NCBI RefSeq assembly: GCF_037143375.1
Contig: NZ_JBAWYV010000002.1
Location: forward strand, 15,064 to 79,063
Length of the DNA: 64,000 bases
Direction: 5' to 3'
Origin: Rhodoferax sp.
Lineage (GTDB): Bacteria > Pseudomonadota > Gammaproteobacteria > Burkholderiales > Burkholderiaceae_C
Positions 1 through 64,000 of the stretch are shown in pieces (position 1 is the stretch's first letter; the number at the start of each line of letters is the position of its first letter). The position numbers and the translations under genes were made by a program. Below the pieces are notes generated by a model. That model was given only the letters and a program-made list of their open reading frames with translations. It ran no database searches and was not told where the DNA came from.

Positions 1-173
1 ACGGCGGCCTGAGAAAAGGTGCGTATCGGCACCATGGGAATGTGTGCTGTAAATGCAAAAGGAATGCACAAAAAAATAGGAATCCAGACCTTCAGGAACA
101 CCGCCTCAAGTCCATGGCGGTCAACATAGTAGGCCGCCACGAACAAGGCCAGGAAGACCACATAGGCTGTCAT
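1..173 (-). CDS. hypothetical membrane protein, N-terminal fragment running off the left edge
   Basis: ATG at 173..171 overlaps the TGA stop (172..170) of the upstream REC-PP2C-kinase gene (ATGA). My translation MTAYVVFLALFVAAYYVDRHGLEAVFLKVWIPIFLCIPFAFTAHIPMVPIRTFSQAA stays open to position 1 and has two hydrophobic stretches. It is absent from the ORF track because it is truncated. Confidence 0.3.
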   Translation of the reverse strand, partial: MTAYVVFLALFVAAYYVDRHGLEAVFLKVWIPIFLCIPFAFTAHIPMVPIRTFSQAA

Positions 174-1819
174 CTAGGCAAAGTATAAAAACCAAACCCC
201 ATACGATTAACCCCAGCCGTGTGCGAATAGTTGAAGGTGTCCGCCAGAGCATTGATGATGTGCAAGCCAAAACCGCCTTCACGGTTGAGGTCAAAAGGCT
301 CTTCAAGCAACAGCGATTCGCGCACCGGATCAAAGTAAGGCCCCAGTGCTTCAAGCAGTACCCAGACCGTGCCATCAAGGTGACTGATCTGCACTTCAAT
401 CGACGAGTTGATGATCTCGCTGCTAGAGTGGCGAACCGTGTTCGTAAAGGCTTCAACCGTCACCAGCGTGATCTTGTCGGCGAGGTCTTCGGTCAACTTT
501 TGCTCTCGGGCAAAGTCACCGATAAAACCACGTAACTCAGCGATGTGGCAGAGCTGGCGGGCCAAGCGCAGGCGATGCGGCAATATGCCCGCATCCGGCA
601 CCTTGGCCACCACCAATGTCAGGTCATCGGTCAGGGCTTGATCCCCGATAAACCTGAGAACCGAGGCATACACCATTTCCACCAGCGCGTTGGCACCCCA
701 TGGGGATTGGTGGTAGGGCGCCAGCTCCTGCATCAGGCGATCTTCACCATAGGCCTCACCTTGCGAGTTCTTAGCCTCGGACAGGCCATCGGAATAGCAG
801 ATCACGGCGGCACCGGCAGCAATGTCACATTGCTGTTCTATATATAACTCCTCAGCAAGTACGCCCAGAGGAAGATTGGGGGATCCGAACAAACGGGTTT
901 GACCACCATTCAGAACGATCAAGGGCGGGTGTCCGCAACATACCACCGTGAGCGTACCTGCGGCCTTGTCCAGGCGGGCATAAAGGAATGTGACAAAACT
1001 CTCAAGCTCAATCAGCTTGGGTGTCAGCGTTCTATGGATAGCATTGACAATCTCACCCACCGAAAACCGCTCAGCGTTGTGGGTGGTCAGGCGATTGGAA
1101 ATCTGTCGCTGCACCTGCAACTTGACATCAGCACCCAGAATGGCTGCCAGTGGCCCCTTACCCATGACGTCACCGATGATGATGTCCACCGAGTCCGAGT
1201 ACACCGAAATGATTTCTATAAAGTCACCATTGATCCCCTGCGCCGCCTGTGCCCGCGCCGAAGTGAAGACGCCGCCAGGTGCCAACGGAATAGAGCCGAA
1301 CAGCAAAGTCTTCTGAATGCGCGCGCTGTACTCAAACTCCAAGGCAATGCGTTCCTCCAGTAGCTGTTGCTTATGCAGCACGCTGTCCAGCAGTTTCAAA
1401 TTCAGGTTCTGCAGCGAAATCACGCGCTGAAAATTACGAATCTTGTAGCGCAAAAATCCGATGTTAAGCGGCTTGGTCATGTAGTCGTCTGCACCCAGCT
1501 CCAACGCACGCATAATCTGCGCCTCGGATTGGTGGCCCGAGGTCACGATGACCGGCACCCAACGCACCGCCTCGCTTCGGCGAAGCGATTCCAGAACCAT
1601 ATACCCATCCCCGTCTTGCATGCCAATGTCCAGCAGAATCAGGTCAAAATTATTGTTTTCGAGGATTTGTAGGGCGTCATTCCCGCTCACAGCCATCGTG
1701 ATGTGGTAACCCATCTCCACCAGCGGTCGGCTCAGTATCAGGCGAGCCAGGGGTTCATCATCTACCAGCAAGATGCGCAAGACGCCCTCAGACAGCGGGT
1801 CAGCCGCTAATGAGCTCAT
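170..1819 (-). CDS. receiver - PP2C/SpoIIE phosphatase - RsbW-type serine kinase (HsbR-like partner-switching regulator)
   Basis: 549-aa ORF. N-terminal receiver (ILLVDDEP, LILLDIGMQDGDG). Central SpoIIE/PP2C block (GDFIEII, IIGDVMGKGPLAA, YSDGLSE). C-terminal RsbW/SpoIIAB-type HATPase (VEAFTNTVRHS N-box, REGGFGLHII G-box). Its ATG overlaps the stop of the upstream kinase (ATGA at 1816-1819). Confidence 0.85.
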   Translation of the reverse strand: MSSLAADPLSEGVLRILLVDDEPLARLILSRPLVEMGYHITMAVSGNDALQILENNNFDLILLDIGMQDGDGYMVLESLRRSEAVRWVPVIVTSGHQSEAQIMRALELGADDYMTKPLNIGFLRYKIRNFQRVISLQNLNLKLLDSVLHKQQLLEERIALEFEYSARIQKTLLFGSIPLAPGGVFTSARAQAAQGINGDFIEIISVYSDSVDIIIGDVMGKGPLAAILGADVKLQVQRQISNRLTTHNAERFSVGEIVNAIHRTLTPKLIELESFVTFLYARLDKAAGTLTVVCCGHPPLIVLNGGQTRLFGSPNLPLGVLAEELYIEQQCDIAAGAAVICYSDGLSEAKNSQGEAYGEDRLMQELAPYHQSPWGANALVEMVYASVLRFIGDQALTDDLTLVVAKVPDAGILPHRLRLARQLCHIAELRGFIGDFAREQKLTEDLADKITLVTVEAFTNTVRHSSSEIINSSIEVQISHLDGTVWVLLEALGPYFDPVRESLLLEEPFDLNREGGFGLHIINALADTFNYSHTAGVNRMGFGFYTLPR

Positions 1820-4800
1820 TCAGACACCTCCAATGCAGCCATATTCAATTGCAGCCAACGCAGAATCTGGAAACCTGCGGACTGTATCTCGCCTTCCAAT
1901 TGTTCCAACATGGACGCGTCCAAGGCATTGGACTGTGCTGCATGAGCTTCTATTCGAACTACCACATCAACAAGTTGGTGCATTCCAAAAGTCATGGCAA
2001 GGCCCTTGAGCGCATGAATATGGTGTTTTACCTGTTGCGGATTAAGGCTCCAGTCCTCTTTTATCTGCATTTTTCGCACCGGTAGTTCGGTAAAAAAGGC
2101 CTGTAGCAAGCTACCGAAAAACTTCACGTCTGACTCCGTATCTGCCATGGCACGCTGGCTGTCAATGGCCGTAATTTCCAGTTTCTCGTCCAACGGTCGT
2201 TCACCCCGGTTATTGAGGTGCCTTTTACCAATCACGTTAAGGTAGTTCAGGGCAAACTGATTGGGGACCATATCCACCACCCCCGCGCGTAAACAGGCAC
2301 GCATCTCTTCGTCGGTGGCCGCGTCAGCCAAGGCAATCATCTGCATGGCTTTCATGCTAGCACCTTTGAGGCCGCTACCCAACGCACGCATCGCCGCGCT
2401 GGTGGCAGTAGCCTGGTCCACGACAAGCAGGCCTGTCGGGGCATTGGCATCGAGCAGCAAACCCAAGTCCTCGACAGACTCGAGCACCTGCAACTGCACA
2501 CCTTGTTTCAGCAAGGCATCGCAGACGGGGACGGGCTGATGCGGTGTTGCGCGAATCCAGTATGCGGACATTGAATGCGCCGCCGAGTCTGCCACGTTGA
2601 CAGGCTCTTTCCTCGGTTGAGGTATGGCACGACTGCTTGGCTGCACGCCGGACTGCAGTCCGGTGACACTCCGAATCACGGCCACCAGTTCGTCCAAGTT
2701 GCAGGGCTTGGCGATGTGGTGATTCATTCCTGCTGCGAAACATTGTTCGCGATCCGACGTCTGCACATTGGCCGTCACAGCGATGATCGGAAGCTGCGCC
2801 AGTTGCGGTACGCTGCGAATCAGGCGTGTGGCTTCATAGCCGTCCATGACCGGCATCTGGATATCCATCAGCACCACATCAAAGGGCTGCTCTGCCATGG
2901 CGGCGAGCACAGCATCGACACCCAGTCTGCCATTAGAGGCCAGGGAAACCAGGGCACCCTCGACCATCAGCAACTGCTCGATCACGTTTTGATTGATCAC
3001 CAAATCATCCACTGCCAGCACCCGCAAACCTTTGAGCCGCTGGGGCCGCAGGGAGTTCGATTGCTCTGCTGAGCGATAGGCGCTTCTTTCAGCCCGCGCC
3101 AGCACATCACGCAACATGCTTGAGGTAAATGGCTTGGCTAAACAGGCGTTGACCAAATCACCCATGTCCAGCATGCGCTGGTGGTACACCGGGTTGCTGT
3201 TATTGCTGAGCAGGATGATGCAGGGCTGTGATTGATGTGCATCGCGGTATAGCGTCCTGATCTGCCGCACGATTTGGGTGTTGTCCACATCGGGCAAGTT
3301 CCAGTCCAGCAAGATCAGTGTGAAGGCCGTGCCGCCCGTTGCCAGGCTGCTACGGATCATCTCCAGTGCCTGAGCCCCATCATCCGCAGCGGATGTGCGC
3401 CAGTTCAAGCCCTCGGCCATGGCGCTGATCACATCCAGGGAAATCGGGCAATCATCCACCACCAGCGTCGCCTCCGGGGCTAGTTGCGTGGGCCTGGACG
3501 GAGGCGGTGCTTCGTCGCCCTCAGGAAGCGCCAAGTCAAGCTCAAAAGAGAAGCTACTACCTATGCCCACTTCGCTTTCCACCTCAATGCTGCCACCCAT
3601 CATTTCAACCAGCTGCTGACTGATGGGCAGTCCGAGGCCAATGCCGCCAAACTCGCGCGTCGTGGTTGACTGCACCTGCGTAAAGCTTTTGAAAATGCTT
3701 TCCCTGAATGTCGGCGCAATGCCTATGCCGGAATCGCGAATGCAAAAAACTACACGGCAGTTAACGCCGTCCTGCGATTGCAGATGGATGCGACAGACCA
3801 CTTCGCCGGACAGGGTGAACTTGATGGCGTTACCCAGCAGATTGACAAGAATCTGCTGCAGCCGCTGACTGTCGCCAAAAAAATAGGCAGGCAGACTCGG
3901 ATCCACGTCGAACAGTACGTCAATTTCCTTGCTACCCAAGTTGGCTGAAGCCATATCAGAGAGCTGCTGCAGAACCTCATCCAAACAGAATGCTTTAGGC
4001 AATAGCGTGACCATGCTGGCGTTTATCCTCGTGTGGTCCAGGATGTCGTCAATTAATTGGATCATCATGCGCGATGAACTTTCAGCCCTTTCGATATAGT
4101 TCCGCTGCAGGTCACTCAGGTCGCTACGTCCCAGGAGTGTCAGCATGCCCAGCACGGCATTCATGGGGGTTCGAATTTCATGGCTCATATTGGCCAGGAA
4201 CTGGCTCTTGATGAGACTGGCTTCCTCGGCCCGGTCGCGCGCCTCCTTCATCGATTCAGCCAGCAACACGGCATCAGTGACATCCATATTGGTACCCACG
4301 ACGTAGTCGACCCGACCATCGGCATCAAAGCGCGGACTCCCCAAAGCTTTGATATGGCGCACCGCGCCATCAGGCCGGATGATGCGGAACTGGTGATTAA
4401 ACGGAACGCCAAGGTTAAGGGTGTTCTGAAACGCCTCGCGTGCCTGCTCAGCATCCTCGGGATGCAGATGTTGAGACCACAATTCATAAATAGAAGTGGT
4501 CTGATTGGCTTCGTATTGAATTCCGAAGAGGCTGTACTGTTGCGCGTCCCACGTTTGTTCGCCGGAGATCGGCATCACCGACCAGATACCAATGCCGGCA
4601 CTTTCTGTCGCCAGTCGCACCCGCTCCTGTGCGTCGATCAAATTGAGTTGTTGATTTTTTCGCTCGGTGTTGTCACGGTAGTTCAGCACCGTCCATCCGG
4701 CAGAAATTGGGGAGACTCCCAATTCAATATGGCGACCATTGAACTGACGTCGCTCCTGAACCAAATGTGCGCGTGTCGCGATGGCCTCCTGGAACCCTGC

Positions 4801-5994
4801 CAGCACTGCTTCTAAGCTTTGCGTGTACCCATAGTCTCCGCGCATATACAGATACCGGATCTGGTCGGACAAATGAAAAGTCTTGAGAGCCAGCATTTCG
4901 GCTGGCAAATCCAACTTCCTGCCGAACTGATCATTGTGAAATCGCAGCACCTGCTGGTCATCGTAGACGGCCACGCCGTAGGGTGCAGCATCCACCACTT
5001 CAGTTAACAACTGAGTCTGCCGGGCCAAATCCACTTCCGCAGATTTGCGCGCCGTGATGTCCATACGCATCGAGACATATTTCTCCACCAGACCATCAGC
5101 ACCCAGAAAAGGCGCAATCATGCTGTCCACCCAATACAGCTTACCGCTGCTGTCGCGATTGCAAATCTCGCCGCGCCAAGGTTTGCCATGCGATATGTCG
5201 TCCCACATGGCTGTCCAGAATTCAGGGGCGTGCGTGCCTGAGTTCAACATCCGGTGGTCCTGCCCGAATAATTGTTCGCGGCTATAGCCACTGATGGCAC
5301 AAAAAGCCGAATTAGCCTCGATGATCCGTCCCGCATGGTCAGCCACCGAGACAATGGCATGGGTGTCCACCGTTTGGCGCAAGGCCTCCGATTCACGCAG
5401 GCTTGCTTCCAAGCTGCGTTTGGCCAGTTTCAATTCTGTGACGTCGGTGCAAATCTCAATGAAACCGACCAACTTGCCATGTTTGTCGTAATCCGGCCTG
5501 AAGTCGAGGTCGCCGTAATAGTGGCTGCCGTCCTTGCGTTGATTGATCACGACCACCCGGCACGGTTCACGCGTGGCAAGACTCTTCTTCAGCGATGCCA
5601 AAGCAGACGCGTCAGTGCGGTCGCAACCAAGCAACTCTGCCGGCCTCAACCCGACAGACTCATTCAATGAATAGCCGCTCATCTGCGTGAAGCCGGTATT
5701 GACCCAGTAAATGCGCCCTCCGGTATCCAGTAGCAGCACCGCCGTGCTCGAATGCTGCACCGCATCAGACAGGTTTTGCGCTTCGCGACCATGCACCGCA
5801 CGGCTGCGCCAGAAAATAAATGGCGCTACCAAGACCATCAGACTGAGCGCGTCCAGCAAGTCCGCATGCAGCATACTGATGGCAGGTGCCAGATAGTCCA
5901 GCAACACCATAACGGCAAACTCGCCCAGCGCAACAATGCCCAGAATTTCCAGAAAGAAACGGTTGCGCTTGAGCAGCTTTTTGATGTCAGGCAT
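1816..5994 (-). CDS. hybrid sensor histidine kinase (TM, multiple PAS, HisKA, HATPase, two receiver-like domains, Hpt)
   Basis: 1392-aa ORF. N-terminal hydrophobic helices and several PAS/PAC-like repeats. H-box SHEIRTPMNAVLG. ATPase motifs DSGIGI and GGIGLGL. Receivers LVVDDCP and VLAVDDLV...VLMDIQMPVMDGYE. C-terminal Hpt motif HHIHALKGLAMTFG. Confidence 0.9.
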   Translation of the reverse strand: MPDIKKLLKRNRFFLEILGIVALGEFAVMVLLDYLAPAISMLHADLLDALSLMVLVAPFIFWRSRAVHGREAQNLSDAVQHSSTAVLLLDTGGRIYWVNTGFTQMSGYSLNESVGLRPAELLGCDRTDASALASLKKSLATREPCRVVVINQRKDGSHYYGDLDFRPDYDKHGKLVGFIEICTDVTELKLAKRSLEASLRESEALRQTVDTHAIVSVADHAGRIIEANSAFCAISGYSREQLFGQDHRMLNSGTHAPEFWTAMWDDISHGKPWRGEICNRDSSGKLYWVDSMIAPFLGADGLVEKYVSMRMDITARKSAEVDLARQTQLLTEVVDAAPYGVAVYDDQQVLRFHNDQFGRKLDLPAEMLALKTFHLSDQIRYLYMRGDYGYTQSLEAVLAGFQEAIATRAHLVQERRQFNGRHIELGVSPISAGWTVLNYRDNTERKNQQLNLIDAQERVRLATESAGIGIWSVMPISGEQTWDAQQYSLFGIQYEANQTTSIYELWSQHLHPEDAEQAREAFQNTLNLGVPFNHQFRIIRPDGAVRHIKALGSPRFDADGRVDYVVGTNMDVTDAVLLAESMKEARDRAEEASLIKSQFLANMSHEIRTPMNAVLGMLTLLGRSDLSDLQRNYIERAESSSRMMIQLIDDILDHTRINASMVTLLPKAFCLDEVLQQLSDMASANLGSKEIDVLFDVDPSLPAYFFGDSQRLQQILVNLLGNAIKFTLSGEVVCRIHLQSQDGVNCRVVFCIRDSGIGIAPTFRESIFKSFTQVQSTTTREFGGIGLGLPISQQLVEMMGGSIEVESEVGIGSSFSFELDLALPEGDEAPPPSRPTQLAPEATLVVDDCPISLDVISAMAEGLNWRTSAADDGAQALEMIRSSLATGGTAFTLILLDWNLPDVDNTQIVRQIRTLYRDAHQSQPCIILLSNNSNPVYHQRMLDMGDLVNACLAKPFTSSMLRDVLARAERSAYRSAEQSNSLRPQRLKGLRVLAVDDLVINQNVIEQLLMVEGALVSLASNGRLGVDAVLAAMAEQPFDVVLMDIQMPVMDGYEATRLIRSVPQLAQLPIIAVTANVQTSDREQCFAAGMNHHIAKPCNLDELVAVIRSVTGLQSGVQPSSRAIPQPRKEPVNVADSAAHSMSAYWIRATPHQPVPVCDALLKQGVQLQVLESVEDLGLLLDANAPTGLLVVDQATATSAAMRALGSGLKGASMKAMQMIALADAATDEEMRACLRAGVVDMVPNQFALNYLNVIGKRHLNNRGERPLDEKLEITAIDSQRAMADTESDVKFFGSLLQAFFTELPVRKMQIKEDWSLNPQQVKHHIHALKGLAMTFGMHQLVDVVVRIEAHAAQSNALDASMLEQLEGEIQSAGFQILRWLQLNMAALEVSE

Positions 5995-6071
5995 GCCGCC
6001 TTACCTTCCTGATGTGATTGAACAAACGGCCACTACGACCATCCCGTAAGCCACTGGTAGCGCTGCCAATG

Positions 6072-7538
6072 TTATCGGCTGCGCCACGCATGGGTATAGA
6101 GAATTTTGAAGCGTCCGGTCAAGGTGGACTGCACCGCCATGAAGGCGTCCGCAGCGGCATAAGCCTCGCTGTCCAGGTTGTCGCTGCTTTCGGTCCAGGC
6201 CGGCGCATGAAACAATCCAATAGCGGTGCGGCTGAATAATTCCTGCCAGTCTCGCCCCAGCGCGTACCACTCGGCTTCCAACCGGGGGCGCAGACCAAAC
6301 CAACAGCGTCGACCCTGCACAATATCCAGCAAGGCGCCAAAGTGGGCCACCCATCGGTCAGGTGCCCGTTGGCTATGAGCCAAGCGTACCGACACCCAAG
6401 TTAAGTGGTCTTGACCACGCACGCGTGATTGCACCACGACCACCTTGCGCCATAGTCCATGGCCTCCAATAAACCATTGCAGCAGGAGGGCCGGTAGCAT
6501 CAACAGACTCACGCTTGCAGCGACCAGTACGGCCATTAAGCGCGATGTCCAGGGCGTAGCGCTATTGGCACGCCTGCGCAACGGCACCATCATGGCGTCA
6601 TCCGGGCTCAACACGGTACGCACCGACCATTTCAGGCTTTGTATGGAGTTGCCTTGCGCCAGCGCATTTTCCAGTGTAATCTGCCCCCCCACATAGGTAT
6701 TGGCCATCACCAGGGAGTGCCGCACGCGTGCACCGCTGGCCACAAACACATCATGCGCCAGCACCGTTCCTGGTCCCAGTTCGGCACCGGCCTCAACCAC
6801 ACTACCCGGTCCAATCAACACCGGACCATGAATATGAGCATCCGAGTGGACCACTGCATCCGGGCTGGCCGCGCCCCAAGGCATACGCCGCCAGGATGCG
6901 GGAATGGCGGCTTCCTGGCTGCCGTCCAGTGCATGCTGCTGGGCGGCCAGTAAATCTGAAGCACTCAGGCATTGCCCATGCTCGGCCGGCGCAGCAAGCA
7001 CACAGCGAACCCCTTCCATGCTGCGAACAAGTGCCCCTATTGCTTCGTAATCTGCGTGCGACCCGAATGCAGACACCGTGGCAGCGTCAGCACTGAACCA
7101 GCCAGTCCACGCCACATCGCCCCCCAGATGGAGCGCCACACCATTGGTCTGCACCAGTTCGCGCACGATGCGGCTACCCACCCACTGGTGGGCATGGCCA
7201 ATGACAATGCGTTGCGCTGCGTCCAGTGCCATGCCACGCAATACCTTGTAGGGCGATGACGACTCTTTGGCATGGTGCCAGTTGATCCGAATGCCCCAGG
7301 GTGCACCATCCTGCAAGATATGACGCAAAGCTTCGGGGTGTTCACTGACCACCACATCAATCTGGCGCACGCCGGCCAATGCGCAACTGTCCATGATGCG
7401 CTCGGCAAAGCTGGCCGTACCCAGCGGAAGCAGGCAGGCCAAGAGCTGATCCTCGCCCGGTACATCGCTTGGGCACTCGTGGGTCATGAACAGCACCACG
7501 CGCGCAGGGCTGGTAGTGGAATGGAAAGAGTCTTGCAT
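6072..7538 (-). CDS. nucleotidyltransferase-like / left-handed beta-helix protein with membrane helix and sugar-transferase-like tail
   Basis: 488-aa ORF. The N-terminus resembles sugar-phosphate nucleotidyltransferases (LLPLGTASFAERIMDSCALAGVRQIDVVV, WGIRINW). Hexapeptide-like middle (IHGPVLIGPGSVVEAGAELGPGTVLAHDVFVASGARV). One hydrophobic helix (LMAVLVAASVSLLMLPALLLQWF). The tail LLDIVQGRRCWFGLRP resembles the VLxGxMSLVGPRP motif of bacterial sugar transferases. Confidence 0.55.
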   Translation of the reverse strand: MQDSFHSTTSPARVVLFMTHECPSDVPGEDQLLACLLPLGTASFAERIMDSCALAGVRQIDVVVSEHPEALRHILQDGAPWGIRINWHHAKESSSPYKVLRGMALDAAQRIVIGHAHQWVGSRIVRELVQTNGVALHLGGDVAWTGWFSADAATVSAFGSHADYEAIGALVRSMEGVRCVLAAPAEHGQCLSASDLLAAQQHALDGSQEAAIPASWRRMPWGAASPDAVVHSDAHIHGPVLIGPGSVVEAGAELGPGTVLAHDVFVASGARVRHSLVMANTYVGGQITLENALAQGNSIQSLKWSVRTVLSPDDAMMVPLRRRANSATPWTSRLMAVLVAASVSLLMLPALLLQWFIGGHGLWRKVVVVQSRVRGQDHLTWVSVRLAHSQRAPDRWVAHFGALLDIVQGRRCWFGLRPRLEAEWYALGRDWQELFSRTAIGLFHAPAWTESSDNLDSEAYAAADAFMAVQSTLTGRFKILYTHAWRSR

Positions 7539-7574
7539 GAAATTTGGATAAGCTGAGGATTGGACTGTCTTGGA

Positions 7575-8273
7575 TCAATAGGCACCGCGGCCAAAGAGCA
7601 CTGCAGGGATGGTTTTAAACAGGACTTTGATGTCGGTCCACAGCGAGCGCTGGTGGATGTAGTCAATATCCATTTCAACCTGTTGATCAAAAGGAATTTC
7701 AGAGCGGCCGTTGACCTGCCAGAAGCACGTCAGTCCCGGCACCACGCTCAGGCGCTCCCGGTCACGCAGGCTGTACTTGGCCACCTCGGAGGGCATGGGT
7801 GGGCGCGGGCCCACCAAGGTCATCTGGCCGGTCAGCACGCACCACAGTTGCGGAAGTTCGTCAATACTGAAGCGGCGGATCACACGACCAGTGGGGGTGA
7901 TGCGGGGGTCTTGCTTCATTTTGAAGGTCACGCCATGGGCACCATGCTGATTCATGGCGGCAATTTTGGCGCGCACGGCGTCCGAATCCACACACATGGA
8001 ACGAAACTTGGGAAACGCAAATTCACACCCACGTCGCCCCACGCGTTTCTGCCAATACAGCACCGGTCCGCCGTCATGCAAACGGATGCAAAGCGCCACT
8101 ACCAAAAACAGCGGCGCCAGCAAGACCAGGGCTGGAAGCACCACGGCAATGTCCATCGCACGCTTCACGACGTGCAAGGTGCTCACCTTGATGCGCCACA
8201 CAATACGCTTTCTGGAAGCCTGAAACTGGCTCGCGCGCTGGCTCGGAATCTGGGGCAGGTCTCTTTTTTTCAT
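7575..8273 (-). CDS. undecaprenyl-phosphate sugar phosphotransferase (bacterial sugar transferase, WbaP/ExoY-like priming enzyme)
   Basis: ORF 7575..8396 carries the family core KFRSM, DPRITPTGRVIRRFSIDELPQLWCVLTGQMTLVGPRP and PGLTCFWQVNGRS. I prefer Met42 (MKKRDLPQ, ATG at 8273) because the longer form runs into the divergent gene. Confidence 0.85.
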   Translation of the reverse strand: MKKRDLPQIPSQRASQFQASRKRIVWRIKVSTLHVVKRAMDIAVVLPALVLLAPLFLVVALCIRLHDGGPVLYWQKRVGRRGCEFAFPKFRSMCVDSDAVRAKIAAMNQHGAHGVTFKMKQDPRITPTGRVIRRFSIDELPQLWCVLTGQMTLVGPRPPMPSEVAKYSLRDRERLSVVPGLTCFWQVNGRSEIPFDQQVEMDIDYIHQRSLWTDIKVLFKTIPAVLFGRGAY

Positions 8274-8416
8274 GGTGTGGAGGGCTCGGGATGCGGTTAC
8301 AGTTAACTCAACATGCCCATTACAGACCAGCGTCGCCTCCAACTTGTGTCCGGATTGTGAATTTGAATAACGCTCAACAGCCTGCCATGCCAGCACCCGC
8401 CCATGTCAATCTACCC

Positions 8417-10198
8417 ATGAAGGTACTCGTTGCCGACGACATCCTGGCCAGCCGCCAGGAGTTACTGCAGATCGTGCGAGAACTGGGTCATGAAGCGATT
8501 GAAGCCGCCAGCGGTGAAGAGGCCTTGCACCTGATAGATACCCTGCATCCGGATGTGCTGCTGCTGGACCTGCTCATGCCAGGCATGAACGGATTTGAGG
8601 TGGCTCGGGCCATTCGCAAACGCGTCACAGGCAAATGGCTGCCGGTGATCGTGCTGTCTGCGCTGCAAGGCGATGAACATTACGCGCAGGCCCTGGCCAG
8701 TGGGGCAGCCGATTGCCTGCTCAAACCAGTGAATCCAGCCATCCTCCATGCCAAGCTGCGCCAGTACCAACGCATTTTGGTAATGCAGGACAACTTGTCG
8801 CTGATGGCACAACGCCAGCATGCGATTCACGAACATATTGCCGATGCCATCATCACCATTGACCAGAACGGCCGCATCAGTGAACTCAACCGTGCGGCGC
8901 GGTCGCTATTTGCACTGGGCAACGATCAAGTGCATGACGACGTTTCCATCATGCAACTGACCGGTCTGGAGATGGGCTTTTTGTTAGCCCATGCTGAAGT
9001 AGAGATCCATCTGCAACCCGAGGCCGTCAAGCACTTTTCTGTCTCGTATAACCATTGGCACATGGGTAGCCAGGAGTTCTGCACGATTGCCTTGCATGAC
9101 CTGAGCGAGGCACGCCGCATCGAGCGTATGAAGGACGAGTTTTTAGCCACGGTCAGCCACGAACTTCGTACTCCGCTGACCTCCATACTGGGAGCGCTCG
9201 GACTGCTGGCAGCGGGTGCCGGAGGACCGTTGCCGGAGCGGGCATTGCAACTGGCGCATGTCGCCAAGCGCAACGGCGACCGCCTGAGCCGCCTGATTGA
9301 CGATGTATTGGACCTGACCAAGCTCGAAGGCAACCGCATGCCGCTGAATCAGAGACCAACCGACCTGGCACCCTTGATCCGCGAGGCAGTCAACGCCAAC
9401 ACCGGGTATGCGCAGCGCAGTGACGTCACGCTCCAATTCGAGCACGACACCATGGTGTGCAGGGCCCAGGTCGATCCCGACCGATTTCTGCAAATCATGG
9501 CCAATCTGCTTTCCAACGCCATCAAGCACTCGCCCAAGGGCAAGGTGGTGCGCGTCGATCTGACGCAAAACCAGGGTCAATTGCAAGTGGACGTGGTTGA
9601 CGAAGGGCCGGGTATTGATCCTGCATTTCGCAAGAAGTTGTTTGAAAAGTTTTCACAGGCCGACGGTTCTGACCAGCGCGCCATCGGCGGCACCGGGTTG
9701 GGTCTGTACATCAGCCGCATGCTGGTTGAAAAAATGGGCGGCGCGATCCATGCTGAGTCAAGAGTCACTGGCGGGGCCACCTTCAGCATCACCCTGCCGT
9801 GCCTGACTCAGCCGCACGAAGCGCCCTGGATTCTGTGCATCGCCCAGGACCATCAGTTGCTCGAACGGATGGCAGACTGGCTGTTGGAACTGGGCCGTGT
9901 GGAACTGGTCAACAACCTGGCAGGTGCCGATGCCATGGTCCGGCGCATGGGCCCACCTGCGGCGGTGCTGGCCAACCCGCAGGCACAGGGATCGGTCGAT
10001 GCGTTCTGCGCAGGCCTGTTGTCCTTGCAGATGCCTGCGCGCATTGTCCTGATGAGCGACGCATTTGACGCTGGCTTTGCATCGCGCCAAGGCATGGGAT
10101 GGCTCTCAGCCACCGCCACGCCGCGCCAGGAAATCATCAACCGGGTACGTGCCATGCTGGCCGACCAAAACGGAGGTTTGAACCATGGAAGTGTTTGA
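8417..10198 (+). CDS. hybrid histidine kinase with N-terminal receiver (REC-PAS-HisKA-HATPase plus C-terminal extension)
   Basis: ORF 8291..10198. The start is probably Met43 (MKVLVADD, ATG 8417). Receiver LLLDLLMPGMNGFE, H-box SHELRTPLTSILG, ATPase GGTGLGLYISR. Its 3' end overlaps the next gene. Confidence 0.85.
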   Translation: MKVLVADDILASRQELLQIVRELGHEAIEAASGEEALHLIDTLHPDVLLLDLLMPGMNGFEVARAIRKRVTGKWLPVIVLSALQGDEHYAQALASGAADCLLKPVNPAILHAKLRQYQRILVMQDNLSLMAQRQHAIHEHIADAIITIDQNGRISELNRAARSLFALGNDQVHDDVSIMQLTGLEMGFLLAHAEVEIHLQPEAVKHFSVSYNHWHMGSQEFCTIALHDLSEARRIERMKDEFLATVSHELRTPLTSILGALGLLAAGAGGPLPERALQLAHVAKRNGDRLSRLIDDVLDLTKLEGNRMPLNQRPTDLAPLIREAVNANTGYAQRSDVTLQFEHDTMVCRAQVDPDRFLQIMANLLSNAIKHSPKGKVVRVDLTQNQGQLQVDVVDEGPGIDPAFRKKLFEKFSQADGSDQRAIGGTGLGLYISRMLVEKMGGAIHAESRVTGGATFSITLPCLTQPHEAPWILCIAQDHQLLERMADWLLELGRVELVNNLAGADAMVRRMGPPAAVLANPQAQGSVDAFCAGLLSLQMPARIVLMSDAFDAGFASRQGMGWLSATATPRQEIINRVRAMLADQNGGLNHGSV

Positions 10199-10580
10199 GC
10201 GTGTCATGTGTGTAGAAGATGACGCAGACATACGAACTATTCTGGACTTCAGCCTCGGCGGCATCGGCGGTTTTGGCCTGAGCCTGTGCGCCAGTGGCCC
10301 TGAAGCGCTGGAGCGCGTCGAGGCTTTTCGGCCCCAATTGGTGCTGCTGGATGTGATGATGCCCGAGATGAGCGGACCGGAAACGCTGATCAAGCTGCGT
10401 GCACTGCCGGTGATGCAGGGTGTGCCCATCGTGTTTCTGACCGCCAAGGCCATGCAGGACGAGGTAGAGGCACTGTTGGAATGTGGCGCCACGGGCATCA
10501 TCGTCAAGCCTTTTGATGCAGTGACACTGCCTCAGAACATCCGCATTTACTGGGAGCACGGGCGTGGCAAATCTGCCTGA
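10185..10580 (+). CDS. single-domain response regulator (CheY-like)
   Basis: 131-aa ORF with VMCVEDDADIRT, VLLDVMMPEMSGPE and FLTAK. GGAGG lies about 9 nt upstream of the ATG. It overlaps the kinase stop, suggesting an operon. Confidence 0.85.
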   Translation: MEVFERVMCVEDDADIRTILDFSLGGIGGFGLSLCASGPEALERVEAFRPQLVLLDVMMPEMSGPETLIKLRALPVMQGVPIVFLTAKAMQDEVEALLECGATGIIVKPFDAVTLPQNIRIYWEHGRGKSA

Positions 10581-10863
10581 GGGCATGGCGCCAGCCTTTG
10601 CGGCACAGTTTCTGAAAATTCAGAAAACCTTTGTTGCGGGTCTACCGCAGCGCTTGCAAGACATTCAAAAGGCGCCTGACGCAAACGCACGTCATGTGGC
10701 CCTGCATCGCCTGGCCGGGGCTGCGGGTGGCTATGGCTTTGCAGCACTGAGTGTGCTGGCCCGCGAGGCCATGGAAGCCCAGCAATCAGGCGCAGACTTG
10801 CTATCGGAGGCCGCGCTGCAGCGTCTGGCGCAAGCCATTGCGGAAATACGGCTGACAGGCTGA
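10564..10863 (+). CDS. Hpt (histidine phosphotransfer) domain protein
   Basis: 99-aa ORF with the HRLAGAAGGYGF motif (HxLxG type). A GTG at 10564 overlaps the CheY gene. An alternative ATG at 10585 follows a GAGGG and lies just after the CheY stop. Confidence 0.65.
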   Translation: MANLPEGMAPAFAAQFLKIQKTFVAGLPQRLQDIQKAPDANARHVALHRLAGAAGGYGFAALSVLAREAMEAQQSGADLLSEAALQRLAQAIAEIRLTG

Positions 10864-10890
10864 TGCGAACGCACCACATTTGCTGCAAAT

Positions 10891-10938
10891 ATAATAGCTG
10901 CTCACGCATATAGCACGGGGGCTACAGCCATATTTAGC
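10891..10938 (+). repeat. copy of dispersed palindromic repeat (ACGGGGGCTA family), intergenic / overlapping the 3' end of the GT4 gene
   Basis: ATAATAGCTGCTCACGCATATAGCACGGGGGCTACAGCCATATTTAGC. It shares the TAGCTnnTnnCGC block and the invariant ACGGGGGCTA with 7 other copies. Confidence 0.8.
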
Positions 10939-12019
10939 ATAAATCCAGATGCCGAAGAGCGGTCTGATCCAGCACCTGCAGCAATTTATGCGTGGCGTCG
11001 GTCCACGAATAGGCATGGGCCGTGGCATGGGCGGCCTCTGACATGCTTTGCCACTCGGCATCCGAATCACGGCACAGTGCCACGATGGCATCGGCCATGC
11101 CCTGCACAGACTCCTTTTCAACCAGTACACCACCGCCCTGCCCGATCAGATCGGGTGCTGCGCCAATGGGCACGCCGATAACGGGCGTGCGGCAGGCCAT
11201 GGCTTCGAGGATCGGTAGGCCAAAGCTGTCCAGGCGCGAGCCAAATAGCCAGTAGTCGCAAGCCGCGTAATGCAAACGCAAATCCTGCTGCGCCGGGCGG
11301 TAGAAATATTGAGTGCCCACAGGCAGCGGCAGCTCGGCAGATACTGCCTCGGTGCCAAAGGCCAGCACCTGCAGATCGGGAATCTGCTGGCGTGCCAGTG
11401 CACAGGCAGCAATGCAGATGTCGCTGCCTTTGATGGCCGCATGGGCATAGATGAAGCCCACGCGCGGCGGGCGATTGCGCACTCTCAGCGGTGCATTGAA
11501 CTGCTGCAAATCGACCGCATTGGCCACCACCGTCATGGGCAGGGAACCTAACGCCTCTTCAATGGTTTGGGCCAACCCGCGTGAAATCGCCAGCTTGGTA
11601 TTGGGCAGACGCAGGGCGGCATGCAGTTGAGGCAGTACCTGCGGTCCAAACCACGCTTCATAGCCTTGGATCAGGTGGACCTTGCGACCCTTGGCCGCGC
11701 TAAAGCCATGCATCCAGACCGCCGTCTCCCACCAAGTGGCCACCACCACATCGGCATCGGGCACATCCGCCTCACCAATCGGGCCCAAACGTGGCATCAC
11801 TTTGTGCGGCACACCCGAAAGTGCAATATGGCCCACCGGTCCTGGCTCTTGGGTCGGCGCGAACAGCGCACGCAAACGTTGCCGCCAGGGTAGCGGGTCT
11901 TGTGCGCATGTCACCACAAGCACCTCGTGACCGAGCTTTTGCAGTTCGCTGGCATACACCGCGATGACACGGGCACCTCCGGTGAAGTTGTCACTGGGCA
12001 ATAGAAAGGTAAATCGCAT
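10934..12019 (-). CDS. glycosyltransferase family 4 (GT-B)
   Basis: 361-aa ORF. N-terminus MRFTFLLPSDNFTGGARVIAVYASELQKLGHEV. C-terminal GT1/GT4-type block FGLPILEAMACRTPVIG. Confidence 0.8.
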   Translation of the reverse strand: MRFTFLLPSDNFTGGARVIAVYASELQKLGHEVLVVTCAQDPLPWRQRLRALFAPTQEPGPVGHIALSGVPHKVMPRLGPIGEADVPDADVVVATWWETAVWMHGFSAAKGRKVHLIQGYEAWFGPQVLPQLHAALRLPNTKLAISRGLAQTIEEALGSLPMTVVANAVDLQQFNAPLRVRNRPPRVGFIYAHAAIKGSDICIAACALARQQIPDLQVLAFGTEAVSAELPLPVGTQYFYRPAQQDLRLHYAACDYWLFGSRLDSFGLPILEAMACRTPVIGVPIGAAPDLIGQGGGVLVEKESVQGMADAIVALCRDSDAEWQSMSEAAHATAHAYSWTDATHKLLQVLDQTALRHLDLC

Positions 12020-12039
12020 AGGGGAACGGTGAGTAAAGT

Positions 12040-13422
12040 TCAGCGGAGCAACAGGTCGAGCAGCCTATGCATGAGCCAAGCGATGGCCCCGGCCAGCAGC
12101 AGTGCCAATGGCCAGACGACCTCGGATTTCCAGGACATCAGGCCCTGGCGTAACTTGAAAACTATAGCCACCGGCCAACCGGCAAACTGGCTGGCCACCA
12201 CCGCCAGCACCGCGCCTTGAACACTGCCCAACGCATAACCCAGCGGCACCAGAACCACCAGTGCCAGCGCGCGCAGCGTGTTGCTCAAGGTCACCCAGCC
12301 GGGGCGATTGCGGGCAAACATCATCTGCTCCAGCACCTGGTAGCGCATGGCCACCAAACCCAGAGCCAACATCTGCAACATCCAGCCAGCCTCGGCATAA
12401 CGAACATCGTACAGAATGCGCACCACCCAATCGCCCAGCACCAGGGTCAGGCCAGCAATGCTGCCAAGGATGGCATCGGCGATTTGCTGTATGCGGGTAT
12501 AGACCTTGTGGGCGGCCGCATCGCCGCTGCGCAGCGCTTCGCTCAGACCAGGAAACACCAGATGCGCATTGAGGTTGCCCACCAGGCCAATGATGGCAGC
12601 CAGCAGCAGCGAGGCGATGGAGAACACGCCAAAGTCCTGCGCTGCCAATACACCGCCCAGAATCAATTTTTCGCCATTGGAGGCGGCAAAGCCGATGATG
12701 GAGGAGAGAAAAATCCACTTGCCGAAACCGACTATGTCATGCAGGCTGGCACGGTCCCAACAAGGCTTGTAGGCGGGGCCATGAAACAGGGTGTGGCTGA
12801 GCACGGTGCGCGCCAGCGTGGCGGTGACGGTGCCCAGCAGCAGGCTCCAGACCGAGTGCGTCCAGAGCGCGCAAGAAATAGTCACCACCATGCCGGCCAG
12901 TTGCGTCAGCAGTTCAAGGCGCGTAAGCAGCCGGGTCTGCAGTGCGCGCTGGGCGGTGGCAATGTGCATGGACTCTGCCCCTTGCAGCAGGGCACTGAGT
13001 GCGAACACCAGCACCATGGCGGGTAGACGTGCATCGGCATAGACGGTGTCGGCACGGAACGGCGCATAAACCGCGCACAGCTTGAGGCCCAGCGCAATCA
13101 TCGCCACGATGGCAGCCAGCAGCACGCCACGGGCGAACTGCACTGAGAACGCGGTGCCCAGAAATTTTGTCTGCTCGCCTCGCGGATGGGTCACCACGCT
13201 TTGCCAGACGCCCAGGTCGGAGAACATCACCAGCGCAAAGTACAGGGTTTGCACTGCGGCCATCAGACCAAAGGACTCGGGCAACAGCAAGCGCGTCAGC
13301 ACCAGGCTGCTGAGCAGCCGCAGGCCTTGCGACGCCACATTGCTGCCCACCAGCCAAGCCGCTGCGTGCAACATGCGGCGCTGCAAGGAGGGTCCGTTGT
13401 CAGCCCCGTCGGCCACTACCAC
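12040..13422 (-). CDS. oligosaccharide flippase (Wzx / MOP superfamily polysaccharide biosynthesis protein)
   Basis: 460-aa ORF, hydrophobic throughout (about 12 predicted helices). The N-terminus AAWLVGSNVASQGLRLLSSLVLTRLLLPESFGL is typical of Wzx-like proteins. It overlaps the upstream GT2 stop by 7 nt. Confidence 0.75.
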   Translation of the reverse strand: MVVADGADNGPSLQRRMLHAAAWLVGSNVASQGLRLLSSLVLTRLLLPESFGLMAAVQTLYFALVMFSDLGVWQSVVTHPRGEQTKFLGTAFSVQFARGVLLAAIVAMIALGLKLCAVYAPFRADTVYADARLPAMVLVFALSALLQGAESMHIATAQRALQTRLLTRLELLTQLAGMVVTISCALWTHSVWSLLLGTVTATLARTVLSHTLFHGPAYKPCWDRASLHDIVGFGKWIFLSSIIGFAASNGEKLILGGVLAAQDFGVFSIASLLLAAIIGLVGNLNAHLVFPGLSEALRSGDAAAHKVYTRIQQIADAILGSIAGLTLVLGDWVVRILYDVRYAEAGWMLQMLALGLVAMRYQVLEQMMFARNRPGWVTLSNTLRALALVVLVPLGYALGSVQGAVLAVVASQFAGWPVAIVFKLRQGLMSWKSEVVWPLALLLAGAIAWLMHRLLDLLLR

Positions 13423-14396
13423 GGCTTGATCGGGCTGGTACTGCCGGAGTCCGTATCAGCCCAGGCCTGGCGCAGTTGGGTGCAGTGCATGGCCATGTCG
13501 CTGGCCTTGTCGGTCTGGCAACGCCAGGCAGCGCGCAGGCCGCGCAGTCGGTGCCAACCCCACTCGATGGCCATCAGGCCCAAGGCACCCGCCAGGCCGT
13601 GATGCTTTCGGTAATAGAGCATGGCGCTGCGCATGCGCCAGCTTTCAAGTTGGGAGCCAGCGCGCGAAACGCGTGCGCTCTTGACCGTCTTGGCCGAGGC
13701 CCCGCCAATGTGCACGGCCTTGAGGCGCGGCCAGTAGAGCACTTTATATCCGTTCTGCTGCAGGCGGCGGCACAGGTCCACCTCTTCGTAGTACATAAAG
13801 AAGCGCTCATCAAAACCACCCAGTTTCAGGAACACGCTGCGCGGCAAAAACACAAAGGCACCAGGTATCCAGTCCACTGCGGCATCCTGCTCTGGGTCGG
13901 CCCAGCGCCGATCCAGCCGCGCAAAGGTGCGGCTCTGCGGGTATTTGGCGGCCAGCCCGGACATGGTGAAGATTTCATCGCGCAAGGTGGGAAACATGCG
14001 CGCCGAAGGCTCACGCTCGCCACGGGTATTGCGCAACTCACCACCGGCCATGCCAGCCTCGGGGTGTGCGTCCATCAGGGCGATGCCCTGGGCCAGTGCG
14101 CCCGGTGCTGGGACTGCGTCCGGATTGAGCAACAGCAGGTAACGTCCGCTGGCGCTTTGAGCGGCGAGGTTGTTACCGGCGGCAAATCCAAGGTTGACAC
14201 AGTTAGGCACCTGTTTGACCCAAGGGTGCAGCGCGGTGACCAATTCAGCGGTGCCATCACGTGAGCCGTTGTCCAACAGCACTACTTCAGCCTGCCAACC
14301 AAATGTTTCGCTATGGATTTCGGCCTTCAGTTGGCTTAGCAGCGCGTCCATCAGAGGCGCGGAGTTGTAGGTCACGATCAGTATGGAGAGGTCCAT
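13416..14396 (-). CDS. glycosyltransferase family 2
   Basis: 326-aa ORF with LSILIVTYNSAPL, VVLLDNGSRDGT, and FMYYEEVDLCRRL (ED-type motif). Confidence 0.85.
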   Translation of the reverse strand: MDLSILIVTYNSAPLMDALLSQLKAEIHSETFGWQAEVVLLDNGSRDGTAELVTALHPWVKQVPNCVNLGFAAGNNLAAQSASGRYLLLLNPDAVPAPGALAQGIALMDAHPEAGMAGGELRNTRGEREPSARMFPTLRDEIFTMSGLAAKYPQSRTFARLDRRWADPEQDAAVDWIPGAFVFLPRSVFLKLGGFDERFFMYYEEVDLCRRLQQNGYKVLYWPRLKAVHIGGASAKTVKSARVSRAGSQLESWRMRSAMLYYRKHHGLAGALGLMAIEWGWHRLRGLRAAWRCQTDKASDMAMHCTQLRQAWADTDSGSTSPIKPW

Positions 14397-14398
14397 GG

Positions 14399-15610
14399 TC
14401 AGGCCTTGGAAAACTGGGTAAACACGCCACCGAGGGCGCGCACGTTGGAGAACAAATCAAACTGACGGGTGACCTTGGCATAAGCGGCCAGCGCCATGCG
14501 CTGGCGTAGCTCGGCGTTGGTGCACAACAGGGTAAGTTGCGTGACCAGGCTATCCACATCGCCGGGCGTGGCCAGCAGACCGGTGTGACCGTGTTCAATC
14601 AGTTCCGGAATGCCATTAACCGGCGTGGAGATGCAGGGCACATAGGAGGCCATGGCCTCCATCAGCACCACGGGAATGCCTTCGGCCAGGCTGGGCAGCA
14701 CAAACGCATCCGAGCGGGCCAGCTCTGCGCGCACGCCTTCCTGGGTTAGCGAGCCGGTCAGGCTGACCTGCGACTGCAAATGCAACTTGGCAATTTCGGC
14801 TTCCACACGGCCACGGTCCGGGCCGTCGCCGACCATGGTCAGATGAAAGGGCACGCCACGGTCACGCAGTTGTGCGCAAGCTTGTATCAGGAGCACCTGG
14901 CCCTTGGCAGGCGTCAGGCGTCCAATGCTGACGAGTTGCGGCACGGCGGCTGACACGGCGCGCGGTGTGGCCTGAAATACGCTGGCGTCCACGCCCAGAC
15001 GGCAGACGGTGAACTTGGGCCAATCGGCGGGTGAACTGATGCGCATGAGCTGGCTGCGTGCAAACTGGCTGATGCAAACGATGGCGTCGGCGGCATGCAT
15101 CTTGAAGGCCAGTTGCTGGCCGGGCACATCGTCAAACTCGTCGGGTCCGTGGATGGTGTAGGACAGATGACAGCCCGTAAGTTGCTTGACCAACACACCC
15201 ACGCTGGCACCGGCGTTGCCGAAGTGGACATGCAGATGGGCCAGTGACTGGCGCTGCATCCAACGCGCCACCATGGCGGCCTCGACCGTATAGGCCAGGC
15301 CTTTGACCAAGCCGAAGCGGCGTGATGCGCCCCATGTCTTCAGCAAGGCAGACGGCGCATGCAAGGCCCAGTAGCCCAGGGCAGCCAGGGCACCGGCAGC
15401 ACCGTGCTGCTTGACGCCATAGGTCTGCTCGGCCTCGGTACGTTCAGTGGCGTCCATGGTCTCCAGGCTGCGGTCGGGTGCATTGATGGAGGCCGTATGA
15501 ATTTTGTAGCCTAGAGTGCGCAGGTGCGCAATCTCGCGCAGGATGAAGGTATGCGAAATGGCCGGGTAGCGGCTCACCAGATAGGCCAGGGGAACGCAGG
15601 TATTGGACAT
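14399..15610 (-). CDS. glycosyltransferase family 4 (WcaL-like)
   Basis: 403-aa ORF. N-terminus LAYLVSRYPAISHTFILREI is typical of WcaL-type GT4 enzymes. C-terminal LPSLAEGIPVVLMEAMASYVPCIST block. Confidence 0.8.
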   Translation of the reverse strand: MSNTCVPLAYLVSRYPAISHTFILREIAHLRTLGYKIHTASINAPDRSLETMDATERTEAEQTYGVKQHGAAGALAALGYWALHAPSALLKTWGASRRFGLVKGLAYTVEAAMVARWMQRQSLAHLHVHFGNAGASVGVLVKQLTGCHLSYTIHGPDEFDDVPGQQLAFKMHAADAIVCISQFARSQLMRISSPADWPKFTVCRLGVDASVFQATPRAVSAAVPQLVSIGRLTPAKGQVLLIQACAQLRDRGVPFHLTMVGDGPDRGRVEAEIAKLHLQSQVSLTGSLTQEGVRAELARSDAFVLPSLAEGIPVVLMEAMASYVPCISTPVNGIPELIEHGHTGLLATPGDVDSLVTQLTLLCTNAELRQRMALAAYAKVTRQFDLFSNVRALGGVFTQFSKA

Positions 15611-15622
15611 GGAAAAATAACC

Positions 15623-16204
15623 TCAGGCAGAAAATGACAGAGCGCGTGCGCGTGCAGGCACACCCACGGCACAGGAAGAAGAAGCCACATCGTGGGTGAC
15701 CACGGCATGGGCACCGATGATGCTGTTGGCGCCGATTTGTACGCCCTTGAGTACGCAGACGCCACGCCCAACCCAGACATTACGGCCCAGCGCAATGGCG
15801 GCACAGTCGTGCCCGCTGTCGCGCATCGAAACCTGGCTTTTTTTATGGTCAGCATCGCGCAGGCTGGCGTACTCGCCCAGCATGCAGTTGTCGCCCAGGG
15901 TGATGGTTGCAAAGGCCACGATGTGAACGCCGCGCGACAGCACCACGTTGTCGCCAATCACGATGCGCCCTGCCCCTTGCGTCTCCAAGACCACACCTGG
16001 GTAGATGCGGGCGTTACGTCCGATGCGAATATTGGCCGTGCCTTCCACGCTGACTGGCCCCAAAATCACATTGGACACATGCAAGGGACTGCGCAGGCTC
16101 GCGCGAAGGCGAGCAAAGCTCCACAAAGCAAGCAGTTTGGCGCCCAAGGTTTGCTGGCCACAGGCCAGTGGCCACAGCAGCCAGGACAGAATATTCTTGG
16201 TCAT
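15623..16204 (-). CDS. hexapeptide-repeat O-acetyltransferase
   Basis: The listed ORF 15623..16435 overlaps the upstream gene. The in-frame Met78 (MTKNILSW, ATG 16204) starts 5 nt after that gene's stop. It has left-handed beta-helix repeats (IGRNARIYPGVVL, IGDNVVLSRGVHI, LGRNVWVGRGVCVLKGVQIGANSIIGAHAVV). Confidence 0.8.
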   Translation of the reverse strand: MTKNILSWLLWPLACGQQTLGAKLLALWSFARLRASLRSPLHVSNVILGPVSVEGTANIRIGRNARIYPGVVLETQGAGRIVIGDNVVLSRGVHIVAFATITLGDNCMLGEYASLRDADHKKSQVSMRDSGHDCAAIALGRNVWVGRGVCVLKGVQIGANSIIGAHAVVTHDVASSSCAVGVPARARALSFSA

Positions 16205-16208
16205 GGGT

Positions 16209-17210
16209 TTACTCCTTGTAGTCCACCAGTGCCAAGCGCTGAGAGCGCGCATGGGCACGTTTCCAGGCCAGCTGACCAAAGAAAGCAGGAATTTTTTGCA
16301 CATGCGAATGCAGCGCGTACTGAAGCGCCAACACTGCATCGCCAGCGGCCCGCTCACGGCAGCGCCAAGCGCTGCGCAGCACAACCACCACGCCCAGCGC
16401 AGCCAGCAAGCCACCCGCCAACACATGCAGCGCAAAGGCCATCAGCAGCAACAGGGGTGCGGTCACATACAGCAGACCGTGCATCAGGTCACGGCGGGCT
16501 TCGTGCTGCCACAGTGCGTCGCCCAGGGCTTGCATTCGATGGGTCACCTCGGCATAGGCGATGCCCGAGCGGTAGCAGCGCCGCGCATAGGCCTTGAAAC
16601 TGCGCACGGCCAGGTCGTGACGGGTCATCGGAGCGTCGATATGCAGGATCTTCCAGCCCTTGCTTCGCAAACGGGCGCACAGTTCAGGCTCCTCGCCGGC
16701 GTTGAGCGTGGCATCGAAACCGCCCACCTGATCCAGCGCACGGCGCCGCACCAGTACGTCGCCGCCAAAATACGGACTAATGCCGGGTGGGTATATCCAG
16801 TCCAGATCCAGCACGCGGGTGTAGATCGATTGCTGCGGATTCGACTCGCGACGATGACCCCAAGCTGCACACAGGCTGCTGTCATTCAGGGCGGTCAGCG
16901 CATGGGTCACAAATTCCGGATGCAACTCGGTATCACCATCCAGAAACAGGATGAATTCGCCAGATGCGGTGTTCCAACCCAGGTTGCGCGCCTTGGCCGC
17001 GCACATCGGGCCTTCGGGCAGCACCAGCGTCTGTGCGCCCTGCGCCTGGGCCAGTGCCAGGCTGTCATCAGTGGAGCGGGAATCGACATACCAGATGTCG
17101 TGCTGTAGCACGCCCCAATGGGCCTGCTGCACCGAGGCGATGCATCGTTGCAGACGCTTGCCTTCATTGCGGCCGATGATGACGACCGAGACCGTGGGTG
17201 CTGTGACCAT
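16209..17210 (-). CDS. glycosyltransferase family 2 with C-terminal membrane helices
   Basis: ORF 16209..17252. Met15 (MVTAPTVSVVIIGRNEG, ATG 17210) begins just after the upstream stop. Motifs VSVVIIGRNEG, DSRSTDDS and FLDGDTEL, with hydrophobic C-terminal segments (LLYVTAPLLLLMAFALHVLAGGLLAALGVVVVL). Confidence 0.8.
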   Translation of the reverse strand: MVTAPTVSVVIIGRNEGKRLQRCIASVQQAHWGVLQHDIWYVDSRSTDDSLALAQAQGAQTLVLPEGPMCAAKARNLGWNTASGEFILFLDGDTELHPEFVTHALTALNDSSLCAAWGHRRESNPQQSIYTRVLDLDWIYPPGISPYFGGDVLVRRRALDQVGGFDATLNAGEEPELCARLRSKGWKILHIDAPMTRHDLAVRSFKAYARRCYRSGIAYAEVTHRMQALGDALWQHEARRDLMHGLLYVTAPLLLLMAFALHVLAGGLLAALGVVVVLRSAWRCRERAAGDAVLALQYALHSHVQKIPAFFGQLAWKRAHARSQRLALVDYKE

Positions 17211-17214
17211 GGGT

Positions 17215-18240
17215 TTAGTAGTACTTTTTAAATGTGAGGTAATTGATACCAAAATCCAAAACCTGAATGGTCGGTGTTATTTGGCGCAGAAAGTATCCGA
17301 ATTCGCCCAAACCACTGCGCGGCAGAAACAGGACATCGCCGTCTTCCAGGGCAAAGTTGACGGCACGCGCCGGATTGATGAGGTCGGCAAATGTAATCTC
17401 TTGAATACTGTTGTTGCCGACGCGGTACAGGCCAATCTTTTCGGGCTTGGCATCTTCAGTCGGCCCACCGGCCTGGGCCAGCGCATCCAGCACCGTCATC
17501 CGGGGTGTCAGACGGTAAGAGCCGGGGCGGACCACTTGGCCCAGCACATAGATGGAAGTATCGGAAGAGTCGGGGATGAATACGATGTCGCCCTTCTTCA
17601 TTCGCAGGTTGTAGGCCGGGTCACCATTGAGCAGGGCCTTGAGGTCTACCCAGATCAGCTTGTCGCGCCCGCGCATGATGGCGCAGCGCGTCAGCGTAGC
17701 CTGCTTGTCCAAGATAGGCATGGCACCCGCTCCGGCCAGCACTTCGGCCAACGTGGGGGACTGGGCGAATTTCTGTACGCCGGCATGCTCCACCCGGCCC
17801 AGCACAGTGACCTGGTTGGAGGTGTACTCGTCCACGATCAGGCTGACAAAGGGCTGGGTGAAAAACGTGCGCAAGCGCTGCGTTACCAGGTCGCGGCCTT
17901 CTTCACGGGTAAGCTCACTCAGGGCGATATCACCGGCCAGTGGCAGGGTGATCTTGCCGTCCGGCCCGACAATGTGCTTGCCACTCACTTCGGGGCGACC
18001 AAACACTTCCAGCCGCACCACATCACCACTGCCCATGCGGTAGACCGGGTTGTTTGACTCCTCGATCAGAGCCAGGTCTTCCTTGGACATGAGTGCCGTG
18101 GTGGACTGCTTTTCAATGGGACGAAAAGTCTCTGCATGCACTGGCGGTTTGCCGGCACATGCGCTCAACAGGGTCAGGATGAGCAGACACAGCAGGCTGA
18201 GCAAGGGGGTGGAGTGTAGGCAGGACCTTAGGTTTGTCAT
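17215..18240 (-). CDS. polysaccharide export outer-membrane lipoprotein (Wza/OPX family)
   Basis: 341-aa ORF. Signal peptide plus lipobox LTLLSAC. Poly_export-type motif YRMGSGDVVRLEVFGRPEVSGKHIVGPDGKITLPLAGDIALSELT. SLBB-like repeats (KKGDIVFIP, EDGDVLFLP). Confidence 0.85.
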   Translation of the reverse strand: MTNLRSCLHSTPLLSLLCLLILTLLSACAGKPPVHAETFRPIEKQSTTALMSKEDLALIEESNNPVYRMGSGDVVRLEVFGRPEVSGKHIVGPDGKITLPLAGDIALSELTREEGRDLVTQRLRTFFTQPFVSLIVDEYTSNQVTVLGRVEHAGVQKFAQSPTLAEVLAGAGAMPILDKQATLTRCAIMRGRDKLIWVDLKALLNGDPAYNLRMKKGDIVFIPDSSDTSIYVLGQVVRPGSYRLTPRMTVLDALAQAGGPTEDAKPEKIGLYRVGNNSIQEITFADLINPARAVNFALEDGDVLFLPRSGLGEFGYFLRQITPTIQVLDFGINYLTFKKYY

Positions 18241-18301
18241 GCCTGCAAGTGTCAGCGGCTGTCGGTTATATATCGTTACCGAAATGTGAACTTCTGCAAG
18301 C

Positions 18302-19342
18302 CTAATCTTGCCAAAGTTGGGCCAGTGCTTCCAGTTGCTGCAATTCGTCTAGCAGCGTTGTCGGCACCGACCAGTCATGCAGGCGACACAGGGACTGGAT
18401 GCGCAGTCGCCAATCATGCCGCTCCAGGGTGTTACGCACATTGCTGCGGCGCTGCTGTTGTAACTCGCCCTCGTTTTGCAACAGGCTTTGCAGTTCATGT
18501 ACCGCCTCTTCGGGAACAGCGGAGAGCTCAATAGTGCTGCCCGGCCAATCCAGCATCTCATCGGCCATGCGCGAAACCGGGCGACGCCCGGCCACCACAC
18601 AACCCGAGAGCAATGACTCAAGCCAGCGGCTGGTCACCATCATGGAGCGTGGACGTCCGCCCTGCGGCTCGATGAGCAGATGAAAAGCCAACGAGACACG
18701 CGTGCGGTGCAGCAATTTGAACAGCATGGCCCGCTCCACCTGCACTGTGGGACCGGACAAATTACCCAACGGCGAGTGCAGGTACAAATAGGGCGAGTCC
18801 ATGCGGTGGAAGGACTGGGTTAGAGCGCGTTGATAGCTAGGCGGCGTTCTACCAAAAGACATGACATCAATCTCTCGCGCAAAGGCCTGGCGTGGTGCCC
18901 ACTGCAAGGCATCAGTGCCTTGGTGAAGTTGGTGTACCTTGATTCCAAATTTTTGCGCCGGGAAGTCTTGGTCTTCATGGGCGGTCACGGTAATGCTGTC
19001 AAACAAGGCCGTCTCGGCGTAGAAGCCGGCTTGGAAGTAGGTGTCGGTGACAAAGGCATGGATGCGGCTGAACTTGGCGCGCACATTGCGAATGGCATTG
19101 ACCATGGCCAGATCTTCCGGGCCCCGTGCCACCACGAACAGCACATCGCCGCCGGAACATTCCAGCGGGGCAAACTGCAGCTTTTCGCGCCCCGTGATGC
19201 GCCGCAACAGCGAATTGGGCTGAATCGCCGGTGACAGTAGCTCGGCTTGAAAAACGCGCGCCAGAATCAACGCCAATTCGTCAATGGCGGCCCAGCCTGC
19301 ATGGGGCGAACTCTGGCCAGCGTATAGCACGGTCATTTTCAT
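18302..19342 (-). CDS. hypothetical protein, possibly GT-B-like glycosyltransferase
   Basis: 346-aa ORF in the EPS operon, soluble. I recognise only a weak resemblance of SRWLESLLSGCVVAG to the C-terminal GT-B (CgeB-like) motif, so the function call is weak. Confidence 0.6.
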   Translation of the reverse strand: MKMTVLYAGQSSPHAGWAAIDELALILARVFQAELLSPAIQPNSLLRRITGREKLQFAPLECSGGDVLFVVARGPEDLAMVNAIRNVRAKFSRIHAFVTDTYFQAGFYAETALFDSITVTAHEDQDFPAQKFGIKVHQLHQGTDALQWAPRQAFAREIDVMSFGRTPPSYQRALTQSFHRMDSPYLYLHSPLGNLSGPTVQVERAMLFKLLHRTRVSLAFHLLIEPQGGRPRSMMVTSRWLESLLSGCVVAGRRPVSRMADEMLDWPGSTIELSAVPEEAVHELQSLLQNEGELQQQRRSNVRNTLERHDWRLRIQSLCRLHDWSVPTTLLDELQQLEALAQLWQD

Positions 19343-19432
19343 GGGGGGTGTTACCTCTGGGGGGGGAAACCTTCATTCTAAAAATTCACACGCGTGATGT
19401 ATGGTCGATGTGTGAACTCTCACCCCCTGATT

Positions 19433-21388
19433 TCAACGCAGTGAAATGGTATCCAAACGGAAGCCTGTGGTCTCGGTCAAAGTGCGGATACGTAAGGTAT
19501 GAAAACCAGCAGTCAACCGCAGCGTCAGCGATGCCGTCTCCTTCATAGCGCCCCAGCCGGAGGCTACAAGCGCCACCGTGGAGGCCACGCTGCGGCCATC
19601 GACCGCCAGTTGCACACTATTTCCTGACTGCCCGGTTTCGGCTCGCAAGCTCATTTGGTAATCGCGCGCAGCAGGGCTCCACAGCAAATAGTCCAGTGAC
19701 TGCCCTGGATGCAAGTAGCGTAGCCGCAGTCGGGAATCCTTGCTATAGGGCGCATAACTGCCCACATAGTTCATGGCATCCACGCCACCGGGCAACGCAT
19801 TGCGCTGCGGATCATGCGCCATGTACTTCGCACCAAAGTCCTGCAAGCAGCGCAGCTTGGGCGCATTTTGGTCCAGCAGAGACTCACTCAGCTCCCAACT
19901 GCCGTAGCGATGGCGCCAATCGCCAGCCCCGGCCTGAAACCACATGAACAAAGCGCCACCGGTATCGAACCACTTGGCCAGATAGCGCTCGCACAAGGTC
20001 AGCATGCGCGGATCGTGGCTGGCTTGGCGCTTGGCGTCCAGGCTGCCCGAGCCAAAGGTGTCGGAGCCGCCCTCATAGGCCAACAGGGGCAAGCCATACC
20101 AGCGCGCTAGTGCCACATTGGTTTCCAGTGAGTTCTGACGTTCCAACCGGTCAACCGACGCACCCATGGCGGTCAATACCTGGTCGGCTGAGAGTTGATC
20201 CTCGGTCTGGCTGGCACCCAGATTGAAGTACGGGGCCACGGCCACGCCAAAGAGGTAATCCGCAGGCGGGCCGTAAGCCGCTTCGATAAAACGCAGTTGC
20301 AATTGCAGGATGGAAGGCTGCACCACCTGTGCCGCCAGCACCGGACGGACACGCTGCGCGTACGCCTGCGGCCCATAAACATCACGAAAAATGGCGGCCA
20401 TCTCCAGCAAGCGCTTGGCCGTGCGGCGAAAGGCCATTCGGTTGATATCGGTCTCGCCACCCAGGCGCAGCTTGCTTGATTCATTGGCGGCAAGCTCCTC
20501 GCGTGCAAGTTGCAGGTTCTTGTGAAACTGACCAAAGCCAGGGTTCCAGACTTCATTGCTGTATTCCAGATAAACATGCAGCCCGGGCTTGAGTAGGGAT
20601 TTGCACAGCATCGCCAGTTGCCGTGTGTAGTCGTCATCGGCTTCCACTGGCAGGTTGATCCAGAGGTCCGAGGAATTCGTGTTGGACAGTTCCAGCACCC
20701 GCTCCCAAGGCACGCCGGCAGCGCTGAGGAAATGCGTGGTTCCCGGATCGGCACGCTGTGCCCATGTGCGAACCGTGCTTCCATTGGTGCGCAACCAGTC
20801 CATGAAGCGCAGCGTTTTGAAGGGTGCAATGTGCTGCAGGAACAGTCGGGTGAAGTGCGGTGGATGCTGTGCGTCATAGCCGGGGCGAATCACACGCAGG
20901 GCCTTGATGCCTTGGCCCGTGCCCATAAAACGCAGCATCAGCTGTTCAGCACCAGGGGGCATCTCCACGTCAAGCGTGCTGTGGTTTTTGTGAGCGTCAT
21001 AGGCTGCATTGCGAACCACTGCGGGGGATGCCACCACCTCCACGCGCGCACGGCCGATAAAGCTGACGGCGTATTTACCCGCCGTACCTGGCACATGCCC
21101 CTGACCGACCATCAACACTACGCCAAAGTCACCTACCGGCCAGCCATCAACGCCGAGCACAGCTTTCTCGTCCCAGGGGGTCTCTGCAGAGCCAAAGCGG
21201 CGCGCTTGTTCCATCAGGTTTACAAACACCGGTGTCTGAGAGTAGTCCGACACCGGCGCCAGATTGGCGCCCAGTGCAGGTGACGCGACCGTTGGCGCCC
21301 TCAGTGCGCGTGTTTTTGGAGCGGCTGAGCATGCCAGCAGCAGCGCAAGGAAAAACACCCCTAGTTTTGCCAACACTGCGGCTTTCAC
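19433..21388 (-). CDS. secreted lipoprotein, clan GH-A-like glycoside hydrolase with C-terminal beta-rich (CBM-like) module
   Basis: 651-aa ORF. GTG start overlaps the stop of the upstream gene (GTGA). Signal peptide plus lipobox ALLLAC. LEYSNEVWN resembles the NE acid/base motif of TIM-barrel clan GH-A enzymes. The last ~120 aa are beta-strand-like (SVQLAVDGRSV, LTLRLTAGFHTLRI). Confidence 0.6.
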   Translation of the reverse strand: MKAAVLAKLGVFFLALLLACSAAPKTRALRAPTVASPALGANLAPVSDYSQTPVFVNLMEQARRFGSAETPWDEKAVLGVDGWPVGDFGVVLMVGQGHVPGTAGKYAVSFIGRARVEVVASPAVVRNAAYDAHKNHSTLDVEMPPGAEQLMLRFMGTGQGIKALRVIRPGYDAQHPPHFTRLFLQHIAPFKTLRFMDWLRTNGSTVRTWAQRADPGTTHFLSAAGVPWERVLELSNTNSSDLWINLPVEADDDYTRQLAMLCKSLLKPGLHVYLEYSNEVWNPGFGQFHKNLQLAREELAANESSKLRLGGETDINRMAFRRTAKRLLEMAAIFRDVYGPQAYAQRVRPVLAAQVVQPSILQLQLRFIEAAYGPPADYLFGVAVAPYFNLGASQTEDQLSADQVLTAMGASVDRLERQNSLETNVALARWYGLPLLAYEGGSDTFGSGSLDAKRQASHDPRMLTLCERYLAKWFDTGGALFMWFQAGAGDWRHRYGSWELSESLLDQNAPKLRCLQDFGAKYMAHDPQRNALPGGVDAMNYVGSYAPYSKDSRLRLRYLHPGQSLDYLLWSPAARDYQMSLRAETGQSGNSVQLAVDGRSVASTVALVASGWGAMKETASLTLRLTAGFHTLRIRTLTETTGFRLDTISLR

Positions 21389-21807
21389 GATCGCGTCGGA
21401 GCTGGCGCCTCAACCTCGTACAACTCCAGCGGAAGTTGATCGGGGTCCTGGAAGAAGACAAAGCGCTTGCCGGTATATTCATCCAGGCGTATGGGCTCGA
21501 CTGCGACACCAAGGCCGTTCAGATGCTCAACCCAGGTTTGCAGGTCAAGGACGGCAAAGGCCAGGTGACGAAGTCCGCACGCTTCTGGATACGATGGCCG
21601 CTGCGGGGCCTGAGGCATTGAAAACAGCTCGATTTGGCTGCCATCGGGCAGTTGCAGGTCGAGCTTCCAGGAATCACGTGCTGCGCGGAAGTTCTCCGCC
21701 AGCACAAGCAAACCCAACACTTCGGTATAAAAGTGCCTTGAGACAGCATAGTCTGAGCAGATGATGGCGGCGTGATGAATGCGCAGCAATTGCGGTATCT
21801 GGCTCAT
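21385..21807 (-). CDS. VOC family protein (glyoxalase/bleomycin resistance/dioxygenase fold)
   Basis: ORF 21385..21840, with Met12 (MSQIPQLL, ATG 21807) preferred. IHHAAIICSDYAVSRHFYTEVLGL and GLRHLAFAV are typical VOC motifs. Confidence 0.75.
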   Translation of the reverse strand: MSQIPQLLRIHHAAIICSDYAVSRHFYTEVLGLLVLAENFRAARDSWKLDLQLPDGSQIELFSMPQAPQRPSYPEACGLRHLAFAVLDLQTWVEHLNGLGVAVEPIRLDEYTGKRFVFFQDPDQLPLELYEVEAPAPTRS

Positions 21808-21964
21808 GTGGGCACACGTCTGTAAATTTCGACAGGGCAAAAGTTGTCAACGTCACCCCGAGCGTTGACCGATTGCATCCTAATCAGGTGCGCCACCCCC
21901 TGCCCGGTTACCAATATGATTCTTTTACCCATGTCTTTGCTTTGTTGGCCTAGCTGTAGTCGCT

Positions 21965-22651
21965 TCAGGCAAAGTTGCGGGTGCGCTGCACATCCAGCAC
22001 CAGTGAATCAAACTCGCTTGGTGCGCCATTTTCAAAATTCAAACCAATGGAATAGACGCCCTTGCGCGAAGTGATATGGGCCACACGCAATTGACCAAGT
22101 TGCACGCGGTGATCACTGGACTGCAGGATGGCGGCATCGGTCATGCTGCCCTGCTCCGGCGGTGGGCTGTCTGCGCACCGCTCCCACTCGACTGCAAGAC
22201 CGCCACGGCTGATGTTCTGCACCCTACAGACCACGTCATTGAGATGCGGATCGAGCGCGCAGAAATGTAGAAAATGTCCGGCAGGTGCCGCGCAACGATC
22301 ACTTCCCCGCGATTGCGAAACATCAATACAGCTTGGCAGGCTCAGCTTAAAACCGTCTTGAACACCCGCATCGGCCCACATCTGACCGGAGGCCAGAAAG
22401 TTGGCCCCCTTGGGAGTGGTGCCTATGACAGCGTAGGAAATATCTGCATCCTGCTTGAAATCATGAACACCGCCGCAGACCACATGGATGGCGGTGTTGG
22501 TTGCGTCAAAATTTGATATCCGTGCGGGCCGGTGGCCGCCCCCAGCGCCGCACATCAGCAAGAGCGGAATATCTTGCTGATGGTGCCAATCGATGTGGCG
22601 ACGAATCTCCACAGGAGAGGTAACCTGGGTGAGTAGTTCGGAGGTATTCAT
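21965..22651 (-). CDS. PilZ domain c-di-GMP receptor (YcgR-like two-domain protein)
   Basis: 228-aa ORF. The C-terminal half carries both PilZ signatures: RxxxR (RGSDR) and (D/N)xSxxG (NISRGG). The N-terminal half has the size of a YcgR-N domain. Confidence 0.75.
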   Translation of the reverse strand: MNTSELLTQVTSPVEIRRHIDWHHQQDIPLLLMCGAGGGHRPARISNFDATNTAIHVVCGGVHDFKQDADISYAVIGTTPKGANFLASGQMWADAGVQDGFKLSLPSCIDVSQSRGSDRCAAPAGHFLHFCALDPHLNDVVCRVQNISRGGLAVEWERCADSPPPEQGSMTDAAILQSSDHRVQLGQLRVAHITSRKGVYSIGLNFENGAPSEFDSLVLDVQRTRNFA

Positions 22652-22778
22652 GGATGCTGTGTATGCTGCGCGTAATGTCGGTATGGACAGAGAATACGTG
22701 GCAAGGCATAAACAAGTGTGGTGTAAATGTGAACTCGCACAGACAACAGGTTTGCCAAATTGACAAAGGAATACTGAA

Positions 22779-23462
22779 ATGCATATTGGCGTATTGGAAG
22801 ACGATCCGGATCAACAAGCCTTGATGGATTTGTGGCTGCGCAGCGCGCAGCACAGTGTGGAGATGTTTGGCACCGTAGCCGACATGCTGGCGGCCCTCAA
22901 AGGAGGAAGTTTCGACGCACTGCTGCTGGACTGGATGCTGCCCGATGGCAATGGCGGCGAAATTCTGCGCTGGGTGCGTCAAAGTCTGGGCTGGAAACTT
23001 GCGATTGTGGTGCTGACCTCGCGCGACGACGAGCAGACCGTGGTTGATGCCTTGCAGGCCGGTGCCGATGACTTTGTGGTCAAACCAGCCAAGCAGCAGG
23101 AACTCAATGCCCGTCTTTTATCTGCCGCGCGCCGCGCCAGCCCAGGCGGATTGCCTGTCATGCGCATGGGGGCCTACGAGATCGATGTGCCCAAGCACAC
23201 CCTGCTACTCAACGGCACGCCTGTCACGCTGACGCAAAAGGAATTTGATCTCTCGGTGTATCTGTTTCAGAACCCGGCCAAGCTCATGTCGCGCGACCAC
23301 TTGCTCGACCGTATCTGGGGCATCAGCAGCGAAGTGGATTCACGCACTGTCGACACCCACGTCAGCCGCATCCGCAAAAAGCTCAAGCTCGACGGCAACA
23401 TGGGCTGGAAAATGGTGCCGGTCTACGGCTATGGCTACCGACTGGAGCGCGTGGACCTTTAG
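22779..23462 (+). CDS. OmpR-family response regulator (REC plus winged helix)
   Basis: 227-aa ORF with MHIGVLEDDPD and LLLDWMLPDGNG. C-terminal LTQKEFDLSVYLFQNP...VDTHVSRIRKKL. No adjacent cognate kinase. Confidence 0.9.
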   Translation: MHIGVLEDDPDQQALMDLWLRSAQHSVEMFGTVADMLAALKGGSFDALLLDWMLPDGNGGEILRWVRQSLGWKLAIVVLTSRDDEQTVVDALQAGADDFVVKPAKQQELNARLLSAARRASPGGLPVMRMGAYEIDVPKHTLLLNGTPVTLTQKEFDLSVYLFQNPAKLMSRDHLLDRIWGISSEVDSRTVDTHVSRIRKKLKLDGNMGWKMVPVYGYGYRLERVDL

Positions 23463-23797
23463 CTAAACGAAGCCACTGCGCCTTCGGCTGTCTCGTGAAT
23501 GCTGAAGACGCGGTGCATGCGCATCAGTTCAAACAAAGCCAACACGGAACGTGACATATTGCTCAAACGAAAATCGCCCTTGCGGCCGTTGGTGTCACGC
23601 AGGCAGGAGATCAGAGCCCCCAAGCCCGAGCTGTCGACAAATTTGAGACTGGACATATCCAGCACAACGCGGGTCTTGTCCTTGATCAGCTTTTGCATGC
23701 CTTCGCGAAAGTCGCGCACGTTGCTGGCATCGAGATTGTCTTCTTGGATTTGAATGACCAAAACGTCATCGCCTTGAATTTGATTGAGTAGTTCCAC
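23459..23797 (-). CDS. STAS-domain anti-sigma-factor antagonist (SpoIIAA/HsbA-like)
   Basis: 112-aa ORF with LDMSSLKFVDSSGLGALIS, which contains the conserved phosphorylatable serine motif DSSGLG. Its stop overlaps the convergent OmpR-type gene stop. Confidence 0.85.
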   Translation of the reverse strand: MELLNQIQGDDVLVIQIQEDNLDASNVRDFREGMQKLIKDKTRVVLDMSSLKFVDSSGLGALISCLRDTNGRKGDFRLSNMSRSVLALFELMRMHRVFSIHETAEGAVASFS

Positions 23798-23907
23798 GCT
23801 GTGCTCCTGGTGTCTGCGAATGGGTTTGCTTACTGCAGATTAGACGTTGAATTCGGCACCAACTGTGTCTGAATTGTTGCAGTCAACCGGAGGATGGGTC
23901 TGATGAA

Positions 23908-25949
23908 TTACGCCAGCACACTTGCAACAGTTTGTGAGTCATAGAACCGAACCCGGTTGCGGCCCTGCGCCTTGGCTTGGTACATGGCGCTGTCGGCGCG
24001 CATCAGTATCTCGTCCTGGCTATCTTCACTGTGAGTGAAAAGGGTCACGCCCATGCTCGTTGTGCAGCGGTGCTCAACTGCGACTGCGTCGGCACCCATG
24101 TTCGCCATGCCTAGAACGTAGGGTTCAGCCAAAGCAACTCGAATTTTCTCGGCAATGACGCCGGCCTGCGCCATCGACTCTTCACGGCTGAGCGACAGTT
24201 CATCCAGCAGCACCACGAACTCATCACCGCCAAAACGGGCCACGGTATCGATCTCGCGCACACAGGCCTTGAGTCGCGCTGCCATCGCTGTCAGCAACAG
24301 ATCCCCCGCCGAGTGCCCATGCTGGTCGTTGAGTGGCTTGAAATTATCCAGATCCAGAAACATCAGCGCGCTATAAAAGCCACTGCGCTTGCTCGCTAAC
24401 AGGGCCTGGCTCAGGCGATCTTTGAGCAGTCGACGATTGGCCAATTGCGTCAGCGGGTCATAGAACGCCAGTTGGTGCACCTGCAGCTCCATGCGTTTGC
24501 GCTCGACAATATCGGCTTCGAGTTTGCGCTGGGTGCGCTTCAGTTCCTCAGCTTGCAACTCCAGTTCGACTTGGTACACACGCAGTTCATACAAGACCTG
24601 CTGCGCTTTATCGGGCGACAGGAAGCGGTCACTGCGCGAGGCTTCTGTCAGAAAGTTGCGTGCCACCGCCTCTGCCCGCCGGTGCAGTGTCTGGGCCGCA
24701 GTTTCCTTGGTTCTCAGTGAGCGCGTCAAAGGAACGACGTGACTGGGCCACTCGACAATGATGGCGGTTTTATCGTCCTGCACCGGTGCGCCACTGGTAA
24801 AGCGCCTGAGCGACTGCTGAAGGGACTCGAGCAACGTAAACGGCACCAGCGCTGCCGCTTTGCCGGTCTCGAAGGCGTTGATCAAACGCGCCTGTCCGAA
24901 CTGTTCACCCTCGGGGTTTCTGGCCTCGGTGATGCCGTCGGAGTACACCAGCAGGCTGTCGCCGGGGCCAATCGGGACGCAGATCTCGACATAAACCTCA
25001 TCGGCCAGAATGCCGATGGGCAGGTTCGTACCCTCAATGCTCAGCACTTGGCCTTGAGTCGCCGAGCGCAACAGGCCTGGGGTGTGCCCCGCGTTCACGT
25101 AGGTGAGCGTGCCGGCCTCCAGATCAAAGCGGTACAAAGCCAGCGTGACATAGGTGGAAAGCTCGGCCAGACGCGGCGTCAACACCCGGTGCAACTGATT
25201 GACAATTTCCTCAGGCGTGGGTAGCAAAGTTCCAAACGACTTGACGATCTGTAAGTCGGCCAGCACCTGCTGGTAGGCCGACCTGATCCCGGCGCCAATG
25301 AGCGCCGCACTGACGCCCTTGCCCATGACGTCGCCCACCAGCACCTCAAAGCTGTTGGTGTGAATCCGGCGGATGTCTGAGAAATCGCCATCCACCACTT
25401 GAGAGGGTTGACTGAAACTGCTGATGTTGGCACCCTCAATGCCTTTGGGAATCACGCCTTGCAGTAAGGTGCGTTGGATGACATTGCCAAATTCGAGTTC
25501 CCGCTGGCGTGATGCCTGTAAAAGATCGCTGGCCTGCTTGAGTTCATTGAACTGGGCCTGGATCACATTGCGCAGTCCCTCCCGCTCGAGCAGGTTGCGA
25601 ATCCTTCGTTGGGCTGTCACAACGTTAATTGGTTTGGTGATGTAGTCGGCTGCTCCCAACTCAAGCCCAAAACTCTCGTCTTGAGCATCACCGAGCGCGG
25701 TCAGAAAGATGACGGGGATATCTTGCAATTGATGAGCGCCCTTGATGCGCCGGCAGACCTCAAAACCGTCCATCTCCGGCATCATCACGTCCAGCAGGAT
25801 CAGGTCAGGCGTCGACTGACTGGCATAGTCCAGGCCCCGCGCGCCAGAGGTGGCAATCTGCAGATCGAAATCATCTTTCAATGCCGCAATCAGTAGTTCT
25901 AAATTTTCTGGCACATCGTCGATCACCAATATTTTTGGTCTTGATAGGG

Positions 25950-25953
<4 letters not shown>
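23908..25953 (-). CDS. receiver - PP2C/SpoIIE phosphatase - coiled coil - GGDEF diguanylate cyclase
   Basis: ORF 23908..25968. Met6 (MTLSRPKILVIDD, ATG 25953) overlaps the upstream kinase stop as ATGA. Receiver LILLDVMMPEMDGFE. PP2C block GDFSDIRR, LVGDVMGKGVSAA, YSDGITE. Coiled-coil stretch QVELELQAEELKRTQRKLEADIVERKRMELQ. GGDEF domain with intact RFGGDEF and an RxxD I-site (REID, 5 residues upstream). Confidence 0.9.
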
Positions 25954-29372
<3,419 letters not shown>

Positions 29373-29376
29373 GGTT

Positions 29377-29646
29377 TCAAGCTATCCGACGTACAAGACC
29401 TTGACTCTGGACGTCAAAGTACAGGTCCATGATTGCATCGTTGGTGTGAGGGTGGCTGAAATGGCCGTCGGATTGCATCCGATTTTGAAAAACCTTGACC
29501 GATGCCCGGATGGTTATTTTTTGAAGACTAAACATTGACCCAGTCCGAATCTGTTGTACGTCCAAGGGACGACTGAGTGCTGAACGAGTAAATCGCTCAT
29601 ACACGGGTTGCAACAAAGGCGTGTTCTGGGCCTCTAGGTACTGCAA
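29377..29646 (-). CDS. hypothetical small protein
   Basis: 89-aa ORF ending 5 nt before the kinase start codon. No recognisable motif. It lies in an AT-richer stretch. Confidence 0.3.
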   Translation of the reverse strand: MQYLEAQNTPLLQPVYERFTRSALSRPLDVQQIRTGSMFSLQKITIRASVKVFQNRMQSDGHFSHPHTNDAIMDLYFDVQSQGLVRRIA

Positions 29647-29710
29647 CCGGGGGCACGGGTTAGCTGGTTATTCTTTTATTATCCCGTCAATAGATGAATT
29701 TATACGAATT

Positions 29711-29730
29711 TCGTTAAATTTCGTTAAATT
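29711..29730. repeat. perfect 10-bp tandem duplication TCGTTAAATT x2 in an AT-rich intergenic region
   Basis: Read directly: aatt tcgttaaatt tcgttaaatt attt. Confidence 0.7.
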
Positions 29731-30064
29731 ATTTAACAGCATAGCGGTGACTTCACTGCAACTTACCCGTACTTTTGAGCGCAGTGACTTTTTGGCGGCA
29801 GGTTAATAGCAGCCAGGACACTCTACATGTCTATCGTCGTCAATGCGGCGAACGTACGCCTCACCCTTTAAGGTACTTTCGGGTCAAGTTTGAGAAGTGG
29901 CGCTAAATGGCATTGCAAGAGGGTCTTGCAAAGAGCGCAGGAGGTGTGTCAGCGGGTGCCTTAACGGCAGAGGTGTCGGGAAGTGTTGAAGTTCCACGCA
30001 CGGGTGCGACGGTCTATGGGTTCACCGACTACTTACCGCCATTATTAAGAAAATGGACGATTGC

Positions 30065-30985
30065 CTAGGAGACTGAAAAACTAACTGTCGGCGCACTAAG
30101 GTCAGCAAATGAACTTCCGAGCGCAATTTCACCACGGCCATGCAAGACACATTCTTCGCGTCGTAGCAACAAGTCTGAGCCGCCCCCAGAGAAACGAACC
30201 CAGCAACCGTAGGAACTCACATCCACCAGCATCACACTGCCATTACGCCAGTCAATACGGGCATGAGTGCGTGACACACGGGGATCATTCACCACAAACC
30301 CCGCTTGCCTCACGCGCCCAATATGAATCGGTAATTCAAAAGACTTAAATGTCTTGTGAGTGTCGAGCCATGTCAGTTCAATCTCCCCGCCCAGCACATC
30401 AGTGCGCGAGCCGTCCATAAGAGAATCAAGGTCTGCCTGAACGGTCAGAAAGTCAGAGGTAATGTCATCTTGCCATTCAACCTGATAAACAGTACAAGGC
30501 TCGGCGCGACCCCGAATATTGATTGGGCCAAGGATGCGAAAACGCACGCCATCACCTTCATCAGCACCGAGCAGCGCGGCGCTATTGACCCATATTTGAT
30601 GCGGACCCGAAAGATCGCTCAGGCGGGCCGCCACGTTGACAGCATCACCATAACAATCGCCATCGACGATTTCAACATCGCCACTGGCAACCCCAATACG
30701 AATGGGCATTTGTTTGTCTGAAGCAATCAGAGGCATGCGTTTTTGATGCATGCGTTGCATCTCAACGACAGCATTGATGGCGGCTGAGTTGTCTTCAAAC
30801 AAAGCCAACACGCCATCACCAAGCATTTTGATTACCCGCCCACCGTACGACTCTACAACGGAGGCAATCCAGGTCGTAATCTCGGTCACTGCCTGTGTCG
30901 CACGAGCATTCCCCAAGGCTTCAAAAACACTTGTGCTGCCAAAAAGATCTGTAAATACGACAGTAGTGTGAAGACTCATTCCCAA
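30065..30985 (-). CDS. class III adenylate/guanylate cyclase fused to a C-terminal FHA domain
   Basis: 306-aa ORF. Cyclase motifs VVFTDLFGSTSVFE, KMLGDGVLALF, IRIGVASGDV and GDAVNVAARL. FHA-like C-terminus IHIGRVRQAGFVVNDPRVSRTHARIDWRNGSVMLVDVSSYG. Confidence 0.8.
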   Translation of the reverse strand: MGMSLHTTVVFTDLFGSTSVFEALGNARATQAVTEITTWIASVVESYGGRVIKMLGDGVLALFEDNSAAINAVVEMQRMHQKRMPLIASDKQMPIRIGVASGDVEIVDGDCYGDAVNVAARLSDLSGPHQIWVNSAALLGADEGDGVRFRILGPINIRGRAEPCTVYQVEWQDDITSDFLTVQADLDSLMDGSRTDVLGGEIELTWLDTHKTFKSFELPIHIGRVRQAGFVVNDPRVSRTHARIDWRNGSVMLVDVSSYGCWVRFSGGGSDLLLRREECVLHGRGEIALGSSFADLSAPTVSFSVS

Positions 30986-31036
30986 CAGATTCCGTTTCTT
31001 GAACTTATGCCAAGTTTAGGGCATATAAGGCATGCT

Positions 31037-31996
31037 TCAGGCATGACCCCAAAAGAGCATGGCATCGCGACCCTCTACCCATAAATTGGTTTTAGCACCA
31101 ACTGGCAAGATCACTTTTGTGGCGACATGGCCATAAGGCAAGTTGGTGAGCACCGGCGTCTTGAGCTTCAGGCGCAACCAGTCCACAACGCTTTGCAACT
31201 TGTATCCACGGTCATGCGGCACAAGTTTGTAGTCAGTAAATTGACCCAAAACAATTGCTTTTTGACGACCCAAAACACCTGCTTGCAGCAGTTGCGTCAT
31301 CATTCGCTCAATGCGGTAAGGGTGCTCGGCCACATCTTCGAGAAAAAGGATGCCGCCTTTGACATCAGGGAAATAGGGTGTACCCATCAGAGAGACCAAG
31401 ACTGACAAGTTGCCACCCCATATCACCGCATTCTTTACACCAAAATCAGCGCTAGCCCCCGTTTCACGTGCGCTAACAGCTACTGAATTCGTAGCATTTC
31501 GTGCCGGTTCACGATGTTGTCGCCAGCCAGCGCCCTCCCCTTGTCCCGAAATGAGATCATCAAAGCAGGCTTCCATGATGTCGTCGGGTGTGTCGGCGAC
31601 GCCAAAACCTTCGCACAAGGCCGGACCAGCCCATGTCACAGCGCCCGTGCGCGCCAGCACCGCATTCTGGAACGCCGTGAAATCACTGATCCCGACGAAC
31701 AGCATGCCTTTGTCAACGGCCTTGGCGACTTTCTTGTACTGAATTCGGTCGAGAATGCGCGTCAAGCCGTAGCCACCGCGGGAAATCAACGCAACATCAG
31801 CACCGCTGGCAGCGGCCCGGTGAATAGCGGCTAATCGAGTGTCGTCGTCACCAGCAAAACGCAAATGACTGGCGAGGGCTGCTTCATCAATCTCAACCTC
31901 ATGGCCCAATTTTTCAAGTCGCGAGACGCCACGCTTAAAAGCAGCCTTGTCTCGCACAGCACCCGAAGGAGAATAAATATAGATGTGTTTTTTCAC
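31037..31996 (-). CDS. ldcA: LD-carboxypeptidase (muramoyltetrapeptide carboxypeptidase, peptidase S66)
   Basis: 319-aa ORF with a GTG start. Nucleophile motif FVGISDFTAF and the C-terminal LPYGH-type motif. Confidence 0.8.
   Translation of the reverse strand: MKKHIYIYSPSGAVRDKAAFKRGVSRLEKLGHEVEIDEAALASHLRFAGDDDTRLAAIHRAAASGADVALISRGGYGLTRILDRIQYKKVAKAVDKGMLFVGISDFTAFQNAVLARTGAVTWAGPALCEGFGVADTPDDIMEACFDDLISGQGEGAGWRQHREPARNATNSVAVSARETGASADFGVKNAVIWGGNLSVLVSLMGTPYFPDVKGGILFLEDVAEHPYRIERMMTQLLQAGVLGRQKAIVLGQFTDYKLVPHDRGYKLQSVVDWLRLKLKTPVLTNLPYGHVATKVILPVGAKTNLWVEGRDAMLFWGHA
31449..31496 (-). repeat. copy of dispersed palindromic repeat, in frame inside ldcA
   Basis: The plus strand reads GCGCTAGCCCCCGTTTCACGTGCGCTAACAGCTACTGAATTCGTAGC, the reverse complement of the family consensus. 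It encodes NATNSVAVSARETGASA. Confidence 0.8.
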
Positions 31997-33219
31997 TAAA
32001 TAGCCTGCGTTGAGGGAGGTATAAAAAAGCTAACTGCAGCCTGTGCATCGATCGCACGGGGTTCCTTGGTCAAGTGCCCATCCAGAATCTTGAATGTTTG
32101 ACCTGACCCGCGTTGTTGCCAGAAATCAACAACTTGCAGTGGCAATGGGGTCTCATCTGAATTATCTGTAGCCATCCATTTGAGAGGAAAAGCACGCAAG
32201 GCAGCGCGGTGGCCACGGTCTGGAAAAGGGGCGTCATAAGCCGGGTCATTGACATCAGTGACTTCGGTTTCAATATTCAAGTCCAACAAGCCGCAGAAAC
32301 GTTTTTTCAGCGCTATGGGCAAGCTCAAACCCAGCAAGTGACTCTGGTTTTGCAGCACCAGCACCGTGTTTTGAAGATCAAGTTTTTCGACCAAGGCCAA
32401 CAATACCTGGCGGTGCCAGTTGAATTGATGAAACGATTCTTTCTTGGGTTTGTCACTTTTACCAAAACCAATCAGGTCCGGTGCGACCACACGGGCCCCC
32501 GAGGCTAACAACACAGGAATCATGTGTCGGTAAAAATAACTCCAACTTTGCGTGCCGTGCAAAAACAAGTAGCTCAGCGGCGCACTGCGCGGGCCTTCGT
32601 CGAGGAAATGTAGGCGCAAGCCAGACAGTACAGACAGGTCACTGAAGTAGTGGCTTGGCCATGGGTAAGCTGAAAGGTCGTCAAAACGTGCCTCTGGTGT
32701 ACGTAAGGCATCTTCGCGGACGGGACTACTAATTAAGCGATGTGCCTCGCGTTTATCCTTGAAAAAATTTTGCAACAAAATTGTGCTTTGCTCTGCCAGC
32801 AAGCCCGCCTGAACCAGCGTGTGGTGATTGAGTTGGCGGTTGGCAAACAAGTCAAGCACGGAGCCGGCCGCACCTGTTTTGGGATCGGAAGCGCCGAACA
32901 CGACGCGTTTCAATCGCGCATGCAGCATGGTGCCAGCACACATGGCGCAAGGTTCAAGCGTCACAAATAACTCGCAATCGTCCAATCGGTAGTTGCCCAG
33001 GACTTGCGATGCGGCGCGCAAGGCGACCATTTCAGCGTGCGCAGTCGGGTCATGCTGACCGATGGGGGCATTGCGCCCTACCGCAATCACCTGACCATGG
33101 CGTACCACCACAGCGCCCACGGGAACCTCGCCCGCAAGTCCGGCCAAACTCGCTTGGGACAAGGCGAGTTGCATGGCTTTTGTATCGGTCAGAGCCTCAC
33201 ACTTGCCCGGCGAAGTCAT
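31996..33219 (-). CDS. tadA: tRNA adenosine(34) deaminase TadA fused to a degenerate haloalkane-dehalogenase-like alpha/beta-hydrolase domain
   Basis: 407-aa ORF. N-terminal deaminase motifs HAEMVALR and PCAMCAG. From about residue 170 it resembles HLD-I dehalogenases (RTPEARFDDLSAYPWPSHYFSDL...GLRLHFLDEGP, HGTQSWSYFYRHMIPVL, VVAPDLIGFGKSDKP). The nucleophile elbow reads LQNQSH instead of QDWGG. Confidence 0.8.
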   Translation of the reverse strand: MTSPGKCEALTDTKAMQLALSQASLAGLAGEVPVGAVVVRHGQVIAVGRNAPIGQHDPTAHAEMVALRAASQVLGNYRLDDCELFVTLEPCAMCAGTMLHARLKRVVFGASDPKTGAAGSVLDLFANRQLNHHTLVQAGLLAEQSTILLQNFFKDKREAHRLISSPVREDALRTPEARFDDLSAYPWPSHYFSDLSVLSGLRLHFLDEGPRSAPLSYLFLHGTQSWSYFYRHMIPVLLASGARVVAPDLIGFGKSDKPKKESFHQFNWHRQVLLALVEKLDLQNTVLVLQNQSHLLGLSLPIALKKRFCGLLDLNIETEVTDVNDPAYDAPFPDRGHRAALRAFPLKWMATDNSDETPLPLQVVDFWQQRGSGQTFKILDGHLTKEPRAIDAQAAVSFFIPPSTQAI

Positions 33220-33248
33220 TGATTGAATCCAGAAATACTATGAAAAAC

Positions 33249-33295
33249 AGAGCTACTAACGCTTATTCAACGGGGGCTAGAGCCCATTAAGCCTA
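33249..33295 (+). repeat. copy of dispersed palindromic repeat overlapping the 3' end and stop codon of paiB
   Basis: AGAGCTACTAACGCTTATTCAACGGGGGCTAGAGCCCATTAAGC. The paiB stop TGA (33267-33269) and the last residues GSSPR are encoded by the repeat. Confidence 0.8.
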
Positions 33296-33896
33296 ATATA
33301 TTCATCCAATCAGCCAAGGCGCGTTCGTCTTCGTTTCCAGCGGCATACATCTCATGCAACTTGGCATGTGACTCAGGGCGATGCTGGTTGAGTTTGAGTT
33401 TGCACTGCACATCCGTCACCAGCAGTTTGAACGCAACAATGCCTGACAGCATTTTTTGCTGAAAGTCAGGCTCTAAAGACCGCCACTGGGTGGCATAAAT
33501 AGGCTCGTGGTCGCCAATAAGCTTCTTCAGAAGTTGATCTTTGGCTTGCGCGTCTTCTATCAAACTGGCCTGCACCGTGCAGTGCACCGCCAAATAGTTC
33601 CAGGTCGGTACTCGGACCAAGTCGGGATACACCTGCGGCGACAAGTAAGCCTGCGGGCCCATGAACGTCACCAAGGCTTGTGGCCTTGCGCTCAAATAAC
33701 GCCAATGCGGATTAGGTTTTGCGCAGTGACCTAACAACACCAATTGTTCGCCACGCTCTTCGATGTGCAAAGGAATGTGCGAGACAAATGGCAACCCCCC
33801 CTCGTCAACACTGATCAGGCTGGCGAACGGGTGCTCTCGCATCAAGCGCAAAGCTTGGCTGCGATCCTTGGCATTGAATTGCGGTGGCAAATACAT
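33267..33896 (-). CDS. paiB: FMN-binding negative transcriptional regulator (PaiB family)
   Basis: 209-aa ORF. MYLPPQFNAKDRSQALRLMREHPFASLISV is the typical PaiB N-terminus. Confidence 0.8.
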   Translation of the reverse strand: MYLPPQFNAKDRSQALRLMREHPFASLISVDEGGLPFVSHIPLHIEERGEQLVLLGHCAKPNPHWRYLSARPQALVTFMGPQAYLSPQVYPDLVRVPTWNYLAVHCTVQASLIEDAQAKDQLLKKLIGDHEPIYATQWRSLEPDFQQKMLSGIVAFKLLVTDVQCKLKLNQHRPESHAKLHEMYAAGNEDERALADWMNILGLMGSSPR

Positions 33897-33923
33897 AAGA
33901 ATCGCCAGGTTAAAGGGCTGCGA

Positions 33924-35534
33924 TTATTCCCACTCAATCGTGGCCGGTGGTTTGCTGGATACGTCGTAGGTCACGCGGTTGATGCCGCGCACTTCATTGA
34001 TGATTCGGCTCGACACCTTTTTGAGCAGCGCGTAAGGCAATTCGGCCCAGTCGGCCGTCATGAAGTCATTGGTTTGAACGGCCCGCAAGGCCACCACGTA
34101 ATCATAAGTGCGACCATCGCCCATCACACCCACGCTCTTGACCGGCAAGAAGACGGTGAACGCCTGATTGGTGAGGTCGTACCAGCTTTTGCCTGACTCG
34201 GGGTCGATGAAATTTCGCAATTCTTCGATAAAAATGTGATCCGCCAGACGCAGCAAGTCGGCGAATTCTTTTTTGACTTCGCCCAGAATGCGCACACCCA
34301 GACCCGGTCCTGGGAACGGGTGCCGGTAAACCATGTGGTAAGGCAAGCCCAGCGCCACGCCGAGTTCGCGCACTTCGTCCTTGAACAGTTCGCGCAGCGG
34401 CTCCAGCAATTTAAGTCCCAACTGCTCTGGCAAACCGCCGACATTGTGGTGGCTCTTGATGACCACCGCTTTTTTGGACTTGGCCGCACCCGACTCAATC
34501 ACATCGGGGTAAATCGTGCCTTGCGCCAACCAGGCCACATGGCGGGACTGGTCGTTTTTGAGTTTGCCGGCCTCAGCTTTGAAGACTTCGACAAACTCAC
34601 GGCCAATGATCTTGCGCTTGGCTTCGGGCTCGCTCACGCCCGCCAGATGACCTAAAAACTGGTCAGCGGCATCGACCCGTACCACCTTGGCGTGCAGTTT
34701 TCCGACAAACATCTCCATCACCATGTCGCCTTCATTGAGGCGCAACAAGCCATGGTCGACGAAAACGCAAGTAAGTTGGTCGCCAATGGCACGGTGAATC
34801 AGGGCAGCCGCCACTGAAGAGTCCACGCCCCCGGAGAGGCCCAAAATAACTTCTTCAGTGCCGACTTGAGCGCGAATTTTCTCAACCGCTTCACTGATGT
34901 AGTCACCCATGATCCAGTCCGCGCGGGTGCCACAAATCTCGAGCACAAAGCGCTCCAGGATGGCGGCTCCCAGCTTGGTGTGCGTGACTTCAGGGTGGAA
35001 CTGCACGCCATAGAAGCGACGCTCTTCGTCCGCCATGCCCGCAATCGGGCAACTGTCGGTACTGGCCATCAGCTTGAAACCATGCGGCAACTCGGTGACC
35101 TTGTCACCATGACTCATCCATACTTTGAGCATGCCGTGACCCATGGAGGTCGCGTAATCCTGAATGCCTTCAAGTAATTTTGTGTGGCCGTGCGCTCGCA
35201 CATCGGCGTGACCAAATTCACGCTTGTGACCGCTTTGCACCAATCCACCGAGTTGGTGCGCCATGGTTTGCATGCCGTAACAAATGCCCAGCACGGGCAC
35301 GCCCAGCTCAAACACGGCATTCGGCGCTTTGTCAGTGGTTTCTTCGTAAACGCTGGCGTGGCTGCCGGACAAAATAATGCCCTTGAGCTTGCCGTCGCGG
35401 GCATAAGCGCGAATCCAGTCGTCGCTCACGTCACAAGGATGAACTTCACAAAAAACATGCGCTTCACGGATGCGACGCGCGATCAGTTGGGTGACTTGGG
35501 AGCCGAAGTCGAGGATGAGAATTTTTTGATGCAT
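33924..35534 (-). CDS. guaA: GMP synthase (glutamine-hydrolysing)
   Basis: 536-aa ORF with [39 protein letters not shown] and the C-terminal PPATIEWE. Confidence 0.97.
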
Positions 35535-35539
35535 GGTTT

Positions 35540-37093
<1,554 letters not shown>

Positions 37094-37146
37094 TCAAAGG
37101 TGGGGCATTCAGGACATTTTTACCAAGCGCGCGCTAAACTTGAAAA

Positions 37147-37668
37147 ATGAAATATTTACGTAAATTGGTAATTGGTGCCACTTGTTTGGTGTCTATGGCA
37201 GCATCCGCGCAGTGGCAATGGACCGACAAAGACGGACGCAAGGTCTACAGCGACCGTGCTCCACCATCTGACATTCTGGATAAAAATATTCTTAAAAGAC
37301 CTGCTGGCCGGGTCAACCCCTTGGTGACCAACGAAGCATCTCTCAATGCCGCATCCCCCGTGGCTGCAGCGTCGTCACCGCATGGGTCTGCCAGCGCCCC
37401 AAAATTGAGCGGTGTCGACAAAGAACTGGCCGAGAAAAAAAAGAAGGCCGAAGAAGCTGAAGTGGCCAAGCGCAAGGCCGAGGAAGAACGGGTAGCGAAA
37501 TCGAAAATTGAAAACTGTGCACGTGCAAAGCAAGCTAAAACCAATTTTGATTCCGGCATTCGCATCGCCCGAACCAATGAAAAAGGTGAACGCGAAATCA
37601 TGGATGACGCCACCCGCTCCGCCGAGGCAAAACGCATTCAGTTCATCATCGATTCCGACTGCAAATAA
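37147..37668 (+). CDS. DUF4124-type secreted protein
   Basis: 173-aa ORF. Signal peptide, then QWQWTDKDGRKVYSDRAPP typical of DUF4124. Charged K/E-rich middle. Confidence 0.7.
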   Translation: MKYLRKLVIGATCLVSMAASAQWQWTDKDGRKVYSDRAPPSDILDKNILKRPAGRVNPLVTNEASLNAASPVAAASSPHGSASAPKLSGVDKELAEKKKKAEEAEVAKRKAEEERVAKSKIENCARAKQAKTNFDSGIRIARTNEKGEREIMDDATRSAEAKRIQFIIDSDCK

Positions 37669-37701
37669 GAGATAAAACCCCCTGCTTAAGGTCGCTCCGA
37701 A

Positions 37702-38049
37702 TCAGTAACCGGTAGCGGCCCCGGCTCTTTTTTTGAGAAAGAGCCCGGTGGTTCGGGCTCCCTGCTTAGCAAACCTCTCGCGTCGCGCCACTTTCGGATC
37801 GACGGTGAGGGGCCGGTAAATTTCAACCCGGTCATTGTCACGAAGCACATGACCCCAATGGGTCATCCGACCCCAAACACCTACCAGGCTGGTTGGCTGT
37901 TCAATCTCCGGGAACAACTTGCGCCAACCCGTCGCTTGCAGTGCCCCTAACAGCGTGCTACCGGGAGCCAAGGTCAGGGTGATTTCCCGAACATCTCTGG
38001 GCGCTGGCGAATACACCACCGTCACGTGAATCACGGGTTCACTCCCCAT
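37702..38049 (-). CDS. rnfH: RnfH family ubiquitin-fold protein (UPF0125)
   Basis: ORF 37702..38145. Met33 (MGSEPVIHVTVVYS, ATG 38049) is preferred and overlaps the ratA-like stop by 11 nt. VEIYRPL motif. Confidence 0.75.
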   Translation of the reverse strand: MGSEPVIHVTVVYSPAPRDVREITLTLAPGSTLLGALQATGWRKLFPEIEQPTSLVGVWGRMTHWGHVLRDNDRVEIYRPLTVDPKVARRERFAKQGARTTGLFLKKRAGAATGY

Positions 38050-38482
38050 AGACTTGGCCCGCTCGTTTGACAAAGGCATCGACCATGCTGCGGGCAATCT
38101 TGTCAAACACGGGGCCGACGAGTCTGCCCAAGGTGGCGTTGTCAAAGCCGTAGTTAAGCGTCAACTCCACTTTGCAGGCGCGCTGAGTGCCATCGCCCAA
38201 GGGTAGAAAATTCCACTCTCCATCCAGTCGAGAAAAGGGGCCGTTGACCAGTTTCATCAGCACTTGGCGGTCTGGCGTGTGGGTATTTTGGGTTGTAAAA
38301 GTCTGGCGAATACCGCTGAAGGAAATGCCAACTTCAGCAGTCATCCCATTTTCTTCAGTCGAAAGCACCCGCGCGTGGTCGCACCACGGTAAAAATTGCG
38401 GATATTTCTCAACTTCGGTCACAAGAACATACATTTCTTGCGGGCTGTACCAGATCAGGACGGACTTGCTTACTGTTTTCAT
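38039..38482 (-). CDS. ratA: SRPBCC-fold protein of the RatA / COQ10 family
   Basis: 147-aa ORF with VEKYPQFLPWC and the conserved position divergent from smpB. Confidence 0.8.
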   Translation of the reverse strand: MKTVSKSVLIWYSPQEMYVLVTEVEKYPQFLPWCDHARVLSTEENGMTAEVGISFSGIRQTFTTQNTHTPDRQVLMKLVNGPFSRLDGEWNFLPLGDGTQRACKVELTLNYGFDNATLGRLVGPVFDKIARSMVDAFVKRAGQVYGE

Positions 38483-38550
38483 AGAATGGAGGTCTGCGCG
38501 GGATTGTAGACAAGCCTTGTACGCATCCCTGACAACCCCACATCGAAAAT

Positions 38551-39024
38551 ATGGCCAAGAAACCCGAAACCGCTACCCGCATTGCCGATAACAAGAAGGC
38601 TGCCTACAATTATTGCTTTGAAGAACGCCTTGAAGCAGGCTTGGTACTCGAGGGCTGGGAAGTTAAATCGCTGCGTGAAGGCAAGGTGCAATTAACCGAC
38701 GGCTACATTGTGGTGCGCGAGGGTGAGTTGTTCATCATTGGCCTGCAGATTCACCCGCTCAATACGGCTTCCACCCACATCAGCCCCGACAAGGTCCGCA
38801 CCCGTAAGCTCCTGCTGCACAAGGAAGAAATCAAAAGGCTGATTGGCAAGGTGCATCAAAAAGGCTACACCTTGGTGCCGCTAAACCTGCACTGGAAAGC
38901 CGGAAAAATTAAATGTGAGATCGCTTTGGCCAAGGGTAAGGCCGAGCACGACAAGCGCGACACCATCAAGGACCGCGAAGGCAAGCGAGAAGTTGAACGA
39001 GCCATGAAAGTTCATCGCCGCTGA
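38551..39024 (+). CDS. smpB: SsrA-binding protein
   Basis: 157-aa ORF with [24 protein letters not shown], and the basic C-terminal tail. Confidence 0.95.
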
Positions 39025-39115
39025 TATTTTTTGGGTGGGCGGGAATATTTGCTGCATCACAGGTGTTTGTGACTGTGCAAATGTGTTTTTGCATCCCTCA
39101 AACCAGGAGTTACCC

Positions 39116-39520
39116 ATGAATTTCATTCCTCGCACCCATCTCGCCTTTTGCCTGACGTTGGCGGTTTTAGGCGGTTGCGCCTCTATGGCGTCTGCGCCAG
39201 TTAAAGTGGACGACGGCGTGCTGGTCGGACCCAACGGCATGACCCTTTACACCTTCGACAAAGACGTTGCCAATAGTGGCAAGTCCGTCTGCAATGGCCC
39301 TTGCGCCACCAACTGGCCACCTTTGATGGCGGGGGAGGCAGACAAATCTGAAGGCGCTTACAGCGTCATCACCCGAGATGACGGCGCCAAACAGTGGGCA
39401 GTTCAAGGCAAGCCCTTGTACTACTGGGTCAAGGACAGCAAGCCAGGCGACAAAACAGGTGACGGCGTGAACAAAGTTTGGCAGACGGCCAAACCAGCGC
39501 CCAAGTTGGGCGGTTATTGA
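39116..39520 (+). CDS. lipoprotein with Y-x-F-x-x-D repeats (COG4315-like)
   Basis: ORF 39035..39520. Met28 (MNFIPRTH, ATG 39116) follows AGGAG. Lipobox LGGC. Repeated LYTFDKD / LYYWVKD motifs. Confidence 0.7.
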   Translation: MNFIPRTHLAFCLTLAVLGGCASMASAPVKVDDGVLVGPNGMTLYTFDKDVANSGKSVCNGPCATNWPPLMAGEADKSEGAYSVITRDDGAKQWAVQGKPLYYWVKDSKPGDKTGDGVNKVWQTAKPAPKLGGY

Positions 39521-39536
39521 TTAACGTGCTGATCAG

Positions 39537-40097
39537 GTGAATCGCCAATCCATCGTTGACCAAATCCCCGCGCTGCGCCGTTATGCGCGGGCGCTGACGG
39601 GCGACGCCTGGGCAGCCGATGACTTGGTTCAGGACACGCTGGAACGCGCCTGTAGCAAGTGGCGATTGTGGCTTGCAGGCTCTGACCTGCGGGCCTGGCT
39701 GTTCACCGTCATGCACAACCTGTTTGCCAATCAGGTGCGACGCTCGGTCCGGGAAACGCAGGGCGGCAGGGTCGATATTGATGATGTCGCGCATGAACTG
39801 GCGGCGCCTGATGCAGGTTTCGGGCAAGCTTTGGATATGCAACGCTGTCTTTTACGCCTGCCACCAGAGCAACGGGAAGTTTTGTTGTTGGTCACACTCG
39901 AAGACTTGAGCTACACCGAAGTGGCCAAAATTACCGGCGTACCCATAGGGACGGTGATGTCCCGCCTGTCGCGCGCCCGTAGCCGCTTGCAAACCTTGCT
40001 GGATGAACCGGCCCAAAGCGCGCCAGCTTTGGCAACGGCAGAGCCCGCACACCCCGCCTCACGCTCTGTGGGGACCCCTTTGCGCCTGCTGAAATGA
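39537..40097 (+). CDS. ECF-type RNA polymerase sigma factor
   Basis: 186-aa ORF with a GTG start. Region 2 DDLVQDTLERA. Region 4 LSYTEVAKITGVPIGTVMSRLSRAR. Confidence 0.85.
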   Translation: MNRQSIVDQIPALRRYARALTGDAWAADDLVQDTLERACSKWRLWLAGSDLRAWLFTVMHNLFANQVRRSVRETQGGRVDIDDVAHELAAPDAGFGQALDMQRCLLRLPPEQREVLLLVTLEDLSYTEVAKITGVPIGTVMSRLSRARSRLQTLLDEPAQSAPALATAEPAHPASRSVGTPLRLLK

Positions 40098-40939
40098 GGC
40101 CACGGAAAAGCACCATGAACAGGAATATCTCTCAGCCCTTGACCGACGACGAAATCAACGCGCTCGTCGACCATCAGGTTTCCCCGCCGCAGTTGGCGGC
40201 ACTCCAGGAGCGGCTACAGCTTGACTCTGTCGCCCAGGCAACGCTGGCGCAATGGCAAGGTCAGCGCAAAGCTTTGACTGGTTTACACCAGCGTATTCTT
40301 CACGAATCCACGCCAGCCTCCTTGATGTCGGCCGTACAAAAGCCTGCGGCAAACCACCAGGACCTCCATCCAGGATGGCGCTGGGGTGGTATGGCCGCCA
40401 GTGTGATGCTGGCTTTTGGCGTGGGCTGGCTTTCTAACAATATTCTGCGCGGTGAAGGGTTGACACCCGCCCCGTTGACCAGCGCCAAAGCCCGCTCCAC
40501 GCAGGATTTTGTGCGGCAAGCCAGTTTTGCCCACGGCGTCTATGCCCCGGAAGTGCGTCACCCGGTAGAAGTACAGGCCGCTGAACAGGTGCATCTGGTG
40601 CAATGGTTGTCAAAGCGCGTTGGCAAGCCCCTCAAAGTCCCCAATTTAGGTCCTTTGGGGTATGACTTGGTGGGTGGCCGATTGCTGCCGGGCGAAGCCG
40701 GTGCGCGAGCACAGTTCATGTTTCAAAATGGCGCTGGCACACGCATCACGCTCTACCTGGGTGCGCTCGAAAAAGCAAATGCAGGCCCCGATACACGGGA
40801 CACCAGCTTCAAATTTTCATCAGACGGACCCGTTCCCAGTTTTTACTGGGTTGACCAGGGTTTTGGCTACGCCTTGGCGGGACCCGTGCCACGCGAGACC
40901 CTCATGAAACTGGCCGAAGCGGTCTATCAACAGCTTTAA
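40094..40939 (+). CDS. anti-sigma factor (single-pass membrane protein)
   Basis: 281-aa ORF overlapping the sigma factor stop, with an alternative ATG at 40115. One TM helix (GGMAASVMLAFGVGWL) and a periplasmic C-terminal domain. Confidence 0.7.
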   Translation: MRPRKSTMNRNISQPLTDDEINALVDHQVSPPQLAALQERLQLDSVAQATLAQWQGQRKALTGLHQRILHESTPASLMSAVQKPAANHQDLHPGWRWGGMAASVMLAFGVGWLSNNILRGEGLTPAPLTSAKARSTQDFVRQASFAHGVYAPEVRHPVEVQAAEQVHLVQWLSKRVGKPLKVPNLGPLGYDLVGGRLLPGEAGARAQFMFQNGAGTRITLYLGALEKANAGPDTRDTSFKFSSDGPVPSFYWVDQGFGYALAGPVPRETLMKLAEAVYQQL

Positions 40940-42099
40940 ATCAAATCACGCAGCGGATGTTTGTCAGGTGTCCAGGGGCTGGCAAAAAAAGGCACCACCA
41001 TGGCCGCGTTAACCTCTTCAATGCGAGCCGGATTCCAGCGGGGAAGCTGGTCTTTGTCCACAGCTAGCGCGCGAATACCTTCAACCGTGTCACTCTGACT
41101 GCCAGTGCGGCCAAGATGAACGGGGTGAAAGCAGTGCTGTACCAGATCGCGCTCCATGCGCAGATCGTCGGCCAGCGACAGGGTGCGGGCGCGCCGAATC
41201 TGTTCCAGCGCCACATGCAACATCAAGGGTGATCGTTTGCGCAAAAGGGCCGCCGTATGTCGGGTCCACTCGTCATTTTCAGCTTCTAAAGCTTGGACAA
41301 TGGCGGCTACCGACTCCATCGCGAAATAATGATCAATTTGACCTCTAGCCCCCGTTGCGCCTGCGCTAGTAGCTACTGAATACATAGCAACCCAAGCGTC
41401 CACCTTGGATGACTGCGCAAAATCAATTTTTGCCAAGTCTTCCCAGGCCGGTTGCAGTTGCACGGCATCAAAACAAACATCGGCCAAGCCCAGGCTCAGC
41501 GCCTGGCCAGCACCCAGCATTTCGCCCGTCATGGCCAGCCATTCACCCGTGCGCCCCGGGCAACGGCTGAGAAAATAGCCACCGCCCACGTCAGGAAACA
41601 AGCCAATCAGGGTTTCAGGCATGGCCAGCTTGCTGCGCTCGGTCACGATGCGCAGACTCGCCATTTGACCCGTTGCAAAAGCAGGCGCACGGCCGTGCCC
41701 GCACAAGCCCATGCCTCCGCCCATCACGATGCCGTCCATGAAAACGATGTACGGCTTCGGGAAGGTGTGAATCAGGTGGTTAAGGGCGTATTCCTCGGTG
41801 AAGAAATCGTCCAATTCGGGGTTGTTTGCCAGTGCAGCCTGGTGAAAAAAGCGGATATCGCCACCTGCACAAAATGCACCAAAAGGACCGTTTTTATTAA
41901 CGCCCCGAATGGCCACCGCCTTCACAGCGGCATCATCACGCCAGGCCAGCAAGCAAGCCATCAGGGCACGAATCATTTCCAGTGACAAGGCATTGAGCGC
42001 TTTAGGGCGGTTCAAGGAGATGAATCCGACCTGCCCTTTGACTTCGCACAGCACTGTGGGCGGCTCAACAGGGCGTGCCGTTAAATTGACGGTATTCAT
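40936..42099 (-). CDS. enoyl-CoA hydratase/isomerase family protein (3-hydroxyisobutyryl-CoA hydrolase-like)
   Basis: 387-aa ORF with GFISLNRPKALNAL, FCAGGDIR and the long ECH_2-type C-terminus. Confidence 0.8.
   Translation of the reverse strand: MNTVNLTARPVEPPTVLCEVKGQVGFISLNRPKALNALSLEMIRALMACLLAWRDDAAVKAVAIRGVNKNGPFGAFCAGGDIRFFHQAALANNPELDDFFTEEYALNHLIHTFPKPYIVFMDGIVMGGGMGLCGHGRAPAFATGQMASLRIVTERSKLAMPETLIGLFPDVGGGYFLSRCPGRTGEWLAMTGEMLGAGQALSLGLADVCFDAVQLQPAWEDLAKIDFAQSSKVDAWVAMYSVATSAGATGARGQIDHYFAMESVAAIVQALEAENDEWTRHTAALLRKRSPLMLHVALEQIRRARTLSLADDLRMERDLVQHCFHPVHLGRTGSQSDTVEGIRALAVDKDQLPRWNPARIEEVNAAMVVPFFASPWTPDKHPLRDLI
41341..41388 (-). repeat. copy of dispersed palindromic repeat, in frame inside the enoyl-CoA hydratase gene
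   Basis: The plus strand reads ACCTCTAGCCCCCGTTGCGCCTGCGCTAGTAGCTACTGAATACATAGC. It encodes AMYSVATSAGATGARG. Confidence 0.8.
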
Positions 42100-42977
42100 G
42101 TCTTCATCCCACGGTTTTTCCAGCCAATTAATTCATTAACCACCAGCGCGCTGATGACCACCGCGCCACCGATCAGCACCGAGTTGGTGGGAACCTCATG
42201 TGCACCGAGCCAGGCCAGCAAGATGCCAAAAATAACTTCCAGCAACTGCAGCAGAGAGATTTCAGGCGCTTTGAGAACCCTTGCACAAATTACCGAGAGC
42301 ACGCAGGGAATGGCCAACTGACCCAACCCCAGCACCGCCAGCAAGGCCAGATCATGGCCTGTGGCCTGGAATGGAAACGCCAGGGGCAGCGTCATGGCGA
42401 CTGAAATAACGGCGCCCACCAGCACCGCCGGGACCAAGTCGACATCGTGGCCCTGCGCGTGTGAATGCTGCGTCACTGTCCAGTTCACCGCCCCGGCGAG
42501 TGGGACCATCAAGGTGACCAGGGTGCTCACCAAAGACGCATCGGCCATCTGGGCGGCGTACATGTAAACGATACCGCCCCCTGCGACCACAATGGCGACC
42601 CAGGTCCGTGGAGGTATGCGGTGCCCAATGAAAATGCGTGCCATCAGTGCAGTGAGCAAGGGGCCGATCGACATCGTGACCAACACATTGGCGACGCTGG
42701 TCAAGGTGAGTGCCACCATGAAGGCGGTGAACATCACACTCCAGCAAACACCAGAAATCCAGAAAGCCACAGTGCCCTGGCGAATCTGGCGAAATACCTG
42801 ACGGCCCTGAAAATACGGCAAGATTACCAACAGCGACAACACGGTGAATGCCGAGCGCCAGAAGGTCACTTCAAAGCTGCGGGCCGACTCCAACTGGCGC
42901 GTGATAACGCCGGCAGTCGACCACATCAGGGCCACCGCAATCATCAGGAGAACGGCCCGGTTATGGCTAAGTTTCAT
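42096..42977 (-). CDS. DMT-superfamily transporter (EamA-like)
   Basis: ORF 42096..42989 starts at TTG. The ATG at 42977 (MKLSHNRAV) is preferred. About ten hydrophobic helices. It overlaps the downstream gene by 4 nt. Confidence 0.8.
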   Translation of the reverse strand: MKLSHNRAVLLMIAVALMWSTAGVITRQLESARSFEVTFWRSAFTVLSLLVILPYFQGRQVFRQIRQGTVAFWISGVCWSVMFTAFMVALTLTSVANVLVTMSIGPLLTALMARIFIGHRIPPRTWVAIVVAGGGIVYMYAAQMADASLVSTLVTLMVPLAGAVNWTVTQHSHAQGHDVDLVPAVLVGAVISVAMTLPLAFPFQATGHDLALLAVLGLGQLAIPCVLSVICARVLKAPEISLLQLLEVIFGILLAWLGAHEVPTNSVLIGGAVVISALVVNELIGWKNRGMKT

Positions 42978-42987
42978 TTTTTTGCTC

Positions 42988-43013
42988 AAAAAAAAGCGGG
43001 CTAGTGAGCCCGC
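42988..43013 (-). terminator. rho-independent terminator downstream of typA
   Basis: GCGGGCT-AGTG-AGCCCGC stem-loop (42996-43013), followed on the minus strand by a run of 8 T (42988-42995). Confidence 0.75.
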
Positions 43014-43059
43014 TTTGTGTCCCGGGTATGAACCGGGACGTCAACCCATTTGACAGGGC

Positions 43060-44883
43060 TTAGCGGCCAGCGCGCTTGCGTTCGCTTTCGGTTAGGTGAC
43101 GCTTGCGCAGACGGATCGACTTGGGCGTAATTTCGACCAACTCGTCGTCCTCGATGAACTCAACGCCGTATTCCAGCGTGCACTCGATCGGAGGTGTGAT
43201 CTTGATCGCGTCTTCCTTGCCGCTGACGCGGAAGTTGGTCAGCTGCTTGGTACGGGTGGCGTTCACCACCAGATCGTTGTCACGGCTGTGGATACCCACA
43301 ATCATGCCTTCGTACACTGGATCGTTGGCGCGCACAAACATACGGCCACGGTCATCGAGCTTGCCCAAAGCGTAGGTGAAAATTTCACCAGCGTCCATGG
43401 AAATCAGCACGCCATTTTTACGGCCACCGATGTCGCCTTTATGCGGCTCGTAGCTGTCAAAGATGTTGGAGATCAGGCCGGTACCACGCGTCAAGTTCAA
43501 AAACTCGTTGGTGAAACCAATCAGACCACGCGCAGGGATGCGGTACTCAAGACGGACACGACCACGGCCATCCGGCTCCATATTCACCAGATCGCCCTTG
43601 CGCTCGCCCAAAGCCTGCATCACGCCGCCCTGGTGTTGCTCTTCGATGTCGGCAGTTACCAACTCGATGGGTTCGTGCTTTTCACCATTCACGTCTTTCA
43701 TGACGACGCGTGGTTTGGAGACGGCCATCTCGAAACCTTCGCGGCGCATGTTTTCCAACAAAATGGTCAGGTGCAACTCGCCACGGCCCATAACTTCAAA
43801 AATACCTTCTTCGTCGGTTTCCTTGACACGCAAGGCCACGTTGTGTTGAAGTTCTTTTTGCAGACGGTCCCAAATCTGGCGGCTGGTGACGTATTTGCCT
43901 TCGCGACCGGCCAATGGGCTGGTATTGACGCAAAAGTTCATGGTCAGCGTGGGCTCATCAACCTTGAGCATAGGCAGCGGCATCGGGGTGACGGGGTCGG
44001 TGATGGTGACGCCAATACCGATGTCCGTCAAACCGTTGATAAGTACGATTTCGCCGGGGCCGGCGTCCGTGGCTTGCACGCGCTCCAGGCCCTGGAATGT
44101 CAGTACCTGATTGATACGGCCCTTGATGGCCTTACCGTCCGGACCTTCCATGACCACGACGTCCATCATCGGACGGATCGTGCCCTGGCTGATACGGCCT
44201 ACGCCAATACGGCCGACAAAGGTCGAGAAGTCGAGTGCTGAAATTTGCAATTGCAACGGTGCCGCAGGATCACCCTGCTGGTGAGGCACGTGCTTGAGCA
44301 CGGTGTTGAACAGGGCCGACATATCGGGACCCCACTGCTCACCCTGAGCGCCCTCTTCCATCGACGACCAGCCGTTGATACCGGAGGCGTAAACGACGGG
44401 GAAATCGAGCTGTTCATCGGTGGCACCGAGTTTGTCAAACAGATCGAAAGCGGCGTTAACCACCCAATCAGGACGCGCACCGGGCTTGTCGACCTTGTTC
44501 ACCACCAAAATGGGCTTCAGGCCAAGGGCCAGCGCCTTTTTGGTCACAAAGCGGGTCTGGGGCATAGGGCCTTCTTGCGCATCGATCAGCAGCACAACGC
44601 CGTCGACCATCGACAGAGCACGTTCCACTTCGCCGCCGAAGTCGGCGTGCCCGGGAGTGTCAACGATATTGATGTGCGTGCCTTCCCAGGTCACAGCGCA
44701 GTTTTTAGCCAGAATCGTGATGCCACGTTCTTTTTCGATGGCGTTGTTGTCCATCACGGTGTCGACCACTTTTTCGTGTTCGGCAAACGTGCCAGACTGG
44801 CGCAACAATTGGTCGACCATGGTGGTCTTGCCATGATCGACGTGGGCGATGATGGCGATATTTCGTATCTGTTTATGGCTCAT
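43060..44883 (-). CDS. typA: translational GTPase TypA/BipA
   Basis: 607-aa ORF with [28 protein letters not shown] and NKVD. Confidence 0.97.
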
Positions 44884-44906
44884 GGTTCACTTTCTCTTAA
44901 ATCTTG

Positions 44907-45851
44907 TCAAAATTTTAAAATCTGTTCAATTTCCAGCGGACTCAAGAGTCGCCCCGGTATCAATTCACCCGCTTTAACTTGGGCCGTGCCCAATAAAGCG
45001 TGTGGGTTGTCGCCATACACAGCGACCAGCCCGTTGTCAGGCCAGTTTCCCCGGCGCCGCACGCCACTGAGAAATCGCCCTGTATTCTCGCTGTCCAACG
45101 TGACAACCGTGTGGTCACGCAAAAGCGAATCCACGGGCATCAAGCAGTTCAAACGTTCCTCTTCGGTCATGGCCTCCAACGCTTCCAGCGTCACACACTG
45201 CGACACATGGAAACCACCAGTTTCAACCCGACGCAATGCCGTCAGGTGGGCACCACAACCGAGCGCTTCACCAATATCCTCGCCCAGCGTCCGAATATAA
45301 GTTCCCTTGCTGCACTTCACTATTAAATTAATAGCTGGGTGCGCAGGCTCTACGGGGGCTAGAGCCACATTTAACTCATAAATCGTGACTTCACGCGCTT
45401 CGCGCTCAATCTCGATCCCTGCCCGCGCATATTCATAAAGCGCTTTGCCGTCCTTTTTCAAGGCACTGTGCATGGGCGGAATTTGCCGGATTAACCCGGT
45501 AAACCGCGGCAGCACATTCTCGATATCTTGCACGCTCACATTCACGGCCCGCTCTACTATCACTTCGCCTTCAGCATCGCCAGTACTGGTTTTTTGACCC
45601 AACCGGGCGACGGCTTCATACGTTTTATCTGCATCCAGCTGAAGCTGGCTAAATTTGGTCGCGGCACCAAAACACAAGGGCAACAAACCTGTTGCCAAGG
45701 GGTCCAGCGTGCCAGTATGACCCGCCTTTTCAGCCCGCAACAGCCACTTTACTTTTTGCAATGCATCATTGCTCGACCAACCCAAAGGTTTGTCCAGCAA
45801 CAACACCCCATGCACGGGGCGCCTGGCAACCCGAACACGGGGCGCATTCAT
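44907..45851 (-). CDS. truB: tRNA pseudouridine(55) synthase
   Basis: ORF 44907..45893. Met15 (MNAPRVRV, ATG 45851) starts 5 nt after the rbfA stop. GHTGTLDPLATG and CSKGTYIRTL motifs. Confidence 0.95.
   Translation of the reverse strand: MNAPRVRVARRPVHGVLLLDKPLGWSSNDALQKVKWLLRAEKAGHTGTLDPLATGLLPLCFGAATKFSQLQLDADKTYEAVARLGQKTSTGDAEGEVIVERAVNVSVQDIENVLPRFTGLIRQIPPMHSALKKDGKALYEYARAGIEIEREAREVTIYELNVALAPVEPAHPAINLIVKCSKGTYIRTLGEDIGEALGCGAHLTALRRVETGGFHVSQCVTLEALEAMTEEERLNCLMPVDSLLRDHTVVTLDSENTGRFLSGVRRRGNWPDNGLVAVYGDNPHALLGTAQVKAGELIPGRLLSPLEIEQILKF
45322..45375 (+). repeat. copy of dispersed palindromic repeat, in frame inside truB
   Basis: ATTAAATTAATAGCTGGGTGCGCAGGCTCTACGGGGGCTAGAGCCACATTTAAC. 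It encodes (antisense) NVALAPVEPAHPAINLI, directly before CSKGTYIR. Confidence 0.8.
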
Positions 45852-45855
45852 CGGA

Positions 45856-46224
45856 TCAATCCTCTTTAGCGCGAGACGCCACCGCACGCGCAATCAAGGC
45901 GTTCATGTCGGCAGCTTTTTCAGTGGTCTGATCGAACAGGAAATGCAAGGTGGGCACGGTATGAATGTGCAAACGCTTGAACAGACCTGCCCGCAAGAAT
46001 CCAGCCGCTTGATTCAGGCCTTCGGTACAGGCTTTGGGGTCGCCTGTCAGCAGGCTAAAAAACACCTTGGCGTGTGCGTAATCAGGTGTGACTTCCACGG
46101 CCTGAATGGTCACCATCCCCACACGCGGGTCTTTCAACTCGCGGGCAATCAGCTCGGTCAGATCACGCTGGATCTGATCGGCTACCTTGAAGCTCCGATT
46201 AGGAGTTTTTGACTTGATACGCAC
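45856..46224 (-). CDS. rbfA: ribosome-binding factor A
   Basis: 122-aa ORF with [17 protein letters not shown] and [11 protein letters not shown]. Confidence 0.95.
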
Positions 46225-46241
46225 GATTTACATCAAACCTA

Positions 46242-49181
46242 TCAAAGCGTACGCGCAATTTCGCGAATCTCGAAGAACTCCAGCACGTCACCCTTTTGGA
46301 TGTCGTTGTAATTCTTGATATTCAAGCCGCACTCGAAGCTTTCCTTGACTTCCTTCGCATCGTCCTTGAAACGCTTGAGCGAGTCGAGTTCACCCGTGAA
46401 GATGACCACGTTTTCGCGCAACAGACGCAGACGCGCCGTGCGTTTGACGATACCGGCAGTAACCATACAGCCGGCAATCGAGCCAATCTTGGAAACCTTG
46501 AACACTTCGCGAATTTCGGCCGTGCCGATAACTTCTTCTTTCTTGTCCGGCGTCAGCATGCCCGACATGGCGAGCTTGAGCTCATCCACGGCGTCATAAA
46601 TGATGTCGTAGTAACGAATGTCCACGCCGTTGCTCTCGGCCAGCTTGCGGGCGCCAGCGTCGGCACGGGTGTTGAAACCAATGATGACCGCCTTGGACGC
46701 AATCGCCAGATTCACATCCGACTCGCTGATAGCACCGACTGCCGTGTACACCAATTGCACTTTGACCTCGTCGGTCGAGAGCTTGAGCAACGACTGGGCC
46801 AGGGCTTCTTGCGAACCTTGCACGTCGGCCTTGATGATGATCGGAACCAGCTTGACAGCGCCTGCAGTCATGTCGGTGAACATGTTCTCCAACTTGGCGG
46901 CTTGCTGTTTTGCCAGCTTGGTGTGGCGGAACTTGCCGGCACGGTAGGTGGCGATTTCACGGGCACGACGTTCGTCAGCCATCACCATGAACTCATCACC
47001 CGCTGAAGGAACTTCAGTCAGACCTTGAATCTCGACCGGAATCGATGGACCCGCCGTCTTGATGGTCTTGCCGTTTTCGTCCAGCATGGCGCGAACACGG
47101 CCATAGGTTGAACCAGCCAGCACCACGTCGCCGGTCTTGAGCGTGCCGGACTGCACCAGAATCGTGGCCACTGGGCCGCGTCCCTTGTCCAGGCGCGCTT
47201 CAATCACCAGGCCCTTGGCCATGGCATCGATCGGGGCACGCAACTCCAGCACTTCAGCTTGCAGCAACACTTGTTCCAGCAAAGCATCAATGCCTTGACC
47301 CGTTTTAGCAGAGACTGAGACAAACGGTGAATCACCGCCAAACTCCTCAGGCACCACCTCTTCAACCACCAGTTCGTTTTTAACGCGCTCTGGGTTGGCA
47401 TCAGGCTTGTCGATCTTGTTGATCGCAACAACGATAGGAACACCGGCCGCCTTGGCGTGCTTGATGGCCTCTTTGGTTTGCGGCATGACGCCGTCGTCAG
47501 CTGCCACCACCAAAATCACGATGTCGGTCGCCTTGGCACCGCGAGCACGCATAGCCGTAAAGGCTTCGTGACCCGGAGTATCAAGGAAAGACACCATGCC
47601 GCGTGGCGTTTCAACGTGGTACGCACCAATGTGCTGGGTAATACCACCGGCTTCGCCCGAGGCCACTTTGGCACGGCGAATGTAATCGAGCAAGGAAGTC
47701 TTGCCGTGATCGACGTGACCCATGACGGTCACCACTGGTGCACGTGGCAAGGACTCGGAATGCTGTTGCAACACTTCGTCATCGGTAAAGGCTTCTGGAT
47801 CGTCCAGCGCCGCCACGATCGCCTTGTGACCCATTTCTTCCACCAAAATCATGGCAGTGTCTTGGTCCAAAGGCTGGTTGATGGTGACCATCTGGCCCAG
47901 CTTCATCAGGTGTTTGATCACCTCAGAGGCTTTAACGGCCATCTTGTGTGCCAATTCAGCCACGGTAATGGTTTCAGGCACGTGGACTTCAATGACGCGA
48001 GCCTCGACCGGTGCGGCTTGCACACGGTTTTCATCACGGTCACGGTCGTTACTGCCGCGTTTGCCACCGCGCGCCGGAGCACGCCAGTTGGTGCCACGAC
48101 CTGCGGGTGCCGTTGTGGCGCCACGGGTAGGAATGGCACTCTTCTTTTTCGGATCGCCAGCCCAGCTGCTTGACAGCTTGGCAGACTTGACTTCTTTGCC
48201 AGCGCCTGGGGCTGCAGCGGCTCCAGGTGCGGCTGGCGCACCGGGTTTGGCTGGTTTAGCAGGCACTGCGCCCACCGCAGGCTTGTGCAGCGTGCCCTTG
48301 ATGCCCGCTTTAGTGGGATCAGGCTTGACTTCTTCCACCTTTTTGGGTGGTGGCGGCGGTGCTTTTTTGCCTGGCGATGACATCATCAGGCGAATGGCTG
48401 CGGCCTCCGCTTCGGCCTTGCGGCGGCGGTCACCCAAATCAGCGGCGCGAGCCACATCTTCGGCTGCGCGGGCTTTAGAGTCAGCGGCTGCTTTCTCTGT
48501 GGCCAGCAGCTTGTCTTTGGCAACAGCTTCTGCTTTTGCAGTTACTTCCAAAGCTTTGACTGCTGCAAGATCAATAGCATCCTGCGCAGTAGCAACGGGG
48601 GCTACAGGCTTATTTTGTTCTTTAAGAGCGTGCGCAGCAGCAGTTTCAGCCGCTAATTTGGAAGCCTTTTCGGCTTCTTGCTCAGCCGCTTCACGGTTGC
48701 GGGCTTCCTGCTCTTCACGCTGACGGCGTCGCTCAGACAATTCTTCTTCCTGGCGGCGGATCAACTCAGCCTGACGACGAGCCTCTTCTTCACGACGCGC
48801 CAATTCGGCGTTGTCGATCTGGGGCGTGGTGTCAACTTCATGTTCTGGCTCAGCGACTTCAACCGCGACTTCAACTCCATCTTCACGGCGAACAAAGGTT
48901 CGCTTCTTGTGCATCACGACCGGAATCGTGCGCACCTTGCCACTGGAGTCAGCCTGTTTGATTTCACTGGTCGATTTCTTGACCAGCGTAATTTTTTTGC
49001 GCTCAGGGCTGCTCGTGCCATGGCTGGCGTGCAGATGGTTCAACAAAAGCTGTTTGTCAGCTTCTGTCAATTTATCGGTCGCAGCCATCTTGGCTACGCC
49101 GGCCGACTTCAGCTGTTCAAGCAGCGTATCGGTTGATTTTTTGAGTTCATTAGCAAACTCGGCGACGGTCGTACTGGACAT
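46242..49181 (-). CDS. infB: translation initiation factor IF-2
   Basis: 979-aa ORF. Ala/Glu/Lys/Pro-rich N-terminal region. GTPase core [24 protein letters not shown] and NKID. Confidence 0.97.
48571..48616 (+). repeat. copy of dispersed palindromic repeat, in frame inside the variable N-terminal region of infB
   Basis: TCAATAGCATCCTGCGCAGTAGCAACGGGGGCTACAGGCTTATTTT. It encodes (antisense) [16 protein letters not shown]. Confidence 0.75.
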
Positions 49182-49205
49182 TTGTTCTGTAACCTTTCAT
49201 GACCA

Positions 49206-50702
49206 TTACTCTTGAGAAGCGGCGTCATTGGTAAACCAATGTGCGCGCGCTTTCATGATCAAGGTCTTGGCTTCGTCCGCAGACTGGCCGGTGATTTCTG
49301 TAAGTTCATCTACGGCCAAATCAGCCAGGTCGTCACGGGTGTGAACGCCGGCATCAGCCAGTTTGCCGAGTAGCTCGGGGGTAACGCCGTCAAGGTCGTG
49401 CAAGTCCAGCGAAACCTCGTCAACATTTTCTTCGTGCGCAATTTCCATGGTCAACAACGCGTCTTTTGCACGGTTGCGCAACTCGTTGGCCGTGTCTTCG
49501 TCGAAACTCTCGATTTCGAGCATTTCTTCGAGTGGCACATAAGCGACCTGCTCCAGACTGGTGAAGCCTTCGGCGATCAACAGATCGGCGATTTCTTCGT
49601 CCACATCGAGCTTTTCCATGAACAACTTGCGACCTGAATCGGTCTCGGTGGCCTGCTTCTGAGCGGACTCAGCAGCATCAAGAATGTTGATTTTCCAGCC
49701 TGTCAAATCAGACGCCAGGCGCACATTCTGGCCGCCACGTCCAATCGCAATCGCGAGATTTTCTTCGTCAACCACCACATCCATGGCATGACGCTCTTCA
49801 TCAACCACGATGGAAGTTACGTTTGCAGGAGCCAACGCACCAATCACGAACTGGGCTGGGTCTTCGCTCCACAACACAATGTCGACGCGCTCGCCGGCCA
49901 ATTCATTGGTGACGCCATTGACGCGGGTGCCGCGCACACCGACACAAGTGCCGATGGGGTCGACGCGTTTGTCATGCGACAGCACGGCGATCTTGGCGCG
50001 TGAACCGACGTCACGGGCGCAGGATTTAATCTCCAGCAAACCTTGTTCGATTTCAGGCACTTCCTGGCGGAACAACTCGACCATGAATTCGGGCGCTGAA
50101 CGCGACAAAATGATGGGCGCGCCGCGCAAGGTCAGATCCACTTCCATGATCATGGCGCGAACCCGGTCACCCATGCGCAGATTTTCTTTGGGGATCATCT
50201 CGCTGCGTCGCAAACGGCCTTCCACACGGCCACTTTCGACAATGATGTCGCCCTTGTCCATGCGCTTGACGGTGCCGACAAAAATCTTGTCACCACGTGA
50301 CATGAAATCATTGAGCAGCATCTCGCGCTCGGCATCGCGAATTTTTTGCAGGATGACTTGCTTGGCAGCCATGGCGCCGATACGGCCGATAGGAACAGAC
50401 TCAACTGTTTCTTCGATGTATTCGTCCACCTCGATGTCAGGGATCTGCTCTTTGGCTTCGAACAACAGGATTTCCTGGTCAGGCAACTGCAATCCCGCTT
50501 CATCGGGGACCACATGCCAGCGACGAAACGTTTCATAGCTGCCGTTGTCACGGTCAACCACCACGCGGATATCCACTTCGCCTTGGAACAGCTTCTTAGA
50601 TGCTTGTGCCAGCGCTGCCTCAACAGCGCCAAACACAACATCTCTCTCCACGTTCTTTTCGCGTGAGATAGCCTCAACCAGCATTAACATTTCGCGATTC
50701 AT
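49206..50702 (-). CDS. nusA: transcription termination/antitermination factor NusA
   Basis: 498-aa ORF with [19 protein letters not shown]1, KH and C-terminal acidic repeats are recognisable. Confidence 0.97.
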
Positions 50703-50724
50703 GCCATGACTCTCCTATTTCAAT

Positions 50725-51333
50725 TCAATCTAAATTTGTCTCTGCGTCGCCTTTGGCACCCCGGCCCTTGAAGCTGACGATGGGCGCCAGTCGCGCCTCA
50801 CGTATTTCATCCAAGGTAAAACCCAGGGCCTGCACGGGTGCCGGCAACCTCTTCTTACTGATCTTTTGGCCCGGCTTACCCACTGGCGCATCGCTCCAGA
50901 CGATTTGCCAGCCAGCCACACCGGCCTCACTGAGCGTGCGCTCCAGCGTGCCGCGGAATTTCTTGCGGGTAGGGCTTACCTGCCCCGCCGCTGCTGCGCC
51001 AATTGGCGCTTTCAGATTCACATCGATCTCTTGACCGACGAAACGCTCAAAATCTTTCTCATGCCGCAAAGGACGATCGATACCAGGCGAGGAAACCTCC
51101 AACCGCTTGTATTCAATCCCATCAACTTCCAGTGCAAACAGCAACTGGCGCGTTACTTTTTCACAATCCTCAACCGTCACAAATTGCTCGACACCACTCA
51201 CAACACCTTCAACAGGTGCCGTCCAGGGGTGATCGATCGTGATGCGAAGCAGGCCCGCAGCCGAGCGCTCGGTTTCCACGAGGTCATAGCCGAGACCGGC
51301 TACGGTTTGTTCAACAATTTCTTTCAGGGCCAC
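50725..51333 (-). CDS. rimP: ribosome maturation factor RimP
   Basis: ORF 50725..51375 begins at a TTG inside the upstream terminator. A GTG at 51333 gives (M)ALKEIVEQTVAGLGYDLVETERS, the usual RimP N-terminus. The start remains uncertain. Confidence 0.85.
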   Translation of the reverse strand: MALKEIVEQTVAGLGYDLVETERSAAGLLRITIDHPWTAPVEGVVSGVEQFVTVEDCEKVTRQLLFALEVDGIEYKRLEVSSPGIDRPLRHEKDFERFVGQEIDVNLKAPIGAAAAGQVSPTRKKFRGTLERTLSEAGVAGWQIVWSDAPVGKPGQKISKKRLPAPVQALGFTLDEIREARLAPIVSFKGRGAKGDAETNLD

Positions 51334-51373
51334 AGATGACGAGTAGTTAGGAGTGTTGCAAAAACAATCGACC

Positions 51374-51403
51374 AAAAAAAACGGGCGGTAAATACCCGCC
51401 CGT
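51374..51403 (-). terminator. rho-independent terminator downstream of yejF
   Basis: ACGGGCGG-loop-CCGCCCGT stem-loop (51381-51403), followed on the minus strand by a run of T (51374-51380). Confidence 0.75.
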
Positions 51404-51444
51404 TTGGTCGTGAGCTTTGGATTATATCCTGAAACCCTAAGGAT

Positions 51445-53082
51445 TTACCCTGCTGCTGCCAGCAAAGACCGGGTGTAGTCGTGCTTTGGCACGGTCAACA
51501 CAGCACTCACTGGCCCGGACTCCACAATTTGACCTTCTTTCATGACTAAAACGTAGTGAGCCATGGCCCGAATTACATCAACATCATGGGTGATCAGTAG
51601 ATAACTCAGGCTCCGTTCACGCTGAAAGCGCTGCAGCAATTGCAACACCTGCTTTTGGATCGTGACATCAAGCGCGCTGGTAGGTTCATCAAGAACAAGC
51701 ACCCGCGGATTCACAATGATCGCGCGTGCGATGGCGATCCGTTGGCGCTGACCGCCTGAAAACTCATGAGGATACCGTTGCATGAGGTCATGCAACTGCT
51801 GCGCATCGTGTCCGGTACCCAGGCCTACATCCTGCAAAGCCTGCTCGACACGCACTCGCAGCGCTCTTGTTGTTAATTCAGGCTCGTGCACCGTAAGACC
51901 TTCGCCCACAATTTCTTCGATCGTCATGCGCGGCGACAGCGATGAAAAAGGATCCTGAAACACCACCTGCACCTCACGCCGCATGGCTTTGTTTTTGGCC
52001 GCACTGGCGTTCCAGCTTTGCCCCGTCACCTGCAAAGAACCTTTAAGGGGCAGCAAACCCAGCGCCGCCAGCGCCAGTGTTGATTTGCCGGAGCCCGATT
52101 CGCCCATCACGCCCAAAGTTTGCCCCGGATAAAACTGAAAGTCCACACTCTGTACAGCCACATACTCGGCATGGCTGAACCAGCCTTTCACACCGGGTCG
52201 TGCCACCGGATACGACACCCGCAAGGCCTGCGCCTGCATCACCGGCGCTTGCCCCGGCACCAGCGGCAACGCCAGCACGTCACGCACCGGTTTGCTGTCA
52301 ACCAAGCGCTGGGTGTAGGGGTGCTGCGGCTGTGAGAAAACATCGGCCACTAGGCCCTGCTCCACCACATGGCCGTTTTCCATGACGATAACGCGGTCGG
52401 CAAAGCGCCGCACCAAATTAAGGTCGTGGGTGATCAGCATCACCGCCATGCCATTTTTCTTTTGGAACGCCGTCAGCAGGTCGAGAATTTGGCCGCGCAA
52501 ACTCACGTCGAGGGCGGTGGTCGGCTCATCCGCCAACAGCAATTTGGGCTGACAGGCCAGCGCCATGGCGATCATGGCGCGCTGGCGTTGCCCGCCACTG
52601 AGTTGGTGCGGATACGATTTGGCCCGCCGCTCGGCTTCACTGATGCCAGTATCTGCTAGTAATTTAATAGCTGCTTGCGCGCACTGGACGGGGGCTAGAC
52701 CCTGTTTTAGTTCTAAAACCTCGGCAATTTGATCGCCTATCGTGAACAGCGGGTTCAACGCCGTCATGGGCTCCTGAAAGATCATCGAGATGTCTTGCCC
52801 CCGCAGGCCGCGCAGTTCACGTTCGGGCATCGTGAGCAGGTCGCGCTGACCGAACAAGGCGTTGCCGCTGATTTCAGCGTTTTGCACCAGACGCAACAAA
52901 CTCAAGGCAGTCACGGTTTTGCCCGAGCCCGACTCGCCCACCAGCGCCAGTTTTTCGCCCGGTGCTATGAAGAAGTCGATGCCATGCACCACTTCTTGGC
53001 CCGCAAACGAGATGCGAAGGCCACGCACATCCAGCAATTTTGCGGCGTCTGGCGGGTTGGCGACCGCATTGAAATCCGTCAT
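51445..53082 (-). CDS. yejF: ABC transporter ATP-binding protein with duplicated ATPase domains (YejF-like)
   Basis: ORF 51445..53190. Met37 (MTDFNAV, ATG 53082) overlaps the permease stop as ATGA. Two Walker A sites (GESGSGKT, GESGSGKS) and two signatures (LSGGQRQR, FSGGQRQR). Confidence 0.9.
   Translation of the reverse strand: MTDFNAVANPPDAAKLLDVRGLRISFAGQEVVHGIDFFIAPGEKLALVGESGSGKTVTALSLLRLVQNAEISGNALFGQRDLLTMPERELRGLRGQDISMIFQEPMTALNPLFTIGDQIAEVLELKQGLAPVQCAQAAIKLLADTGISEAERRAKSYPHQLSGGQRQRAMIAMALACQPKLLLADEPTTALDVSLRGQILDLLTAFQKKNGMAVMLITHDLNLVRRFADRVIVMENGHVVEQGLVADVFSQPQHPYTQRLVDSKPVRDVLALPLVPGQAPVMQAQALRVSYPVARPGVKGWFSHAEYVAVQSVDFQFYPGQTLGVMGESGSGKSTLALAALGLLPLKGSLQVTGQSWNASAAKNKAMRREVQVVFQDPFSSLSPRMTIEEIVGEGLTVHEPELTTRALRVRVEQALQDVGLGTGHDAQQLHDLMQRYPHEFSGGQRQRIAIARAIIVNPRVLVLDEPTSALDVTIQKQVLQLLQRFQRERSLSYLLITHDVDVIRAMAHYVLVMKEGQIVESGPVSAVLTVPKHDYTRSLLAAAG
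52658..52710 (+). repeat. copy of dispersed palindromic repeat, in frame inside yejF
   Basis: AGTAATTTAATAGCTGCTTGCGCGCACTGGACGGGGGCTAGACCCTGTTTTAG. It encodes (antisense) KQGLAPVQCAQAAIKLLA, about 17 codons before the first LSGGQRQR. Confidence 0.8.
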
Positions 53083-54134
53083 TGATCGGCCTTTCTGGGG
53101 TCGAGCGCATCGCGCAAGGCATCGCCCATAAAGGTGAGTAAGAGCAGCGTCACCACCAGTACGCAAAACGTGGCGAGCGAAATCCACCACGCATCAATGT
53201 TGTTTTTGCCTTGCGACAGCAATTCGCCCAACGACGGGGTGCCAGGCGGCACACCCAGGCCCAAAAAATCGAGCGAGGTCAGCGCCAGAATCGAGCCGCT
53301 CATGCGAAACGGCAAGAAAGTCACGACTGGCGTCAGGCTATTGGGCAGCAGATGCCGCACAATAATTTGCCAGTTGCTCACGCCCAAGGCGCGGGCGGCT
53401 CGCACGTAATCGAGTTGCCGGTTGCGCAAAAACTCGGCGCGCACGTAGTCACTCAGACCCATCCAGCCAAACAGACTCAACAAAATCAGCAGCAGTGCCA
53501 GACTGGGCGCAAACACCGCGCTGAAGATGATCAACAGGTACAACTCCGGCATGGAACCCCATATTTCGATAAAGCGCTGAAACGCCAGATCGGTCTTGCC
53601 ACCAAAAAATCCCTGAATCGCCCCGGTGATGACGCCCAGCAGCACGCCCGTGGCGGTCAAGGCCAGCGCAAACAGCACGCTGACCCGAAACCCATAAATC
53701 AGTTGCGCCAGCAGGTCACGCCCCCGGTCGTCGGTGCCCAACCAGTTGTCGCGGCTCGGCGCTGACGGATTGGGCTCTTTGGCGAAATAATTGAGCGTTT
53801 TGGGGCCATAGGGGTTGGGTGCAAACAAAGCCCAGTTGCCGGGCAGCGCCAGGCGCGCCCTGATGAACGGGTCCAGATAGTCTGTAGCGGTGTCAAAGTC
53901 GCCACCAAACGTTTTTTCGGAATAGTCCTTGACCATCGGAAAATAAGTCGTGCCCTCGTAGCGCACCACCAGCGGGCGGTCGTTGGAAATAATTTCGGCC
54001 ATCAGGCTTAAAGACACCAGCACCGCAAACACCAGGAGGCTCCAATAGCCCAAACGGTTGCGCTTGAAGCGAAACCAGGCGCGCTGCCAAGGACTCAGCG
54101 AGGCTGTTCTTTTCGACCTTGGCGCGGGCTGCAT
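53079..54134 (-). CDS. yejE: ABC transporter permease (YejE-like)
   Basis: ORF 53079..54173. Met14 (MQPAPRSK, ATG 54134) avoids overlap with the upstream gene. BPD-transporter-type hydrophobic profile. Confidence 0.85.
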   Translation of the reverse strand: MQPAPRSKRTASLSPWQRAWFRFKRNRLGYWSLLVFAVLVSLSLMAEIISNDRPLVVRYEGTTYFPMVKDYSEKTFGGDFDTATDYLDPFIRARLALPGNWALFAPNPYGPKTLNYFAKEPNPSAPSRDNWLGTDDRGRDLLAQLIYGFRVSVLFALALTATGVLLGVITGAIQGFFGGKTDLAFQRFIEIWGSMPELYLLIIFSAVFAPSLALLLILLSLFGWMGLSDYVRAEFLRNRQLDYVRAARALGVSNWQIIVRHLLPNSLTPVVTFLPFRMSGSILALTSLDFLGLGVPPGTPSLGELLSQGKNNIDAWWISLATFCVLVVTLLLLTFMGDALRDALDPRKADQ

Positions 54135-54147
54135 GGCGGGGCTGTGC

Positions 54148-55176
54148 TTAATCGAATTTGACACGCGGATCAACCCAGACGTAACAGAGATCGGAAATCA
54201 GCTTGGTGACCAGGCCAATCAGCGTAAAGAAATACAGCGTGCCCAGCACCACCGGGTAATCGCGCCGAATCACGCTCTCAAAGCTCAGCAGGCCCAGCCC
54301 GTCGAGCGAAAAAAGTGTCTCGATCAGCAAGGAGCCAGTAAAAAAAGCACCAATAAACGCCGCCGGAAATCCGGTGATGATCGGAATCAGGGCGTTGCGA
54401 AACACGTGTTTCCAGAGCACTTGGCGTTCATCCAGCCCTTTGGCCCGCGCCGTCACCACGTATTGCTTGCGAATTTCTTCTAAAAAAGCGTTCTTGGTCA
54501 GCATCGTGGTCACGGCAAAACTGCCCAGCACCATGGCGGTGACCGGCATCGCGATGTGCCAGAAGTAGTCGACCACGCGGGCGCCCCACGACAGCTCGTC
54601 CCAATTACTGGAGGTGAGCCCGCGCAAGGGAAACCACTGTAACTGGCCGCCAAAAATCACCAGCAGCGCGACCCCCAGAACAAAGCCGGGGATGGCATAA
54701 CCAAACAGCACCAGCAGCGTGGTAACGAAGTCAAAGCGCGACCCGGCCCGAACCGCCTTGGCAACCCCCAGCGGCACGGCAATCAGGTAGCTGATAAAAA
54801 AAGTCCACAGGCCCAGACTGATCGAAACCGGCAACTTTTCCCACAGCAGTTGTGACACGTCCTTGTTCTGGAAAAAACTCCGGCCCAGGTCAAAACGGGC
54901 AAATTGCCCCAGCATTTGAAAAAAGCGCTCGTGCGCGGGTTTGTCAAAGCCATACAAAGCCTTGATTTGCGCCAGCCGTTTAGGGTCAACGCCTTGCGCA
55001 CCGCGGTAACTCAAGCCGCCGCCTTCGGCGCTGCTACCGGTGCCGGCTTTGGCCTCGGCCATGTACTGCTCCACCGGGCCACCAGGCACAAACTGCACCA
55101 CCACAAAGGTCAGCAGCAACACGCCCAACAGCGTGGGCACCATCAGCAACAGGCGTTTAAGGATGTAGACCAGCAT
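54148..55176 (-). CDS. yejB: ABC transporter permease (YejB-like)
   Basis: 342-aa ORF with MLVYILKRLLLMVPTLLGVLLLTFVVVQFVPGGP, typical of DppB/OppB-type permeases. Confidence 0.9.
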   Translation of the reverse strand: MLVYILKRLLLMVPTLLGVLLLTFVVVQFVPGGPVEQYMAEAKAGTGSSAEGGGLSYRGAQGVDPKRLAQIKALYGFDKPAHERFFQMLGQFARFDLGRSFFQNKDVSQLLWEKLPVSISLGLWTFFISYLIAVPLGVAKAVRAGSRFDFVTTLLVLFGYAIPGFVLGVALLVIFGGQLQWFPLRGLTSSNWDELSWGARVVDYFWHIAMPVTAMVLGSFAVTTMLTKNAFLEEIRKQYVVTARAKGLDERQVLWKHVFRNALIPIITGFPAAFIGAFFTGSLLIETLFSLDGLGLLSFESVIRRDYPVVLGTLYFFTLIGLVTKLISDLCYVWVDPRVKFD

Positions 55177-55179
55177 GAT

Positions 55180-56994
55180 TTATTTTGCCCACCAGGTTTC
55201 AATGGCCCAGCTTTCGCCTTGGGCGTAAGGCGGCATCACCGGGGGTTGGGCGATGCGCCAGGCGTTATAAACAATGCGGTGCGTGCCAGCGGCCCACTGA
55301 GGTATCAGTAAATGGCTGTGACTGACCACCCGCTCAAGCGCACGACAAGCGGGCAGCAGCTCAGCCTTGGTTTTCGCGCTGGTCATCTTGCCGATCAGCG
55401 CATCGAGCGCCGGGCTCTTGACACCGGAGAGGTTGCCGGAGTCTTCAATATCAGCGGCCTTGCTGCCAAACAGGTCAGCGTATTCCTGCCCCGGGTTGTG
55501 CGTGCCGCCGTAGGCCATCGAAGTGATGTCGAACTCAAACTTTTGCAGGCGCTGCTGGTAGAGCGCAAAGTCAACCGGGCGAAAGTGGAGCGTGATGCCG
55601 AGTTTTTCGAGGTTGCGCGCCCACGGCGTCACGACCCGGGCGCTGCCTTCGTTGCTGTCCAGGTACTCAATCTCAAAGGCCTGGCCTTGGGCGTTGCGCA
55701 AGGCGCCGTCGCGCACGGTCCAACCAGCCTCTTTGAGCAAGGCTTGCGCCTGGCGCAGATTGGCGCGCAAGGACGAGTCGCCATCTGTTCGTGGGGTGAC
55801 GGTCATCGGGCCAAAGGCGGCGGCAGGAATATCCTTTCGCCAAGGTTCCATCAACGCCAATTCCTGCGCACTCGGCAGGCCCGCAGCCTGGCAATCGGTA
55901 TTGCCAAACAGACCGTTGACACGCTGATAAGCGTTGTAGAACATCTGGCGGTTCATCCACTCGTAATCCAGAGCCAGACCAAGGGCTTGGCGCACCCGCA
56001 CATCCTTGAAAGTGTCGCGCCGGGTGTTGAGCACGTAGCTCTGGAACCCCGACGGCAAGCGGTGCTTGAACTCGGCCTTGACCAACTCGCCGGAATCAAA
56101 GCGCTTCCCGGTCACGCGACGCGCCCAGTCACCGGCTGAGAAAAACCGCATCAAATCGAACTCACCCGCCTTGAGGGCTTCCAACCGGGCGGTGTTGTCC
56201 TTGTAAATCTTCACCGTGATGCGCTCGAAATTGTTGGTGCCGCGCTTCACGTTCAGGTCTTTCGCCCAATAACTGGCGTCACGCACATAGGTGATGTCTT
56301 TGCCAAAGCGCACTGGCCCTATTTTGTAAGGGCCGCTGCCAATAGGCGTGTCGGTTACCACCTGGTCAAACGGTTTGGCCTTGCCATTTTCCACACCCCA
56401 CTGGCGGCTGAACACCGGCAGGCCACCCACAGTGAGCGGCAAGCCCCGGTTGGGCTTCTTGAAACGGTAGCGCACGGTGCGCTCGTCCAAAACATCGATG
56501 CCTGCCACGTCTTCCAGCAAACTTTTGAACGCAGGCGAGGTGTGCGGCCCCATCAGGGTGTCAAAGCTGTGTTTGACGTCCTCGGCCAACACCGGGTCGC
56601 CATTGTGAAAGCGTGCTTGCGGGCGCAATTTGAAAGTGGCACTCAAACCATCTTTTGCCACCGCCACGTCACTGGCCAACAGTCCATAACCAGAGCCGGT
56701 TTCATCCAGCGCGCCGTTTAACAGCGAGTCAAACATCAGGTCTGAAAGGTACGCCGGGGCCGAACCCTTGATCGTGAACGGGTTGTATTTGTCAAACGTA
56801 GACACGCGCAAGTTGCTCACCAGGCGCAATTCGCCACCCTTGGGCGCCGTGGGATTGACGTAGTCAAAGTGCGAAAAATCGGGGGCGTACTTCAGGTCGC
56901 CCCACAGGGCGTAGCCGTGCGCCGCCCATGAGGGAGCGGACATCGCCCAACATAAAAAAAATAACAGACTTCGCATGAGACAATTCTGCATCAA
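55180..56994 (-). CDS. yejA: extracellular solute-binding protein family 5 (YejA-like)
   Basis: 604-aa ORF with a signal peptide ending SWAAHG. Size and position upstream of the two permeases and the double ATPase fit YejA. Confidence 0.8.
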   Translation of the reverse strand: MMQNCLMRSLLFFLCWAMSAPSWAAHGYALWGDLKYAPDFSHFDYVNPTAPKGGELRLVSNLRVSTFDKYNPFTIKGSAPAYLSDLMFDSLLNGALDETGSGYGLLASDVAVAKDGLSATFKLRPQARFHNGDPVLAEDVKHSFDTLMGPHTSPAFKSLLEDVAGIDVLDERTVRYRFKKPNRGLPLTVGGLPVFSRQWGVENGKAKPFDQVVTDTPIGSGPYKIGPVRFGKDITYVRDASYWAKDLNVKRGTNNFERITVKIYKDNTARLEALKAGEFDLMRFFSAGDWARRVTGKRFDSGELVKAEFKHRLPSGFQSYVLNTRRDTFKDVRVRQALGLALDYEWMNRQMFYNAYQRVNGLFGNTDCQAAGLPSAQELALMEPWRKDIPAAAFGPMTVTPRTDGDSSLRANLRQAQALLKEAGWTVRDGALRNAQGQAFEIEYLDSNEGSARVVTPWARNLEKLGITLHFRPVDFALYQQRLQKFEFDITSMAYGGTHNPGQEYADLFGSKAADIEDSGNLSGVKSPALDALIGKMTSAKTKAELLPACRALERVVSHSHLLIPQWAAGTHRIVYNAWRIAQPPVMPPYAQGESWAIETWWAK

Positions 56995-57045
56995 ATGCTT
57001 CTGCCGATTCGGTGGTGATTCAACTGCTTTTAAGAGAGAAAAGAT

Positions 57046-57840
57046 ATGGGATTCCTGACCGGAAAAAAATTACTGATTACAGGTGTTTTGTCCAAGCGCT
57101 CCATTGCCTACGGCATTGCGCAGGCTTGCCACGAGCAAGGTGCAGAGTTGGCTTTCAGCTATGTAGGCGAGCGCTTCAAGGAGCGCATCACCGAATTTGC
57201 GGCTGACTTCAACTCCACATTGGTGTTCGATTGTGATGTGGGTGATGACGCCCAGATCGAGAAACTGTTCACCGACTTATCAGCTACCTGGCCCAAGTTT
57301 GACGGCTTTGTGCACAGCATTGGCTACGCGCCCCGCGAAGCGATTGCCGGCAATTTCCTGGATGGCCTGAGCCGCGAAAACTTCCGCATTGCGCACGACA
57401 TCAGCGCCTACAGCTTTCCCGCGATGGCCAAAGCGGCCCTGCCCTACCTCAACGACAAGTCGTCGCTCGTTACATTGACCTATTTGGGTGGTGTGCGCGT
57501 GGTGCCGAGTTACAACACCATGGGCCTGGCCAAAGCGTCGCTGGAGTCGTCGGTGCGTTACCTGGCCGACGCCATTGGCCCACGCGGCATGCGCGTCAAT
57601 GGCCTGAGCGCTGGCGCGGTCAAAACCCTGGCTGCCAGCGGCATCAAGGATTTTGGCAAGTTGCTGAGCATTTCGGCGGCAGCATCGCCCCTCAAGCGCA
57701 ACGTGACGATTGAAGAAGTTGGCAACGTGGCTGCCTTCTTGCTCAGTGACCTGGCCTCCGGCATGACCGGGCAAATTTCGTATGTGGATTGCGGCGTCAG
57801 CCAGACCGCCGTTGCGGTCGTCGAAACCCCGTCTTCTTAA
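57046..57840 (+). CDS. fabI: enoyl-[acyl-carrier-protein] reductase (NADH)
   Basis: 264-aa ORF with MGFLTGKKLLITGV, HSIGYAP and YNTMGLAKASLE. Confidence 0.95.
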   Translation: MGFLTGKKLLITGVLSKRSIAYGIAQACHEQGAELAFSYVGERFKERITEFAADFNSTLVFDCDVGDDAQIEKLFTDLSATWPKFDGFVHSIGYAPREAIAGNFLDGLSRENFRIAHDISAYSFPAMAKAALPYLNDKSSLVTLTYLGGVRVVPSYNTMGLAKASLESSVRYLADAIGPRGMRVNGLSAGAVKTLAASGIKDFGKLLSISAAASPLKRNVTIEEVGNVAAFLLSDLASGMTGQISYVDCGVSQTAVAVVETPSS

Positions 57841-57845
57841 GGAAA

Positions 57846-57897
57846 AATAGCTTCTAGCCCCCGTACCACGGGCGCTAGAAGCTATTTAATTAATAGC
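57846..57897 (-). repeat. near-perfect palindromic copy of the dispersed repeat between convergent fabI and decarboxylase genes (possible bidirectional terminator)
   Basis: ATAGCTTCTAGCCCCCGT-ACC-ACGGGCGCTAGAAGCTAT at 57847-57885, 18-nt arms with one mismatch, followed by TTAATTAATAGC. Confidence 0.8.
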
Positions 57898-57903
57898 AAC
57901 TCG

Positions 57904-60192
57904 TTATTCTTTAACGCAGTCTGCGTAGTAGTGGATCTGGCCGTCAGCGCCTTCTTCTTCCACCAAACCGTGAATATCCGTCTCAAAACCTGGGCACTGG
58001 GTGTTGAACTCGCGTGAAAACTTCAGGTAATCCACGATCTTTTTGTTGAACACTTCGCCTGGAATCAGCAGTGGAATGCCGGGTGGGTAAGGTGTCACCA
58101 AGCCGACCGTGATGCGGCCTTCGAGCTTGTCAATCTCGACGCGCTCGGTTTTACGCAAAGCAATATGGGCGTAGGCGTCGCTGGGCTTCATGGCCGGGGT
58201 CAGGTCGCTCAAATACATGTCGGTGGTGAGGCGCGCAATGTCGTACTTGGCATACAACTGGTGCAGGTGCTGGCACAAATCGGCCAGGCCCATGTTTTCG
58301 TACTTGGGATGTTTCTGGCAAAACTCGGGCAGGATGCGCCACATCGGCTGATTTTTGTCGTAGTCGTCCTTGAACTGCTGCAGCGCAGTCAGCATGCTGT
58401 TCCAACGTCCCTTGGTGATGCCGATGGTGAACATGATGAAGAAGCTGTAGAGCCCGGTTTTTTCAACCACCACGCCATGTTCGGCCAAAAACTTGGTCAC
58501 GATGCTGGCCGGAATGCCTTTCTTGGCAAACTTGCCATTCAAGTCCATGCCGGGCGTCACGATGGTCGATTTGATGGGGTCGAGCATGTTGAAGCCGGTC
58601 GCCATCTTGCCGAAACCGTGCCAGTTAACACCGGCCTTGGCCTTGGCGGACTCACCCTTGATGATCCAGTCATCCGCGCGGCCAATGCCTTCGTCGACCA
58701 GCTTGTCCGGTCCCCAGACCTTGAACCACCAGTCGGTGCCGTATTCCTCGTCGATCTTGCGCATGGCGCGGCGGAAATCAAGGGCCTCGGCAATACTTTC
58801 TTCCACCAGCGCGGTGCCACCGGGTGGCTCCATCATGGCGGCCGCCACATCGCAACTGGCAATGATGCTGTACTGCGGCGAGGTTGAGGCGTGCATCAGG
58901 TACGCCTCGTTGAACAGGTGCTTGTCAAGCTTGACGGTTTGCGAATCTTGCACCAGTACATGGCTGGCCTGGCTGATACCCGCCAGCAATTTGTGGATCG
59001 ATTGCGTGGCATAAACCACCGCGTGCTTGGGGCGCACCCGGTTCTTGCCCATGGCGTGATACGAGCCATAAAACGGGTGAAACGCCGCGTGGGGCAACCA
59101 GGCTTCGTCGAAGTGGATGTTTTCCACATAGCCGTCGAGCATGCCCTTGATGGTTTCGGTGTTGTACAACACGCCGTCGTAGGTGGACTGGGTCAGCGTC
59201 AAAATGCGGGGCTTGATCTTGCTGGCGTCCACGCCTTTCAGGTGCTCTTTGATCAAGGGGTTGGCCAGGATCTTGGCTTTGATGGCTGCCGGTTCAAACT
59301 CGCTTTTAGGGATGGGGCCGATGATGCCGAAGTGGTTGCGCGTGGGTTTCAAAAACACCGGAATCGCCCCGGTCATGATGATGGCGTGCAGGTTGGACTT
59401 GTGGCAATTGCGGTCGACCACCACGATGTCATTGGGTGCGACGGTGTGGTGCCAGACCATTTTGTTGCTGGTGCTGGTGCCGTTGGTCACGAAGAAACAA
59501 TGATCGGCATTGAAAATACGCGCTGCATTGCGCTCGCTCTTACCAATGGCGCCGTCATGGTCCAGCAACTGGCCCAGTTCTTCCACTGCGTTGCAGACGT
59601 CCGCGCGCAGCATGTTTTCGCCATAAAACTGGTGGTACATCTGGCCCACTGGGCTCTTTAAAAACGCCACACCACCGGAGTGACCGGGGCAATGCCATGA
59701 ATAAGAACCGTTTTCGGCGTAGTCCAGCAGCGCCTTGAAGAACGGCGGTTGCACGCCCTCCAGGTAGCTTTTGGCTTCACGGATGATGTGGCGCGCCACA
59801 AATTCTGGCGTGTCCTCAAACATGTGAATAAACCCGTGCAACTCGCGCAGGATGTCGTTGGGCAGGTGGCGCGAGGTTTTGGTTTCGCCGTAAATGTAGA
59901 TTGGCACGTCCAGATTCTTGCGGCGCACTTCTTCAATGAAATGGCGCAGGTTCAACACTGCCGGGTCGAGGTCCGGGCCGGGCGTGAATTCTTCATCGTC
60001 AATCGACAGAATAAATGCGCTGGCGCGACTTTGCTGTTGCGCAAATTGGCTCAGATCGCCGTAGCTGGTAACGCCCAGCACTTCAAAGCCTTCGGATTCA
60101 ATCGCTTGGGCCAGCGCCCGAATACCCAGACCGGAGGTGTTTTCAGACCGAAAGTCTTCGTCGATGATGACAATGGGAAAGCGAAATTTCAT
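57904..60192 (-). CDS. Orn/Lys/Arg decarboxylase family protein (PLP-dependent, with N-terminal wing domain)
   Basis: 762-aa ORF. N-terminal receiver-like wing domain MKFRFPIVIIDEDF. PLP-lysine region ATQSIHKLLAGISQAS. Substrate not assignable from sequence alone. Confidence 0.85.
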   Translation of the reverse strand: MKFRFPIVIIDEDFRSENTSGLGIRALAQAIESEGFEVLGVTSYGDLSQFAQQQSRASAFILSIDDEEFTPGPDLDPAVLNLRHFIEEVRRKNLDVPIYIYGETKTSRHLPNDILRELHGFIHMFEDTPEFVARHIIREAKSYLEGVQPPFFKALLDYAENGSYSWHCPGHSGGVAFLKSPVGQMYHQFYGENMLRADVCNAVEELGQLLDHDGAIGKSERNAARIFNADHCFFVTNGTSTSNKMVWHHTVAPNDIVVVDRNCHKSNLHAIIMTGAIPVFLKPTRNHFGIIGPIPKSEFEPAAIKAKILANPLIKEHLKGVDASKIKPRILTLTQSTYDGVLYNTETIKGMLDGYVENIHFDEAWLPHAAFHPFYGSYHAMGKNRVRPKHAVVYATQSIHKLLAGISQASHVLVQDSQTVKLDKHLFNEAYLMHASTSPQYSIIASCDVAAAMMEPPGGTALVEESIAEALDFRRAMRKIDEEYGTDWWFKVWGPDKLVDEGIGRADDWIIKGESAKAKAGVNWHGFGKMATGFNMLDPIKSTIVTPGMDLNGKFAKKGIPASIVTKFLAEHGVVVEKTGLYSFFIMFTIGITKGRWNSMLTALQQFKDDYDKNQPMWRILPEFCQKHPKYENMGLADLCQHLHQLYAKYDIARLTTDMYLSDLTPAMKPSDAYAHIALRKTERVEIDKLEGRITVGLVTPYPPGIPLLIPGEVFNKKIVDYLKFSREFNTQCPGFETDIHGLVEEEGADGQIHYYADCVKE

Positions 60193-60321
60193 GGGTAGCT
60201 CCAGCCGCGCAAGTGATAAATATTAAACAGTCGCGAAGTGTAAGGACTTATTAAGTCAAGACCCTTGCATGCCTCTCTAATTGCTTCAAAATAGCCCGAT
60301 AGCAACAAAAATGAGGCCCGT

Positions 60322-60747
60322 ATGGCTGAATCAACGATGTGGTGGGTATTGGCTGGCGCTGTAATCGCAGTGGAATTAGCGACTGGCACCTTTTATTTGC
60401 TGATGCTGTCCATCGGACTGATGGCGGCAGCTATTTCGGCCCACTTGGGCGCTTCACAGGCCGCGCAGTATGTGGTCGCAGCCCTGGTGGGTATTGGGGC
60501 GGTGCTGGCCTGGCGCACTTACAAGCAGCAGCAACCCAGCGCCTTGCCCGCAAGCGCCAATCACGACGTCAACATGGACATCGGGGAAACCGTTCACGTT
60601 GAAGCCTGGAACCCGGATGGCACCAGCAGCGTGAAATACCGGGGTGCCCAATGGAGCGTGTCGATGGCGCCCGGCGAGCCGCACATGCCGGGTCAGTACA
60701 CGGTCATTGAAGTTGTCGGCAGCCGCTTGGTTGTCAAAAAATCTTGA
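60322..60747 (+). CDS. NfeD family membrane protein
   Basis: 141-aa ORF. Two N-terminal TM helices plus a C-terminal OB-like domain. It lies immediately upstream of the SPFH gene, the classic pairing. Confidence 0.8.
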   Translation: MAESTMWWVLAGAVIAVELATGTFYLLMLSIGLMAAAISAHLGASQAAQYVVAALVGIGAVLAWRTYKQQQPSALPASANHDVNMDIGETVHVEAWNPDGTSSVKYRGAQWSVSMAPGEPHMPGQYTVIEVVGSRLVVKKS

Positions 60748-60776
60748 TTTTTTAGTTGAATTCATTGGAGAAATAA

Positions 60777-61688
60777 ATGGAATTTGCACTCATCCTGTTC
60801 ATCATCGCGGTGATCTTCATCACGCAATCGGTCAAAGTCGTTCCCCAGCAACACGCCTGGGTGGTGGAACGGCTTGGTAAATACAACGGCACCCTGACGC
60901 CGGGCCTGAGCTTTCTGATGCCTTTTGTGGACAAGGTGGCTTACAAACACCTGCTGAAAGAAGTACCGCTGGACATCGCCAGCCAGGTTTGCATCACCAA
61001 AGACAACACGCAGTTGCAGGTAGACGGCATTTTGTACTTCCAGGTGACCGATGCGATGCGTGCCAGTTATGGCTCCAGCAACTACATCATGGCGATCTCG
61101 CAACTGGCGCAAACCTCGCTGCGCTCCGTCATCGGCAAATTGGAGCTGGATAAAACCTTTGAAGAGCGTGACATCATTAACGCCCAGGTGGTGCAGGCGA
61201 TTGACGAGGCAGCCCTGAACTGGGGTGTGAAGGTGCTGCGCTACGAGATCAAGGACCTGACACCGCCCAAAGAAATCTTGCACGCCATGCAGCAGCAAAT
61301 CACGGCCGAACGTGAAAAACGCGCCCTGATTGCAGCCTCAGAAGGTCGTCGCCAAGAGCAAATCAACATTGCTACCGGTGAGCGCGAGGCGTTCATTGCC
61401 CGCTCGGAAGGCGAAAAACAAGCCGTCATCAACAAAGCTCAGGGCGACGCCCAATCGATCACTGCCGTGGCCGAAGCCACCGCCGGCGCTATTGAACGCA
61501 TTGCCGCCGCCATTCGCCAGCCTGGTGGTGCTGAAGCCGTTCAACTGAAAGTCGCCGAGAAAGCGGTCGAGGCTTATTCACGGGTTGCCGCTGATGCCAC
61601 TACCACGCTGATCGTGCCAAGCAACATGACCGAAGTGTCCGCGCTGATTTCCTCGGCCATGAAGATGGTTCAAACTCAAAAAACGTAA
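60777..61688 (+). CDS. SPFH/band-7 (stomatin-like) protein
   Basis: 303-aa ORF. N-terminal TM helix, then VPQQHAWVVERLGKY and the EAERE-type coiled coil (QQQITAEREKRA). Confidence 0.9.
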   Translation: MEFALILFIIAVIFITQSVKVVPQQHAWVVERLGKYNGTLTPGLSFLMPFVDKVAYKHLLKEVPLDIASQVCITKDNTQLQVDGILYFQVTDAMRASYGSSNYIMAISQLAQTSLRSVIGKLELDKTFEERDIINAQVVQAIDEAALNWGVKVLRYEIKDLTPPKEILHAMQQQITAEREKRALIAASEGRRQEQINIATGEREAFIARSEGEKQAVINKAQGDAQSITAVAEATAGAIERIAAAIRQPGGAEAVQLKVAEKAVEAYSRVAADATTTLIVPSNMTEVSALISSAMKMVQTQKT

Positions 61689-61772
61689 ATGACTGGCTTA
61701 TAGCGGGTTGATCCAACACCGTAAGCTAACCCACTGGATTTCAAGCGACTCGCTTGATCAGAATTCAGTGGT

Positions 61773-62357
61773 TTACATGTTCTTGGCAAATGGCATTCTG
61801 GCGGCATGGACATGGTCCCTGCGCATGACGTGATGCCACATATCGATCAGAAAATCCAGGGCAACAAAACTCAGCAACAGCATGGCACCCCATTCTTGCC
61901 ATTGCTGCAAGGTATAGGCCAAATCCGGATTCGGGGCGACCAGTTGGGGCATGGGCAGAAAGTGAAACATCCACACGATGTGGCCCTGCGCATTGTTCAC
62001 TATCCAGTCCAACAGGGGCATGGCAAGCAAGATGGTGAAGAACGCTGAATGACAAACCAATGCCACCAACTTCAGATTCGGGGTGGCGGATTCATCAGTA
62101 TTTTTAGGGGGATGAAGACGGCATGCGATCAGTCGGACGCTCCAAAGCAGTACCACGACCAAGACCAGATGATGATGGTGTCCGAACATGGAGACTCGAA
62201 GGTCGAACTCTTCAAAGAAAACCGGATCTATATAGTCCCGCAGCCAGGTCGCACTTAAAGTGAAGCCAATGGCCAGAGCTGAAATCCAGTGCGCCAAGAT
62301 GGCTGGCAAAGACATTTGCTCAATGACCGGCGGGTAGGCACGTGTAGATTGAGTCAT
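61773..62357 (-). CDS. cytochrome b561-like membrane protein
   Basis: 194-aa ORF with four hydrophobic helices. Conserved-looking His residues (LAHWISAL, FGHHHH, CHSAFF, MWHHV) fit the CybB-type bis-haem pattern. Confidence 0.5.
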   Translation of the reverse strand: MTQSTRAYPPVIEQMSLPAILAHWISALAIGFTLSATWLRDYIDPVFFEEFDLRVSMFGHHHHLVLVVVLLWSVRLIACRLHPPKNTDESATPNLKLVALVCHSAFFTILLAMPLLDWIVNNAQGHIVWMFHFLPMPQLVAPNPDLAYTLQQWQEWGAMLLLSFVALDFLIDMWHHVMRRDHVHAARMPFAKNM

Positions 62358-62521
62358 GATAAGTTGAGTTCGTAAATTGCAGGTCTTTAAAACTTGGTGA
62401 TTTCATTTTTTAAATTGAACCTCACAATGGCTTTAAGTTTGCATCAACCAATTCAATATTTAAATATCGGATTCGCCATATTTTGTTGTACCGTTTTTAC
62501 GGTACTAACATCATTGTTGCC

Positions 62522-63790
62522 TTAATTAACGCCCAAGTACGCCAACACGCCTTCGCCTGCTTTTTTGCCGCTGGCAAAGCTGGCGGTCATCAGGTAGCCG
62601 CCAGTGGGTGCTTCCCAATCCAGCATCTCGCCGGCGCAAAACACGCCGGGCAATTGCTCCAGCATCAGGTTGGCGTCAACCGCCTCGAACAACACACCGC
62701 CCGCCGTGCTGATGGCTTCGTCGATCGGACGTGCCGCCACCAGCGTAATGGGCAATGACTTGATGGCGGTTGCCAGTTGCATCGGATCGTTCATTTGCTC
62801 TTTGGTCAGTAACTCGTGCAGCATGGCGGCCTTGATGCCTTCAAGGTTCATGCGGCTTTTCAGGTGGCTCGACAAGGAGCGAGATCCGCGCGGGTGGCGC
62901 ACCTCAGACAGTACTTTTTCAGCCGACATGTCGGGCAATAAATCCAGGTTAAAGGTAGCTTGACCATTGCGAATGATTTCGTCGCGCAGCAGGCTGGAAG
63001 CTGCATAAATCAGGCTGCCTTCTACACCTGTTGCGGTGGCGACAAACTCACCTTTTCGTTGAAAACTAACGCCCAGTGACGTAGTGAAGTGGATCGCCAC
63101 TGACTTGAACGGCTGACCAGCAAAGCGACTTGAAAAGTGATCGCTCCAGCCGTTCTGGGCATCAAAACCACAATTACTCGGTAGCAGCGGCGCCACCGCC
63201 ACACCTCGCGCTTGCAACCAAGGCACCCAGGCGCCATTGGAGCCCAAGCGAGCCCAACTGCCGCCACCCAAGGCGAGCACCACAGCATCGGCATGCACCT
63301 GCACCGGGCCATTCGGGGTGTCGAAATTCAACTGCGTGCCCTCAACGGTGTCTGCGCTCCAACCGGTCCAGCGGTGGCGCATGTGAAACTGCACATCGAC
63401 TCCGACAGGCGCGTGACGCAGGCGGTGCAACCAGGCCCGCAGCAGGGGCGCCGCTTTCATGTCCGCCGGAAACACGCGGCCTGAGGTGCCGACAAAGGTG
63501 TCCACACCGAGCGCCAGCGCCCATTCGCGAACCTGGCCGCCGTCAAAACCTTGCAGCAGGGTCTCGATCTGCTGGCGACGAGCGCCGTAGCGAGAGGCAA
63601 AAATATCGACCGGCTCGGAGTGCGTCAGGTTCAGTCCGCCCTTGCCTGCCAGCAAAAACTTGCGCCCGACCGAGGGTGATGAGTCATAGACATGCACTTC
63701 AACACCCGAGCGGGACAACACATCGGCAGCCATCAAACCTGCAGGACCACCACCGACCACAATCACTTTTTTCATCGAATCACTTTTCAT
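62522..63790 (-). CDS. HI0933/BaiN-like FAD-dependent flavoprotein
   Basis: 422-aa ORF with an alternative ATG at 63775 (MKKVIVVGGGPAGLMAAD). Dinucleotide-binding GGGPAG, GRKFLLAGKGGLNLTH, and C-terminal CAGEMLDWEAPTGGY. Confidence 0.8.
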   Translation of the reverse strand: MKSDSMKKVIVVGGGPAGLMAADVLSRSGVEVHVYDSSPSVGRKFLLAGKGGLNLTHSEPVDIFASRYGARRQQIETLLQGFDGGQVREWALALGVDTFVGTSGRVFPADMKAAPLLRAWLHRLRHAPVGVDVQFHMRHRWTGWSADTVEGTQLNFDTPNGPVQVHADAVVLALGGGSWARLGSNGAWVPWLQARGVAVAPLLPSNCGFDAQNGWSDHFSSRFAGQPFKSVAIHFTTSLGVSFQRKGEFVATATGVEGSLIYAASSLLRDEIIRNGQATFNLDLLPDMSAEKVLSEVRHPRGSRSLSSHLKSRMNLEGIKAAMLHELLTKEQMNDPMQLATAIKSLPITLVAARPIDEAISTAGGVLFEAVDANLMLEQLPGVFCAGEMLDWEAPTGGYLMTASFASGKKAGEGVLAYLGVN

Positions 63791-64000
63791 TGTTAATTTC
63801 TACAACTTGCCGTTGCAGGGGTTGTAAATGTAGCTTGCCCAGTACCGTCAAGACCAACTCGCAAGGGTAGATGGATTGCCTCCTGCCTTGTGGACACGCA
63901 CAAATGACCAGCGCCGACTCACGCTGGTGAGCAGGCGCGGTTGCGCAGTAGTGGGTCTACAGGTCGCCATCGGTGAAAATGACTGAATCGCCACAGTCGA

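Follow-up and report, generated by a model that had tools for sequence, protein, structure and literature searches.

Eight copies of an invariant 10-mer, most of them in intact genes, are dispersed along a 64,000-nucleotide stretch of a Rhodoferax sp. genome (the window), raising the question of what kind of element they represent and how they reached their positions. Dispersed repeats in bacteria normally belong to one of two classes, short signals for uptake or recombination and mobile elements that insert, and the initial annotation proposed the second, a mobile palindrome similar to the Rickettsia palindromic elements (RPEs).

Layout of the motif and its copies in the window

The core ACGGGGGCTA starts at positions 10915, 33270, 45352, 48595 and 52688 on the plus strand and 31453, 41346 and 57855 on the minus strand, exactly as first counted, against an expectation of 0.06 (shuffle mean); none of 100 shuffles reached eight. 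A search allowing one mismatch adds only 57868-57877, the inverted partner within the 57855 copy. The similarity first noted beyond the core is borne out, as all eight cores are embedded in one common multi-block motif of ~68 bp, and the layout CT-N11-AGC-N6-CGC-N7-ACGGGGGCTA is invariant in the window copies, with a block spacing of a constant 7 nt rather than the 6-9 nt initially given. The full unit, TTGCTAT-AATT-ATAGCTGCTTGCGCA-N6-ACGGGGGCTAGAGGCC-ATTT, is sequence-conserved in four fixed blocks, which A/T tracts separate at intervals of roughly one helical turn, whereas its 41 variable columns are near random, the spacers being randomised. The flanks contain A- or T-tracts and are conserved as strongly as the core. 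Both orientations are used, intergenic and intragenic copies share one DNA consensus, every perfect core seen is part of a full-length motif, and no partial or intermediate sites were found in the source Rhodoferax genome. Copies occur at a density of ~1 per 8-12 kb, with spacings of ~4-20 kb within the window.

Five copies lie in frame inside genes, and the initial identification of these hosts holds. Two are read in the sense frame: the copy at 31431-31498 (minus strand, core 31453-31462) in the LD-carboxypeptidase gene ldcA, where it encodes ATNSVAVSARETGASADFG in an inter-domain loop that exceeds that of solved homologues by ~20 aa, and the copy at 41324-41391 (minus strand, core 41346-41355) in an ECH_2 enoyl-CoA hydratase/hydrolase gene, where it encodes AMYSVATSAGATGARGQID. 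Three plus-strand copies are read in the antisense frame: 45316-45383 (core 45352-45361) in truB, encoding LNVALAPVEPAHPAINLIV; 48559-48626 (core 48595-48604) in the variable N-terminal region of infB (IF-2); and 52652-52719 (core 52688-52697) in a yejF-like ABC ATPase gene, encoding LKQGLAPVQCAQAAIKLLA. The copy at 33234-33301 (plus strand, core 33270-33279) lies at the paiB 3' end and, as annotated, provides the PaiB stop codon, preceded by ...GSSPR. The copy at 10879-10946 (plus strand, core 10915-10924) is intergenic and overlaps the 3' end of a GT4 glycosyltransferase gene (10934-12019, minus strand), supplying its last codons and TAA stop. The eighth copy, at 57833-57900 (minus strand, core 57855-57864), lies between the convergent fabI and Orn/Lys/Arg decarboxylase genes; its left arm is perfected to the inverted copy at 57868-57877, ACGGGCGCTA, so that a hairpin of ~20 bp precedes TTTTT on the minus strand, and the copy is probably a bidirectional terminator. 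In order of position, the eight copies score 74.1, 59.2, 61.4, 66.5, 74.6, 56.5, 66.0 and 63.4 bits, the infB copy being the weakest, on a PSSM whose scores are inflated because most of its training copies were retrieved by a pattern fixing 18 positions. The conserved core half of the window holds seven of the eight, the 10915 copy being the sole one in a 30-kb variable island (1-30 kb).

Folding, codon usage and protein length

The proposal that every copy forms a hairpin does not hold. Upon single-stranded DNA folding, the 57855 copy has a dG of -21.4 and a z of -8.6, whereas the other seven have z values of +0.4 to -1.7. In a wider set of 135 copies, used for folding, frame and location counts, z averages about -0.6 to -0.9, and just two copies are strong palindromes that beat shuffles. 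Covariation of the putative stems was looked for and is absent, and a search of the whole window against Rfam gave no match at gathering thresholds and, at a relaxed E-value, only generic hairpins, all at the 57855 copy. The palindromic part of the original description thus fails (2 of 135 fold), whereas a dispersed family with in-frame copies in intact genes is retained, since at least 35 of the 135 are buried well within long ORFs whose sequence on either side of the copy shows a coding signal in GC3. Strict criteria place 26-38% of copies deep inside genes, and the overall coding fraction is roughly 26-55%.

These locations bear on a family of the REP/REPIN type, sustained by a domesticated RAYT (Y1) transposase and decaying where the enzyme is lost. 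Such families are likewise composed of short units dispersed in hundreds, with partial dyad symmetry, long vertical persistence and lineage-specific decay; here, the (G/A)TAGC head adjoins a partly symmetric segment and a single copy folds into a long, perfect hairpin. REPs, however, are extragenic and hairpin-dependent, whereas at least a quarter of the Rhodoferax copies lie deep in genes (five of eight in the window are intragenic), 133 of 135 are not significant hairpins and the motif has no hairpin requirement. In sampled loci, the genes between two copies are ordinary (MFS transporter, AcrB, oxidoreductases), and no RAYT gene was seen among them. Overall, this origin is very improbable.

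The reading frames used within genes are only those that avoid the TAG triplets of the motif, and the two recurrent frames recognised at the outset are real and hold clade-wide, giving the peptides LAPV..AQAAI and IAA.A..TGA.G. Relative codon frequency averages 0.20-0.24 within copies compared to 0.30-0.36 gene-wide, and the yejF copy encodes all five of its Leu residues with the rare codons CTA or TTA (p ~1e-6). Because intragenic copies use rare codons, the constraint lies on the DNA and not on the peptide. That the real conserved object is an RNA structure or a peptide motif under selection is in keeping with the recurrent peptides and partial dyad symmetry, but is contradicted by the single DNA consensus in both orientations and outside genes, by the rare codons imposed, and by the lack of covariation, excess folding stability and Rfam matches at gathering thresholds, and is extremely unlikely.

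The footprint of a copy is 19-22 codons, and an inserted element would be expected to lengthen its host protein by that amount. In six of eight host proteins tested, however, the length change is at most three residues. YejF differs from Rv1281c by 0 to -1, its copy substituting for a native helix at unchanged length, and LolD aligns with E. coli LolD without gaps. The enoyl-CoA hydratase is one residue shorter than PDB 4hdt and equal in length to its counterpart in a syntenic non-Rhodoferax outgroup, TruB shows no change relative to the outgroup, and Pgi and GcvT change by -1 and +3. At both the truB and hydratase sites the outgroup carries unrelated sequence of equal length, and its DNA at the hydratase site scores -71.6 bits, equal to background. 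GlmU changes by +7, and LdcA, at ~+20 aa, is the sole insertion-like case among the eight. Judging from these alignments, residues were mostly replaced rather than added, and the intragenic motif usually takes up a coding stretch as long as the one found at the site in relatives lacking it. Equal-length replacement in genes would in turn imply some agent acting on the DNA itself.

These lengths weigh against a classical miniature transposable element that inserts in frame and adds an element-encoded peptide. RPEs are palindromic insertions of ~100-150 bp that add 30-50 residues (PMC10969869). The Rhodoferax copies resemble them in being dispersed, in frame in intact and often essential genes, and innocuous in the peptide encoded, but are mostly non-palindromic and add ~0 residues. 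In-frame copies in two recurrent frames, an LdcA loop longer by roughly one unit, a ~74-nt block at the paiB junction that is missing in three other Rhodoferax genomes, and copies on mobile records (described below) are all compatible with insertion. However, most copies form no hairpin, the two ends of the consensus lack inverted similarity to one another, direct repeats that would mark target-site duplications are not enriched around the unit at any boundary offset, young copies are lacking, and copies are enriched in conserved core genes and not in the variable island. RPE-like insertion is therefore largely refuted for the gene-internal copies by length neutrality and by the absence of hairpins, terminal inverted repeats and target-site duplications, and as a general account it is most unlikely. 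The mobile palindrome of the initial annotation is further at odds with the window copies at truB, yejF, the hydratase gene and ldcA, which are ancient and orthologous across the genus.

Distribution, age and decay

The motif is abundant across Rhodoferax, extending the excess well beyond the window. A scan with an 18-base pattern returned at least 115 loci, and almost all of the matches listed are from Rhodoferax or unclassified Burkholderiales; on this sampling, the family is specific to the genus and its close kin among the Comamonadaceae. Copies were also seen on a Rhodoferax antarcticus plasmid record, in an integron cassette and on IMG/VR viral contigs. Part of Pfam DUF1010, at the least, resembles the translation of a related copy, one that is carried in clinical class 1 integrons, and the motif thereby inflates annotation.

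Many copies are orthologous between species. In 120 orthologues each of TruB, LdcA and Cca, the site length is identical in all and a motif-like peptide is present in most, and orthologous DNA copies show no indels. Cores are perfect in all eight source-genome copies compared to 13 perfect and 54 imperfect elsewhere (p = 1.2e-5); in other lineages, decayed copies occupy matching orthologous sites, with the core often lost first. No near-identical pairs of copies were found, the best pair agreeing at 31 of the 41 variable columns while average agreement equalled the shuffled null, and neither subfamilies nor long-range linkage between variable positions were seen.

This picture can be set against a mobile unit that, without inserting, pastes itself over the sequence already present. 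Abundant element DNA, for example single-stranded copies, would anneal at microhomology and replace a short patch, as in short-patch illegitimate recombination or ectopic gene conversion, with a net length change from zero to the full unit. The all-or-none motif, with perfect cores always in full flanks and no intermediates in the source genome, would be expected of such a unit, as would the variable length changes across footprints (-1, 0, 0, 0, +3, +7 and ~+20) and the ~74-nt paiB block. Host sites also look pre-adapted: the copies in the ABC ATPases YejF and LolD occupy one and the same helix, and the conserved TINA(L/I)A codons of Cca coincide with the left end of the motif. However, there are no recent copies, the almost random variable positions define no subfamilies, the variable island holds only one of the eight window copies, neither a source of element DNA nor an enzyme is known, and natural short-patch replacement is extremely rare. 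Pasting over is accordingly rather unlikely. A similarly low likelihood attaches to the idea that the motif is a novel genomic replicator or signal whose spread depends on overwriting, in which case templated copying would replace an equal-length patch and a lineage-specific enzyme or uptake machinery would keep the motif intact.

The constraint on the DNA could alternatively reflect an array of sites bound by a chromosomal protein that is abundant and has a nucleoid-associated, domain-organising or regulatory role, with each site evolved in place under ordinary selection where coding tolerates it. Block spacing of about one helical turn with intervening A/T tracts, copy spacing of ~4-20 kb in the window, position-specific DNA constraint in coding and non-coding copies alike, and length-neutral intragenic copies all suit such an array. 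Nevertheless, hundreds of sites at tens of bits each far exceed the needs of known architectural sites, selection per site would be very weak and yet eight of eight cores are perfect, and whole lineages tolerate site decay, so that this reading too is on the unlikely side.

A proposed uptake-like signal and its known counterparts

The best explanation as a whole, to which we assign a probability of roughly 35%, is a signal in double-stranded DNA that a protein recognises and that both originates and persists in situ, with an uptake-signal-like drive as the leading candidate force. A protein or protein complex would read the motif as double-stranded DNA, and the motif would arise and persist in place wherever the encoded peptide is tolerated, not via transposition. 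DNA with better matches would be preferentially taken up or recombined, leading matches to accumulate and persist in vertically inherited DNA, and forms with a perfected inverted arm, the 57855 copy among them, may have been co-opted as terminators. Gain in place combined with constraint on the DNA is likely as the mode of evolution, whereas a drive specifically of the uptake type is a tentative suggestion made by analogy.

Several observations count against these proposals. The occurrence of full motifs without intermediates suits whole-unit copying better than stepwise point mutation. Block-like length differences (LdcA ~+20 aa, GlmU +7 and the ~74-nt paiB junction) and the copies on the R. 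antarcticus plasmid record and IMG/VR viral contigs also weigh against the explanation, as do flanks conserved to the same degree as the core and the frequent early loss of the core in decaying lineages. The searchable literature contains no report of natural competence or sequence-biased uptake in Rhodoferax, no link between uptake sequences and Comamonadaceae, and no description of the motif family. To our knowledge, no protein is known to bind the motif, which counts against the best explanation.

The closest counterparts are the uptake sequences of Pasteurellaceae (USS) and Neisseriaceae (DUS), which are likewise lineage-specific, with a highly conserved core in both orientations, AT-rich flanks and a scarcity in recently acquired DNA. 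The lineage-specific decay of cores in Rhodoferax is a further resemblance. They share the large intragenic share, length neutrality and use of tolerated-peptide frames; their coding fraction of 34.5-65% (PMC2817400) is comparable to the 26-55% found here, and Findlay & Redfield describe similar behaviour of uptake sequences in coding regions (PMC2817400). Inverted pairs of USS and DUS act as terminators, and one inverted pair of the Rhodoferax motif forms a terminator-like hairpin between convergent genes. However, known uptake signals are 9-12 bp and hold less information than a ~68-bp motif of four fixed blocks, the Rhodoferax motif is ~10x sparser (1 per 8-12 kb compared to ~1 per kb), it imposes rare codons where USS frames favour preferred ones, and the source genome shows no excess of one-off cores. 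HIP1 (GCGATCGC) of cyanobacteria, which is hyper-abundant and kept by selection or drive (PMC5861425), also occurs inside and outside genes and arises in place, but is a simple palindrome of 8 bp that averages about one occurrence per gene, unlike the long, asymmetric and composite motif found ~1 per 10 kb in Rhodoferax.

Among the genomes surveyed by the Mrazek laboratory, Rhodoferax ferrireducens T118 had the most significant spaced pentamer pairs (PMC5217627); the 140 pairs, with a mean spacer of 21, 34% in genes and 61% intergenic, were left uncharacterised in that paper (PMC5217627). They probably represent the present motif family, judging from agreement with the pattern that such a family would be expected to give.

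The motif fits neither of the two usual classes of dispersed repeat. A 68-bp composite that is length-neutral in essential genes, overrides codon preference and retains its blocks genus-wide therefore points to an unrecognised process on DNA, whether biased uptake, binding by a protein or the templated replacement of patches. If overwriting were true, it would mean colonisation even of the essential genes truB, infB, lolD and cca. Rhodoferax is culturable and several complete genomes are available, making the question directly testable.

The motif in the window and across genomes

The window contains exactly eight occurrences of the 10-mer core ACGGGGGCTA, at the sites reported in the initial annotation (core starts 10915, 33270, 45352, 48595 and 52688 on the plus strand; 31453, 41346 and 57855 on the minus strand), against a mean of 0.06 in 100 dinucleotide-preserving shuffles. 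A search allowing one mismatch recovered one extra site, the inverted partner at 57868-57877 within the 57855 copy. When oriented, the window copies share the layout CT-N11-AGC-N6-CGC-N7-ACGGGGGCTA, in which AT-rich segments separate the blocks. Host genes were checked by Pfam, and the five in-frame, gene-internal copies proposed earlier were confirmed in genes for an LD-carboxypeptidase (LdcA, 31037-31996), an ECH_2 hydratase (ECH, 40936-42099), TruB (44907-45851), IF-2 (infB, 46242-49181) and a YejF-like double ABC ATPase (51445-53085). The 33270 copy forms the end of the gene for a PaiB-like FMN-binding protein (paiB, 33267-33896), also as proposed; a GT4 glycosyltransferase gene ends in the 10915 copy, and the 57855 copy is intergenic between the convergent neighbours fabI and a decarboxylase gene.

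Across 135 copies collected from the window and other genomes, the unit spans about 68 bp (-36 to +31 relative to the core), with the consensus TTGCTAT.AATT..ATAGCTGCTTGCGCA.ATTCC-ACGGGGGCTA-GAGGCC.ATTT. A position-specific scoring matrix (PSSM) built on these copies sets the eight window copies (56-75 bits) sharply apart from the window background (mean -96 bits, sd 17; top non-copy position -16.6), with scores that are inflated because the training copies were mostly found by pattern. A taxonomic scan with an 18-base spaced pattern, using one genome per GTDB species, returned at least 115 loci; among the matches listed, nearly all are from Rhodoferax or unclassified Burkholderiales MAGs and a few from Curvibacter, Polaromonas and Ramlibacter. 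Non-seed copies in other genomes have a density of about one per 12 kb, and their cores are perfect in 13 cases and imperfect in 54, compared with eight perfect and none imperfect in the window (Fisher p = 1.2e-5). The core described as invariant is therefore so in the lineage of the window and not in the motif family. Several species share a variant core, ATAAGGGCT(A/G), between flanks of the usual kind (loci L007-L121 and L149, outside the window); it may represent a second "dialect" or a frequent decay route of the core.

Among putative viral contigs from IMG/VR (L125-L147), 15 of 23 pattern matches are genuine full-length copies of 50-77 bits, and an identical copy is present in both L129 and L130. 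The Rhodoferax antarcticus record NZ_CP019241.1, "plasmid unnamed1" (L149, 31.9 kb), which is linear and carries many toxin-antitoxin genes and IS1634, has nine copies of 24-68 bits, one with a perfect core; three are gene-internal, two of them in one FtsX-like permease and one in pabB. Two copies lie within a single gene at L035:48-1502 (a Rhodoferax CCA-adding enzyme) and L089:666-2882, and the ordinary single genes L061:5393-6763 (MFS_4 transporter) and L113:1094-4468 (AcrB-family pump) have a copy at either end.

Folding, reading frames and codon usage

The initial annotation credited every copy with a hairpin, which folding does not bear out: only the 57855 copy is more stable than its shuffles, at dG -21.4 kcal/mol and z -8.6, and z-scores of the remaining seven window copies run from +0.4 to -1.7. 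Mean folding z was -0.6 to -0.9, similar in gene-internal and intergenic copies, and strong palindromes make up two of the 135 copies. Compensatory changes were sought in the GCTAT...ATAGC dyad and in the long stem of the 57855 type and none was found, the two sides varying independently. An Rfam search gave no match at gathering thresholds, and a relaxed E-value returned generic hairpin noise only. A hairpin or structured RNA was rejected as the basis of the family on the lack of excess stability with all copies folded, of covariation and of an Rfam match.

In 75 of the 135 copies, a frame free of stops and 200 or more codons long crosses the entire unit, and 35 lie deep inside genes when 60 or more codons upstream, 40 or more downstream and a GC3 coding signal on both sides are strictly required. 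The two recurrent reading frames noted in the window are also the main frames of these 35 copies: sense A.xxIAAxAxxTGAxG in 17 and antisense LAPVxxAQxAI in 12. The remaining open antisense frame (SSPR..CASSY) is nearly confined to non-coding contexts. A role as a translation-start module was rejected, a long ORF starting from ATG or TTG at +19 in just 3-4 of the 135 copies. The five gene-internal window copies use unusually rare codons: CTA and TTA, which make up 2.9% and 3.9% of those for Leu, along with ATA, AGA and GTA. Their geometric-mean relative codon frequency is 0.20-0.24 compared with 0.30-0.36 gene-wide; in the yejF copy, CTA or TTA encodes each of the five Leu residues (p about 1e-6). 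The DNA consensus is unchanged between orientations and outside genes, and the constraint acts on DNA.

A diverged copy (40.8 bits, core GCAAGGGCTA, L148:2986-3053) is present in the "orfF/gcuF" cassette of the class 1 integron array dfrA12-orfF-aadA2 on the E. coli plasmid NZ_CP022165.1 (L148). About 1,700 enterobacterial plasmid records carry the cassette, which is annotated as encoding a DUF1010 protein. Read in the antisense "SSP..ASSY" frame, the motif lines up with the first ~23 positions of Pfam DUF1010, and a weak DUF1010 match (E = 0.0066) was obtained for one Rhodoferax copy; the remainder of the domain is confined to the orfF cassette. The orfF copy and this correspondence therefore suggest that the cassette was derived from a Comamonadaceae relative and that the repeat may in part have given rise to the DUF1010 ORF as an artefact.

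Length, age and decay of the footprint

The length of the 19-22-codon footprint was compared with homologues without the motif. The change is 0 to -1 in YejF (against M. tuberculosis Rv1281c), 0 in LolD (L033, against E. coli LolD, with no gap in 222 residues), -1 in ECH (against 4hdt), -1 in Pgi (L032, against 4em6), +3 in GcvT (L021, against 3gir) and +7 in GlmU (L088, against 5vmk). TruB gave +4 against E. coli TruB and 0 against the nearest motif-free cluster representatives, and LdcA about +20 against 6uuk and 5z01. The footprint is mostly length-neutral, with LdcA the exception, so the initial reading of a mobile palindromic repeat that adds residues in frame, in the manner of Rickettsia palindromic elements (RPE), fails for most hosts. 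L153, a non-Rhodoferax Comamonadaceae contig, shares the gene order rimP-nusA-infB-rbfA-truB-typA-EamA-ECH, and its TruB and ECH are gap-free over the footprint, with unrelated residues and DNA at the background PSSM level; the motif therefore replaced an equally long stretch on the stem lineage of Rhodoferax. The native helix whose position the motif peptide occupies is the same one in YejF and LolD, and in Cca the left end of the motif falls on conserved TINA(L/I)A codons, in a comparison with an E. coli sequence that is indicative only. Host sites therefore look pre-adapted.

Only two length differences are block-like: the loop of LdcA and some 74 nt where paiB meets the deaminase gene (33219-33301). 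The latter stretch is also present in L082; three other Rhodoferax genomes lack it, and paiB there directly adjoins or overlaps its neighbour (L150:8595-8607, L151:8931-8938 and L152:9504-9511). The paiB C-terminus in the window retains the ..LGL.. peptide, but in AT-rich rare codons matching the motif flank. A separate ~14-residue, GGKPDMADGHGHGEEQV-like indel lies upstream of the motif in the LdcA orthologue alignment (window gene 31037-31996); it is present in most Rhodoferax LdcA, missing from that of the window and unrelated to the repeat.

The first 30 kb of the window (1-30 kb) form a variable island of two-component and diguanylate-cyclase sensors (hybrid histidine kinases, SpoIIE/GGDEF response regulators) and an exopolysaccharide cluster (GT2/GT4 glycosyltransferases, a Wzx-like flippase, Poly_export and a sugar transferase). 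It adjoins a cyclase/FHA gene, and the same place in other Rhodoferax genomes holds other genes (TPS/ShlB or MshE-type ATPases). One copy lies in the island and seven in the conserved housekeeping half (one-sided binomial p = 0.04), the reverse of the distribution expected from a selfish element that inserts. An identical FabI is encoded on freshwater-metagenome contigs, MAG contig SERZ01001334.1 (GCA_005795885.1) is 100% identical to 47046-58342, and sister contigs are 99.4-100% identical to the window, with too few SNPs for a comparison of strain polymorphism.

Site length is identical in 120 of 120 closest orthologues each of TruB, LdcA and Cca, most of which have a motif-like peptide. Both copies in Cca are conserved in 120 of 120, the first beginning exactly at TINA(L/I)A of the catalytic domain. 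Orthologous copies in R. ferrireducens T118, Rhodoferax sp. PAMC 29310 and the close relative L124 show no indels and unequal decay: PSSM scores in the window, T118, PAMC 29310 and L124 are 74.6, 56, 31 and 60.5 bits at truB and 66, 60, 30 and 63 bits at yejF, and the first three are 66.5, 64 and 12 bits at ECH. One sampled 21-kb locus of another Rhodoferax genome has zero copies remaining. The orthologous infB site in T118 scores -7.8 bits, higher than any non-copy position in the window, and may be a decayed copy; a "young" infB copy was accordingly rejected as a clean gain event.

Recent copying was sought at 41 variable columns, where pairwise identity equals the shuffled null (best pair 31/41) and long-range linkage is absent. 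MITE-type ends were rejected, there being no target-site duplications and no inverted repeats at the unit ends, as was a longer parent element, similarity outside the 68 bp being seen only among orthologous loci. Genes between two copies at sampled loci are ordinary ones, with no transposase gene among them. Classical MITE/RPE insertion and the REP/RAYT model each fail their defining tests. Extra conservation of gene-internal copies as wholes is modest or absent (copy versus flanks, 0.75 versus 0.78 at truB and 0.85 versus 0.76 at yejF), and between-species constraint is limited to fixed positions. A neutrally decaying family is expected to drift at all positions; here the fixed blocks are kept and the spacers are random, which indicates position-specific constraint on every copy.

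Relation to known signals and repeats

The mode shown is gain in place, mostly length-neutral, with long vertical persistence, both orientations and lineage-dependent maintenance. Together with the constraint on DNA, these features argue for a double-stranded DNA signal read by protein, and against a mobile palindrome that inserts. Selection for sites bound by an architectural protein is a serious alternative.

For a protein-read signal, the closest working analogy is the DNA uptake signal sequence. Uptake sequences likewise accumulate in place within genes, in tolerated frames and at poorly conserved positions; newly acquired genes contain few of them, and their inverted pairs serve as terminators (PMC2817400). 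Against placing the motif in that class stand its length (68 bp) and multi-block structure, a tenfold lower density, flanks conserved as much as the core, all-or-none copies and the use of rare rather than preferred codons, as well as a literature search for competence in Rhodoferax that found no evidence of it. A unit that overwrites DNA via templated short-patch replacement is also a serious rival, and would account for the all-or-none copies and for the range of length change, 0 to +20.

The BRE repeat of Betaproteobacteria (PMC3110155) is a different element of ~90 bp, 69% GC and tandem arrangement, and a literature search for ACGGGGGCTA found no occurrence in a bacterial context. In a 2017 survey, R. 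ferrireducens T118 topped all genomes studied for significant spaced pentamer pairs, with 140 that were left uncharacterised (34% in genes, 61% intergenic; PMC5217627); these pairs are probably the motif family. The motif belongs with the dispersed genomic motifs, among which its mostly length-neutral place within genes is an unusual and well-supported property.
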